Assembly (NCBI GenBank): GCA_020137815.1
Contig: CM035358.1
Location: forward strand, 7,812,001 to 7,876,000
From: Hormiphora californensis
Lineage: Eukaryota; Animalia; Ctenophora
DNA length: 64,000 nt
Direction: 5' to 3'
Part shown: piece after piece, positions 1 to 64,000 of the stretch
How the letters are laid out: each line of letters begins with the position of its first letter
Position numbering within the stretch: position 1 is the stretch's first letter
Notes under the pieces: model-generated
What the model saw: the letters and a program-made list of their open reading frames with translations, nothing else
Told to the model about the DNA's origin: nothing
Databases searched by the model: none
Program-made: the position numbers and the translations under genes

Positions 1-958
1 CCATTCCACCTGCCTGACTAATGAAGATTCTGCTAGGTTAGCTATGATATAGCTAATCAATCCCAGCCTTGACATTCACTGTCTGGCGGCACCGCCAACC
101 CAATTTGAGCGCACTAGTGTCAGTATTGTCGCTCGATTTTTGAGGGAGTATGGCGCCGCCAGACAGGACTTTCACACGTGTGTTTGTTTAGGAATTCCAC
201 GGTTGAAAGTTACAAGTTGCACCTCTCCCTTCAATAGTTGAACACATGTTGAGTGTAACTAGGAAGTATACCCCTCCTTTGCACTGGCAGAAGGCACGGA
301 GAGCTTAAGTAGTCGGCCTTTATAGGACTCGCATATGATATTCCTGAGTGTGTTCCCTTTTGTTCCTCATTTTCATCTTCCCACTGCCAGGCCAATGCTC
401 TGACCACGCGCTCACTCCTTACTTGAAAGAAATGAGAATGGGTTAGGCCAATGCTAGCTGACAGTCTTCACATAGAAGATGAAATGGTAGATTCCTGATC
501 TTGGCGCTTGTGAGATATTCCTTCAAGTCGTGAAACTCAACCAGACCATTTCACAAGCTGTACTCATTATGTTGGAAAATTTGATCTCAGGGATTTCGAA
601 TAATAATATATGTTGAGTAATGAGTATAGGGTCAATCTTCATACCTCTGATCGTAGCCTGGCGTGGACGAATAGAAAGTGATTGCTTGCAACAAAAACCC
701 TTCATTGCAGATTGTAGAACCATGTTGATCTTCGTTCAACGTTATATACAATCATGATCTATGCAAACATCTTACATGACTCGGCGTTTATTACATCATC
801 AGAGTTCTCTAGTCCTTCTATCATCTCCTCTATCTGATCTATCTATTTTCTCTCTATCGAGCAGCGAGGGTCGCGCCGGCGCGCGCGCGCGGCGGCGGCG
901 CGGCGCTCTCTATCTCTCGCGTCTCTCCTTCTCTCTATCTCGTTCTCTCTCGATCCGC

Positions 959-999
<41 letters not shown>

Positions 1000-1025
1000 T
1001 ACCTCTCTCTCTTTCTTACTATCTT

Positions 1026-1076
<51 letters not shown>

Positions 1077-4000
1077 CACTACTCATCAGGAGAGGCCAAT
1101 ATATTGCTTTCATTGCATTCTCTATTGACACCTGTCCTTTCCCTGGACCTCGGCCCAAGTATGGAGCTGATAGTGCAGGGTGGAGGACATACCATGGCGA
1201 TTCTTTTTTATGAGTTGGGCAATCAATTAGTCATTATAATGGGACATATGGTTTTGATATTATAGTCATAAGGGGAAATTTAGTAGAATGGAATTGAGCT
1301 CCAGAATCACCAAAAATCTAGTCTGCTGGAGCTCCAGCGTGCGATCAGTCCTGTTTGTGTCTATCACCGTTACGTCACTGTCAGAGCATTGGCCTGACCC
1401 TATTCGGCCTCGGAGTGCGTGAGAACTGTGGCCTGACAGCCGTCACTACGCAAAAGCTTTGTAACCTTTTTAGGAGCATCTCGAGTGTAATGGGGCAAAT
1501 TCAGTCTCCACATCAGATTCCAAAAAAGGCACACTAGATTTTTTGTAATTCTGGAGCTCCAGTACTGCCAGAATGGACTTTGCACTGTGCTGGAAGTCCA
1601 TTCTACTAGATTTCACCGCATGTTTTTATTGGGTTGTTAGCCACAAGCTGTTACCATGGCAGAATACGAGGTTTCCTCAGCGTCTTCCCAGTCATTCTTC
1701 CTTGAGGCTGTCTCATCACCATTATATTTGTCCCCCCACTGATTGACCACCGTGAGAAGGTTTCTACACAGAGAGAGATTTATCTGAGTGAGTATGCCCA
1801 TTAGCAAGCAGAGAGACTCAGACAGTCAGACAGTTGTCGAGTAAGGGGTGAGAGAAGGAGGGAGTAGAGAGACTGAGAAGGAAGGGAGTAGAGAGACTGA
1901 GAAGGAGGGAGTAGAGAGACTGAGAAGGAAGAGATGGAGGGAGACTGAGAAGGAGGGAGTAGAGAGACTGAGAGGGTTGTTTCCTAGTTTTACTGACTCA
2001 ATGTGGCGGTTATTTAGTTATTCAGTTGGAAAAATATGTCTCGAATCGAGCTCATAAAGCATATTGAACTGTTGAGAATATATGTTTAGTTTTCTTAGCA
2101 TTTTAAAATTCGTACTGCCTTTTCAGCATGAAAGAGGGTCGCTTCCAGGAAGCTCGATGGTATTTGTTGTACCTGGTTGAGTAACTCTCAACAGCTTCCT
2201 TACATTGCAGTTATCAGATCGGTTGTTATGGACTACTAAACAGGGTAACACGTGCAGAGGAAGCAGGTCACACACTTTCTTTACTTCCCTTCTCAATCTC
2301 TTCCTCAACTGATTTGTTTTATTTCCTCCTTGACTTTTATAGTACTAGATAAAACTTACCCCACAACAAGACAAAACGACAAACTGACAATCTAAAATTC
2401 TAAATTGAGCGAAATGTGTGGTGAAATTCTCTTGGCAATTGTAGAGCGATGTACTGATCGATCAGTACATCGCCCTACAATTAACCTCCAAGGACTTGTC
2501 TGAAATCTTAATATAATATAATGTCTGATACAATCATGGTTGTCATGTCTGTTTTGTTTGTAAATCAGCTTGTCTACATCGCACCAGACCTTGTCTAGTA
2601 GCACAATTAGCAGCAAGCGGAAGTGTGGTGCGATTTAGATAACTTGCTGAACACGCAGATTCATTGAAGGCAAAATTGTTCCTTTTGATGAATCAAAACG
2701 TGATGTTTTCCACGGAATAACATTTGTCAGACCTCTTCACATATTTGACAAGGGTTATACCTTCAGACCCCGATTTACCGGCCACCAAACATCCCGTTAA
2801 ATCGGGGTCCGACTGTACCCCGCGGAGACAGTGTAACAACTTTCTCACCATCTCTCATCAGGCTGAAAAAAGATCCCAGCAGCGGATCAATGAGATGAGG
2901 GAGAGGTTAGAACAGGCTAACAACACCACCAGAAGTATGCAGGTAATAGATCTTGAATCGGGTGTGGGATTGTGATTTACTCGACACTCGTTAGACCAAG
3001 AGTTGAGTTTTAAACGTAAAGCTAGATTGCTAACTACGAAAGAAAACCCATCAGTACTAATCATTGGATATTTATAAGACCTTTTCAAACGATTTTTCAG
3101 AACTATGTGAATTTCCTGAAGCAGTCCTACAGCTCAGTGTTTGGTGACAGTAACACAAGTCCCTACAACGGTGGGGGACGACTGTCACCGACCTACAAAC
3201 GGTCACCATCACCAACCCGACATGGAAATCTAAGCTTCGATATGTCGTAGCAGTTGTGGAGATGTAGGAACACTTAGAGACGAAACATAGTATGACGAAG
3301 ATGATGTTTATAAAGACAATTCAGTGGATGATTTACACAGGCTGGGCCCTGACAAATCTTGACAAAAGGAGCGACCTCGTGTGTGACCAGATGTTTTTAT
3401 ATGTTCTACCGTAATATGACTTTACACATAGCATGAGAGAGAAGAAGAAAAAACAATAGAAAGAGATTTATTTGTCATTTACCTAGGTACTGTGGAGAAA
3501 GTGTTCCAAAAACTTTTTGTACGCCATATTTTATGTAAAAAGTGGAAATTTAGAGAAGTAGATTTATCAGCAGATATTACAAAGCTGCCCTGAAATACCA
3601 AATTGGCATGGCTTTACTTGGCCTGGCTTTAGCTTTATTTGGCCTGACTAGCCACCTCATATCTTATGTACATCAGTTAAATTTGCATGGAACTAATTTT
3701 AATAATCTATAAAATCCTCGCCATGATTTTCCAACATTCCTAAACTAATCTAGCATGCGATTGCGAAGTTATTGACTCAGACTTATAGAATCTAAAATCC
3801 TATAATTTTCTGTAACTGTAAGACTACGTGTTATTGCCTTCCCCAAAAAAACGTCAATTTTTTTTTTTTCCAAAACAGAGGCAATCTGAAGCCACGACCT
3901 TGTCCCCCATCCTGTCAGAGCAGGCCTGACCCTCATTTCTTTCAAATAGTTCTGCACGCGGAGCGCACGAGAACTGTGGTCAGAACATTGGCTTGACAGC

Positions 4001-4315
4001 CCCCATTACCATGTGGGTTCCTTGATACCAAGCTGCCATCAGATAATGATGATGGCCACACCTTCCCATGCATGATCTCCGTGTTGTTGGCCATTCGTTA
4101 GAATTTAAATTTCATTAGATAATCTTCCCAGCCATTCTGATCTCTCAAAATTTCACTCTCTCCGGCCACATGTTGTCGTTAGAGGCACATGCCCGATGCC
4201 TCCTTAGCGACGTGTGTAATTCAGATTGCCTCTGTTCAAATCGTGTAATTTATTATTCAGATGAGTTATTCCGTTACGGCGTCGGATCAAACTTTCTTTC
4301 TTTCTTTTTTCTCTC

Positions 4316-4407
<92 letters not shown>

Positions 4408-5150
4408 TTCCCATCATGATGATTATCTCGAGGGAGAGACAACTTCATTTCCGGGTCTATCTAGATGCATTTTAACGATCCAACTCGTGGATAAACTGGC
4501 CTATTTCTGTTCACACTGACCATCTGACTAATTAATTATTGTCCCTGATCTATTCCGTTTAAATTGTCCTTTTGACTAGATAAGGAGTTTGTAACCCGAC
4601 GTCAGACCTTTCAGAGGCCAAGGTTCGTAATCTTTGGTTGGAATTTGGCAGATTAGATCCTTGTTGAGTAACATTGTTAACAACAAACAGATCCAATACG
4701 GCGTATGTAATACATACGCCGTATTGGATCACATACTATGTATCCAAACACCGCTCAGATTCCCACGCTCATTTGCATTTGAAATGTTTGGCTATCTCCG
4801 TACAGTTCAAACATGTGTGAAGTATTCTAACTCAATAACTTGTTGTGCAGGGTACTGTGTAAATGCATCCGAACCAAAGTGTATGGAGGAAAGTCCACCC
4901 TCGGCTGGTTATCAGAGAGGGATCAGATGCTGGGGATGCTCCACCAGACCTACCATCCGGTGGAACAAAGGTGTTTATTTTCAAATTCATCTATCTACTG
5001 CTACAATTACTATCTAGACTCTGAAATTGTTTTTTTTTCTTGTCTACGCCAAGTTTGGAAACCGTCGAATTTAGTACATCACTAGATCATTAGATTATCA
5101 ACAAATCAATAATTCTATTGCGTACCTGACTCATAACGTGTTCTTTCCAG

Positions 5151-8100
5151 ATGGGTGGAGCCAGTAGATTGGACAACCGGCGGCTCTCTCGTCTTTCTGA
5201 CCAGGCACCATCAGCAGGAGCGTATCGGATAGTACAGGGATGGTTGGGTGAGAGATATGAGCCTCACGACGGCGGAGAGGTAGGATCCATAGAGAATTCA
5301 GAAAACACATTGTTGGAAATGAAATTGACCATTTGATAAACTCACGTTCATAGATCAGCAAAATATACGACTTATATAACTATCCCCCACTAATACAGAT
5401 GGGTTGGTTGGAGGATTTTAAAGAATTTGCAGCAGATACAAGTGCACACGGGGTGAAGTATGTGTTTCATAGCAACCACAATGTGAGTTATTATTGGGGG
5501 ATTCTATTTATGGATTTCTATCAGTGGGATTAGGGAATGGCAGTTGACACTAGGTCATGAGAGCACTGTCCTGACCCTTATCTCGCGAGAACCGTGCGGT
5601 CAGAACATTGTCCTGACACTTATCTCGCGAGCACCGTGCGGTCAGAGCATTGGCTTGACAGAGTTGACAGGAAATTGGGAGTTAAAGTAACCCCTCTTTC
5701 TCCAGATGATACAAACACTGTTTCTCTTCATGTGGTTGGCATCCATTGGGTATGCTGTTTATGTAATAGCATCATCTACAATGTCGTTCATAGGAAAACC
5801 AACGGGTAAGAAAGAGCTGATGGTATGAATTGCTTAAAAAGCTTTCCACTCTCACTTCCTTGATGTTCAAGTCTCACTTCCTTGATTGTCACCAGGTACC
5901 AAGTTTCACACAGTACTTCCCTCTCTGCAGGTACCAAGTTTCACCCAGTACTTCCCTCTCTGCAGGTACCAAGTTTCACCCAGTACTTCCCTCTCTGCAG
6001 GTACCAAGTTTCACCCAGTATTTCCCTCTCTGCAGGTACCAAGTTTCACCCAGTACCTCCCTCTCTGCAGGTACCAAGTTTCACACAGTACTTCCCTCTC
6101 TGCAGGTACCAAGTTTCAGGTGATAGCAAGTCAGTTGGACCACCAGGAGAATATCAATCTTCAGAGTGCTGTCCAGTTTCCCACCATATCAGTGTGCAGT
6201 CACAATCAGGTAATATCTTGTCAGGTCAATGCTCTGATAGCTTCATATGATACAGTGGGAATTGTCTTGAAGTTGTGTCCACAGTTTGGATTCTTGGACT
6301 CTGTCCTCTGAACTCTACAATCCAAGAATCCCAACTCCCTAATATTTCCATTTGTACGGGTTGGAAAGGTACGCCTACAACACCTAACATGACTCTTCTT
6401 TCAAGGTGTCTCTAAAGTGGTCGAAAGAGAGGCCAGGATTAGAGAAACTGCTGGAAAAGTTCGATTTGTGGAACCCTGTAATTGCAGCTAACATTGATTG
6501 GGATACACCCGAATTCGAAAAGTTAGTTTATTACTCTTACTGTTCCATTTTCGCAAGAATTCCCGAGATTACAGTAACTTCCCGAGATGAGTATAATTTC
6601 CGAAACAAACGAGTTTCCCTCTCTCAATCTCATCACATGTTTCCTCTCTCTCTTCACCCCTTACTCAAAGATCTCTGACCAGGTGGAGAAATGCAACGTA
6701 TGAGGAAGTTATAAAGAAGGGAGGACCTGGTAACAGGACATTCATCCAGTGTGAACACGGTATCATGTTGTGTAGTGATGTTCTCAAGGAAAACTCATAC
6801 ACTAGGGTGGGTACAATAGGATATTATAATATATCAGATAACTGCAAGGATCTATAGATCTAAATAAATTGTTAAGATACCAAGCAAATGATTCATTGAT
6901 TCAAAGAACTTGATATTTTACTTAGCACAACACACCCCTCGAAATACCCTGGCATCATCTTCTAAGAGGCCAGTCCAGTTACCACCTTTTACCCTACCCT
7001 CATCATCTTCCAGGAGGCGAGTGTGAATGGTAACTGTTTCCGAGTTAACCCCGAGGGGAAACTAAAGGGTAAAGGTGGAGAGTACGGGAGGTTGAGGTTG
7101 ATGTTCTTTGCTGATCTGAATGACTACACCGCTCCTGCAAAGAATCAAGCTCAATATGGATACACTGTGGCATTTCATGATCATGAGACTTACTCCAGTA
7201 CAATTCCCTCAGGTAATTTTATCAATATCGCACAGTGCACTCAAATCAGATAGGGTCAGTGCCGCCAGATAGGTCGTGATGCCAATCCCAGATCCCTAAA
7301 ATAGCTGATGAGGTCAATGAGAGACATTCATTGTAAAAAGAGAAGATTGGCTCACTCTCTCACTCTTATCTAACCCCCCAGGATTCTTCATGAGTCCCTA
7401 ACAACCTCCTCCCCCCTCCCAGGATTCTTTATGAGTCCCTAACAACCTCCTCCCCCTCCCAGGATTCTTCATGAGTCCCTGACAACCTCCTCCCCCTCCC
7501 AGGATTCTTCATGAGTCCCTAACGACCTTCTCCCCCTCCCAGGATTCTTCATGAGTCCCTAACAACCTCCTCCCCCTCCCAGGATTCTTTATGAGTCCCT
7601 AACAATCTCCTCCCCCTCCCAGGATTCTTCATGAGTCCCTAACAACCTCCTCCCCCTCCCAGGATTCTTTATGAGTCCCTAACAACCTCCTCCCCCTCCC
7701 AGGATTCTTTATGAGTCCCTAATAACCTCCTCCCCCTCCCAGGATTCTTTATGAGTCCCTAACAACCTCCTCCCCCTCCCAGGATTCTTCATGAGTCCCT
7801 AACGACCTAATCCCCCTCCCAGGATTCTTCATGAGTCCCTAACGACCTCCTCCCCCTCCCAGGATTCTTCATGAGTCCCTAACAACCTAATCCCCCTCCC
7901 AGGATTCTTCATGAGTCCCTAACGACCTCTTCCCCCTCCCAGGATTCTTCATGAGTCCCTAACGACCTCCTCCCCCTCCCAGGATTCTTCATGATTCCCT
8001 AACAACCTAATCCCCCTCCCAGGATTCTTCATGAGTCCCTAACAACCTCCTCCCCCTCCCAGGATTCTTCATGAGTCCCTAACAACCTAATCCCCCTCCC

Positions 8101-8825
8101 AGGATTCTTCATGAGTCCCTAACGACCTCTTCCCCCTCCCAGGATTCTTCATGATTCACTAAACATAATCCCCCGCCCGGTTCTTAATGATCCCTAACAA
8201 CCTCCTCCCCCTCCAGGCCCAGGATCCTTCATGAGTCCCTAACAACACTCCTCCCCTCCCAGGGATTCTTCATGAGTCCCTAACGACCTAATCCCCCTCC
8301 CAGGATTCTTTATGAGTCCCTAACAACCTCCTCCCCCTCCCAGGATTCTTCATGAGTCCCGGCAGTATCTACAAGGTGGACCTGGGATTAGTTAGAGAGT
8401 TTAGAGAACCACCCCCGCCGGATTGTGTGATTCAACACTTGTAACTAACACATACGGTCGATACGAGGAAAACAGGTAACTAGTGATTTCATATATAATA
8501 ATTGTGGGAAGTAATTTCACATAAAATACTGAATTTATCTTGTAAATCGAGGGTCTGGTAAATCGTTGGTCCAGTGAATTGAGGTTTAACTAAACATCCC
8601 TTCTCCCTCTCAGTTGTATAGCGGAGTGTAGGGGTAATAAAATGTCACTGAACGTCACTCTCCTCCTCAGTTGTATAGCGGAGTGTAGAGACAATGCCCT
8701 TATTAGGGCATGTGGTTGTGTTCACGTGGTACCACCTCACCCTGACAACAACCCCCTTGTGAAGTACAGGCCGTGTACTTTGGAGCAGTGGGCCAAGTGT
8801 GGAATGAGGGAATACAAGAAATGGG
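5151..8825 (+). CDS. DEG/ENaC (ASIC/degenerin-family) sodium channel subunit, 5' ~two-thirds; 3' exons (TM2) not found in window
   Basis: Phase-consistent GT-AG exons 5151-5279 (tentative), 5399-5482, 5706-5805, 6106-6209, 6406-6521, 6683-6806, 7014-7212, 8344-8475, 8671-8825. Motifs: FAADTSAHG (pre-TM1 HG), hydrophobic TM1, FPTISVCSHN, GNCFRVN, and thumb Cys pattern CIAECRDNALIRACGC...C...C. One apparent 1-nt deletion near 8417. Confidence 0.88.
5893..6117 (+). repeat. 35-bp tandem array duplicating an ENaC 3' splice site plus exon start (7 acceptor copies)
   Basis: Unit CACCCAGTACTTCCCTCTCTGCAG|GTACCAAGTTT; the last copy continues into the exon at 6106. Confidence 0.93.
7372..8360 (+). repeat. 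40-bp tandem array duplicating an ENaC 3' splice site plus first 17 exon nt (~25 copies)
   Basis: Unit TAACAACCTCCTCCCCCTCCCAG|GATTCTTCATGAGTCCC; only the last copy continues into coding GGCAGTATC at ~8361. Confidence 0.93.
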
Positions 8826-8859
8826 GTATGTAACGAATCACAGTTTAAGTTTCTATCTG

Positions 8860-9385
8860 AGAAAAATTTATCGAATCGTAATTTCTAGAAGAGAATATTT
8901 TCACGAATCGCAATTTTTCTGACCGAGAAAATTTTCTCGAATTGCAATTTCTAACCAAGAAAAATTTATCGAATCGTATTTTCTAGCCGAGAAAATTTTC
9001 AAGAATCGCAATTTTTCTAACCGAGAAAATTTTCTCGAATTGCAATTTCTAACCAAGAAAATTTTCTCGAATCGTAATTTCTAGCCGAGAAAATTTTCAC
9101 GAATCGCAATTTTTCTAACAGAGGAAATTTTCTCGAATCGCAATTTTTAAGCGAGAAAATTTTCTCGAATCGCAATTTCTTAGCGAGAAAATTTTCCGAA
9201 TTGCAATTTCTTAGCGAGATAATTTTCTCGAATCGCAATTTCTTAGCGAGAAAATTTTACAAATCGCAATTTCTTAGCGAGATAATTTTCTCGAATCGCA
9301 ATTTCTTAGCGAGAAAATTTTACAAATCGCAATTTCTTAGCGAGATAATTTTCTCGAATCGCAATTTTTTAGCGAAAAAGTAATT
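8860..9385. repeat. ~32-bp degenerate tandem repeat (probably TE-internal)
   Basis: Recurring TCTCGAATCGCAATTTCT(T)AGC(C)GAGAAAATTT. Confidence 0.8.
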
Positions 9386-9511
9386 CGACTTAGCATGCTC
9401 GAAGTCCGACTTGCCTTTCGGGCTGAGCCTACCCCCCCCCCATTACTACATGTACATGTAAGAGATTTGATGGTGTACAACGATTGTAACAGTTTCTTTT
9501 AAGATTTGGGT

Positions 9512-9527
9512 GGCTTTGAAAAAAGCC
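9512..9527 (-). terminator. Histone 3' stem-loop (H4)
   Basis: Minus strand AAAA-GGCTTT-TTTC-AAAGCC-ACCCA followed by purine-rich AAAGAAA. Confidence 0.9.
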
Positions 9528-9571
9528 TTTTGCGGTACTGGGCAAGCCCAGTACCTGAGATTGTAGAGAAA

Positions 9572-9943
<372 letters not shown>

Positions 9944-10487
9944 TTAGTGAAAATAATGGGACTTTCCACGGAGTGTCGGAAGGACGTTTTGTGCATGGAA
10001 ACAGAATTTCCGGGAAAACTATTCACTCATAGATCATTTTAAAGCTTCTATAGTAAAGAAGAGTTGCTAACAGACTCGGTGAAGCTTAATTGAGCATTCT
10101 ATCATGTTTGGTTTCTGAATTATAGCCTCGCGAAAACGATGTCGGAAGGAATTCGCGTGACACATGTTTTTCGACCAAGTTTTGAAAAAGGCAAATTTTG
10201 ATGAGCTGATTTTGTTTTTCGAATTTCTGTCACCAGCAATCAATAGGAAATCGTCTGGAGATCATTTTAGTGTCCTTAAATATCCAAAAATGTGAACAGG
10301 TAAATTTTTGAAGGCTTCGAAAGTGGGATTAAAGAGAATGTCGGAAGGAAATGTCGGAAGGAATGTCTGAATGAAAATTTGAATTTCATTTTTAAACCTT
10401 TTTTAACACTAATTTCCTCAGTTTCAAGGTTGTAGTAAGGTTCAAATGCAACATAGAGTACGATAAAAGCTTTAATTTTTGAAAAAT

Positions 10488-11039
10488 GGGGGGGGGGGGG
10501 GCCAAGGCCAAAAAAAGCCAAACCCGCCCTGAAATCCGGGTCTGATCTGGCTTTTTTGGCTTTTTTGTTGCTTTTTTTGGCTTTTTTATCTGGCTTTTTT
10601 ATCTGGCTTTTTTGATCTGGCTTTCTTTGGCTTTTATTGGCCTTTTTGGCTTTTTTTGGCTTTTTTTGATCTGGCTTTTTTTGATTTAGCAGTTTTGATC
10701 TGGCTTTTTTTGGTTTTTGATCTGGCTTTTTTGATCTGGCTTTTTTTGGCCTTTTTGATCTGGCTTTTTTTGGCTTTTTTTGATCTGGCTTTTTTGGTTT
10801 TTTTGATCTGGCTTTTTTTAAATCAAACTTTTTTCGGAAAAAAAATATTTCCCTATCGATATAAAATGATAAAACTAGATCAAAGAAGCCATTTTTAAGT
10901 GTTTTTGATGTCAAACAGACCATATAATGTCAGAATTACATGCCAAATGACCAAAAAAGTAGGGCCAAAAAAAGCCAAAAAAAGCCAGACCCGCCCTAAA
11001 ATCCGGGAATGATCTGGCTTTTTTTGGCCTTGGCCCCCC
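10488..11039. mobile_element. MITE with G-run termini and internal TCTGGCTTTTTT repeats in the H3-H4 spacer
   Basis: GGGGGGCCAAGGCCAAAAAAAGCCA ... TGGCTTTTTTTGGCCTTGGCCCCCC; AAAAT on both flanks (possible TSD). Confidence 0.7.
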
Positions 11040-11839
11040 AAAATCAGAAATTTAATTTTTGAGAGAAATTTGGCATCCGGCCAAGAAAATTTCGAACCCT
11101 CTATTTTTTCCAATTTAGACCGCCTATACTAATTCTACAGGCTACACTAGGCTTTACTAACTTTCAAAAGCATTATCTGGGGGTAGTTTAAGCTCTAAAA
11201 CAGCTATTTTGAAATTTGGGTGTCGGAAGGACAAAATCTAAAGGCTTCGTGTCGAGAACCCCTGTACACTGGCAAACAAATTCCTATGCCACTAGGGTCG
11301 GATAGAAGTAAATCAGAAGATATGAGAGTTTCATTGTGATAGCTGGACAGGAAGTATGGTTTTTCTAACTTTTTTCACTTTTTGGCATGTCGGAAGGACC
11401 AATTTTCAACTTCAAATTATGGGTCACCTATTTGATTTACTGCTTAGATTTTGACATCTGTCGTACCCTCAGACAATTCTAAGACAGATCCTGGCTCGAA
11501 AGAAGCCATAGAATTTGGTTTGAAGGGTGAAAATGCCATTCATAAAATGTTGGTCGGTATGCTACGTGATTTGACCCATCTTTGAGTAGTCATAAAAAAT
11601 CGTCCGAAAACTTCTGGTACCTGAAACTTGTTGGATTGGACACCCCATACAATTCCCTAAACCCCTGTACCCTTGAATATCCCCTATTTCTCATTTTGTT
11701 TTTTCTCATTTCCGGGTCTGTGCCGTGGTGATATTAGAATTTCTACAAGCACGTTGGTAACTTTGCATGTTATTGCGGCCCCATATTGTGCTCTCTATCC
11801 CATAACTGTCTCAAACTATCCGAAGATTCTTCTTAGCTG

Positions 11840-11950
11840 ACCAATTAGCTTCGAGCTCTCTTATTGTAGAGCCAATGAGATTCGCTTACGTGGCATGCTC
11901 TCATTGGTTCTAGTCCGTTGGGCGGGAAACTTGTGAAGTATTAATACCGT
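11840..11950 (+). promoter_or_regulatory. H3 promoter: three CCAAT boxes, E2F-like site, TATA-like box
   Basis: CCAAT ~11841 and ~11872, ATTGG ~11903, GGCGGGAAA ~11921, TATTTAATA ~11939, all upstream of ATG 12000. Confidence 0.7.
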
Positions 11951-11952
11951 GA

Positions 11953-12411
<459 letters not shown>

Positions 12412-12456
12412 TTCTTAGGCCTCTTCCAGTTGTTACCGTAAGGTAACAACGACAAC

Positions 12457-12472
12457 GGTGCTTTTCAGCGCC
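12457..12472 (+). terminator. Histone 3' stem-loop (H3)
   Basis: GGTGCT-TTTC-AGCGCC-ACCCA, then AAAGAAA ~14 nt downstream. Confidence 0.9.
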
Positions 12473-12925
12473 ACCCAAATCAACTAAAGAAATCCCGATT
12501 TACTTATCGATGAAACATTGCTACACTTGTTCACCCAAATAAAGAAACGCAAAAAGTGGGAAGAGAAGTTAGACGGAGTATTAGATAAAGCTAAAGCGAG
12601 CTATTAGATGTGCTAAAACATCCCCCATTAATAATATTGCCTGGTGAAAAATGAACAACTGCTTCGTTTTTTTTATTTTGGTCAAAAACATTTGCGGTAG
12701 TTCCCTGTAAGAAATAAAATGATGGTGTGAGCCACATAAGGTTCCCCCGCTGTTCGAACGAAAACGAAAGATCGATGGGTAGCCTTTCAGAGCATTGGCC
12801 TGATTGGTGCACGCTAGAACTTTGGTCAGAGCATTGGCCTGACAGTGGGTAGTAGTCATGACGACACCTCGCATAGTTTTCTAACCCTAACTTATTAAAC
12901 GATACACCTGGGCAGCACACCTGTC

Positions 12926-13445
12926 CAACAGGGAGAGTTTGTTTTTTAACTAAGAGAACAACGACTAGCAACAGGGAGAGTTTGTTACTTTAACTAAGAG
13001 TTCAATGACTAGCAACAGGGAGAGTTTGTTACTTTAACTAAGAGAACAACGACTAGCAACAGGGAGAGTTTGTTACTTTAACTAGGAGTTCAACGACTAG
13101 CAACAGGGAGAGTTTGTTACTTTAACTAAGAGAACAACGACTAGCAACAGGGAGAGTTTGTTACTTTAACTAAGAGTTCAATGACTAGCAACAGGGAGAG
13201 TTTGTTACTTTAACTAAGAGAACAACGACTAGCAACAGGGAGAGTTTGTTACTTTAACTAGGAGTTCAACGACTAGCAACAGGGAGAGTTTGTTACTTTA
13301 ACTAAGAGAACAACGACTAGCAACAGGGAGAGTTTGTTACTTTAACTAAGAGAACAATGACTAGCAATATGGAGAGTTTGTTACTTTAACTAAGAGAACA
13401 ACGACTAGCAACTATGGAGAGTTTGTTACTTTTACTAAGAGAACA
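12926..13445 (-). repeat. 44-bp tandem array (~11-12 copies), possibly donor-spanning on the minus strand
   Basis: Plus-strand unit AACAGGGAGAGTTTGTTACTTTAACTAAGAGAACAACGACTAGC; minus strand reads GTTCTCTTAGTTAAA|GTAACAAAC. Confidence 0.85.
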
Positions 13446-13740
13446 TCAATATCCGACCTGCAACACAACTGCCAAGAAGGTGATGTAGTTCACAGCAAGT
13501 TGTTGGACGTGCTATTGGGTCACAGTAATAGCACTCGGTCAGGCAACGAGGTGATGAGAGAAAGAGAGAGAGAGAGAAAGAGAGAGAAAAGAGAGAGAAA
13601 GAAAGGAAAAAGGTGCTTAAAATTACCCACAAGTGTGTGAAAATTTGAAAATTAAATAGTAACGACGCCTAATTTAGGGGCAGCAGATGCGGGCCAGAGA
13701 TGTCATTCTACAGCCTTCCAAACGGAAATATTACTGAGAA

Positions 13741-13992
<252 letters not shown>

Positions 13993-14923
13993 TGTGTGGG
14001 AGAGAAAAAGAAAGAGAAAAAAGTGGGAGATAGAGAACAAAAACCGCTGAATCTGATTTTAAGGCCACAATATATCACACTTTCACTCCTAATTAAAAAT
14101 AGGTTAAAGTCGGATTTTTTGAAACTGTCACCCCCCTTTTCGTGCGCGGAATGTTTTTGCGCGTCACATCACATGTTAACGTGTGGTGTGCACGTCAAAA
14201 TTGATAAATTTCACATGCACGGTCATTTTGGGGTGACAGTTTCAAAAAATCCGACTTTAGATGATAGTTAAAAGATGGATAAAGATAAAGAAGGAAGCCC
14301 TACCGTACCCTAACATGTTTCGTAAACAAATAACTATTCATAAAACTGTCAAATGTGTCAATTGGTCTTTCTTTTCCTGTCTATTACGTCCTCTCTCCCT
14401 CTCTCTTCCTCTATATATCTCTCCCTCTCTTTCCCCTCTCTCTGATTTTCACTAGACCACGCACACACATATGTAATGTGGACCGCTTAGTTTGTTACAC
14501 AGCTGTGAGTGTGACGTGAATCGTTAGATAAATGGATTGCAACAGTATCCAACAAGGAAATGTATCTCCTAAATTTATACTGAATGTTCAAAAGCTGCAG
14601 ATAGAGGAAAGGAGGAATCACATAAAAATTCTCAACGTGGACATGTCCAATCTACTTTTGTAAATAAAATAGAACTCTCAATACATGAAGCCTGAAGAAT
14701 ACATACAGAGTGATAACTAAGGGATAAATGTTCTAAAATAATGCACCCTAAAGTCCAAAATAACAAGACAGGATGACTGCTGAGATTAATGTGTTGACAC
14801 CAAGGTGAGAACAGAAGCTGATGATCTTGTAAAACGGAATATACACCCAGCGGGGGATAACAGAGAGAGAGAGAGAGAGATGAAGAGAGGCTAGCAAGAG
14901 GAGTAAGAGAATGTGAAGCAGAT

Positions 14924-15033
<110 letters not shown>

Positions 15034-16151
15034 TAGATATAGAGAGATAGAGAGAAAGAGAGAGAAAGAGAAGGAGAGAGATAGAAAGAGAGAGGAAATG
15101 AGTGTACGGAAACTGCTGACCAATCACTGACAACATGATCCAACCACGTGAGATGCACTGCAAATTTGGGAGTAATGTCAGAGTAATTTTAGTAATTTCG
15201 GTAAATCTCGGCCTGCCTGTCGGCAAATAGGTATGATGGAGAGAGAGAGCTGGGATTATATTTATACAACCCATGCTTGACCCCATCTTTTACCCTTGTT
15301 CAAGAGATGATCGAGCTAACACAAATGTTCAAGACATGAGATTCAGATAGAAATGGTGATAGTGAAGAGAGAAAGTAAAGAGTAATTTATGGCAGGCAAA
15401 GAAATACTCTGATTTGAACGGACTGATTGAAAACACTCCCAACGTTGCTTTCCCTTTTAGTATCTTTCAAATCATCTCACTTCCTCTCTAAACTTAAGCT
15501 TCCTTCTCGTCTCCTCCAAGTCCGTCCTCCCATCCCCTCCTATCTCAACGTCTAGGAGACTGCTTACAGGATATTTCGCCGAGTGGAGGATGAGAGAGAG
15601 GGTAGAGAGAGAGAGATGAGAGTGAGAGAGAGGAGTAAGAGAGGCGAATGAGAGAGATGGCGTCGGTAAGAGGAGAACATTAATAGGGGATATATGGATT
15701 AGAGGGAGAAACGTCAATTGCTACGAAGGTTGGCAGGAAAAGTTAGCTACAATGGATTATTCTTGCCCTTGAGGATAAGATAAGAGAGAGAGTAAGAAAA
15801 ATAAAGAATGAAAGTAGATGGCTAGCTGAAAGCGACTTGTAGAGAGAGCTAAAGGTAACTAGTGAAAGAATAAGATTGGGGGAGAGTGCGATGCCTACAG
15901 ACTGTGTCAGCGATGCCGCGTTAGAGTAGAACTACGTTGAGAAATAATGGATTTGGGAAATAGCAGTAGGTAGAGGCTAAGAAAGACTTAAAGACGAGCT
16001 TTTTGCAAAGACTCTGAGGATTGGAGTAAGAGAGAGCGTAGGAAGAAAATCAATGATCGAGAGAAAAGAGAGATGGAGATGAAAAGCTGACTGAAGAATG
16101 AGAGAGATGAGAGAGAAAGAAAGAGAGAGAGAAAGAAAGAGAGAGAGAGAA

Positions 16152-16274
<123 letters not shown>

Positions 16275-16466
16275 ACCATACAATCCAGCTAAAGCATTTT
16301 GAATGTATGCCATGCCATTTGATAGACATATTTCAATGTGACACTGTTATAGGCCACAGCTGTAATGACAGTACCCCTCCCCAAAAGCCCATATAATAAC
16401 AGGGTGACTTCGTAACCAACCACTGACCCAACACCCGATACGATATCAATTTTGGCGCGGGGAGGG

Positions 16467-16532
16467 CTGTCAGAGCATTGGCCTGACCCATTCTCGTTCG
16501 CGAGAACTGTGGTCAGAGCATTGGCCTGACAG
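16467..16532. mobile_element. Short dispersed element with CTGTCAG...CTGACAG ends; related copies at ~386, 1378, 3911, 5566, 12786, 56851, 59052, 60885
   Basis: Internal direct repeat TCAGAGCATTGGCCTGAC twice per copy; about 9 copies in both orientations. Confidence 0.75.
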
Positions 16533-16906
16533 GGGGAGGGAGGGTCGAACAAGGCAAGGCCCATCGGCCATCCCCGAAATCAGAAGTCTGATAAACTTCG
16601 TGAAGCGGGAGAGAGGTTGACGCGCGCGATGATCATTACAAGGGGGTTCTTGCGCGTTACAAACAAGTGTTCCACTTCTTCAGTTTTTCGCAGAATATCG
16701 GCAGACCCCCCCCCCCGCCCCCCCCCCGTTTTTAGCAGAAGAGGCTTGTTTGGCTCACACCGCATTTCGGTTGGCTACGAAGTCACCCCTTTAATTGACT
16801 TATGGGGGGGGGGGTGGGAAGTCTTTAATTGACTTACCTAACTTACAGTTGGTGAGGTTATCCAACTTCATTATCCGAGCGGAACGTCATCCTAAATAGC
16901 AGTTAA

Positions 16907-17272
16907 AGGGTCAGTGCACAGGGTCAACTTGGGTTGTGTTGAATCTCCTTGGTGTGGGGACCCCTGGGTGTGGTTTAGATTTTGGACTGCCCGACTTGTT
17001 GGGACGGAACGTGACCCGCTCAAATATTTCCGGGCGCACGTACTTCGTCTCGCTCAAACTTGACTCACTAATCGCAGTGCTTACAACGCGACCCTCTGTA
17101 TGTGCAGACGTGCACGTTTGAGCGAGGCGTAGTACGTGCACCTGGAAAAGTGGATTTGGGTGGGTCACGTTCTGCACAAACTAGTCGGGCAGTACAAAAT
17201 CTAAACCACACCCAGGGGTCCCCACACCAAGGAGATTCAACACAACCCAAGTTGACCCTGTGCACTGACCCT
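16907..17272. mobile_element. Kolobok-like MITE
   Basis: ~90-bp TIRs beginning AGGGTCAGTGCACA; TTAA on both sides (16903-16906, 17273-17276). Confidence 0.8.
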
Positions 17273-17344
17273 TTAATGTGGATCATAAATATCGTATGTT
17301 AAAGTGAGAGGTGCACGAAAACGAAAGTTGGAATAATATCTAAA

Positions 17345-18028
17345 TATATATACCGCGAGTGCACATATCACTCCCGCTGTGCGCGACCATTTGCACGCTG
17401 AAATATGCACTGTGCTTCCGCGGGAGCGTGCAGATATAGAGGGAGCGGGATATAAGTAAGAAATGTGTTCTCACAGTGTTTTTACACCTTAATCACACAC
17501 AAACACACAGAATATGACTGACAAGGTACTACACGACACAAAGTCTGTCAAATTACACTCACTCTCCCTCTTTCTCTCACTAATTATCCCCTTATCACGT
17601 TTTGTTGTTTGCTATTTCCAAGAATTCCAATCTCCCTCTCTCGCATCTCTCTCTTCATCTCTCTCTTCTTTTCACTGTTTCAAACTATCAGACATTGTTT
17701 CCCTTGTGTGTAAGAGTTGCAGTAGTGTCTGTTAGTATTTTTGAGTGTGTTTTTGCTTAGTTTGGACCTTGTTTTGTCACATCTCTGTGTGTGTAACCAC
17801 CCAAAATTAAGATTGTTTTGCTTGTAAAGTGTTTTCTCGCGGAATATATACTCAATAACGTCCTGCACGGCATGTGCAAGCGCCCCTATATCGCACTCGT
17901 TTCACTCGTGCAATATAGGTGTGAAATGCACTCCAGCTCCGCTGTCGTGCATTTCACCTCCATATACGCTCTGCAGTGCAGAGCGTATATGGCGCGCTTG
18001 CACTGCGTGCAGAACGTTATGTACTATA
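17345..18028 (+). mobile_element. Non-coding element with internal complementary region and 3' hairpin cassette (E1)
   Basis: Left end TATATACCGCGAG and right end GTGCAGAACGTTAT are both complementary to adjacent halves of 17836-17883; three hairpins at 17885-17992. Confidence 0.7.
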
Positions 18029-18062
18029 AATTGTGCATAACATTCCTTGGTGTCTAATTAGA

Positions 18063-18812
18063 AGTTTGGTGAAAATATGACGTCTCAATGTTGTGTTTGA
18101 AATTCATGTGCTGTGCATGCACGTGCAAGCTTCAAACACATGAGTTAGAAACATGGGACCTTCACCAACATTTGGCTCCAATGCAACCTATTCTCGCTCC
18201 GCGAAGAATAGGCTCCCGGCCCGTGGACAGCAAGAACTCACGTGCGCGCGATGTAAAGCACGTTTTTCAGCAAATCCCGCGCGACAGACTGTTTTGGGAG
18301 ACCTTTTTAGCTGACCTAGCACTACTCAAACGTCAATTACCGCCTCATTTCGCATCGTGATGAATCGGCGGGTATTTTCCCATGCTCACAGGGCCATGAC
18401 GATTCTCCCAGTACCCGCAGATTGTCCCAGGACCGAGTAGGAGCTTGCAGCCAGGTCTTTAAAGAATTGCCCATGTTTAGAGTCAATTTTGACCCACTAT
18501 TCCTCAAATGCTGATACTCGCGGGTATTTTCCGTAAAACTAGAGACAATTACCTGCCAGGAGCAACAAACGAGATGCAAATCGGTTCAGTAGTTCCTTGC
18601 AGCCAGGTCTTTGAAAAAGTTTGCTCTAAAATCAATAACGGGCCGGAGGCCTAGATGTGAGATCGATCTCGGTCGCTGCGCGACCTCGATCTCACTCAGG
18701 CATCAATGTGGCCAACACCAACATGTTTGTTTTGATCCGAGGAACACTTTAGTCCCATGCTTCTAACTTGTGTTTCAAACACAACATTGAGACGTGATAT
18801 TTTCACCAAACT
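18063..18812. mobile_element. MITE with ~45-bp TIRs, unclassified
   Basis: AGTTTGGTGAAAATATGACGTCTCAATGTTGTGTTTGAAA ... TTTCAAACACAACATTGAGACGTGATATTTTCACCAAACT. Confidence 0.7.
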
Positions 18813-19136
18813 TTAAGAACATTGCCGGCTCATGATTTTTCAAATCCCCATGATGTGTATTGGTTTTCCAATCCACAACTGTTGATCAATACATGCGGCG
18901 TTAGAGAGAGTTGTCTAGCTAGACTGTGTTTTGCGCACCCCGTCCCTTTACAAATGTAAACAAGGGAGGGTTAGAACATAACAAAGAGAGAGAAAGCAGC
19001 GAGAGAATAAATATTTAAAAAAATGTTGTGTCCTCTTTTTTTATTTTCCGTGTAAATTCATATATCTCAACCTGGCTGATCTATAGGTAATGTCTGAACA
19101 AGCATTGTTCGGTGTTTCAACACACACATCGTCACA

Positions 19137-19791
19137 CTAATCCCAGCATTCGAATTCAACTGCATCCCTCCTGCTAGCACAACACCGACAGAGAGAGAAC
19201 ACCAAACTAATGGCAAGTAGGATGATAACAACAACCCCCACATAGACCACGATGGCGGTTTTATCAACTCCAATGTCCTCACAGATACTCTGAATCAGAC
19301 CAATACGGAGAATTGGAGCAATGAGGCGGTACTTTCCAATCTCTTTGTAGAGGGGGTATCTGCATAACAATAGTGAATTAGGTGATTATCATGTCATTAT
19401 AGCTGAAGACGTCTGACATAGATCAGTCGAAAGCTCCTGTTCTTAATTGAATATTAGTACTGCAAAATCGTTGTTTCTCTTTAATAGGTGATTATCATTT
19501 ATCAGTATTCGCAATATAACTTTCTAATTTTCTTTTTATTTTTTTCAATTACTTGGGTCGTCTTGAGTCTGTGCTAAAGTTCTAACAAGTTCAGAGATCT
19601 GCGCTAAAGTACAATGTAGAGCTCACAATTACATACTTGACCATGGTGCATTGCACTTTGTTAGCCACACTCTCAAGGAAACTGGAGCCCAACCCCAGAT
19701 CTGTGGAGACCTGATTATACAGGTCATCGAACAGGTCACCTTTAGTAGCTACAATCGCTACCACGAACACCAAACACCACTTGATCATCAT
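19137..19791 (-). CDS. Small type-I membrane protein, paralogue A (signal peptide, short ectodomain with 2 Cys, TM, Cys-rich juxtamembrane tail); no family recognised
   Basis: Exons 19791-19637, 19573-19553 (21-nt microexon), 19359-19137, phase-consistent GT-AG; MMIKWCLVFVVAIVATKG... and AIVVYVGVVVIILLAISLVFSLCRCC. Structure conserved in paralogue B. Confidence 0.8.
19393..19484 (+). mobile_element. Solo 3' end of the Penelope element (hammerhead + tail) inserted in an intron, 14-bp TSD
   Basis: Matches 27857-27944; flanked by TAGGTGATTATCAT (19379-19392, 19485-19498); absent from the paralogous intron at ~22810. Confidence 0.88.
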
Positions 19792-20060
19792 TACAATGTA
19801 AAACAAAGAAGGCCTTACTGTAAACAAGGCTCTTCTGCTGAACGACAAATTATACAAGGAGATCTCTGAGTGTTTGAAATTAACTTCCTTCGACCCGTGC
19901 TACACGTGTATGATATGCTTGTTATAATGCTTGCTAAAGTGAGATACTGGGCAGGCTGAGCACTGTTAAAATATGGGTCCTTCTTCATGATAAACTTCTG
20001 CTCTAGTTAACAGTTGTAAGGTCCATCTCAGGTCCAGCTCTGTAGTAATAACAGTAAGGA

Positions 20061-20948
20061 CTTGGTGACATAGACACCTGGCGCGACCCCCCCCCCGGGC
20101 ACAGGTGACGGCTCCGCCCCATTTAGGGTTGTTTCTTTCAAGGGATGTTGCACGTGATCCACTGGACCGATTTGCATCCAGTTTGTCGCAAAAGACTACA
20201 AATTGATCTTACTATACTGGAAAATACCCGACAATTTTGTCTGTCAACATGAAGCGGGTCAAAATTGACACTGAAGTCAAATCTATAATCTGACTTCCGT
20301 GAGTTTCTGCACTACACCCATGCGGTTTAGAAGATATTGGGAGATATGTTGATGCAATTAGCATAAGAATTTGATGCCGAGTATTTTCCATTAGGGGAAA
20401 CTCTAACTGAATGCCCGCGCAGTAATGGCGTCCCATCACTGGTAAAAATCTAATTGAATGGAAGGAATGATGGAAGAACGCGCGACCATGCTCGTGTGTT
20501 TGTCATCGCGCCCTACGTAAAAGCCTTTTTTTGGCAAAATTTGTGGCAAATCCTGACGCGCACAGAGTGATGACTCCCATTATCAGTTAGATTTTTACCA
20601 GTGATGGGACGCCATTACTGCGCGGGCATTCAGTTAGAGTTTCCCCTTACTCAAAAGGCCTCAATCTATCTCCCAATATCGTCAGACTCAGTCTAAACCG
20701 CCTGGGAGTGGTGCAAAAACTCTCGGAAGCCAGATTATATATTTGACTTTAGTGTCAATTTTGACCCACCTCCTGCTGAAAGACAAACTTCTCGGGTATT
20801 TTCCAGTAAACTAGGACCAATTTGCAGTCTCATGAAACAAGCGGGATATAAATCGGTCCATTGGATCACGTGCAAGATCTCTTGAAAGACACCTGTGTGC
20901 GGGGGGGGGGGGGGGGGGGGTCGCACCAGGTGTCTATGTCACCAAAGT
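20061..20948. mobile_element. MITE (TIR CTTGGTGACATAGACACCTGG) with nested PIF/Harbinger-type MITE at 20394-20646; second family copy at 59590-60080
   Basis: Terminal inverted repeats read directly; the nested element has GGGGAAACTCTAACTG TIRs and TTA TSD. Confidence 0.8.
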
Positions 20949-21205
20949 TTAAGGTCCAGCTCGCCAAGAATAATGGGGGGGGGGGTAACTTTTGACGGGT
21001 AGTGTTTACGGATTCACATGGCCCGTCAAAAGTCTGAAATTAGGGCAGGTCTGAATTTAGGGTAGGCCTGAATTTAGGGTAGGTCTGAATTTAGGGCAGG
21101 TCTGAATTCAGGGCAGGCCTGAACTTAGGACAGGTCTGAACTCTCGATACAATGAATAATGTTTTGTTAATGTTGACGACTTGAAGATTCATTACAGGAA
21201 AAGAT

Positions 21206-21245
21206 AAACAGACGGTTTCGTCGTATCACGACATCATCAGTACTC
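21206..21245 (-). ncRNA. Penelope-type minimal hammerhead ribozyme motif (orphan, possibly degenerate)
   Basis: Minus strand GAGUA-CUGAUGA-U-GUCGU(gau)ACGAC-GAAA-CCG-UC-UGUUU: core boxes and 5-bp stem II present, stem I relies on G-U pairs. Confidence 0.55.
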
Positions 21246-21521
21246 AAATTAATCTTTAATTAACACACCAAGATCTCAAAATGTTACATATCATACTTAA
21301 TTTTATTTTTTTAGTGTTAAATAATTAAGAACATTGCCGGTTTATGATTTTCCGAATCCCCATGAGGTGGATTGGTTCCCCAGCTGCAGTTGATCAATGC
21401 ATGCGGCGTGTATGTTAGAGAGAGAGAGAAATCAGCGAGAGAAAATATATCTAAAAAAATGTTCTGTGTCCTCTTTGTCACACTTTTTAACTTTTTATGT
21501 CACCTTCCTCATGTTATTTAT

Positions 21522-22539
21522 GGTAGGCGGTAAATGTTAACCAGATCTGAGAGAAAACGTACGTGCAAAACCACGTTTTTGTCCATAACTCAGTCATTTC
21601 TTGACCAATTTGCAAAATCTTGGGTGCGTTGGAAAGAAGACATTAAGCTCTTATATACCCTGCTAACTTAAATAATGCGCCAGTGGCGAGAAGTCCCACT
21701 GGCACGCTCTCAATAAACATCCAGTCCAGCGGCAGATTATTTCCCACTGGCAGGTTATTTATTTTTAACTCCTATGCAACATTCAAAGTGTGTGTAAATG
21801 ATCAGTTCTTACTAAAATACAGAGGGAATACTATGTGCAACACTTACACACTACATTGGAGAGAAAGAAACAACACATTCCGTCAATTACTCTCCCTTTT
21901 TCTCTCCATTTGTTTCACTATCTCAATTCCTCTGTGTTATGTCTGGCATGCCCCATATCTTGTTATTTCTTTCTCTCTCTCCTTAGTAACTGTTACCAAA
22001 CAATATACACTCAATTGAGAGATATTTTTGACTGTTTCTCAGTTCTCTTTGTGTGTTTTGATTAGTGTTCTCTCTCTTGTTTGTGTGTAATACTTGAAAC
22101 AAACAACTAAAGCAGGGTATATAACCTATAAACTCTTGCCAAAGACGCGTTATAGGTTTAAACCCCTCCGCCTCTCCCTCGGCTACGCCTCGGGATCGTC
22201 GTCGTGATTTAAACCAGTTTATCCGCCAGCGGCGGATAAACTACAGCTACCTTCTCCCAGCGGCGCGCTGGGAGAAAGGTATCTGATATAACGCGCCACT
22301 GGCAAGAGTTTATACCTCATTTAAATGAGCCCAATAAAACTAAAATTGGCGCAAATTGCGCGGCGTCATGGCGCAAAATGCGCGTTTTTGCCACCGCGCC
22401 ACGCAATTTGCGCCAATGAGAGATCTCAATATCCTCTTTCCAATGAGCCAAAGATTTTGCAAATTGGTCAAGAAATGGCTGAGTTATGGGCAAAAACGTG
22501 CGAAATTCTCACAGATCTGGTTAACATTTACCACCTACC
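21522..22539. mobile_element. MITE with GG termini and 9-bp TSD (Mutator/Merlin-like)
   Basis: GGTAGGCGGTAAATGTTAACCAGATCTG ... CAGATCTGGTTAACATTTACCACCTACC; TSD GTTATTTAT (21513-21521, 22540-22548). Confidence 0.85.
21652..22317 (+). mobile_element. Non-coding element with internal complementary region and 3' hairpin cassette (E2), nested in the MITE above
   Basis: Left end TATATACCCTGCT, internal AGCAGGGTATATA-ACC-TATAAACTCTTGCCA (22111-22141), right end TGGCAAGAGTTTATA; hairpins at 22155-22281. Confidence 0.78.
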
Positions 22540-22555
22540 GTTATTTATATCCGTC

Positions 22556-23060
22556 TCAATTCGTATCTCTCTTGTATATATATTCTAACTCTAGTTGAAT
22601 AACAATACCGACAGATACCAGCCACGAAACTGATACCAAGGAGGGTAATAACAGCTATCCCCACATAGATCACTATGACGGTGTCACGAACTCCAATGTC
22701 CTCACAGATACTATGGATCAGGCCGATACGAAAAAGTGGGACAATGAGACGGTCCTTTAGCGGTAGTTTTTCAATGTCCTCGAAGTCTCTGCATAATAAT
22801 AGTGAATTAAGTGATTATCAGTATTCAGTTTAAACTACAATACTTGGGAGTTGGGTCCTCTGACACTGAGTCTGTGCTAAAATTTTAACAACAGAGCACT
22901 GTGCTAAAGTATGAACAATATAGAGCTCAATTACATACCTGACTAACGCACACTGCACTTTGTTATTCAGATTCTCCCACCACGAGCTCAAGTCATCGAA
23001 CAGGTCACCTTTAGTAGCTACAATCGCTACCACGAACACCAAACACCACTTGATCATCAT
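22556..23060 (-). CDS. Small type-I membrane protein, paralogue B
   Basis: Exons 23060-22939, 22876-22844 (33 nt), 22788-22556; same signal peptide as A; ...RIGLIHSICEDIGVRDTVIVIYVGIAVITLLGISFVAGICRYC... Confidence 0.8.
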
Positions 23061-23474
23061 TACAATGTAAAACAGGATCTACTACACACTGAACCGACAA
23101 AATACAACAAGAAGAAGATCTCTGATCACTATACTGGATGGGTAGATCACTGTCTAAATATGGGCGCTGTTATACCAGGGGCGGGTAGATCACTATTAAA
23201 ATCTGGGGGCTGAGTACTGGGCGGAGCATTGTTGACAGTAATACGCCCATCCCAACTTTATGACATCGCCTAGGGTGGGTCAAATTTATCCGTGTTTTAG
23301 GAAATATAATTTACATGCGGGTAATCTATAGATCACAAACTCAGATATATCATCAGCCCTCTGTGACCTCAATTGTTATGTTCACGAAACACAGTCTAGC
23401 TAGGCAAGACCTCAACGCATCAGAACTCCGACTTCTATCCAATTTCCTGGAAAACAGGTATCCAATGTTATCCG

Positions 23475-23548
23475 CAGGAACCGACCGAATCAGGAAATAC
23501 TGGTCCCTGATTGGCTGATAACCAGTAACGTGACCTAAATAACGAGTT
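23475..23548 (-). repeat. Short interspersed repeat fragment (related copy 33360-33422)
   Basis: CAGGAACCGACCGAATCAGGAAATACTGGTCCCTGATTGGCTGATAACCAGT...CCTAAATAACG is largely the reverse complement of 33376-33422. Confidence 0.7.
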
Positions 23549-23754
23549 GGGGGGGGGGGCCGGCTGAAGTTTTTGAAGTTTTTGAAGTCAACTTCAAAAA
23601 CTTCAAAGAGAAACTTAGGGTGGAAAACTTCAAAAACTTCAAAAACTTCAAAAACTCATATCTCCTAAACCGTTGGAGATAGGCCCTATGTTGCTTCATA
23701 ACTCTTATATAAACTTGCATATTCCGAACAAGATGCACCCCTTTAAAAAGCCTA

Positions 23755-25545
23755 TTCAATTCAATTCAATTCAATTCAAATATCTTGCGCAAATACACAG
23801 GATATTTAAAAAAATAAACCTCCTCATTAGTCATTAATAACACACCAGCTCAGCAACAAACAACATTCATCAAGATTGGAATTGATCAGGACGCCACTGC
23901 AGGATAGAGTTGTTGTTCGATTGAGATGGATACCCGATAATAGGTGGAGTATCAGGGATGAAACAAAGGTAGACACCCAGGCGTGATTTAAAATGGGAAA
24001 GTGTCGGTGCCTCCTTAACATGTCGTGGTAGAGTGTTCCACAGTTGGGGGCCCTTAACTGCAAAAGAACCCTCAAACATGGTGAGATTTGATCGTTGAGC
24101 TTCATAAGAATATCTGGGAACGATTGCTCTTGGTCCAGAACGGGGGCTCTCCACAAAGCCCATGTTGGTGGTGTTCGGTGATTCACCATTGTATATTTTC
24201 CAGACCATTATCATAGTGTATCTCTCACGACGTCTTTGAAGTGACAGTAGACACAGGGATCGGAGTCTCTGCCAGTAGTCCAGGCCTTTAAGGCCGGCGA
24301 TTTTACGAGTAAAAGCACGTTGAATATCCTCTAAACGACTGATATCGCCAATCTTGGTGGGGGACCAAAGAGTACAACAGTAGTCCAGGTGTGGACGCAC
24401 CAGGGATTTGTAGAGGGTAACCATGGTGCCCCGAGAACGGGACCTGAATGCACTGAGGGTCCAGCCAGCAATACGTCTCGCCTCTGATATTACACGAGAT
24501 ATCTGGGCTGACCATGAACCGTCGGAGGAGAGAAGAACGCCAAGATCACGAACGGTACGGGAAGGGATAATAGCTCTACCGTCTGAAAGATGATATGAAT
24601 AGTTCTCGGCACTGAAGGGCATTTCCCTGAGAGATGATGTGTGATTTAGTGTATAGTTCATCACTTCAAACTTTGCTTGGTGGAGCGACATATTGTTGAT
24701 ATCTGCCCAAGAAATGATGCTGTTGAGATCCTCTTGAAGGAGGACCTTATCCAGTAACGTTCGTATAGCAGAGAAGATTTTGGTATCGTCTGCAAACGAC
24801 AAGGACGAGCCGTGTTTGACTACAGAATCTAGGTCGATCACATATATGAGAAATAGGATTGGGCCTAGAACTGTCCCTTGGGGTACACCACTAATCACTT
24901 GAGCGAAAGAGGAGGGGACACCGTCGACCATAACAGTTTGCATCCGATCGGTAAGGAAACTACTTAGCCAAGATAAAAGTCTGCCCTTGACACCATATTT
25001 CTGGAGTTTTTCCAATAGAATGCCAATGTCCACCTTATCAAATGCTTTCTCAAAATCGAGGTAGATAACATCTACCTCGAGGAGACCATTGAGATTGTTC
25101 AGTAGGTTGTCAATATGACGAGTGAGTTGCGAGAGACAGCTCCGCTTACTTCTGAATCCATGTTGAGAGTCATTAAAAAGATTTTCTGACTCAAAATAAG
25201 ATACAAGTTGGGAACGAACAACTCTTTCGAAAGTTTTAGTAATGTGACTGGTCAATGAAATTGGCCGATAGTTTGCAGCACATGACTTAGAACCCTTTTT
25301 GTAGAGGGGTGATATGAACTGCTGCTTCAGGTACGTAGGAACTGCACCTGAGTTGAATGATTTACACCACAGGATATACAAAGGGTATGATAGAGATGAC
25401 CGACAGTCACGTAGAATTCTGGCGGGAATATCCCCTGGTGGGCCTGCGGAGTAAGGGTTCAGATCGGCTAACGCCTTCTCAATGTCCGATGGAGAGAACA
25501 ATATGTCTGAAATACTGGACGTTGATGGCGATAAACCATTAAAAC
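23755..25545 (-). mobile_element. 5'-truncated non-LTR retrotransposon, CR1/L2 group; RT ORF 25501-23870
   Basis: NYRPISLTS, QHGF, YLDFEKAFDKVD, SGVPQGTVLGPILF, FADD, RDLGV; 3' (TTGAA)n tail at 23755-23778; no APE domain left. Confidence 0.93.
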
Positions 25546-25777
25546 TGGTCTAGCCAAAAAAAAGTCATGCGCACACACAAAATTATGATAATATCCCATT
25601 ATCCCTCGAATTAGATGAGGTGGAGACTTCATTTTGGCACGTACCCCCACTAACTCGAGGCCGCTGATGATTTTGGTGACCATATTTTTTTCACTACTCC
25701 CTTCATAAAAAATTTGCATTTTGTGAAACTGGCAAAAAGGGTGTGCCCCTACTCCCGTAACCGACCCGATCCCCCGC

Positions 25778-27945
25778 TTGGCCCCTCTACTCCAATCAGC
25801 AACGAGGAAACTTGGAGAGTCAGTTGATGCAGCTGCCTCATACGAGATCTCGTCTATCCTGTCCTCCTTCCAACCATCCTCGAGGCGATCCAATCTCTCT
25901 ACTCCCCACCGTCAAGCTCTCAAGGACCTCCAGGAGAAGAAGTCCTCTCTCCGGTTCCTGCCCGCTGATAAGGGTAACGCTACTGTTGTCCTTGCTGAGG
26001 AGCAGTATCTCGAGAAAGTGAACGACCACATCTCCTCTGCTGGAGCCTACGAGCTGCTACCGTCTAATCCTACCGCCTCTCTACACCGCCGACTGGATGC
26101 TCTCCTGAAGGATCTACAGACCCGGAAGCTACTCTCTGAGCCGCAGAAGAAACAGATGAGACTGACGAACCCCCGTTATCCTCAACTGTACGGTCAACCC
26201 AAGATCCACAAACCTGGAGCCCCCATCCGTCCTATTGTCGCCTTCTACAACAGCCCTCTCTCTGCTCTCCACTCCTTCCTATCCTCCCTTCTCAAACCCT
26301 TGGCTGCTTCCTCCCTCCGTCTCAAGGACTCTACAGACCTAGTCAACCGCCTCCGCTCCAGCCAATCCCCCTCTTTTCCCTACTACTTCTCTCTGGATGT
26401 GGTCTCCTTGTACACAAACTGTGACATGAGGGCTGCAGTGGACTCCACTATCAGACGTCTTGAGGAAACTCCTGATATCCTTCCTACTCCCCTCACTCCC
26501 TCTACTATCCGCTCTCTCTTGGACTTCTGCCTCGACAACGCCTACTTCGAGTTCAACGGAAACTTCTACGCTCAACGTACCGGAGGAGCGATGGGTTCTC
26601 CCCTCACCGTTATCCTGGCTGAGATTCGTGTTACGGAACAGGAACAACACGCTCTCAAGTCCTTCTCCGACCCACTGGGATCTTGGAACCACTTCGTTGA
26701 CGACGCCATAGGAGCTGCCAGGGATTATGATCACGCCGAGTCTTTCTTCTCCTACATCAACTCCCTTGCTCCAGATCTCAAGTACACCATCGAGCACCCT
26801 AAGGATGGACTTCTCCCCTATCTTGACGTCCTTCTCCATCCCGACCTCTCTACCTCTGTCTACCGGAAACCTACACATACCAACCTCTATCTCAAGTACA
26901 ACTCCTCTACTCCTGCCTCTACACGCCGCTCTGTTATCCAATCCTTAACCCGTCGGGCCTACAACATCTGTTCTCCCCAACATCTCGAAAAGGAACTCGA
27001 CACAGTCTACAACATCTGTCTCTGCAATGGATTTCCTCCCTACGAGATCTCCACTCTGATGTCTACTGTTCGGGACCGCCTTCTACACCCCAAACCGTCA
27101 AAATCCCGTCCTCCTTCTTCCTTCGTCCACCGTGTAGTCCTACCCTATCACCCGGACCTCTCCTCTCGACTCAAACGGACCCTCAACCGCTACAACATAG
27201 ACGTCACCTTCTCTTCCTCTTCTACCCTACGGAACATCCTCACCCAGACCAAATCTTCGCCTCCTTCTGATAGTACTCCCAACTCCATCTACTCCATTCC
27301 CTGCCGCGACTGCCCATCTTTCTACGTTGGCCAGACCAAGCGACCAGTGAAAACCCGGATTAAGGAACACGAATCAAACTTCTACAACAACTCTCTCTAC
27401 AACACCGATGGGAAGATGAAATCTGCTCCTGCTATCCACGCTCGGGAATCTGGACACACCATGGACTGGAATTCTACCTCTATCCTCTCCTCTTCTTCCT
27501 CCTGCCTCAGTCTAAATCTACTGGAACAAGCGGCTATTCACACTCTTCAACCGGCGATTAACCGAACAGATAAAGTTCCTACTGTCAACCTCCAATGGAC
27601 TCACCTTCTCCCCAGGATTGCTAACTCCTTCAAACCCCGTCCTGCTGGCATCTCCATCAAACCTAGATCTCCCAAACCTGTTTCCTAATTCTCTTCAGCT
27701 CGGATCACCTCTTCTCCCTTCCCGTGGATCACCTCCCCCATCCCCTCCTCTCGGATCGCATCTTCCTTCTCGGATCTCATCCCTTCCTCTCTCCTCCCCT
27801 CCCCGGATCCCATATCCTCTTCTCCACTACATAAACACTTTCATTTTTCATTGTTGTTATAGCTGAAGACGTCTGACATAGATCAGTCGAAAGCTCCTGT
27901 TCTTAATTGAATATTAGTACTGCAAAATCGTTGTTTCTCTTTAAT
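25778..27945 (+). mobile_element. Penelope-like retroelement, 5'-truncated; RT + GIY-YIG ORF 25778-27688
   Basis: ADKGN, YGQPKIHK, RPIV, SLDVVSLYTN, GAMGSP, FVDD, LPYLDV, YRKPTHT; GIY-YIG SIYSIPCRDC..YVGQT..RIKEH; 3' UTR carries a hammerhead motif. Confidence 0.95.
27858..27900 (+). ncRNA. Minimal type-I hammerhead ribozyme in the Penelope 3' repeat
   Basis: AUAG-CUGAAGA-C-G.CUGA(cauaga)UCAG.C-GAA-AGCU-C-CUGU: stem I AUAG/CUGU, stem II, palindromic loopless stem III (AGCU), as in dimeric PLE hammerheads. Confidence 0.75.
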
Positions 27946-28780
27946 TGACATGGCTAATTAGAAAATTCGAAAATCTGAAATTTTTAGTGAAAATGGGCCA
28001 AAATACTTAGTTCGGGGGAAGTTTATCCTCACGGTAAATTGGGGCCCGGTAAATCAGGGTCCGACAGTATCTATATTTAAAGTTCCTTTATCTCTTGAAA
28101 AACTAAAAGGGAATGTGCAATTGTGTAATGACCGATGACAGTAGGCTACTACAGTTATAGTTCAACTACTAGTTACTATAACAGTGTATGGTCAGTAGAT
28201 GGGCACAGATTTTATAAAATATAAATTGTGTGAAATACAGTCGGACCCCGATTTAACGGCACCCTCGGGGGAAAGGGTTTTGTCCGTTAAATCGGGGTGT
28301 CCGTTAAATCGGGGTAGAGCATATTTGGTCCATAAAACCCTATTTTTGTCCAAAATGCTATACTAAAACACCTCTAAGTGTTAAATGCAATGTCCATGTA
28401 TTGATTACATGATCATTTCTGATTAGAAAAAGAAAATAATTTTTTTTAAAATCAAAAAAAGTTATAAAAATTTTCTAAGGTACAACCATGTCCGAATCGT
28501 TTATTGAACCAGTGCATCTTATCGCATGTCTTGCTGCTAATTAGACGGTTCGAAACGAACCGATACGTGATACCATGCCGAATCGGGGCACTTTAAGCGG
28601 GGTGAGGAAGAATTCGAATTTCAAAATATCTTTTTCTCTGAAAATTTATGGGGAGCACCGATCAAAGCAATGACAATCATTCTGTAAAATTTTGCAAAAA
28701 AAGTTATGAAAATTTTTCAAAGGTATATCAACCACGTCCGAATCGTGTTTCTAATCAGTGCATCTTATCGCACGTCATGT

Positions 28781-31759
28781 GGTAGTATGAAAGATTAGGT
28801 CGTGCGCGCCAAATGGCGCCATATGGCGCCAAATGGCGCCATCATATTCGCCAAATGGCGCCACGTGGCGAACAAATGGCGCCATTTGGCGCCAAAATGT
28901 GGCGAGTGTGCACTATCGCCAAATGTCGCCATTTGTCGCCACTTGGCGCCGAACGTCGCCATTTGGCGCCATATGGCGACATTTGGCGCCAAATGGCGAC
29001 GTTCGGCGCCAAATGGCGCCAGATGGCGACAAACATTTGACAAAAATTTGGCGCCATATGGCGACATTTGGCGCCAAATGGCGACGTTTGGCGCCAGATG
29101 GCGACGTTTGGCGACAAATGGCGACTATCATTTGACAAACAGTTTGCGCCATATGTCGCCACTTGGCGCCATATGGTCATTTTTTTTTAACTTGTGCAAA
29201 ATTTTTTCCGAAAATGACATAAGTTCAGTTTTTTCGACTTTTATCATAGTTTTTGTCAAAAAATATTATTTTCCAACGAATATTATGTGTAAAAGTGTAT
29301 AGGGAATAGATTTACAGGCAAAATAAATTAAAAACTCATCTCGTGAGGTGCCGGTGACCATGTTTGCAAAAGCGTGTGCCATTCCGTCAAATTTTAATAT
29401 TTTTTCCTAAAATTTTCGAAAATATGCTGAAAAATGTCCAATATAAACACCTTTAAAATATGTAAGCAAACTTACTCAATCTATGAGGTGCAACCGGTGT
29501 TTAAAGTTACACTGTATACTTACAGCTACTTTTAAGCCCGTAGCACCTCACGTTTCACGACTTTTTCTAGCTAGATACTTGCAGTAGACTCAAAACCATC
29601 ATTTGTACCAAAAAAGTTCCAAAAATTTTGCTCAATGAGTGAGGTGCACCCAAAAAACTGTATTTTCTTCAAACGCTAATTGCACCTCACTCAGTGAGTA
29701 TATAGTTCTAAAAGTGGCCTTAATTTGCTCATATGACACTAGCGCACCCATTGGGTGCGCCCCAAGTAAGGGCTTTTTGATAACCCACACGGCTTTGCCG
29801 TGTGGTTGTTTTTGCCACTTTTAACGGAAATAACACGGTTGCCATGGCAACTGAAGTGGTAACTATGGGGACTGAATTGTTAAAATTCATTCGAAAATAA
29901 TAAGAAACTTCCACTGGAAATTCCAAAACAGCTTAACAGCTTTGGTCGCATAAAATGTTTTATGAAGGAGCACCCATTCCTACCCGGTTATCATTTGTGG
30001 TTTTTGATCTTAGATGTCGATTTTTTCAAAAACCCTACTTGGGATTAGACTAATTCTTTTTCTAATCGACTAAGCTAATCCTGAGCTTTCGAAAACACAC
30101 CCTATTGATATTGATCGGATGAAAAAACTTCGACGCGACATCTCCAAATTATAATATAGACTAGCGCACCCATTGGGTGCGCCCCAAGTAAGGGCTTTTT
30201 GATAACCCACACGGCTTCGCCGTGTGGTTGTTTTTGCCACTTTTAACGGAAATAACACGGTTGCCATGGCAACTGAAGTGGTAACTATGGGGACTGAATT
30301 GTTAAAATTCATTCGAAAATAATAGGAAACTTCCACTGGAAGTTCCAAAAGTGTGAGCAACAGCTTAACAGCTTTGGTCGCATAAAATGTTTTATGAAGG
30401 AGCACCCATTCCTACCCGGTTATTGTTTGTGGTTTTTTGATCTTTGATGTCGATTTTTTCAAAAACCCTACTTGGGATTAGACTAATTCTTTTTCTAATC
30501 GACTAAGCTAATCCTGAGCTTTCGAAAACACACCCTATTGATGTAGATCTGATGAAAAAACTTCGACGCGACATCTCCAAATTATAATATAGATCCCCAA
30601 ACACTACCTAATCGATTCCAAGGTCATTGCTCAACCTGTGAGGTGCACTGGAGAAGTAGGTAAAATATGTCATTTTTTGAGGGTCTGCACCTCACTCGCT
30701 GAGTAATTTTTAGAGAAAATTTTCGGTAAATCAGGAGGGAAATTGTCTAATCTTGCTTTATGCCAAGTTTCAATTCTTTATTTACTCATTTGACCCCTAG
30801 TGAGTAAACATTTAGCTCTAAAATCGGCTTGCACCTCACCAAATGAGTAAATTTTTCCATGGTTTTCACCTCATCTGATGAGTGAGAAATATCCCCACCA
30901 TTTCTGAAAGTTTGGAGATTTTTGATCTAACGGTATTTCTACAAATCGGGGGCACCTCACGATAGCACCTCACGGCGTAGAAATGCTATAGCACCTCACT
31001 GGAGTAAGCTAGAGACTTCGTTCTTTCACTAAATTGAACTTTTAATATTTCTCGATTTTTTGAGGTGCTGAGTAAATTTCCAGTGGCCACAGCTATTTTG
31101 CTATGATCATTTGAAAAAATTTGGTAGTTGCACAAGTTAAAAAAAAATGACCATATGGCGACATTTGGCGCCAAATGGCGATGTTCGGCGCCAAGTGGCG
31201 CCATATGGCGACTTTTGGCGACAAACGTTTGACAAAAATTTGGCGCCATATGGCGACATTTGGCGCCAAATGGCGACGTTTGGCGCCAGATGGCGACGTT
31301 TAGCGCCAACTGGTGACATTTGGCGCCGTTCGGCGCCAATTGGCGATTTTTTCGCCAAATGGCGCCACGCGGCGCCGAGTGGCGAGCGTCATATTTTGGA
31401 AAGCATTGAAAATTTGCTATTCTTATCGCCAAATGGCGCCATTTGGCGATAAATATGTTGCGCATGTTTTTTTCAGACTTCATACCATCGCCACGTGGCG
31501 ATACCGCCAAGAGTCGCCAACATTTGGCGAATGGCGATCGCCACTGGCGCCACGTGGCGCCACGCGGCGCCAGATTTGGCGCCAAATGGCGCCATTTGGC
31601 GCCAGAAATGGCGCCATTTGGCGATAGTGCGCACTCGCCACATTTTGGCGCCAAATGGCGCCATTTGTTCGCCACGTGGCGCCATTTGGCGAATATGATG
31701 GCGCCATTTGGCGCCATATGGCGCCATTTGGCGCGCACGACCTAATCTTTCATACTACC
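28781..31759. mobile_element. Foldback-like element with GG termini, 8-bp TSD and GGCGCC-rich subterminal repeats (Merlin/Mutator-like)
   Basis: GGTAGTATGAAAGATTAGGTCGTGCGCGCC ... GGCGCGCACGACCTAATCTTTCATACTACC; TSD CGTCATGT (28773-28780, 31760-31767); >140-bp TIR. Confidence 0.88.
29739..30593 (-). mobile_element. Head-to-tail dimer of non-autonomous Helitron
   Basis: Minus strand A|TCTATATTATAATTTGGAG...GCGCACCCAATGGGTGCGCTAG|T, twice (junction 30160/30161). Confidence 0.85.
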
Positions 31760-32346
31760 CGTCATGTCGCTAATTAGACGGTTCGAAACGAACTGATACG
31801 TGATCCCCATGGGACCAGTTAAGTTTACCAAGCGTCAAAATTGCGATTCGATGGGCCTCATGGGGATCACATATCTGTTCGTTTCGAACCGTCTAATTTC
31901 CGGCAAGACATGCAATAAGATTCACCGATTCAAAACACGATTCGGACGTGGTTAATACACCTTTGAAAAATTTTCAAAAAATTTTCAAAAAATTTTTGGG
32001 GGAAATTTATCCTGCCGTTAAATCGGGGTGCCGCTAAATCGGGGGCCGTTAAATCGGGGTCCGACTGTAGTAAGTTGTGTTACTATTACTTATCAGTAAC
32101 ACTACTTTTCGATCTCAACATGAACAATAAGTACTATCTAATTCTTAACTTAGTAAATTTCCCTCTCTCCCTTACCAGTAGGATCCAAAGGAAGATAAAA
32201 CACAGAGCCAGTGAAAGGAAAAGTCTGTCTGTTCTAGAATACACGACGTCTCCTCTGAAACCACGAAGACTGTTCAACATCCACAAAACGAAACTTGAAC
32301 ACAATGTAACTGGGGTGCTGACCATCCCTCTCTATCTCTCTCTCTA

Positions 32347-32429
<83 letters not shown>

Positions 32430-32720
32430 CTCTCTCTCTTTTTCTTCTCTCTTTCTGTCTCCGTTAGTATCACACCTGTCGACTAACCTAATGTTGGGGC
32501 GATGTCATATTGTGATTGATATTCAACTGAAAAATAGTATATGGCACAGACAGACAGACAAACCGACAGACAATTAACAAACCGGCCAGATAAAAGCGTT
32601 GGATGGTTTTCTTAGTAAGAATTCTTTTAACTAATTCTCCTGGAATATTGAATAATAAACCTTAAGGAATTATAGTCCACAATGGAACCCAACCCCTCAG
32701 CTCAACAACACGCCTCATTT

Positions 32721-32758
<38 letters not shown>

Positions 32759-33195
32759 TCTTTCTCTCATCACGCGATATTTGAAAGAGTGGTTGATGAA
32801 ACTGAATTAAAATCTAAAAGCTCAAGTTGATCTCTCTGTTAAAGGATCACACCATGGGGGAGAATTAAAACCTCTCAAGCTGATCCCCTCTGTCTGATGA
32901 GGCCTCTCTTCTGTGCAGTGGGAAATATTGATCCTGCTTTGTATCCTCTATATGTTAGACTTTCATTTATCATTTCATCACCCTCATCACGAATTTAACG
33001 ACTTCAAACATAGGATTTATTCGCTATTGTTATATCAGCTCCTCCGGGGGGGGGGGGGGGGGGGTCGGATAAGGTAAATTCTTTGTCCATCTTCTTTTCT
33101 CTTTAAACCGCCCACACAATCAGTCAGCAGTATTTAATCCAACTTTCAAATCTCAGAATTCAGTTGCCTCCCTGTAGTTGTTGACCCAGTTTACA

Positions 33196-36100
33196 ATGAT
33201 GATACTACATCTTCTAATCTTTCTGCCTGCTGCAGTTTACAGCGAGGAGCACGTAAGAAAAATAATGTTACTGAGCCGTCTAGCCGTGCAGCAGACCCGA
33301 TCTGAGCGCACTATCAGCTGCTTTGTTGGTGTCAACAAGTCAGGCTCAGTTCCTACAACAACAACCAATCAGAACCCGTTATTTAGGTCACGTGACTGGT
33401 TATCAGCCAATCAGGGACCAGTTGTTGTCAGGCTCAGAATGTTGGAAAACAGTCGTTCCTATAACCCAGGTTCATGTCACGGCTATTTCAATTTGGCACT
33501 GAGACCTCAGACCTCAGACCTCAGACCTCAGACCTCAGATCTCAGGGCTCAGTGACGGTTATAGTCGAGATCTCCGGGCTATTCTTGGATATTCCCTGGA
33601 ATCTCAGAGAATAACCGGTTATTCTCTGAGAATCCAGGGAATTTCTCAGGGAAGAGCCCCAGATCTCGACTATTATAGTCTCAGGGGTGTCTGATGAGGC
33701 CCTCTCAGGGGTAGTCTCAGGGGTAAATAGCCGTAACCTAAATCTGAGGTTTAGTCACGACTGTTTTCCCCCAATGGGGTCTGGCGCCACCTGACAGGTG
33801 CACGGCGTATAACGGCGCCAAGTTTTCATCTTGCCCCCTTTTTCCTAATTAGATAATTAAACTGTTTCTGCATGGTAGTGTAACCATCAAATAGTATATA
33901 TAAACAGACAACTTTTCTCTGCAGTGGAAAATTCACGCAGATGATGCTGATGCCACTCAAACGGAAGATATCAATACAGGATACACTGACTACTTAGATT
34001 CTGATTACAAATTCAATGTGACCGTTAACGGAACAAGTGAAGAAAAATCATTTTACCTAAATGTTCTGAAAATGTCAGAGTTGCTGGAAAATCAAAATGT
34101 GGTTGCTAGTAAGTGTGAATTAGAATTAGAATGTGAGGAGTGTGAAGTGTGAATTAGAATTAGAATGTAAGGAGTGTGAAATATGACTTAAAATTAGAAT
34201 GTGAGGAGTGTGAAGTGTATTTTCAACAGCAACTTTCTCAGCTTCCATCATTTAACAATGGAATTGTTATTATGAAGTAACTATACTATAAAATGATTCT
34301 ACCCACTGTGTTCCGAACCCAATAACGATACATTCTCCCCAGCCTGTAAATACGTGTTGTTCAAGGATTACAAAATGTTCTCCGATGCAAGTGCAAAATG
34401 CCTTTCTTTGCCCGACTACTGGCCCATAACTGCAGTCGGTGGTAAGTTGTGCCATCATAGTACAAGGTGTTCATATGGGATCTTTACAAGCGTTGGGCTT
34501 CACCCAGAAAAAAGTTGACAAGATTAGGTCATGAAACTTCATACTTGGACTATTCTATACCCTCATTCAAGGTTCCTGGGAGTTTTGGAGCTCTAGCACC
34601 CCCGGAAGTGTGTTTTTGGCATCAAAACTACCAGAAGGAATTTTCTGCTGGTGCTGAGACTTTGCTAAAATGTTTTTTGGGTATTTTCTATGTCAATCCC
34701 AAATTTTCATGGATATTGGATGTGTTTTACGGACTCAAAATTTCGATAAAAGTGGCTGGAAAGGCTCGAAAACGGCTCAAAAACGGCAAAAATCGAGTCT
34801 TTCCAGCAGTTGGTGATCTGTAGAATCTGCGATACTTTGTTTAGTAAAGGATGAGACACATAGTACTCAATAAGTATAATTTACTGATATCATGGCCACC
34901 AGCCTTGTTAACCGATGTTACCATGGTTACCACACATCTTGTCCCAGATAAGACAGGAAGCTTGGCAGACATCTACAGCTATAAAGATAACCTAGAAGTG
35001 GTGATGTTGATGTATATGGCTTGGGGAATCCCTTATCTTGTAAGTAATGATCTCTGATCTTTCTCTCTCTTATATTGTAGGTAACGATCTCTCTTTAGTC
35101 TTTATCTCTCTTATAGTGTAAGTAACGATCTCTCTTTCTCTCTCTTATCTTGTAAGTATAAACGATCTCTCTTTCTCTCTCTTACATTGAAAGTAACAAT
35201 ATCTCTTTATATCTCTTATAGTGTAAGTAACGATCTCTCATTCTCTCTTATCAATTGGTACTATTATCATATTCTAATAGTGATCATGATGATAATTGAT
35301 ACATAACAAATATATAATCGGTATAAGTGCTAAGCTAAACATGACCCTCTCGGGCATACCGTATCTTCTCTTTCTTAATTGAAATAAGCAATATAACAGT
35401 GATAAGTTTAGCTTATTTATTATTTAATATCACTATTGTTCCTTTATTGATTCTAATAAAACTGTACGTTCAGGGTGATGGTAAGAAGTTTGACATTTGT
35501 CCCTCTCTCTCATCACTATGGTGTGGGTTGTTACCCCTACCAACTAGATAATGTTACCATGGTTACCCCTACCAACTAACTACTCTTACCATGTTACCCC
35601 TACAGGGTAATGGTAAGTTTGACGCTAGAAACTGGGCTTGGATCAATCTCCAAAAAGTGTCTGACACATATAACGAATCAGAGACGGTAAGTGTTTTATT
35701 CAAATACTTTTGATCAAAAAAATAATAATATATTAATGGTATTAATTATTTGATTTTTTTGATCTCATCCTTGATTAGGCGATGTTTAGACAACAATACA
35801 AGACGATAATAATATTAATTAAATAATATTTGTATTTGATCATATTGGTTTAATATTACATCATCTAACCAGGGAGTGAACTATAACAAATCGGACTATG
35901 TATGGGGTAACGGAGAGAACCCTAGTTGGGACCAGTGGATGAAAGATCAACCTGATATGGCAAAGTGAGTTTCTCTCTTTCTCTGATCACCCGTTATTTA
36001 GGTCAACTAAGCTAAGGGGGTATACACAGCAGGCAAACTGGCAGGTTTTCACGCGTTTGTGTGTAGAAGGCAAAAGTGTTGCATGTTTTCTCTCTTTTTT

Positions 36101-39100
36101 GAGTTAGACGGTAATTCTAAGGTGGGGGCCCTACCCCCACGCCCTTTTTGGGCCCGGGGCACTTGCCAGTGCTATGATCTCTTTTTTAATTTCTTGATTA
36201 TTTCCTCTTGATTACCCGGTATCCCCAATTTCAAGATCCTCAAAGACCGGGGATAGACAAAAGAATGTACGAATAAACAAGATAGGAACATGGGATGATA
36301 GCCACGCCTATGCATTGACTCCTTTTATCTGTAACTATTGTGGTAAGTTACCATGGTTACCCGTACCAACTAGCTACTGTTACCATGGTTACCCCTACCA
36401 ACTAAATACTGTTACCATGGTTACCCCTAACAACTCACTACTGTTACCATGGTTACCCGTACCAACTAGCTACTGTTACCATGGTTACCCCTGAACGGGG
36501 GGAGAATATACACTCGGTGGGGTGATCTTAGGCAGGTGGGTGGGTGATAGGTTTGTTCAGATTGCGGGTTCGTCACCCAGGATTTCTCAAAACAAAGGGG
36601 TTCACCGGGTTCGTAACTGTAGTCTTGGGGGGTAATCACTCACACAATCTTCAATCTTCACTGGTCACACAAACTTTGGTGCACATGCACGCAAAGTAAA
36701 CGCTCACATCGACATCAGATACGGTCAAGAAACACTGGTCACTCAAACTTTGGTGCACATGCACGCAAAGTAAACGCTCACATCGACATCGGATACGGTC
36801 AAGAAACACGGGCAAGTTCTCCCTCAAGCAAGGATGGTAGGTGCTCTCGGGCAATAAAATGCACACTGTCTCACTCTTTCACTTGGCTTTAAATATCCCG
36901 ACAAACAACAAGTCACGTGATATCCGTACCAGAAACAATCCGGAACAACACCAAAGTTCTGTACCACTTCTCCGACTCGAACTGTCGACACCGTCCAAGT
37001 AAAAGAGGCGATACTATCGGACAGACCCGTCTGACTGACTTTCACTATGGCTCTCTCTACTCAACTACCTATTCTCACTCTAAGCTATCTGACAGTCTTA
37101 GTAAGCTCATTGTTCACACCTCACTTCACCAGAGCTCTCGCACATGGCTGGGAAAACGTGACAACTCACCACTAAAACTAGGGAAAGGGATACTGGGGTA
37201 ACAGGGGTATCTCTCATATCCCACATTCACCCTCTCCTGTGAAACAGAAATTGACCCATTACTCCAGGTTAGAAAATATTCTCTTCTCAAAGCTCTACTG
37301 ACTACTCTAAGACTAAAAGAAATTTAACTCTACAAGAACTCACTCAATATAAACTCTTCTCATATATGAAATTTCGTCTATGGCGGTTATGGTTTATCTG
37401 GACAAATACTCTCAGGGACAAACATTCAAACAGACTAACTCAGGGACAAACTAACACAGGGATAAACTAACTCAGGGACAAACTAACTCAGGGATAAACT
37501 AGCACAGAGACAAACTAACACAGGGACAAACTAACACAGGTACAAACTAACTCAGAGGCAAACTAACACAGGTACAAACTAACTCAGAGGCAAACTAACA
37601 CAGGTACAAACTAACACAGAGACAAACTAACTCAGGGACAAACTAACTCAGGGACAAACTAACTCAGGGACAAACTAACACAGGGGCAAACTAACGCAGG
37701 GACAAACTAACGCAGGGACAAACTAACACAGGGACAAACTAACTCAGGGACAAACTAACACAGGGACAAACTAACTCAGGGACAAACTAACACAGGGACA
37801 AACTAACACAGGGGCAAACTAACTCAGGGACAAACTAACACAGGGACAAACTAACACAGGGGCAACCTAACTTAAACAAATAAACACAAGGACAAAAGGA
37901 CAAAGGCAGCCACTAACATTCAAGCAGACACTTAGACAGCCACCATTTTCTAACAACAGTCACATAAAAACCATAGATTATCAACAATTATTTGTCCAGA
38001 CGAAACCCACAACACGTCTTAAGATCTGTCATAAGGCGCTCTCAAGATACTCAAAGCTAAAGATGATAATATAAAGTTATAATTCTCTAATTACTCTCAG
38101 GATTTGCTCCATCTGGTTCTACAAACTGCAAAGAAGAGTGCACATGCACGTCGATTCTTCACAATTCTCGAATTACTCTCAGGATTTGCTCCCTCTGGTT
38201 CTGCAAAGAAGAGTGCACATGCACGTCGATTCTTCACAAAACCAGACGGGCAACTCAACTTTATGACCGAAAGGTACAAGCATACATACACAAGTTCCTA
38301 TCAGTCACAAAAATGGCTCAAGGTGTTACTGATAAAATTCGCCTATAACAGTTGGTCAGACTGATACTGGAATGTGGTGACGGGGACCAAACCTTCACCA
38401 CAAATGAACTATCAGCAACTTCTCGTGTCAATTCGTATAGACGATACTACGATCGAACACGGTTCGTCAGCTAGAGTGTAGCACTAGAGTCCGCACACCA
38501 TTCCGCCAAATAGTGAAGGCACGATCCAACTTGGAGGCCATGCTCGTTCGCGTGTACAACGGTGCAAGATCAAAAAATTATCAGAAGCGAGCTTTTCAAA
38601 CGAAACTGATAAGTGATATGTGAGGAAGCTACTGTTACCATGGTTACCTCTACCAACTAACTAATAGTTTGAATCACATGCCTGTCACATTCAGAGGGGG
38701 AACACCTTAAATTCTGATCATTCATCCAGTTGTGACGGTGAAACTGAAAATAGTTTCCTTTCTTAAAAACACCTGCTGCTCCCTAGTTCCCTAAGTATTC
38801 TAGCCCTATACCCCAAATTGAATGTACCCGTTACGTACCCTAGTACCCTACTACCATGATAGCTGTACCCTACCCCAACTACCCTATACAGTATTTAGTA
38901 CAGTATTTAGTACAGTATTTAGTATTTAGTACAGTATTTAGTACAGTATTTTCTACCCCAACAGGAAAATACATGGTATTTGCTGAACATGTTAGTTGGG
39001 GAACTGCCCAGGAGTTGTGCACTGAATACGGCCTAAGCTTCGCAATGGTATGTTACACTTTCACTTTCACACTTTCAATCATATCAGTGGGCACGGTGTG

Positions 39101-40080
39101 AAACCTCGACTAGGTATACTGTTTTGTAGACTGGACCTAGGTTAAGTATTTTTTAGAGCTTGTAGTGGAGAAACGATTTTCAAAAACGGTACGCAGACAC
39201 ACTGTTTACGTGGCTCGGGGGAATTCAATTATTAAAACATACTTATTCAGCATGATATAGCACTTGCACAAGCTCCTGCGTACCGTTTTTGAAAATCATT
39301 ATTCCACCACACATCCCTATAATATCTCCATACCTAGTATCCTCCTCATATGGCAAGGTCATAAAATCCTTCCTCATCTCTCTTTAATAATGATGTACAA
39401 TAATTACAGGTGAATAGCGAGGAAGATAATAATGAATTAATTGGGGCAATTAATATGACGCTGGGATCAGATTACAGTAATCCGAGATTCAACAACTCTA
39501 ATTGGGTAACTAATTAACTCATTAAATAATTGTATAATTGTGGGGTAACCATGAAACATACTGCCTTATACTAAGCTTCGGTTTGTTTGGGCAGATTAAC
39601 ATTTTTTTCATTTACTTTCTACTTTGGGTTGATTATAATTCCCACTGCTCCTTCATAAAGATAATTTCTACTTCCAACTGCTCCTTCATAAATATGGTTT
39701 TCAATTAATTCCCACTGTTTTACAGGTTTGGATTGGTGTTGAGGAGGTTATGGATGACAATGGTATGGGAACTAACGTGTGGGCTAACCATGATAACACC
39801 ACCCTCGGTTGGGACCCAGCATGGGCCTATAAGCACCAGCCCGACCACATGACAGTCGGTGGTGTAGGTAAGAAAATACAATTGTTCAGTTATAGATCGG
39901 TTGTTTATTTACTTGAACACTTTGAAATAATTTCTCTCCATTCTCTCAGAACAACGAGTTGTGGCGGTGTCCCGTATGACAGGACAGTGGGATGATTCTT
40001 TTGAATACAAAAAGAGGCCCTTTGCATGCATGTGTCATAACGAATGTGCGAATGTGGTGACTGGTGACGACGAATCTTAA
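33196..40080 (+). CDS. Secreted C-type lectin with two CTLDs (both QPD/WDD), 10 exons
   Basis: Exons 33196-33252, 33925-34108, 34948-35039, 35606-35686, 35873-35964, 36236-36342, 38965-39047, 39410-39505, 39726-39867, 39950-40080, phase-consistent. Signal peptide; WAWINL..W.KDQPD..GTWDD..PFIC; SWGTAQELC..VWIG..QPD..GQWDD..PFAC. Confidence 0.87.
35030..35250 (+). repeat. Degenerate tandem copies (~6) of a lectin exon end plus 5' splice site
   Basis: CTTATCTT|GTAAGTAA(T/C)GATCTCT recurs about every 35-40 bp after the true donor at 35039/35040. Confidence 0.75.
36493..38626 (+). mobile_element. 2.1-kb intronic insertion, absent from the second lectin copy; contains a 16-bp minisatellite (37430-37870) and a possible decayed Penelope GIY-YIG remnant (~36830-37030)
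   Basis: Comparison with 46800-46875; flanked by AGCTACTGTTACCATGGTTACC on both sides; frameshifted GAIK.H...NTKVL...QVKEAIL. Confidence 0.55.
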
Positions 40081-40227
40081 GTGAAATTTAATAACTGGAG
40101 CTCATAGGCTAATGTTTTAAAACTATAGTTGAACAATTTTTTGATCAATTTATGTTATTATACTTGTAATTATATTCAGCATTCAAAATTAAAATACTGT
40201 GTTTTTAGTACTTTGACTAATACTGTA

Positions 40228-42305
40228 CACGGTGTCCCTTATGGTGTGCGGACTCTAGTGCTACACTCTAAGTCTACAGAGGACTCTATATCTAAATTTA
40301 GATTTAGATAAAGAGTCCAAATAAGTCTAAACTCTAGGAGGACTCTATGTCTAAAAAGTCTACAAAGGGCGGACTCTATATCTAAAAAGTCTAAAAAAAG
40401 TGGACTCTATATCTACATAAATCTAAATTAGATATAGAGTCCGCCTTTCGCCGCGAACTCGAGATTTCGGCCGTTAGGCCGGAAACGAGAGTTTGCTCTA
40501 CCCCTATACTAATTTAGAAGTGTTAGGGCCGTTATTTGGGTTCGAGGTTAGGGTGGGGGTTAGTGTTAGGGTTAGGTTTTGGGTTGGGTTAGGATTTTAG
40601 ACATAGAGTCCGGGTTGGAGGATTTGGCGCCAAAATGTACTAGAGGACTCTATACCTAAAAATTCTACACAGGGCGGACTCTTTATCTAAAAAGTCTACA
40701 CAGGGAGGACTCTTTATCTAAACTTTTTTCAAAATCTAACTGTAGATAAAGAGTCCGTTTTTAGATATAGAGTCCGCCTTGGATTTAGATAAAGAGTCCG
40801 TTAGCACTAGAGTCCGCCCACCGTCCCTTATTAAGGAGGTGAAACCTCGACTAGATAAAGTTTTTTGGAGACCGGACCTAGGTTACGTATTTTTGACCGA
40901 GGAATCCGAAAAACATAAAATTAAAATCGAAAACGTAGCGGTTTTTGCGTAAAACGGTAAAAACTGTCATTTTTCAGCGATTTTCGACTTTTTACGCTTT
41001 CTAGAGATTTTAAAAATATTTCCTTACAAGATATGATCTTGTGCTTTTAGACTAATAAAATAAAATCGATTTGCTACAAATTGGTCCCGGGTTTGTGTGA
41101 TTTGGTCAAAAGCTCTCTTTACTGTGGCCCATCAAAGATGGCCACTCTGCAAATACGTATTTGGCTCCTGTAGCCGCAGATGTAAACCAAAATAAAATTC
41201 ATTATACACCAAAATTTGCGTCTTCTCAAGGCAAACAACCTGGTTTTTACGAAATTTGATTTCATGCAGGCGTTCAAATATTACAGCCGAAAAACTGGTA
41301 CAGTGGATTTCGGAAATACCCCTACTTCAACAAATCCTAATCCAGATAAGATTTCGAAAAATATACATGTTCATACATGAAAATGAAGCTCAGACAAATG
41401 CCAACGTGATGCAAAAAACGGGAAGTGTGTAACTTATTTCGTTTAGACGCTATAGCCCAAATAAAAGTGCTTATTTTTGCATTGAAAACACCCTCTAAAA
41501 ACCATAATTTTAGACAATTTCTGACAATTTTAAACAAATTCTGTCCACAGGGGCTAAGTTGGTGCACTGGAGGTGACATTTTATTCGTATTGCATTTTTA
41601 GACAGATTTGCTATTTTTCAGGGCTTTTAGAGGGTGTTTTCAATGCAAAAATAAGCACTTTTATTTGGGCTATAGCGTCTAAACGAAATAAGTTACACAC
41701 TTCCCGTTTGTTGCATCGTATTGGCATTTGTCTGAGCTTTATTTTCATGTATGAACATGTATATTTTTCGAAATCTTATCTGGATTAGGATTTGTTGAAG
41801 TAGGAGTATTTCCGAAATCCACTGTACCAGTTTTTCGGCTGTAATTTTTGAACGCCTGCATGAAATCAAATTTCGTAAAAACCAGGTTGTTTGCCTTGAG
41901 AAGACGCAAATTTTGGTGTATAATAAATCTTCTTTTGGTTTACATCTGCAGCCACAGGAGCCAAATACGTATTTGCAGAGTGGCCATCTTTGATGGGCCA
42001 CAGTAAAGAGAGCTTTTGACCAAATCACACAAACCCGGGACCAATTTGTAGCAAATCGATTGTATTTTATTAGTCTAAAAGCACAAGATCATATCTTGTA
42101 AGGAAATATTTTTAAAATCTCTAGAAAGCGTAAAAAGTCGAAAATCGCTGAAAAATGACAGTTTTTGCCGTTTTACGCAAAAACCGCTACGTTTTCGATT
42201 TTAATTTTATGTTTTTCGGATTCCTCGGTCAAAAATACGTAACCTAGGTCCGGTCTCCAAAAAACTTTATCTAGTCGAGGTTTCACCTCCTTAAGGGACA
42301 CCGTG
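40228..42305. mobile_element. Chapaev (CMC)-like foldback element with ~660-bp inverted arms and 4-bp TSD
   Basis: Ends CACGGTG...CACCGTG; TSD TGTA (40224-40227, 42306-42309), confirmed by the empty site ACTGTAGAC at ~50980 in the duplicate. Confidence 0.85.
40243..40822. mobile_element. MITE with GG termini and 9-bp TSD inserted in the left TIR of the Chapaev-like element
   Basis: GGTGTGCGGACTCTAGTGCTA ... TAGCACTAGAGTCCGCCCACC; TSD GTCCCTTAT; internal GGACTCT(A/T)TATCTA repeats. Confidence 0.85.
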
Positions 42306-42314
42306 TGTAGACTA

Positions 42315-43029
42315 TTATAACGCCCACTGCGCATTTTTTTGAGAAATAACACCCGCGCGGTAGCGGGCTGATATGACTGCTTCCGAAATGATAAATCTCA
42401 TAACGCCCGCTCCGAAAGTGCAATTTATTACACGTAAGAATTCACCCAAAAAGGTGTGAAAACTCTTCCTTTTGTGTGTGTGTACTGTTGTGTACACACT
42501 GTTGCAAATAGAAAGAGAGATTAACACAACAAGGGACGGGGGAATGGCGACAAGAGAGAGAGACAAGAGAAACATTGGTAATCCTTATCTCTCTCTATTT
42601 AATTAACACCCAATAGTTCGCTTGTGTGTGTGTGAGTGTCTAGACATGTCTAGACATGTCTGGAGTTGAAAAGGGAACATATTTGAAGGATTGGCATGAG
42701 TTGTGTTGCCCTCTCTCTCTCTCTCTGTAATCATTTGTTGTTGAACTGTGAAAGTTTGATGATGTTGAATAGTTTGTCAAATTGAGTTGAAAAACTTGAA
42801 AGGGGATTAGTGTTGTTCTCTCCTTGCTTGCAGTGGGCGTTATATGCTATAACACCTTATAAGGTGTTATAGCGATATATTTGATACACATAAGGCCTTA
42901 TGTGTATCAAATATATCGCCCTCACTACGTTCGGGGCGATATTGCATATCCGCAAGGAGCCGATATGCGTGCATATCACGCCCCGCGCGGGGCGCGATAT
43001 ACAGATACACACCGGTGTTATAGCACATA
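42315..43029 (+). mobile_element. Non-coding element with internal complementary region and 3' hairpin cassette (E3)
   Basis: Left TATAACGCCCACTGC, internal GCAGTGGGCGTTATA-TGCTATAACACC (42830-42856), right GGTGTTATAGCA; absent at the empty site GACTATAATAG (~50986). Confidence 0.8.
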
Positions 43030-43059
43030 TAATAGGATAGACTATAATAGGATTCTAAG

Positions 43060-43405
43060 GTAGAGGGTTAGAGAATTAGAGGGTTAGAGGGTTAAAGGTT
43101 TAGAGGGTTAGAGGATTAGAGGGTAGGAGGGTTAGAGGGTTAGAGGGTTAGAGGGTTAGAGGGTTAGAGGGTTAGAGGGTTAGAGGGTTAGAGGGTTAGA
43201 GGGTTAGAGGGTTAGAGGGTTAGAGGGTTAGAGGGTTAGAGGGTTAGAGGGTTAGAGGGTTAGAGGGTTAGAGGGTTAGAGGGTTAGAGGGTTAGAGGGT
43301 TAGAGGGTTAGAGGGTTAGAGGGTTAGAGGGTTAGAGGGTTAGAGGGTTAGAGGGTTAGAGGGTTAGAGGGTTAGAGGGTTAGAGGGTTAGAGGGTTAGA
43401 GGGTT
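43060..43405 (+). repeat. (TTAGAGGG)n satellite; counterpart at 51025-51378
   Basis: Direct reading. Confidence 0.95.
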
Positions 43406-43557
43406 TTGGAAAACAGGGCTAAAACAGTAGTAGGGTCGGTTGTGGGAAGTTGGGTCTGGAATTTTAAATTTGACTTGCTGATATGATTGAGGACTCAATA
43501 AAAAGTCCAAAGTACCATCCCACAGGTCTCTACCACCCCCGGTTCACTAATTAGGTC

Positions 43558-43688
43558 TAGGGTTAGGGTTAGGGTTAGGGTTAGGGTTAGGGTTAGGGTT
43601 AGGGTTAGGGTTAGGGTTAGGGTTAGGGTTAGGGTTAGGGTTAGGGTTAGGGTTAGGGTTAGGGTTAGGGTTAGGGTTAGGGTTAGGG

Positions 43689-43729
<41 letters not shown>

Positions 43730-44038
43730 GGTTAGGGTTAGGGTTAGGGTTAGGGTTAGGGTTAGGGTTAGGGTTAGGGTTAGGGTTAGGGTTAGGGTTA
43801 GGGTTAGGGTTAGGGTTAGGGTTAGGGTTAGGGTTAGGGTTAGGGTTAGGGTTAGGGTTAGGGTTAGGGTTAGGGTTAGGGTTAGGGTTAGGGTTAGGGT
43901 TAGGGTTAGGTTTCCCACCTACTTCCACCCCTAACCCTAACCCTAACCCTAACCCTAACCCTAACCCTAACCCTAACCCTAACCCTAACCCTAACCCTAA
44001 CCCTAACCCTAACCCTAACCCTAACCCTAACCCTAACC

Positions 44039-44079
<41 letters not shown>

Positions 44080-44574
44080 CCCTAACCCTAACCCTAACCC
44101 TAACCCTAACCAACTAACCCTAACCCTAACCCTAACCCTAAACCCAACCCTAACCCTACCCTAACCTCTAACCCTAACACTTCCATAAACTAACCTAATC
44201 AACCCCTCATACCCCACCTAACTCAACACCTACTAACCCTAACCTAAACCCTAACCAACCCTAACACCTAACCCTAACCCTAACCCTAACCCTAACCTAA
44301 CCCTAACCCTAACCCTAACCCTAACCCTAACCCTAACCCTAACCCTAACCCTAACCCTAACCCTAACCCTAAACCAACCCTAACCTAACCCTAACCCTAA
44401 CCCTAACCCTAACCCTAACCCTAACCCTAACCCTAACCCTAACCCTAACCTAACCCTAACCCTAACCCTAACCCTAACCCTAACCCTAACCCTAACCCTA
44501 ACCCTAACCCTAACCCCTACCCTAACCCTAAACCCTAAACCCTAACCCTAAACCCTAACCTAACCCTAAACCCT
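43558..44574. repeat. Interstitial telomere-type repeats, head-to-head (TTAGGG)n / (CCCTAA)n
   Basis: (TTAGGG)n 43558-43910, spacer TTTCCCACCTACTTCCA, (CCCTAA)n 43928-44574. Confidence 0.95.
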
Positions 44575-45255
44575 AGGGATCGGGACCGGTTTAGGGACAG
44601 TCACAGGACAGGGTTAGGGACGACAAGTCGACATGCACAGGGAACGGCCACAGGGACAGGCAACAGGGACAGCACAGTGACGTCATAACTCACACACACA
44701 CACACATACAAGGATGTGTCCTAAATTAGGCCGATTTAGGCCAAACACCAACTTTGAAATAGCTGTAAACCGTCTTCAAAAAGGTTACAGCAAAAACCCT
44801 GAAACACTTGTCTAAATGAATTCGTCTTAAGTTTCTTGTGTAAAAATTTCAGAGGCCCTAAGTTCATTGTTGCCCACCTACAGCTGCCACTAAAATGTCA
44901 AAATTCATGACCAAATTTTTCTAAAGGCCAAAATCAGGCCTTATATTTGAGATATCGCAAAAACCTGAAACACGTGTCCAATGAATTCGTTTGAACTTTC
45001 TTGTGGTAAATTTTCAGACTCATCTCCACAGGAAGTACCCGCACGCTAACCTGCTCAAAATCGCAGACCAAAAATTTTCTTAAGGCCAGAATCAGGCCTT
45101 ATATTGAGATATCGCAAAAACCCTGAAACACGTGTCCAAATAAATTCGTTTGAACTTTCTTGTGGTAAATTTTCAGATCCCTATCTCGATGGGAATGCCC
45201 GCACCCTAACGTGCACCACCTACCTTAACCCAACCCTAACCATAACCATAACCCG

Positions 45256-45355
45256 NNNNNNNNNNNNNNNNNNNNNNNNNNNNNNNNNNNNNNNNNNNNN
45301 NNNNNNNNNNNNNNNNNNNNNNNNNNNNNNNNNNNNNNNNNNNNNNNNNNNNNNN
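45256..45355. other. Assembly gap (100 N)
   Basis: Run of n. Confidence 1.
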
Positions 45356-46011
45356 TTTTAACTCAACTTTTTTGGAAAAATTTTAACGGGGCCCTTTTTT
45401 TTCAGTTTTATGGTTTTTAATTGGATCAGTGTACAGTTAAGCCCCTTTAACAAAACAGAAAGGGTTGTGGTTTTTCTTGTAAAAAAGGGGCCAAACCCTG
45501 CAGTCAGTGCCCTTGCAGTTAGTCCCTTACATGAAAATTGAGGTTTTGGGTTTCATGTAGAAAGCCTAACTGTAAAATGCAGTGACTACGAATCAGTGCC
45601 CTTTTGATTTTCCCCCCTTTAAAGAAAATCACAAAGGGGGTTTTGGTTTCATGTAGAAACCTAACTGCAGAGTGCAGTCACGTGACTTATACTTAGAAAT
45701 AAAAGTGTAGTTACGTCTTTTCCCGGTTAACGGCAGTATATTATAATTATATATATATATTCACTATTTTTCCTTTATTGATTTAAAAAACTGTACTTCC
45801 CTGTCGGGCCCCGACCCCATTGAGCGCAATTGGGGGTTGGCCCCGCCAGCAGTATTTCGGGGGATGGTAAAAGTTTGACATTAGCCCCTCTCCGCTCTTT
45901 CTGTTACAGGGTTTAACCCCTACCAATAATATTGCACCAGGGTTACCCCTACCAACTAATTTTGCTACCTGGTTACCCCTCCCAATAATTAGTTACCATT
46001 TTACCCCTACA

Positions 46012-49000
46012 GGGTAGGGTAAGTTTGACGTAAAAACTGGGTTTGGGATCAATCCCCAAAAAAGGTGTCTGACAATATAACGATGAGAGGGGAAAGTTTT
46101 CACCCAAAATAATATTGTTAATTTTAAAATTTGAAAATTTTAAATGGATAAATTTTTTGATTTTTTTGATCCACCCTTTTGTTTAGGCGATGTTTAACAA
46201 CAAACAAGACGATAAAATATTAAACATAATTTTTTATTTTGATCATATTGCAATTGGTCTATATTCATCTCTAACCAGGGGTGAACTATAACAAAGGGAC
46301 TAGTTGGGGTAACGGAGAAAAACCCTATTGGGGACCGGGAGAAAAAAAACCCGATATGGCAAAGTGAGTTTCTCTCTTTCTTGATCCCCGTTATTTTGGT
46401 CAACTAAGGGGGTAACACACAGGGAAACTGGCAGGTTTTTTACGCGTTTGTGTGTAGAAGGCAAAAGTGTTGCCGTTTTTTCTCTTTTTGATTAGACGGG
46501 AATTCTAAGGTGGGGGCCCCTCCCCCACGCCGCTTTGGGGCCCGGGGCACTGCGTACATGATCTTTTTTTTAAATTTTTCTTGATTTTTTCCTTTGATTA
46601 CCCGGTACCCCCTTTTTCAAGATCCTCAAAGACCGGGGATGACAAAAGAAGACGAAAAAAACAAGATAGGAACAGGGTGATAGCCACGCCATCATTGCCC
46701 TTTTTTATCAAATATTGTGGAAAAGTTCCAGGAAACCCCCACAAACTAAATATTTACCATGGAACCCTACCAACTAGCTTTTTACCATGGTTCCCCCCAC
46801 CAACAAATACTGTTACCATGGTTCCCCCTACAAACTAGATACTGTTCCATGGACCCCTCCCAAAAACTAATAGTTTGAATAAATGCCGTCACATAGGGGG
46901 AACACCTTATTTGATATTCATCCAGTTGTGACGGTGAACTGAAATATTTTTCTTTTTAAAAACACCTGCTACTCCCTATTTCCCCTACTATTCTGCCCTA
47001 TCCCCAAAAATTTGAATGTCCCCGTTAGTACCCAGTACCCTATCCCTGATAGCTGTACCCTACCCCAACTACCCTATACAGTACAGTATATTTAGTACAG
47101 TATTTAGTACAGTATTTCCTACCCCAACAGGAAAATACATGGTATTCGCTGAACATGTCAGTTGGGGAACTGCCCAGGAGTTGTGCACTGAATACGGCCT
47201 AAGCTTCGCAATGGTATGTTACACTTTCACTTTCACGCTTTCAGTCACATCAGTGGACACGGTGTGAAACCTCGACTAGGTATACTGTTTTGCAGACTGG
47301 ACCAAGGTTAAGTATTTTTTTCCCCGCCTGGGTGAATGCCTTCGGCATTCACCCAGATGCCTTTTGCAAAAAGGCATAGGGGGTTTAGAATTCGACAATT
47401 TTACATACTAGTGATGTGTCACGCTTTTCCTGTAACGTAACCTCCTGAGTTGCTGTTGGCAACTATCCAGTGCGGAATGCTGTCACTTATTGACTGAACA
47501 CAACAAGAAGTTTGTGCGCATGTGCGCGGCACCTTTATGTTGCACTTGCAATTACAATTGTTCATAGATTTGTCATCGCGCCCTACGTCATTGTGCAGTG
47601 AACATTGTTCTGCATTTGTGATCGGAACTGCGACTATTATTATTACTAGGATATCACATAGCTCAGGCAACCCATCAGCTATACCGGCTCACGTATCAGT
47701 GCCCAATTAGAAGCAGGTGTGGCAACTGGCACATGCCAGATCACATGGTTGGCGGGGAAATCAGGCGGTATGGTATTATACCGCAATTATTCTTGTTTGG
47801 AGCTTGTAGTGGAGAAACGGTTTTCAAAAACGGTACGCAGACACACTGTTTACGTGGCTCGGGGGAATTCAATTATTAAAACATACTTGTTCAGCATGAT
47901 CTAGCACTTGCAGTTGCACAATCTCCTCCGTACCGTTTTTGAAATAATCATTATTCCACCACACTAGCGGCATGTTAAGCTTCCCCATCCCTATCTCCAT
48001 ACCTAGTATCCTCCTCTCCCATGGCTCTCCCATATACGTATAATGTATATTGTATATTATATCGTTCCAGTCCGAGCGGGCCAGATCTGATTAACATTAC
48101 GATAACCTGATCGTTTTCAGTAGTAGTTTACTACTCCCCGCTTTGCTGCAATTCTGCAGGCTAATGCTGCTTATGCAGGCTATGCTGCTTCGGCAGGCAA
48201 CGACAGATAACATCTGGTCATACCTAAACAATTACAAACCCAATATCTAGCCCTAATCTCTCTCGCTCTCTACTGTCATTTCATGAGTTTAAATTCCATT
48301 CCCTTCTATCAATGATAGTATCATTTTCCCGCTCTCTCTCTCTCTCACTAACCGTTAGAGAGAGAAAGAAATATCAACGTTATGGGTCACGCACTTATCA
48401 TGCAAGCAACACATGAACTTCCTATATACTAGCTCAGTAGTAGTTTACTACTCCCCGCTTTGCTGCAATTCTGCAGGCTAATGCTGCTTATGCAGGCTAT
48501 GCTGCTTCGGCAGGCAACGACAGATAACATCTGGTCATACCTAAACAATTACAAACCCAATATCTAGCCCTAATCTCTCTCGCTCTCTACTGTCATTTCA
48601 TGAGTTTAAATTCCATTCCCTTCTATCAATGATAGTATCATTTTCCCGCTCTCTCTCTCTCTCACTAACCGTTAGAGAGAGAAAGAAATATCAACGTTAT
48701 GGGTCACGCACTTATCATGCAAGCAACACATGAACTTCCTATATACTAGCTCAGTAGTAGTTTACTACTCCCCGCTTTGCTGCAATTCTGCAGGCTAATG
48801 CTGCTTATGCAGGCTATGCTGCTTCGGCAGGCAACGACAGATAACATCTGGTCATACCTAAACAATTACAAACCCAATATCTAGCCCTAATCTCTCTCGC
48901 TCTCTACTGTCATTTCATGAGTTTAAATTCCATTCCCTTCTATCAATGATAGTATCATTTTCCCGCTCTCTCTCTCTCTCACTAACCGTTAGAGAGAGAA

Positions 49001-50840
49001 AGAAATATCAACGTTATGGGTCACGCACTTATCATGCAAGCAACACATGAACTTCCTATATACTAGCTCAGTAGTAGTTTACTACTCCCCGCTTTGCTGC
49101 AATTCTGCAGGCTAATGCTGCTTATGCAGGCTATGCTGCTTCGGCAGGCAACGACAGATAACATCTGGTCATACCTAAACAATTACAAACCCAATATCTA
49201 GCCCTAATCTCTCTCGCTCTCTACTGTCATTTAATAATCTAATACCCTCCACCCGCCCCGAACCGCCCCGCCCACCTCCAATATATACATACTAAACAAA
49301 ACTGTGGACTGAGAACAAATCCTTGCTAGTTCAGCTTTCGAACATAATCTGACCTAATTGGTCCTAATCAGACAGGTCTCACATTACACATATACGTAAA
49401 ATACCCGTCATGCCACTTATAATGTAAACCTACCAAATGCCAGACCAATTCAAGATAATATAATTAGAGTAACCCCAAACACCTAACATGCCAGTGTCCT
49501 AAAATCCTAAACACGGAGAGAATGAGACTAGGGCCGTTTAATTACTACCTCAAGAAGATTGGCAAATCCAACACTGACATATGCAGCCTATGCACTAAAA
49601 CAAAAGAAAATGCGAAACACCTAATATGTGAATGTGAAATCCTGGTAACGGAGAGAATGAGATTAAGCGGCATAACCACCTTCAAAGACCTAGGCAAAAC
49701 TATAATAAACCACACCGCGGTAGCCATCAAGCTAATCGAGAAAGCAAATAAACTCAAGAACCAAGAGAAAGATTAGAAGAACTCATCCCCACCCGTCGCA
49801 GTGACATAGAGCCAAAGATCCAAGACTCAGAGGGAAGAAGAATCAATATCCTGCGACTCTCGAAGGAGTTTACCCACCCGAACCCGAAGCCACCTATAAT
49901 GGAACCTGTCCTGTGGGCAGTTCCTGATGGAGGGGGAGGGGAGGGGGGCTATTCTCCTAGTGCCGGCGATATCGCTTTGCGATAGTCCCCTGTGGGCTTG
50001 CCGTTGGCAAGCCCAGGCACTCCGTAGATAGATAGATAGAACCTGATCGTTTGAGAAAATAACAATAAAAAACAAATTTTTCCTCAGCTAACATTTTCAT
50101 ATGCAGCAAGGTCATAAAATCCTTCCTCATCTCTCTTTAATAATGATGTATAATAATTACAGGTGAATAGCGAGGAAGATAATAATGAATTAATTGGGGC
50201 AATTAATATGACACTGGGATCAGATTACAGTAATCCGAGATTCAACAACTCTAACTGGGTAACTAATCAACTCATTAAATAATTGTATAATTGTGGGGTA
50301 ACCGGTAACCACGACACATACTGCCTTATACTAAGCTTCCGTTTGTTTGGGCAGATTACACATTTTTTCATTTACTTTCTACTTTGGGTCGATTATAATT
50401 CCCACTGCTCCTTTATAAAGATAGTTTCTACTTCCAACTGCTCCTTCATAAATATGGTTTTCAATTAATTCCTAATGTTTTACAGGTTTGGATTGGTGTT
50501 GAGGAGGTTATGGATGATAATGGTATGGGAACTAACGTGTGGGCTAACCATGACAACACCACCCTCGATTGGGACCCAACATGGGCCTATAAGCACCAGC
50601 CCGACCACATGACAGTCGGTGGTGTAGGTAAGAAAATACAATTGTTCAGTTATCTTTCGGTTGTTTATTTACTTGAACACTTTTAAATAATTTCTCTCCT
50701 TTCTCTCAGAACAACGAGTTGTGGCGATATCCCGTATGACGGGGCAGTGGGATGATTCTTTTGAATACAAAAAGAGGCCCTTTGCATGTATGTGTCATAA
50801 CGAATGTGCAAATGAGGTGACCGGTGACGAGGAATCTTAA
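46012..50840 (+). CDS. Second copy (exons 4-10) of the two-domain C-type lectin: tandem paralogue or uncollapsed haplotype; exons 4-6 are error-ridden
   Basis: Collinear with 35400-40080. Exons 7-10 (~47131-47213, ~50163-50258, ~50486-50627, ~50710-50840) are intact with few substitutions; 45700-47000 has many homopolymer-type indels. Confidence 0.75.
47321..47795 (+). mobile_element. Helentron-type non-autonomous element (HINE/DINE-like); related partial copy at ~55155-55500
   Basis: Inserted in a T-run (empty in copy 1 at ~39150). Asymmetric subTIR TCCCCGCC / GGCGGGGA (47751), 5' hairpin 47328-47356, 3' hairpin GCGGTAT..ATACCGC, end CTTG|TTT. Confidence 0.75.
48117..50039 (+). mobile_element. 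Non-autonomous LINE derivative: 3.5 x 317-bp 5' monomers, C-terminal CCHC remnant, (TAGA)n tail, 13-bp TSD
   Basis: TSD AACCTGATCGTTT (48104-48116, 50040-50052); monomers at 48117/48434/48751/49068; ORF 49522-49776 has NYYLKKIG..CSLC....ENAKHLICEC. Confidence 0.82.
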
Positions 50841-51609
50841 GTGAAATTTAATAACTGCAGCTCGGGCTAATGTTTTAAAACTATAATTGAACAATTTTTT
50901 GATCAATTTAAGTTATTAAACTTGTAATTATATTCAGCATTCAAAATTCAAATTCTGTGTTTTTAGTACTTTGACTAACACTGTAGACTATAATAGAATA
51001 GACTATAATAGAATTCTAAGGTATAAGAGGGTTAGCTAGGGTTAGAGGGTTAGTTAGGGTTAGAGGATTAGAGGATTAGAGGGTTAGAGGGTTAGAGGGT
51101 TATAGGGTTAGGGTTAGGGTTAGAGGGTTAGAGGGTTAGAGGGTTAGAGGGTTAGAGGGTTAGAGGGTTAGAGGGTTAGAGGATTAGAGGGTTAGAGGGT
51201 TAGAGGGTTAGAGGGTTAGAGGGTTAGAGGGTTAGAGGGTTAGAGGGTTAGAGGGTTAGAGGGTTAGAAGGTTAGAGGGTTAGAGGGTTAGAGGGTTAGA
51301 GGGTTAGAGGGTTAGAGGGTTAGAGGGTTAGAGGGTTAGAGGGTTAGAGGGTTAGAGGGTTAGAGGGTTAGAGGGTTACACAAGAAACTTAAGACGAATT
51401 CATTAGACACGTGTTTCAGGGTTTTTGCTGTAACCTTTTTTGACGGTTTACAGTTATTTCAAAAGTTGGTGTTTTGGCCTAAATCGGCCTAATTTAGGAC
51501 ACAATCCTTGTATGTGTGTGTGTGTGTGTGTGTGACGTCACTGTGCCTGTCCCTGTGCCTGTCACTGTGACTGTCCCTAACCCTGTCCCTGTGACTGTCC
51601 CTAAACCTG

Positions 51610-52010
51610 TCCCTATCCCTATCCCTATCCCTATCCCTATCCCTATCCCTATCCCTATCCCTATCCCTATCCCTATCCCTATCCCTATCCCTATCCCTAT
51701 CCCTATCCCTATCCCTATCCCTATCCCTATCCCTATCCCTATCCCTATCCCTATCCCTATCCCTATCCCTATCCCTATCCCTATCCCTATCCCTATCCCT
51801 ATCCCTATCCCTATCCCTATCCCTATCCCTATCCCTATCCCTATCCCTATCCCTATCCCTATCCCTATCCCTATCCCTATCCCTATCCCTATCCCTATCC
51901 CTATCCCTATCCCTATCCCTATCCCTATCCCTATCCCTATCCCTATCCCTATCCCTATCCCTATCCCTATCCCTATCCCTATCCCTATCCCTATCCCTAT
52001 CCCTATCCCT
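51610..52010 (+). repeat. (CCCTAT)n telomere-variant microsatellite
   Basis: Direct reading. Confidence 0.95.
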
Positions 52011-52016
52011 AAACCT

Positions 52017-53493
52017 ATCTCACATGGTTCTCTCATCCAACAGAACAGGAAACAGTGTCTAACATTGTTCTCTCGAAAACAAACAGGTAACAGATCTCAC
52101 ATTGTTCTCCATCCAACAGAACAGGTAACAGATCCACATTTCTCTCACCAACAAACAGGTAACACGATCTCACATTGTTCTCTCATCCAACAGAACAGGT
52201 AACAGATCTCACATTGTTCTCTCATCCAACAGAACAGGTAACAGATCTCACATTGTTCTCTCATCCAACAGAACAGGTAACAGATCTCACATTGTTCTCT
52301 CATCCAACAGAACAGGTAACAGATCTCACATTGTTCTCTCATCCAACAGAACAGGTAACAGATCTCACATTGTTCTCTCATCCAACAGAACAGGTAACAG
52401 ATCTCACATTGTTCTCTCATCCAACAGAACAGGTAACAGATCTCACATTGTTCTCTCATCCAACAGAACAGGTAACAGATCTCACATTGTTCTCTCATCC
52501 AACAGAACAGGTAACAGATCTCACATTGTTCTCTCATCCAACAGAACAGGTAACAGATCTCACATTGTTCTCTCATCCAACAGAACAGGTAACAGATCTC
52601 ACATTGTTCTCTCATCCAACAGAACAGGTAACAGATCTCACATTGTTCTCTCATCCAACAGAACAGGTAACAGATCTCACATTGTTCTCTCATCCAACAG
52701 AACAGGTAACAGATCTCACATTGTTCTCTCATCCAACAGAACAGGTAACAGATCTCACATTGTTCTCTCATCCAACAGAACAGGTAACATGTGTTCTCTC
52801 ATCCAACAGAACAGGTAACAGATCTCACATTGTTCTCTCATCCAACAGAACAGGTAACAGATCTCACATTGTTCTCTCATCCAACAGAACAGGTAACAGA
52901 TCTCACATTGTTCTCTCATCCAACAGAACAGGTAACAGATCTCACATTGTTCTCTCATCCAACAGAACAGGTAACAGATCTCACATTGTTCTCTCATCCA
53001 ACAGAACAGGTAACAGATCTCACATTGTTCTCTCATCCAACAGAACAGGTAACAGATCTCACATTGTTCTCTCATCCAACAGAACAGGTAACAGATCTCA
53101 CATTGTTCTCTCATCCAACAGAACAGGTAACAGATCTCACATTGTTCTCTCATCCAACAGAACAGGTAACAGATCTCACATTGTTCTCTCATCCAACAGA
53201 ACAGGTAACAGATCTCACATTGTTCTCTCATCCAACAGAACAGGTAACAGATCTCACATTGTTCTCTCATCCAACAGAACAGGTAACAGATCTCACATTG
53301 TTCTCTCATCCAACAGAACAGGTAACAGATCTCACATCTCTCATCCAACAGAACAGGTAACAGATCTCACATTGTTCTCTCATCCAACAGAACAGGTAAC
53401 AGATATCACATTGTTCTCTCATCCAACAGAACAGGTAACAGATCTCACATTGTTCTCTCATCCAACAGAACAGGTAACAGATCTCACATTGTT
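52017..53493 (+). repeat. 39-bp tandem array (~38 copies) of a RECK exon 3' end plus 5' splice site
   Basis: Unit TCTCACATTGTTCTCTCATCCAACAGAACAG|GTAACAGA; exonic part SHCSLIQQN-AG joins in phase to the RECK exon at 54349. Confidence 0.9.
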
Positions 53494-54348
53494 CAATTTC
53501 AATTATCCATTCTAGAGATTAGCTCCCAATAAATTGCTATGTTTCACAACATCAAGGACAGCAAGCACTGTCGATTAATACTTCACGTAAAGGGCATTAA
53601 GACGTCAAGTATTCATGACTTCCACGTACCACGTGTTTCTCTGAAGACCCCCCCTATCGCGTGCCCCTTTGAGCTCTTTAGGGCGGTAGTAGTGACACAT
53701 GTCAATGCAATATTGCAATCACTAATTGCTCGGGGAAGTTTGCTTTGTATCTTTCTCTAAGCCCCGCGAAAAGTTTTAAAGAAGGATTAGAACAGGCGAA
53801 GTACAATATTGAGCAATGGAATGGTGATAGTTTTAAATCTGGTGATAGCAGCTCCAACCTCGAGTTAACAAAAACCTTTCCCCTGGGACTACGTATAATT
53901 ACTCTCGGTGTGGCCAGTGGTTGGCCACGGTCTTCCTGGAGCGTCCGAAGTAACATGCTCTGCATAAACTGATTGGTGGGTGGCCTTGCTACGGTGGAGT
54001 GGTGAACGTGCTGGGGCGCCTAATAAGCGTGTTCGGTGCGGCCTCTATGCTACTTTCGGGCAGGTCATCCTCCAGACGCAGCAATCACAAACAAACAAAA
54101 AGGAACGTATTACTCAATACCACCCTCCACCCTCACCTAAACATCACCCATCACTCCAACCTGGCCTTAACCCCTAATCCTTCCCTAGATCGATAAATTT
54201 AACTTAACTCCTCCTTCCCTAGATCACCCATCACTCCTTAACCCATCACTCCAAGTCTCCAACCTTATATTAACCCCTCCTTCCCTTATAGATCGACGAA
54301 AACCCTCTACCCTAAACATCACTGCTAATTAACCCCTCACCCCCTCAG

Positions 54349-57301
54349 GGAGCTGGCACACCCTGGTTACTGTGTTGGAAGCTGTAACAGTACCAGTGGA
54401 ACTGTATGTGGAGCTAATGGTACGTGTTTCAATTAATTAATTATCTCGTTAATTAATTAGTAAATCTCATTATTTAATTAGTAAATCTCATTAATAAGTG
54501 CACCCACTGGGTGCGCCTCAATCATGGGGCTGATGACAAACCCACCCGGCTCCGCTGGGTGGCCCTCTTTATTTCACCCTTGAACGCCAATTTTTGCTGT
54601 TATTCAAATAGAATAAAATTATAATCAAGATATAGCAGAGAGTATTTTTATCTCGATTGTTATTTGAAATTGAACATTAGCACAATGTTTTAAGATATAT
54701 TTTACAACTGATTTGTATTTGTGCTTATTGAGCTAACACGTTGATTGTCTGAAAATTCGTTTTCTTTGGTTTTCGTGGTAACATGTTGATTGTGTTTTAT
54801 TAAAACAAGTTCAACTGCAGATTGCAGAAAGCTACCAGATAAAACTCTGATAGCTTTCTGCAATCTGCTGTTGAACATGAAGATATATGCCCTTCCCTTT
54901 CATCTTTAGATTAAATGGATATTAAGCTGAATATGGAATATTGCACAAATGAAGTTGGATATTATATTCAACTTAGCTTCACTTGAGCAATCCCTATATT
55001 CATATTTGAGGGAATTGCACAATTATTAATTAAATATTTAATTAAACGGAGATCTGTTAGAGATCTCCGTATAATCACTCCGCGGCAGGCAATACAGTGA
55101 AAGCTGTCACATAAATATTTAATATAATACTTTGTTGAGTTCCTTGGCACATTTTCTCCCTGCCCGGGTGAATGCCGAAGGCATTCACCTGGATCAGGAT
55201 GCCTTTTTGCTTCTTAAAAAGGCATTGCAGTGTTAGAATTCGAAGGCGACATTTTGGTATACAGTCGGACCCCGATTTAGGGACACCCTCGGGGGAAAGG
55301 CTCTTGTCCACTAAATCGGGGTGTCCACTAAATCGGGGTCAAATAAGGTTAATTTCCTATATCGGGGAAAAAAATCCTGTCCCTAAATCGGGGTGCCACT
55401 AAATCGGGGGCCCCTAAATCGGGGTCCGACTGTACTAACTAAATCGGTGATCGACATATAATTTCATGTCCACCTGGCGTCGTCAGGGGCAACGCCCGAT
55501 GAAAAAGATTTCCCCTCCCCCTCCCTGTGACAATTCCCCGCCTCCCCTCCCCCACCTCGTGACAATTCCCCCCCCCCTCCTTGTGACAATCCCCCCCCCT
55601 ATGCAGGGATAAGCTACAGTAGTACGTGTTCTGCGGAAAGTAAAATGATCTACGTCGACTACCTGGAAGCCTGCAGACCGCCAACCAACTCACTACTCAG
55701 CCAGGTAGGTTTATGTCCATATATGGGCATACACATCCATATTTGCTCATGTACACACCCATATTTGGGCCGTGACTGACAATATGTATTTCAGGGTATA
55801 TTCTGTGGTGAGGGTGTGACATGTCAGGAGCTGCCACCCAACTGCCCCGGTATCAAAGTACCTGGGATGTGCTGCCCAGTGTGTGGTAAGTGTAGTCCCG
55901 ATCCCTCGACACAAAGATCCCCCTCGAACACCAGAAAATAAGGGTCACCACACACCAAAGTTAAAATTAAAATTAAAATTTTGATTTTAAACCCGCACAC
56001 ACCAGCGGCCGTTAAAATTTCTCTCACCATTCTAAAAGTAACAATCTCACGCACGATTTTGACGGTCGCGTTGGATGACAAGATTTTAACGGGCCGTTAA
56101 AATCGCGCGCGAGATTGTTACTTTTAGAATGGGGGAGAGAAATTTTAACAGCCGCTGGTGTGTGCGGGTTTAAAATCAAAATTTTAATTTTAATTTTAAC
56201 TTTGGTGTGTGGTGACCCTAAGGGACCATCCCATCAGCCCTACACAGCTGATCGAGACAATGCAATTCTCTCATATATATCAGTCTCCACATCCCACTTT
56301 TTGTTTGTTCCCCCTTACTCAACAACTTTTGTGTGAGCTGGGTCTTTGTCAACATCCCACCTCCCCATAAGGTGCGGTGTTATCACTCCTCCCAAGTCAA
56401 GTTCTGGTTACAATAAACGAGATGTACCTGACACGAGATAAAATAACCGTCAGCTCTCTCTGCAGACGACTCAACAAACTACTTAGCTTGGTAAGTGCAT
56501 GGTAACTTAATGGTAACCATGGCAACCAAATTGCAAAATAACCATGGCAACCAGATTGCAAAATAACCATGGTTAGCGTCGGTTACCATGGTGCTACGTC
56601 ATTGGTTAGGGTCGATTGAGGGAACCGGCCCCCATGGTCTGTGTACATGGAAGTTAATTAATTTATTAATTATTTTATTAATTGATGTACATACTAATTG
56701 TTAAATATTCACGTTTCAGTCGGAGTGTGTAGTGCTCTGTACCCCCGGGCTGTATGGTGGAGTGACAGGAATTGTTCATTCTACACTTTCCAAACCAACC
56801 TGGGTTCAGGTATGTACGATATAATATCAACTTCATTTTGATAAGTATGACCTGTCAGGCCAATGCTCTGACCACAGTTCTCGCGCGCTCCGCGTGCAGA
56901 ACAGGAAAGAAATGAGAATAGGGTCAGGCCAATGCTCTGACAGAGTATGACAGTACAATTCACCGGTGAATCACCCGTCTTTGCTAGTTGAAGTTTACAA
57001 ATTTAGAATTTAGATGTTTTCCATCCTTTCCATTCCTTATTTCTCTCTTTAGTCTTTACCAATACCATTACAACACCTGTATTTTCAGATTGAAGCGTGT
57101 AACAACGAGGCAATAAGAATTGAAACTATGGTTCGCAGACGGCATGTCCGAATAGAAACTGATCTAATATTGAGTACAGTTATTGGGGTTGAGATAGAGA
57201 CTGTCAATGTGACCCTTGGGAACTCTAGCCCGCCCCGGGTGGGTGGTGTTTTTGGTGTTCAGATTTTTATTATCTTTCTCCTCCTTTTACAGTTCTGCTA
57301 A
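54349..57301 (+). CDS. RECK: RECK (reversion-inducing cysteine-rich protein with Kazal motifs), 3' six exons, GPI-type C-terminus
   Basis: Exons 54349-54419, 55607-55704, 55795-55885, 56372-56490, 56720-56809, 57089-57301. VCGANGISYSSTC..IYVDYLEAC (Kazal), PGMCCPVCGAVL, and QIEACNNEAIRIETMV (cf. vertebrate RECK QIEACNKEAEKIESLI, from memory); hydrophobic tail. Confidence 0.88.
55942..56218. mobile_element. PIF/Harbinger-type palindromic MITE in a RECK intron
   Basis: GGGTCACCACACACCAAAG ... CTTTGGTGTGTGGTGACCC; TAA TSD. Confidence 0.85.
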
Positions 57302-57907
57302 AATCGAAAATGTGCAGATCTGTTTTTATCAAGACCCCTCCTCCCCCCCTTGTAAATATATTGATATATAAAATATATATAACACACATTCCATTTTAAC
57401 AAACTAAAATCACGGAGTTTTATTATTAAAACAATTGAAAAATAAACTTTTATTTTTCAATTGTCGATTTACTGGTGTGTTGTCATACTTTGTTGAATAC
57501 TCAATGTCGGCTTCGGCCCTGTTCGGAGAAGGCAGTCTTTTGTGAGACAACCAGTGTGCTAATTGTACTTCCACTGTCAGTGTCAGGCGAATGCAAATGT
57601 GTTTGTAAGTGCCAAAATTCGTGTGGTAGTCCGGTGCCAGACATCGTTCGATTCTCTGAGTTAGATCGGGTCGGCGCCGCCATGCAGCCCTATTCGTATA
57701 TCCGTACTCTGAGTCTCCGAGTACTCTTTGGCATGGCATGGTATTGGTACGGGCAGTATATTGAAGTGGTGCTAAGCCCACAAATTAAAAAGTTGTGTCA
57801 TCCAGAACTGATAGGATTCAAATTGTGGGCTGTCAGCTCAACACGTTTAGTTTAGCTATCAATATGCTCAATTATGGGACTGAAGGACATTTCCAATTAT
57901 ATTATAA

Positions 57908-58909
57908 CTAGCGCACCCATTGGGTGCGCCCCAATTGTAAGGGCGTTTTGATAACCCACCCGGCTCCGCCGGGTGGCCCTCTTTTTCTCACATATGTCAC
58001 CAATTCAATGGTTGCCATGGCAACTAAATCGGTAACTATGGAGACTGAATTGCTAAATTATGTTCCGAAATGATCACAAACTGCCAGCAAAGTAAAAACA
58101 ACTGCTCCCAAAAGAGGGCCGGGTGTTAAACGCAACGCTTTGGGTTTGAAATCTGATTTAGAGTTCTATTCGACACTCCCATAATGATGGGTGTGGTAAT
58201 TTAAACATGTGACACTGTGCAGTGTACAGAGCTGATGACTGTGAGATATGTGACACTGACAGGGCCTGGTTTCTGATGAGATGAAATGTGATCGGATAGA
58301 AGGAGCAGTGAGCATACATCAAGAGGACCCAAAACAATTTAAATCAGTGCCATAGCAACATGAAGTGGTCATGGAAGGAAGTTATCATTCCAGGAACGCG
58401 CGCAGCGGAAGGAGAAGTTAAAGCAGTCGCTGTTAGTAGCCACTGTGTGCGCGCGGCTCAACTTCCGTCATAGTTACGTAATTTTGGTCACAGCACAACT
58501 TTAGCTCGCACGAAATTTTTAATGAAGGAGCAGCCTGTCGCTTAGATACCGCCTAACGAACGACCATCACGACGTCGTTCATCTCCAAATTATAATAGAG
58601 ACTAGCGCACCCGTTGGGTGTGCCTCAAGTAAGGGGTTTTTGATAGCCCACACGGCTTTGCCGTGTGGTTCTTTCACTTACAACGTCAATAAAACGGTTG
58701 CCTTGGCAACTGAAGTGATATCTATGGGGAGTGGCATGTTTAAAGTCATTCGAAAATATTAACAAACTTCCACTGGAAGTTCCAAAAGTGTGAATAACAG
58801 CTTTACAGCTTTGGGTACATGAAGTGTTTTATGAAGGAGCAGTCGCTTAGATACCGCCTAACTAACGGCCATCACTTCGACGTCGTTCATCTCCAAATTA
58901 TAATAGAGA
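57908..58909 (-). mobile_element. Head-to-tail Helitron dimer, the two units with different interiors
   Basis: Same TC.../...hairpin-CTAG ends, A|T insertion; junction 58601/58602. Confidence 0.85.
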
Positions 58910-60610
58910 TTGGAAATGTCCTTCAGTCCCATATAATATGATGTAATTTATATCTTCAAATTATATCAAAAACCTTTCACAATCTGTCACTGCCAGCCGG
59001 TCACGGCAATGTCTAGACATGTCCCCGGTCAAAAGCGTGAGAAGTACCATGCTGTCAGGCCAATGCTCTGACCACAGTTCTCGAGAATGGGTCAGGCCAA
59101 TGCTCTGACAGGTGCCATGTATATGCCTGACAGCCCACAATCCGAGTTCTGGGTCACACTGCTCAGTGCACGGGCAATTTCGGATTACGCTCCAGTTGCT
59201 AAATTGAAACTGACATCAGTTTTTTGAAACTGGTGTCAGTTTCAAGCTGGTGAACTACATGCTGCCGTGTGCAGTGTCATTTGGCACCAAGAAACTGATG
59301 TCAGTTTCAAATTTTGTAACTGGTCCCTAAGGGACCAGTTACAAAATTTGAAACTGACATCAGTTGTCTGGACGTCGTTCCACCGTCGTCCAGACAAAGG
59401 TACCCGACTAGACGGGTTTTGCATTGAGACCTGTATGGCGGCGCCATACCCCATTTGATTCTCAGATGGGGTCGCGGCGCCAGACAGCTTGAGACGGAGT
59501 CAAACGTGCTTTGCCCGAGCCTCAAGCAGCAAGCTCCATGATGGTGCCACCATTGCAATGGTGGAACGACGTCCAGACAACGTTTGCGCCTTGGTGACAT
59601 AGACACCTGGTGCGACCGAGATTGAGCTCACACACAGGTGCCCGCTCCGCCCCTAAAAAAGGGTCGTTTCTTTCAAGGGGTGTTGCACGCGATCCACTGG
59701 ACCGATTTGCATCCGAATTGTTGCAAAAGACTACACATTGGTCCTAATATACTGGAAAATACCCGAGAATTTTGTCTGTCATTGTCAACAAGAAGTGGGT
59801 AAAAATTGACACTGAAGTCAAATCTATAATCTGACCTCCAGGAGTTTCTGCACCACGCCCATGCGGTTTAGAAGATATATTAGGACCAATTTGTAGTCTT
59901 TTGCGACAAACCGGATGCAAATCGGTCCAGTGGATCGCATGCAAGATCTCTTGAAAGACATGACCCTTTTTTAGGGGCGGAGCCGACACCTGTGTGCCGC
60001 AAACTGTGCGGGGGTCGCGCCAGGTGTCTATGTCACCAAACCTGTGTGCGGGGGTCGCGCCAGGTGTCTATGTCACCAAGTTTGTGCCTTGCGGCTAATC
60101 CGAAATTGCCCGAAGCACGTTATTATTACTTTCAGTTTTAGGAATAGAATAATCTCACGACAAGTAATATTTTGGGACATTTAAAACAAATTAGTAACGG
60201 TTGCGACAATAAAATTGTTGTAAAAAAGACACAGTCAAATGTAGTGCTTCACTGCTCAACGAGTCAAATTCCAAATCTGCCCTGTCTGGCGCCGCCGACC
60301 CCATCTGGGCGCACTGTTTGAGAAACAAATTGGGGTCTGGCGGCGCCAGACTCTGGCGCCCTCAGACAGAATCTGCCCTAATTCAAAAGCTCCATTACGG
60401 TTTCTAACTACAAGCACCCATGTAATTCAAAAGCTCCCTTTGCCGCAAGTGAGGAATAAATAATCATCCAAAAACAGATCATGCTTTTATCTTGCCATTG
60501 ATTCAATACAACGATAATCAATTCCAAATCTAATTCCCAATCTTCCCAATACCCATCTCGACCAACTCACTGCACTGCTCAAAAACACAAACACACAACT
60601 TGATGATGCC

Positions 60611-63600
60611 TCAATAAAAATATACAAAATGGTCCATAACAACGAGAGTCAATGTGAAAAGAAGTATTGAAGTGTCTGTGGTGGTTAGGGTAGTACCGCT
60701 CCCTGTGAATGTGTTACCTCTTGAGAGTTGACCTTTAGCGTAACTGAACGTGTCGTACCTGTGGGGTTATATTGGGGTTAGCTTTAGTGGGGTTATATAG
60801 GGGTTATATTATAGGGGTTAGTTGTTTTGTTCAAACCCGTGGTGAAAGAGGGTCGAGCACGAGAGAGGATGGAACAATGGGGCACTGTCAGGCCAATGTT
60901 CTTAAATGATTTGGAAGAACTGAGAATAGGGTGAGGCCAATATGCTGTGACAGAAGGAGCTGGTATGAGTTGATAACATCAATGATATATTTGAACGTTG
61001 AAGGTAAACTAACTGTGTAATGAAATCCTTTAAATCCACAGCAGGGCCATCGCCTGGTACCTCGGGGTTCTGACCTTGTCCCTCCTTCGTAAACCTGAAA
61101 TAATATTATTCACTGGTTAGTGGTCGGCCATTTCTAACAGTGCCTGTCAGGCATCGTGCTGATCCGGTTTCTCGTGCGCTTCCCTATCAGAAGAGCGAGG
61201 AGAGCGATGCAGTACCGTTTTCCAAAATCTCTATTATAATTTGGAGATGAACGTCGAAGTGGTGGTCGTTCGTTCAGCGGTATCTAAGCGACAGACTGCT
61301 CCTTCATAAAACACTTCAATGTGCCCAAAGCTGTAAAGCTGTCATTCACACTTTTGGGACTTCCAGTGGAAGTTTGTTAATATTTTCGAATGAATTTCAA
61401 CAATTCAGTTCCCATAGTTACCAATTCAGTTGCCATGGCAACCGTGTTATTGACGTTGAAAGGGGCGAAAAGAACCACCCGGCGAAGCCGGGTGGGTTAT
61501 CAAAAAGCACTTACTTGAGGCGCACCCAATGGGTGCGCTAGTCTCTATTATAATTTGGAGATGAACGACGTCGAAGTGATGGTCGTTCGTTCAGCGGTAT
61601 CTAAGCGACAGGCTGCTCCTTCATAAAACACTTTATGTGACCAAAGCTGTAAAGCTGTTGCTCACACTTTTGGAACTTCCAGTGGAAGTTTGTTAACATT
61701 TTCGAATGACTTTCAACATGTCAGTCCCCATAGTTACCAATTCACTTGCCATGGCAACCGTGTTTTTGACGTTGAAAGGGGCGAAAATAACCACCCGGCG
61801 AAGCCGGGTGGGTTATCAAAAAGCCCTTACTTGAGGCGCACCCAATGGGTGCGCTAGTAAACTAAACTTGGGCATTAAACAATTGCAGAACTTACTCATA
61901 AACGTTGACCCGATACTCGTCGACTGCAGTTCTGTTCCAGCAGTTGACCTCACTCACACCACTGAACACGTAGGTACATAACCAGCTGCTATCGAGCTGA
62001 CTGGAGGGCATCTCGCCTCGTAAAAGTCCAGCTGTGGGAGCGGGGTAGTTTTAGTTTGGATATTTCACACGACATATGTTGAGTAAGGGGGAAGAGTGTG
62101 TCTTCCACCTTACTCAACAACACGGCATGGTTAAGGGTAGGAAAGAGCACGGGGAAATGGGAAAGGTGTGCAATGGAAACCATGAAGACAAAACATATTG
62201 CATAACTAATATCCGGTGACCTCGAATTATCATACCTCGAATGAGTAATCTTCAGTGGCGATGGTGCCACTGGATTTCAACTTGCTGCACGAATTAAAGA
62301 AAGTCTGATCAGTACTGATCTTGTTATCAATCTCATCCGCTAACTTCGTTACTTCGTTCGTTACCTCTGTGTAGTAACTCTGTATGTCAGAGTTCAGGTC
62401 AACCTGGGAAGAGAGGTACAATTGTAGTTCATAATCATAGTTGTTGAGTAAGGGGTGGGAGAGGGTTCTTCTCCACCCCTTACGAAACAAGTTCATCTGA
62501 GTTTATGATGAGATGGGCAGGATATTTATTGTGGTATTAGAGTGGTTAACCACCACCACCGTCACCCCATGAAGGGAATTCGCCTCGTGGGGTGACGCTG
62601 CACCCTATACTACCACAACAATCAAAGTTACTATGGATAATGAGGATACCTAGTTGCCTCATGTTCGATCCAACTCCCCCCGGGTTAGGGTTTGAACAAA
62701 ACATACTAAAGTATAGTGAATCGGGAAAATTGAGTTGTCTAAAAAAGACACAATGACCCCGTTTTGATAGCAAGAGGCACCCTCTGTGTGAGACGAGTCT
62801 CTCCTGGCTTTGATCTGGATCGCTTTTCAAAAGGATCCAGTTCCCTGAAGGTCTTCTTCTTCGTCGTAGAGGCTGTCCCTGAAGGTTACTCCTCTGCAGA
62901 ACTCTGTCCCGTACTGCCTCCACAACGAATACAGTCACTTCTCCAACAAGTACATGTTTCATTTGTTGAGATAACAAAACTATAATTCATTCAGTAATGA
63001 TCCTAGAACTGATGGCTTGTTTCAAGGAGTTGTATATCTTTGTTAATGTAGGACATGAAGGGAGGGTGATCAATTGTTAGCGTGTTTTAAAGTTGGGTCA
63101 AAGGGGGTGTGCGTGGTGACTGTTGAGTGTTGGGTCAAAGTGGAGGTGTGTGTGTGTTGGGTGAGGTGTACTGTCAGTTTCTGTCTGGTGGCGCCAGACC
63201 CCGATTTGATGATGGCTCAAAATGGGTCCGCGGCGCCAGACAGGTCAGTTTTGGTTACTAAAAGTAACAGGGGGTTTTCAACCAGCTGGCATTACTTGGA
63301 GTGGGGAGAGTTCCAAATTCGCAGGAGCAAGTGAGGTGCCAGGTACAGGGTACATCTAGCCAATATCCTTCCTCGTTGAATGCAGCGCACCGTTCCGTTT
63401 CTAAGTTTGGTTCCTTCTCCCCCCATTTACTGTAGGACAGAGGGATGTCTCCAGCCCACACCCAGCCGGAGTGAGTGTCTTCTGCGGTGGTGTCGTACAG
63501 GCCTATCCAGCTTCGATACTGGTTGTAGTATTCCATTTGCCAGTGAAATCGGGTATTTTCAGCTTCATTAAGAATAGTCAATATTGTCCCGTTCAGCCCT

Positions 63601-63870
63601 AAACAGAATGTTTCACATTCCGATTGATTGATTCCTCCCTTGTCCGGAAACAGCGCTAGAATCTTTCTCATTCCCATTTTGAATACGGCTGGTTTTGATG
63701 ATTCTCCACAATCCGGAGTCTCGGTCTCCTGGTCACAAGTTATAACCTGTTCTTTCCATCCATCGTCTCCACAGTACAAGTAGAGAGTGTCTCCAGCGGT
63801 GACGTTGCCAAAGTCAGTAGTTGGTTCGTAGGAGAGCGGTATGGAAGTGGTCTCTAGGTTGCAAACTGCT
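60611..63870 (-). CDS. Sushi/CCP + C-type lectin (EPN) protein, probably GPI-anchored; 5' end outside window, middle exons uncertain
   Basis: Exon ~63870-63296: sushi-like C..C..C..C, then CTLD (CETFC, WIGL, W.W, EPN, C, WLDVPC, CSCE). The last three exons (~62030-61898, ~61095-61013, ~60758-60611) are in phase and end GSG-spacer-hydrophobic tail. Linkage through 62230-62960 is not fully resolved. Confidence 0.65.
61228..61857 (+). mobile_element. Head-to-tail Helitron dimer (2 x ~315 bp), intronic
   Basis: A|TCTCTATTATAATTTGGAG...GCGCACCCAATGGGTGCGCTAG|TCTCT...CTAG|T. Confidence 0.88.
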
Positions 63871-64000
63871 GACAAGGAATGAGATAAATTTAATTTGACA
63901 GTACATATTGTTTGTTGGACAAATGAAGAATCGCCAGTGCTATGATAAAGTTGAACCCAGCGAGTTTAATTAGAGAGCTGAGAGATATTTGGTAAGTATA

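What the first reader, a model, noticed from the sequence alone, without database searches (positions are those of the whole stretch)
17345..43029. Three sequence-unrelated non-coding elements share a DIRS-like circle-junction complement plus hairpin cassette
Seen: E1 (17345-18028), E2 (21652-22317) and E3 (42315-43029) are each ~670-715 bp with layout A...[A'B]-3 or more hairpins-B'. The internal A'B is close to the reverse complement of the right-end/left-end junction. In E2 the internal reverse complement is TGGCAAGAGTTTATA-GGT-TATATACCCTGCT and the joined ends are TGGCAAGAGTTTATA-CCT-TATATACCCTGCT. The ends are TATA-rich, there is no conventional TSD (only a 2-3 nt overlap), and a bulged hairpin motif recurs (CTCGGCTACGCCTCG / CTCACTACGTTCG / CTCGTTTCACTCG). 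E3 is absent from the duplicate locus and E2 interrupts a MITE, so both are insertions. Established: an internal complementary region that templates circularisation is the DIRS hallmark, and tyrosine-recombinase elements integrate without TSD. Inference: a structurally conserved, sequence-diverse class of non-autonomous tyrosine-recombinase elements (Crypton/DIRS-related) moving via single-stranded circles.
Basis: partly seen in the sequence, partly recalled or inferred. Interest (0 to 1): 0.78.

Follow-up and report, generated by a model that had tools for sequence, protein, structure and literature searches.

The report
Crypton mini-transposons with folded cloverleaf ends
Three short, gene-less, highly repeated jumping DNA elements share their end design with a recombinase-carrying Crypton transposon found in public data, so they likely move as a folded single DNA strand, as bacterial integron cassettes do, rather than by the retrotransposon route first proposed.

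Summary
The A…A'B–hairpins–B' layout is real in all three elements. E1 and E2 are high-copy insertions with empty paralogous sites and no target duplication; E3 has one in-window empty site.

The DIRS reading fails. E2 ends at 22319/20, not 22317, so its joined ends carry a 5-nt tail against a 3-nt internal spacer, and there are no long inverted termini.

A tandem G·A/GNA-loop hairpin occurs 4 times in 64 kb, all on the minus strand inside these elements (shuffles: 0.05). Scanning public contigs with E2's hairpin tip gave 45 long-hairpin loci of 120. One, L193, is a near-complete element with the same layout bracketing a frameshifted CryptonA (DUF3504) tyrosine recombinase; a second carries a weak match. 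No Helitron protein was found.

Best reading: non-autonomous CryptonA-type elements whose bottom strand likely folds into an integron-attC-like recombination site. No partner was shown in this genome, the mechanism is inferred, and Helitron2 shares the topology.

This scan reached the same reading before on other animals' DNA. What this window adds is the branched cloverleaf form.

The parts
17347..18026 (+). E1, non-coding element; left end 17345-17347, right end 18025-18028 (TA-repeat ambiguity)
   Evidence: joint 17344 to 18026 in 3 of 4 runs; pieces of other copies stop at 17347 and 18028; depth far above neighbouring low bins
17345..17359 (+). E1 arm A
   Evidence: 15 nt, one mismatch to A'
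17836..17869 (+). E1 internal A' (17836-17850), 4-nt spacer, B (17855-17869)
17870..18026 (+). E1 three-hairpin cloverleaf, B' (18006-18020) and tail
17893..17911 (-). E1 tandem G·A + GAA-loop hairpin tip
17921..17957 (-). E1 second tandem G·A + GGA-loop hairpin
21652..22319 (+). E2, non-coding element, 668 nt, inserted in a T-run of a MITE arm; one T is shared with the target
   Evidence: joint 21651 to 22320; a piece from another organism starts at 21652; depth and piece ends at 22319/20
21652..21664 (+). E2 arm A
22111..22154 (+). E2 internal A' (22111-22123), 3-nt spacer ACC, B (22127-22154, with a small internal bubble)
22175..22195 (-). E2 tandem G·A + GTA-loop hairpin tip (used as bait in the public scans)
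22287..22319 (+). E2 B' (22287-22314) and 5-nt tail CCTCA, followed by T
42313..43027 (+). E3, non-coding element, 715 nt; the register can slide by up to 3 nt (to 42316-43030) because TAT lies on both sides
   Evidence: empty paralogous site near 50988
42316..42330 (+). E3 arm A
42830..42856 (+). E3 internal A' directly followed by B
42919..42935 (-). E3 tandem G·A + GTA-loop hairpin tip
43014..43027 (+). E3 B' and tail, followed by T

Best explanation
E1-E3 are gene-less mobile elements, likely of the CryptonA tyrosine-recombinase group, whose bottom strand is predicted to fold so that both ends meet on the internal A'B segment and form an integron-attC-like site that the recombinase would cut. 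Shown: the layout, the strand-specific hairpin, insertion of E1 and E2 without duplication just 5' of a T, and a CryptonA gene inside an element of the same design in another contig. Inferred: when the bottom strand is exposed (lagging-strand template or cruciform), B pairs with B' and A with A'; a partner recombinase supplied in trans makes one strand exchange and releases a single-stranded circle whose joined ends form two short helices around an asymmetric bubble, with the cloverleaf as a variable terminal structure; a second single exchange into an AT-rich target at N|TW gives an atypical Holliday junction that replication resolves. This would give no TSD, need only 1-3 nt of match and leave the donor copy in place, which fits the high copy number.
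For: L193 (1,384-nt metagenome contig): a 15-nt exact A/A' pair brackets a frameshifted gene with a QRICH1 domain (E 2.8e-13) and the recombinase GLRG-EH motif. Its homologues carry PF12012 DUF3504, and P0007 also PF00589; the model of P0005 matches QRICH1, Cre and integron integrase. Read like E2, L193 starts A|TTATACC, has a 3-nt spacer between A' and B, and ends CACA|TAT, as in E2 (TATATACC, 3-nt spacer, CTCA|TTT) and E3 (CACA|TAT). L241 has a weak recombinase-like ORF in the same place and strand (E 2.7e-4 alone, 0.41 pooled; Atlas leads Integrase_2 0.90 and ResT-TelK 0.89). Strand mark: 4 of 4 G·A/GNA hairpins are on the bottom strand. In 18 family representatives, tips excluded, top-strand mismatches are C·T 53 vs A·G 13 and A·C 35 vs G·T 11, so G·A and G·T on the bottom strand; the bottom strand folds better in 15 of 18 and in E1-E3. 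attC sites are recombined as folded bottom strand with an unpaired spacer and variable terminal structure, resolved by replication (PMC8946536, passages). Animal Cryptons were reported without terminal repeats and with abundant non-autonomous derivatives (PMC3212892, passages and supplement 1).
Against: No autonomous partner was found in this organism: no genome is held and the window has no recombinase. The enzyme link rests on 1 clear and 1 weak locus among 45 hairpin loci. The shared hairpin tip was the bait and is common in phages and bacteria too. L193 has one rod-like hairpin, not a cloverleaf. Two scans of viral contigs for more CryptonA loci found none. Helitron2 has the same topology, and E2 sits in a T|T site. 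No circle or tandem junction was among the listed joints for E1 or E2 (one search showed 15 of 228). Three contigs from a second organism leave E2 at 22311-22315. The strand bias shows selection on a single-strand fold, not that the recombinase cuts it.
Confidence: 0.58

Rival explanations
1. CryptonA-type elements that move as ordinary double-stranded circles; the hairpin and internal complement serve another single-strand role (second-strand priming, cruciform, protein docking) rather than being the cut substrate.
For: The double-stranded circle is the published model by analogy to prokaryotic elements (PMC3212892). The same hairpin tip occurs in phage and bacterial DNA. The best solved folds for P0005, after QRICH1, are Cre, a double-strand recombinase.
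Against: Only 0-3 nt are shared between ends and target, less than the 6-8-bp spacer of typical recombinase sites. The joined-end site is complementary only through the internal A'B segment, which needs a single strand. The mismatch bias extends along the arms.
Confidence: 0.19
2. Non-autonomous Helitron2/Helentron (HINE) elements moved by a RepHel HUH transposase: A/A' are asymmetric terminal inverted repeats and B-B' is an enlarged 3' hairpin.
For: An 8-15-bp 5' repeat starting with T, with its partner immediately upstream of the hairpin, and no TSD are Helitron2 features (PMC3627910). E2 is in a T-run. A nick 5' of T fits HUH chemistry (recalled). The elements have low-complexity middles.
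Against: The 3' repeat lies 176-196 nt from the end against 20-60 nt reported. E1 and E3 are not in T|T in any register. FoHeli1/2 carry their GAA loop on the top strand, these on the bottom. No Helitron domain in 90 ORFs from the hairpin-positive loci (most contigs are short, so this is weak), while a recombinase gene lies inside L193.
Confidence: 0.17
3. Non-autonomous DIRS-like retroelements whose ICR templates circularisation of a cDNA.
For: An internal segment complementary to both ends lies near the 3' end; in E3 the three bases after B' match the internal spacer; DIRS also use a tyrosine recombinase and leave no TSD.
Against: No ITRs; no NTT terminal triplets; spacer and joined ends differ in length or sequence in all three; L193 encodes no RT; G·A tandem/GNA loops are a DNA-type fold (recalled).
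Confidence: 0.04

Closest known systems
CryptonA DNA transposons and non-autonomous derivatives (Kojima and Jurka 2011, PMC3212892; Eulor5/6 and salmon Crypton-N1/CryptonA-N2, PMC5753468; Glomhopper, PMC13465315)
   Same: No TIR, no TSD, short abundant gene-less derivatives; a DUF3504-type recombinase gene lies inside an element of the same end design (L193).
   Different: In the passages read, the papers report no terminal repeats for animal Cryptons and assume a circular DNA intermediate; none mentions split inverted arms, a strand-marked hairpin or a cloverleaf. Repbase/Dfam entries could not be consulted and may describe the hairpin.
Integron cassette attC site (PMC8946536)
   Same: One end arm at the start of the unit; its complement followed by a spacer, a stem, a variable terminal structure and a short tail at the other end; bottom strand folds; crossover next to an unpaired spacer.
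   Different: Eukaryotic, no attI platform or cassette array shown, no GTTRRRY core, G·A tandems instead of defined extrahelical bases, no biochemical test.
Helitron2 / Helentron / HINE / DINE-1 (PMC3627910, PMC4067079, PMC11417382, PMC5148889)
   Same: Asymmetric inverted repeats, repeat partner next to a terminal hairpin, 5' T, no TSD.
   Different: Terminal module is about 180-195 nt and branched; T|T target in 1 of 3; GNA loop on the opposite strand from FoHeli1/2; no RepHel found.
DIRS1-like retrotransposons (PMC3266345)
   Same: Internal segment complementary to both ends; tyrosine recombinase; no TSD.
   Different: No ITRs, no RT, complement much shorter, junction not matched by the internal segment.

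Membership tests
CryptonA (non-autonomous) | No TIR and no TSD | tested here: met
   0-3 nt overlap at empty sites
CryptonA (non-autonomous) | Ends shared with a DUF3504 recombinase-encoding element of the same genome | not testable with these tools
   No genome held; no recombinase in the window
CryptonA (non-autonomous) | End design shared with a DUF3504-type recombinase element from any genome | tested here: met
   L193; one clear locus, one weak (L241)
CryptonF/S (fungal, oomycete) | 4-6-bp terminal direct repeats | tested here: not met
   E2 shares 1 nt, E3 3 nt; E1 is ambiguous (0-4 nt of TA repeat); animal CryptonA/I also lack them
DIRS1-like | Inverted terminal repeats of 66-316 bp | tested here: not met
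   Self-comparison shows none; definition
DIRS1-like | ICR matches the joined ends, with a 3-bp junction complementary to the terminal triplet | tested here: not met
   E2 5-nt tail vs 3-nt spacer; E1 bubble; E3 5-nt bulge
DIRS1-like | RT/RH partner | tested here: inconclusive
   None inside L193 or among 90 ORFs of hairpin loci; genome not available
Helitron2/Helentron (HINE) | 8-15-bp 5' repeat within 0-4 nt of a 5' T, partner just upstream of the 3' hairpin | tested here: met
Helitron2/Helentron (HINE) | 3' repeat 20-60 bp from the 3' end, short hairpin | tested here: not met
   176-196 nt, three-hairpin cloverleaf
Helitron2/Helentron (HINE) | Insertion between T and T | tested here: not met
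   E2 yes; E1 and E3 no in any register
Helitron2/Helentron (HINE) | RepHel partner with the same ends | tested here: inconclusive
   0 Helitron domains in 90 ORFs and 125 window ORFs; contigs mostly too short
Helitron2/Helentron (HINE) | 5' hairpin that includes the 5' repeat | not tested
   Folds show hairpins downstream of A; alternative pairing of A was not computed
Integron attC (works-like only) | Bottom strand is the preferred fold | tested here: met
Integron attC (works-like only) | Recombinase cleaves the folded strand; replication resolves the junction | not testable with these tools
   Needs biochemistry

The most novel reading that the evidence does not exclude
Animal CryptonA transposons are eukaryotic counterparts of integron cassettes: their tyrosine recombinase works on a folded bottom-strand DNA site built from the two joined ends and an internal complement, recognised by shape rather than sequence. 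One enzyme could therefore mobilise many sequence-diverse families, from single-rod hairpins to the three-armed cloverleaf seen here, by copy-out, single-strand-in transposition.
Probability: 0.5. Interest if true: 0.85.

Novelty: new variant of a known kind. Interest (0 to 1): 0.63.

Why it matters
How animal Cryptons move without recognisable terminal repeats is open: the founding paper found none. The end design gives exact substrates and a strand to test, plus a structure-based way to annotate very abundant repeats that resemble Helitron2 elements and may be filed as such or left unclassified. If true, folded-single-strand recombination, known from integrons (and, recalled, the cholera phage CTX), also operates in animal genomes and in the lineage that gave rise to the ZMYM and QRICH1 genes.

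Tried and rejected
No whole genome is held. Rfam: only a histone stem-loop in the window. Exact E2 junction in metagenome contigs: 0 hits. E2 right end in viral contigs: 0 hits. Sequence look-up of E2 in earlier findings: none.

Pfam on 125 window ORFs: no recombinase and no RepHel. The hairpin tip alone in prokaryotic genomes gave 121 loci with bacterial record titles; of 152 motif sites screened in viral and prokaryotic loci, only the insect-like family and one bacterial repeat passed the layout filter.

CryptonA loci in viral contigs: none with A1 or P0020; the broad alignment A2 had no stretch conserved enough to scan. Loci L001/L002/L016 are not held for genome search. The structure of the L241 protein was unusable (pLDDT 37), profile comparison to A1 was not significant, and it has no homologue but itself. 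L190's integrase fragment was set aside: bacterial-type, opposite strand, hairpin score below the cut-off. An A arm was found in 10 of 29 hairpin loci with at least 300 nt upstream, some probably by chance; no null was run.

I first favoured Helitron2 after and demoted it. The 16408-16910 layout hit is a TIR element, a chance match.

Literature searches that found no description of this end design for Cryptons: (open-access library only; Repbase and Dfam not searchable; supplements 2-6 of PMC3212892 and the figure alignments of PMC5753468 were not seen and may bear on novelty).
Full report
Setting. The window is repeat-rich animal DNA with histone genes, a LINE, a Penelope-like ORF and interstitial telomere arrays. 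No genome is held. Earlier scan notes on other pieces of this genome call it a comb jelly; I did not test that.

Observation. All three elements have the stated layout and fold as DNA far better than shuffles (z -9.7 to -15.7). A directional scan for the layout gave 15 hits in the window, of which 12 lie in other repeats, against 1,0,0,0,0,0 in six shuffles, so the layout needs a second mark. That mark is the bulged hairpin. Read on the minus strand it is a stem, a tandem G·A pair, a 2-4-bp stem and a GNA loop. It occurs 4 times in 64 kb on both strands, all four on the minus strand inside E1 (two), E2 and E3; 100 shuffles gave a mean of 0.05. That tandem G·A pairs and GNA triloops are unusually stable in DNA is recalled, not from a call. 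E1 and E2 are weakly colinear (z 4.3; reverse-strand controls z 2.2-3.4), so they may be distant kin.

Ends and insertion. Contigs of four public runs (two organisms, three studies) cover E1 and E2 at summed depths of 1e4-1e5, against about 1e2 in neighbouring low bins (the tool warns this is no copy number). Joins across E1 (17344 to 18026) appear in 3 of 4 runs and across E2 in 3 of 4 (21649 to 22323) and 1 of 4 (21651 to 22320). On E2's right end, depth in run X3 is 54,191 (22312-15), 42,979 (22316-19), 17,281 (22320-23) and 1,943 (22324-27), and the other three runs fall alike. Of 32 listed pieces, 10 reach 22319 or beyond and 13 stop at 22313, mostly at their own record end. Loose ends in the first organism begin behind 22320-22326; three contigs of the second organism leave at 22311-22315. 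The E2 end is therefore 22319/20. For E3, the paralogous locus lacks a TIR element (40228-42305) as well as E3; E3's footprint is 715 nt with TAT on both sides. E1's ends are blurred by TA repeats, and both registers differ from the paralogous join by 1 nt. One register fits all three: the element starts with T, ends in CA or TA, and is followed by T and AT-rich DNA.

DIRS test. DIRS1-like elements have long ITRs and an ICR whose 3-bp centre is complementary to the terminal triplet (PMC3266345, passages). With corrected ends, folding the joined ends in a script leaves an asymmetric bubble in E2 (5-nt tail against 3-nt spacer), a bubble in E1 and a 5-nt bulge in E3. There are no ITRs. The templating idea fails.

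Helitron2 test. The topology matches Helitron2 asymmetric repeats (PMC3627910, PMC4067079, PMC11417382, PMC5148889; passages), a lead I took from note e1-7769793. Against it: the 3' repeat is 176-196 nt from the end, only E2 is in T|T, and FoHeli1/2 have their GAA loop on the other strand.

Relatives. E2's hairpin tip found 16 loci in viral contigs. Five, from one AT-rich IMG/VR taxon, hold a 0.9-1.1-kb gene-less family of the same layout with a single rod hairpin. It has five distinct left flanks ending in A before a T-run, four distinct right flanks starting with T, and one head-to-tail junction in which the internal complement covers the joint. Of these 120, 45 have a long hairpin around the tip. 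Fifty loci (these 45 and five just below the cut-off) fell into 23 families, and in the four families with three or more readable right flanks those flanks nearly always begin with TA. In 18 family representatives, tips excluded, mismatches face C·T 53 vs A·G 13 and A·C 35 vs G·T 11 on the top strand, and the bottom strand folds better in 15 of 18.

Enzyme. I gave Pfam 90 of the 131 ORFs of 85 aa or more from the 45 loci, leaving out most ORFs of the phage-like L220 and some short ones. L193 hit QRICH1; no Helitron domain appeared. L193 holds a frameshifted gene with the recombinase GLRG-EH motif. Its homologues are DUF3504 proteins, some also matching the phage integrase family, with the R-K-H-Y pattern, and a model of P0005 matches QRICH1, Cre and integron integrase. 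A 15-nt exact A/A' pair brackets the gene. The gene lies on the G·A/GNA strand and starts about 250 nt from the hairpin; spacer and tail match E2 and E3. A profile of 139 relatives run over 162 six-frame sources found L193 (E 3e-55), a weak match in L241 at the same position and strand (E 0.41 pooled, 2.7e-4 alone), an unrelated-looking integrase fragment in hairpin-negative L190, and nothing in the window. Attempts to add CryptonA loci from viral contigs failed. The link is one clear locus, selected by the shared tip but not by the gene, the A/A' pair, the spacer or the tail.

Mechanism. The layout maps onto an integron cassette: arm A at the start; A', spacer, B, variable terminal structure, B' and tail at the end; bottom strand folded; crossover beside an unpaired spacer; resolution by replication (PMC8946536, passages). 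I took up this comparison after notes e1-9036628 and e1-7768719. The steps (single-strand exposure, one exchange to release a circle, one exchange into an N|TW target, replication) are all inferred. No circle was observed.

Known or new. Animal CryptonA/I were described without terminal repeats (PMC3212892, passages and supplement 1), fungal CryptonA likewise (PMC13465315, passages). Eulor5/6 are old non-autonomous Cryptons (PMC5753468, passages). Searches (listings) found no paper describing this design; Repbase and Dfam were not available. After finding L193, I saw that eight earlier scan notes on other genomes give the same Crypton/folded-strand reading, and that others read similar elements as Helitron2-like. 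These are unchecked AI notes and are not counted as support. This window adds a branched three-hairpin version and a direct refutation of DIRS-type templating.

Verdict. Real, multi-copy (E1 and E2 shown), likely CryptonA-type (about 0.75), folded-bottom-strand mechanism about 0.58 overall. New variant of a known kind; interest 0.63.

Noticed in passing
window 40228-42305: TIR element (CACGGTG termini, TGTA on both sides) absent from the paralogous locus near 50988, with a 1.46-kb near-perfect foldback element (40831-42294) nested in its right terminal repeat.
   Followed up: partly
window 25727-27688 (+): 653-aa stop-free frame, Penelope-like: weak GIY-YIG match (E 0.005) and RT-like motifs by eye.
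   Followed up: no
window 23870-25549 (-): 559-aa LINE reverse transcriptase frame (RVT_1, E 1.7e-27).
   Followed up: no
window 9487-9943 (-) and 11953-12411 (+): Divergent histone H4 and H3 genes; a histone 3' stem-loop follows H4.
   Followed up: no
window 43060-44600 and 51000-51620: Interstitial telomere-like arrays: TTAGAGGG repeats, then TTAGGG repeats meeting inverted repeats head to head near 43910; partly duplicated near 51000.
   Followed up: no
window 35530-40230 vs 45942-50988: Segmental duplication at 81-94% identity, interrupted by different insertions in each copy.
   Followed up: partly
L145 (about 8100 on the reverse strand), L139-L143: Gene-less family of the same end design in AT-rich records of one IMG/VR taxon, with a head-to-tail junction equal to the predicted circle joint and an inverted pair in L140.
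   Followed up: partly
L003, L005, L007, L148, L152 and loci: The same G·A/GNA hairpin tip occurs in intergenic DNA of phages and in repeats of bacterial genomes, without the A/A' layout.
   Followed up: partly
L241:386-1420 (+): 345-aa orphan ORF next to the hairpin with three nearby hairpin-tip-like repeats; weakly recombinase-like, possibly a divergent Crypton lineage.
   Followed up: partly
window 63258-63965 (-) and 8594-8830 (+): C-type lectin exon and a sodium-channel (ASC) fragment.
   Followed up: no
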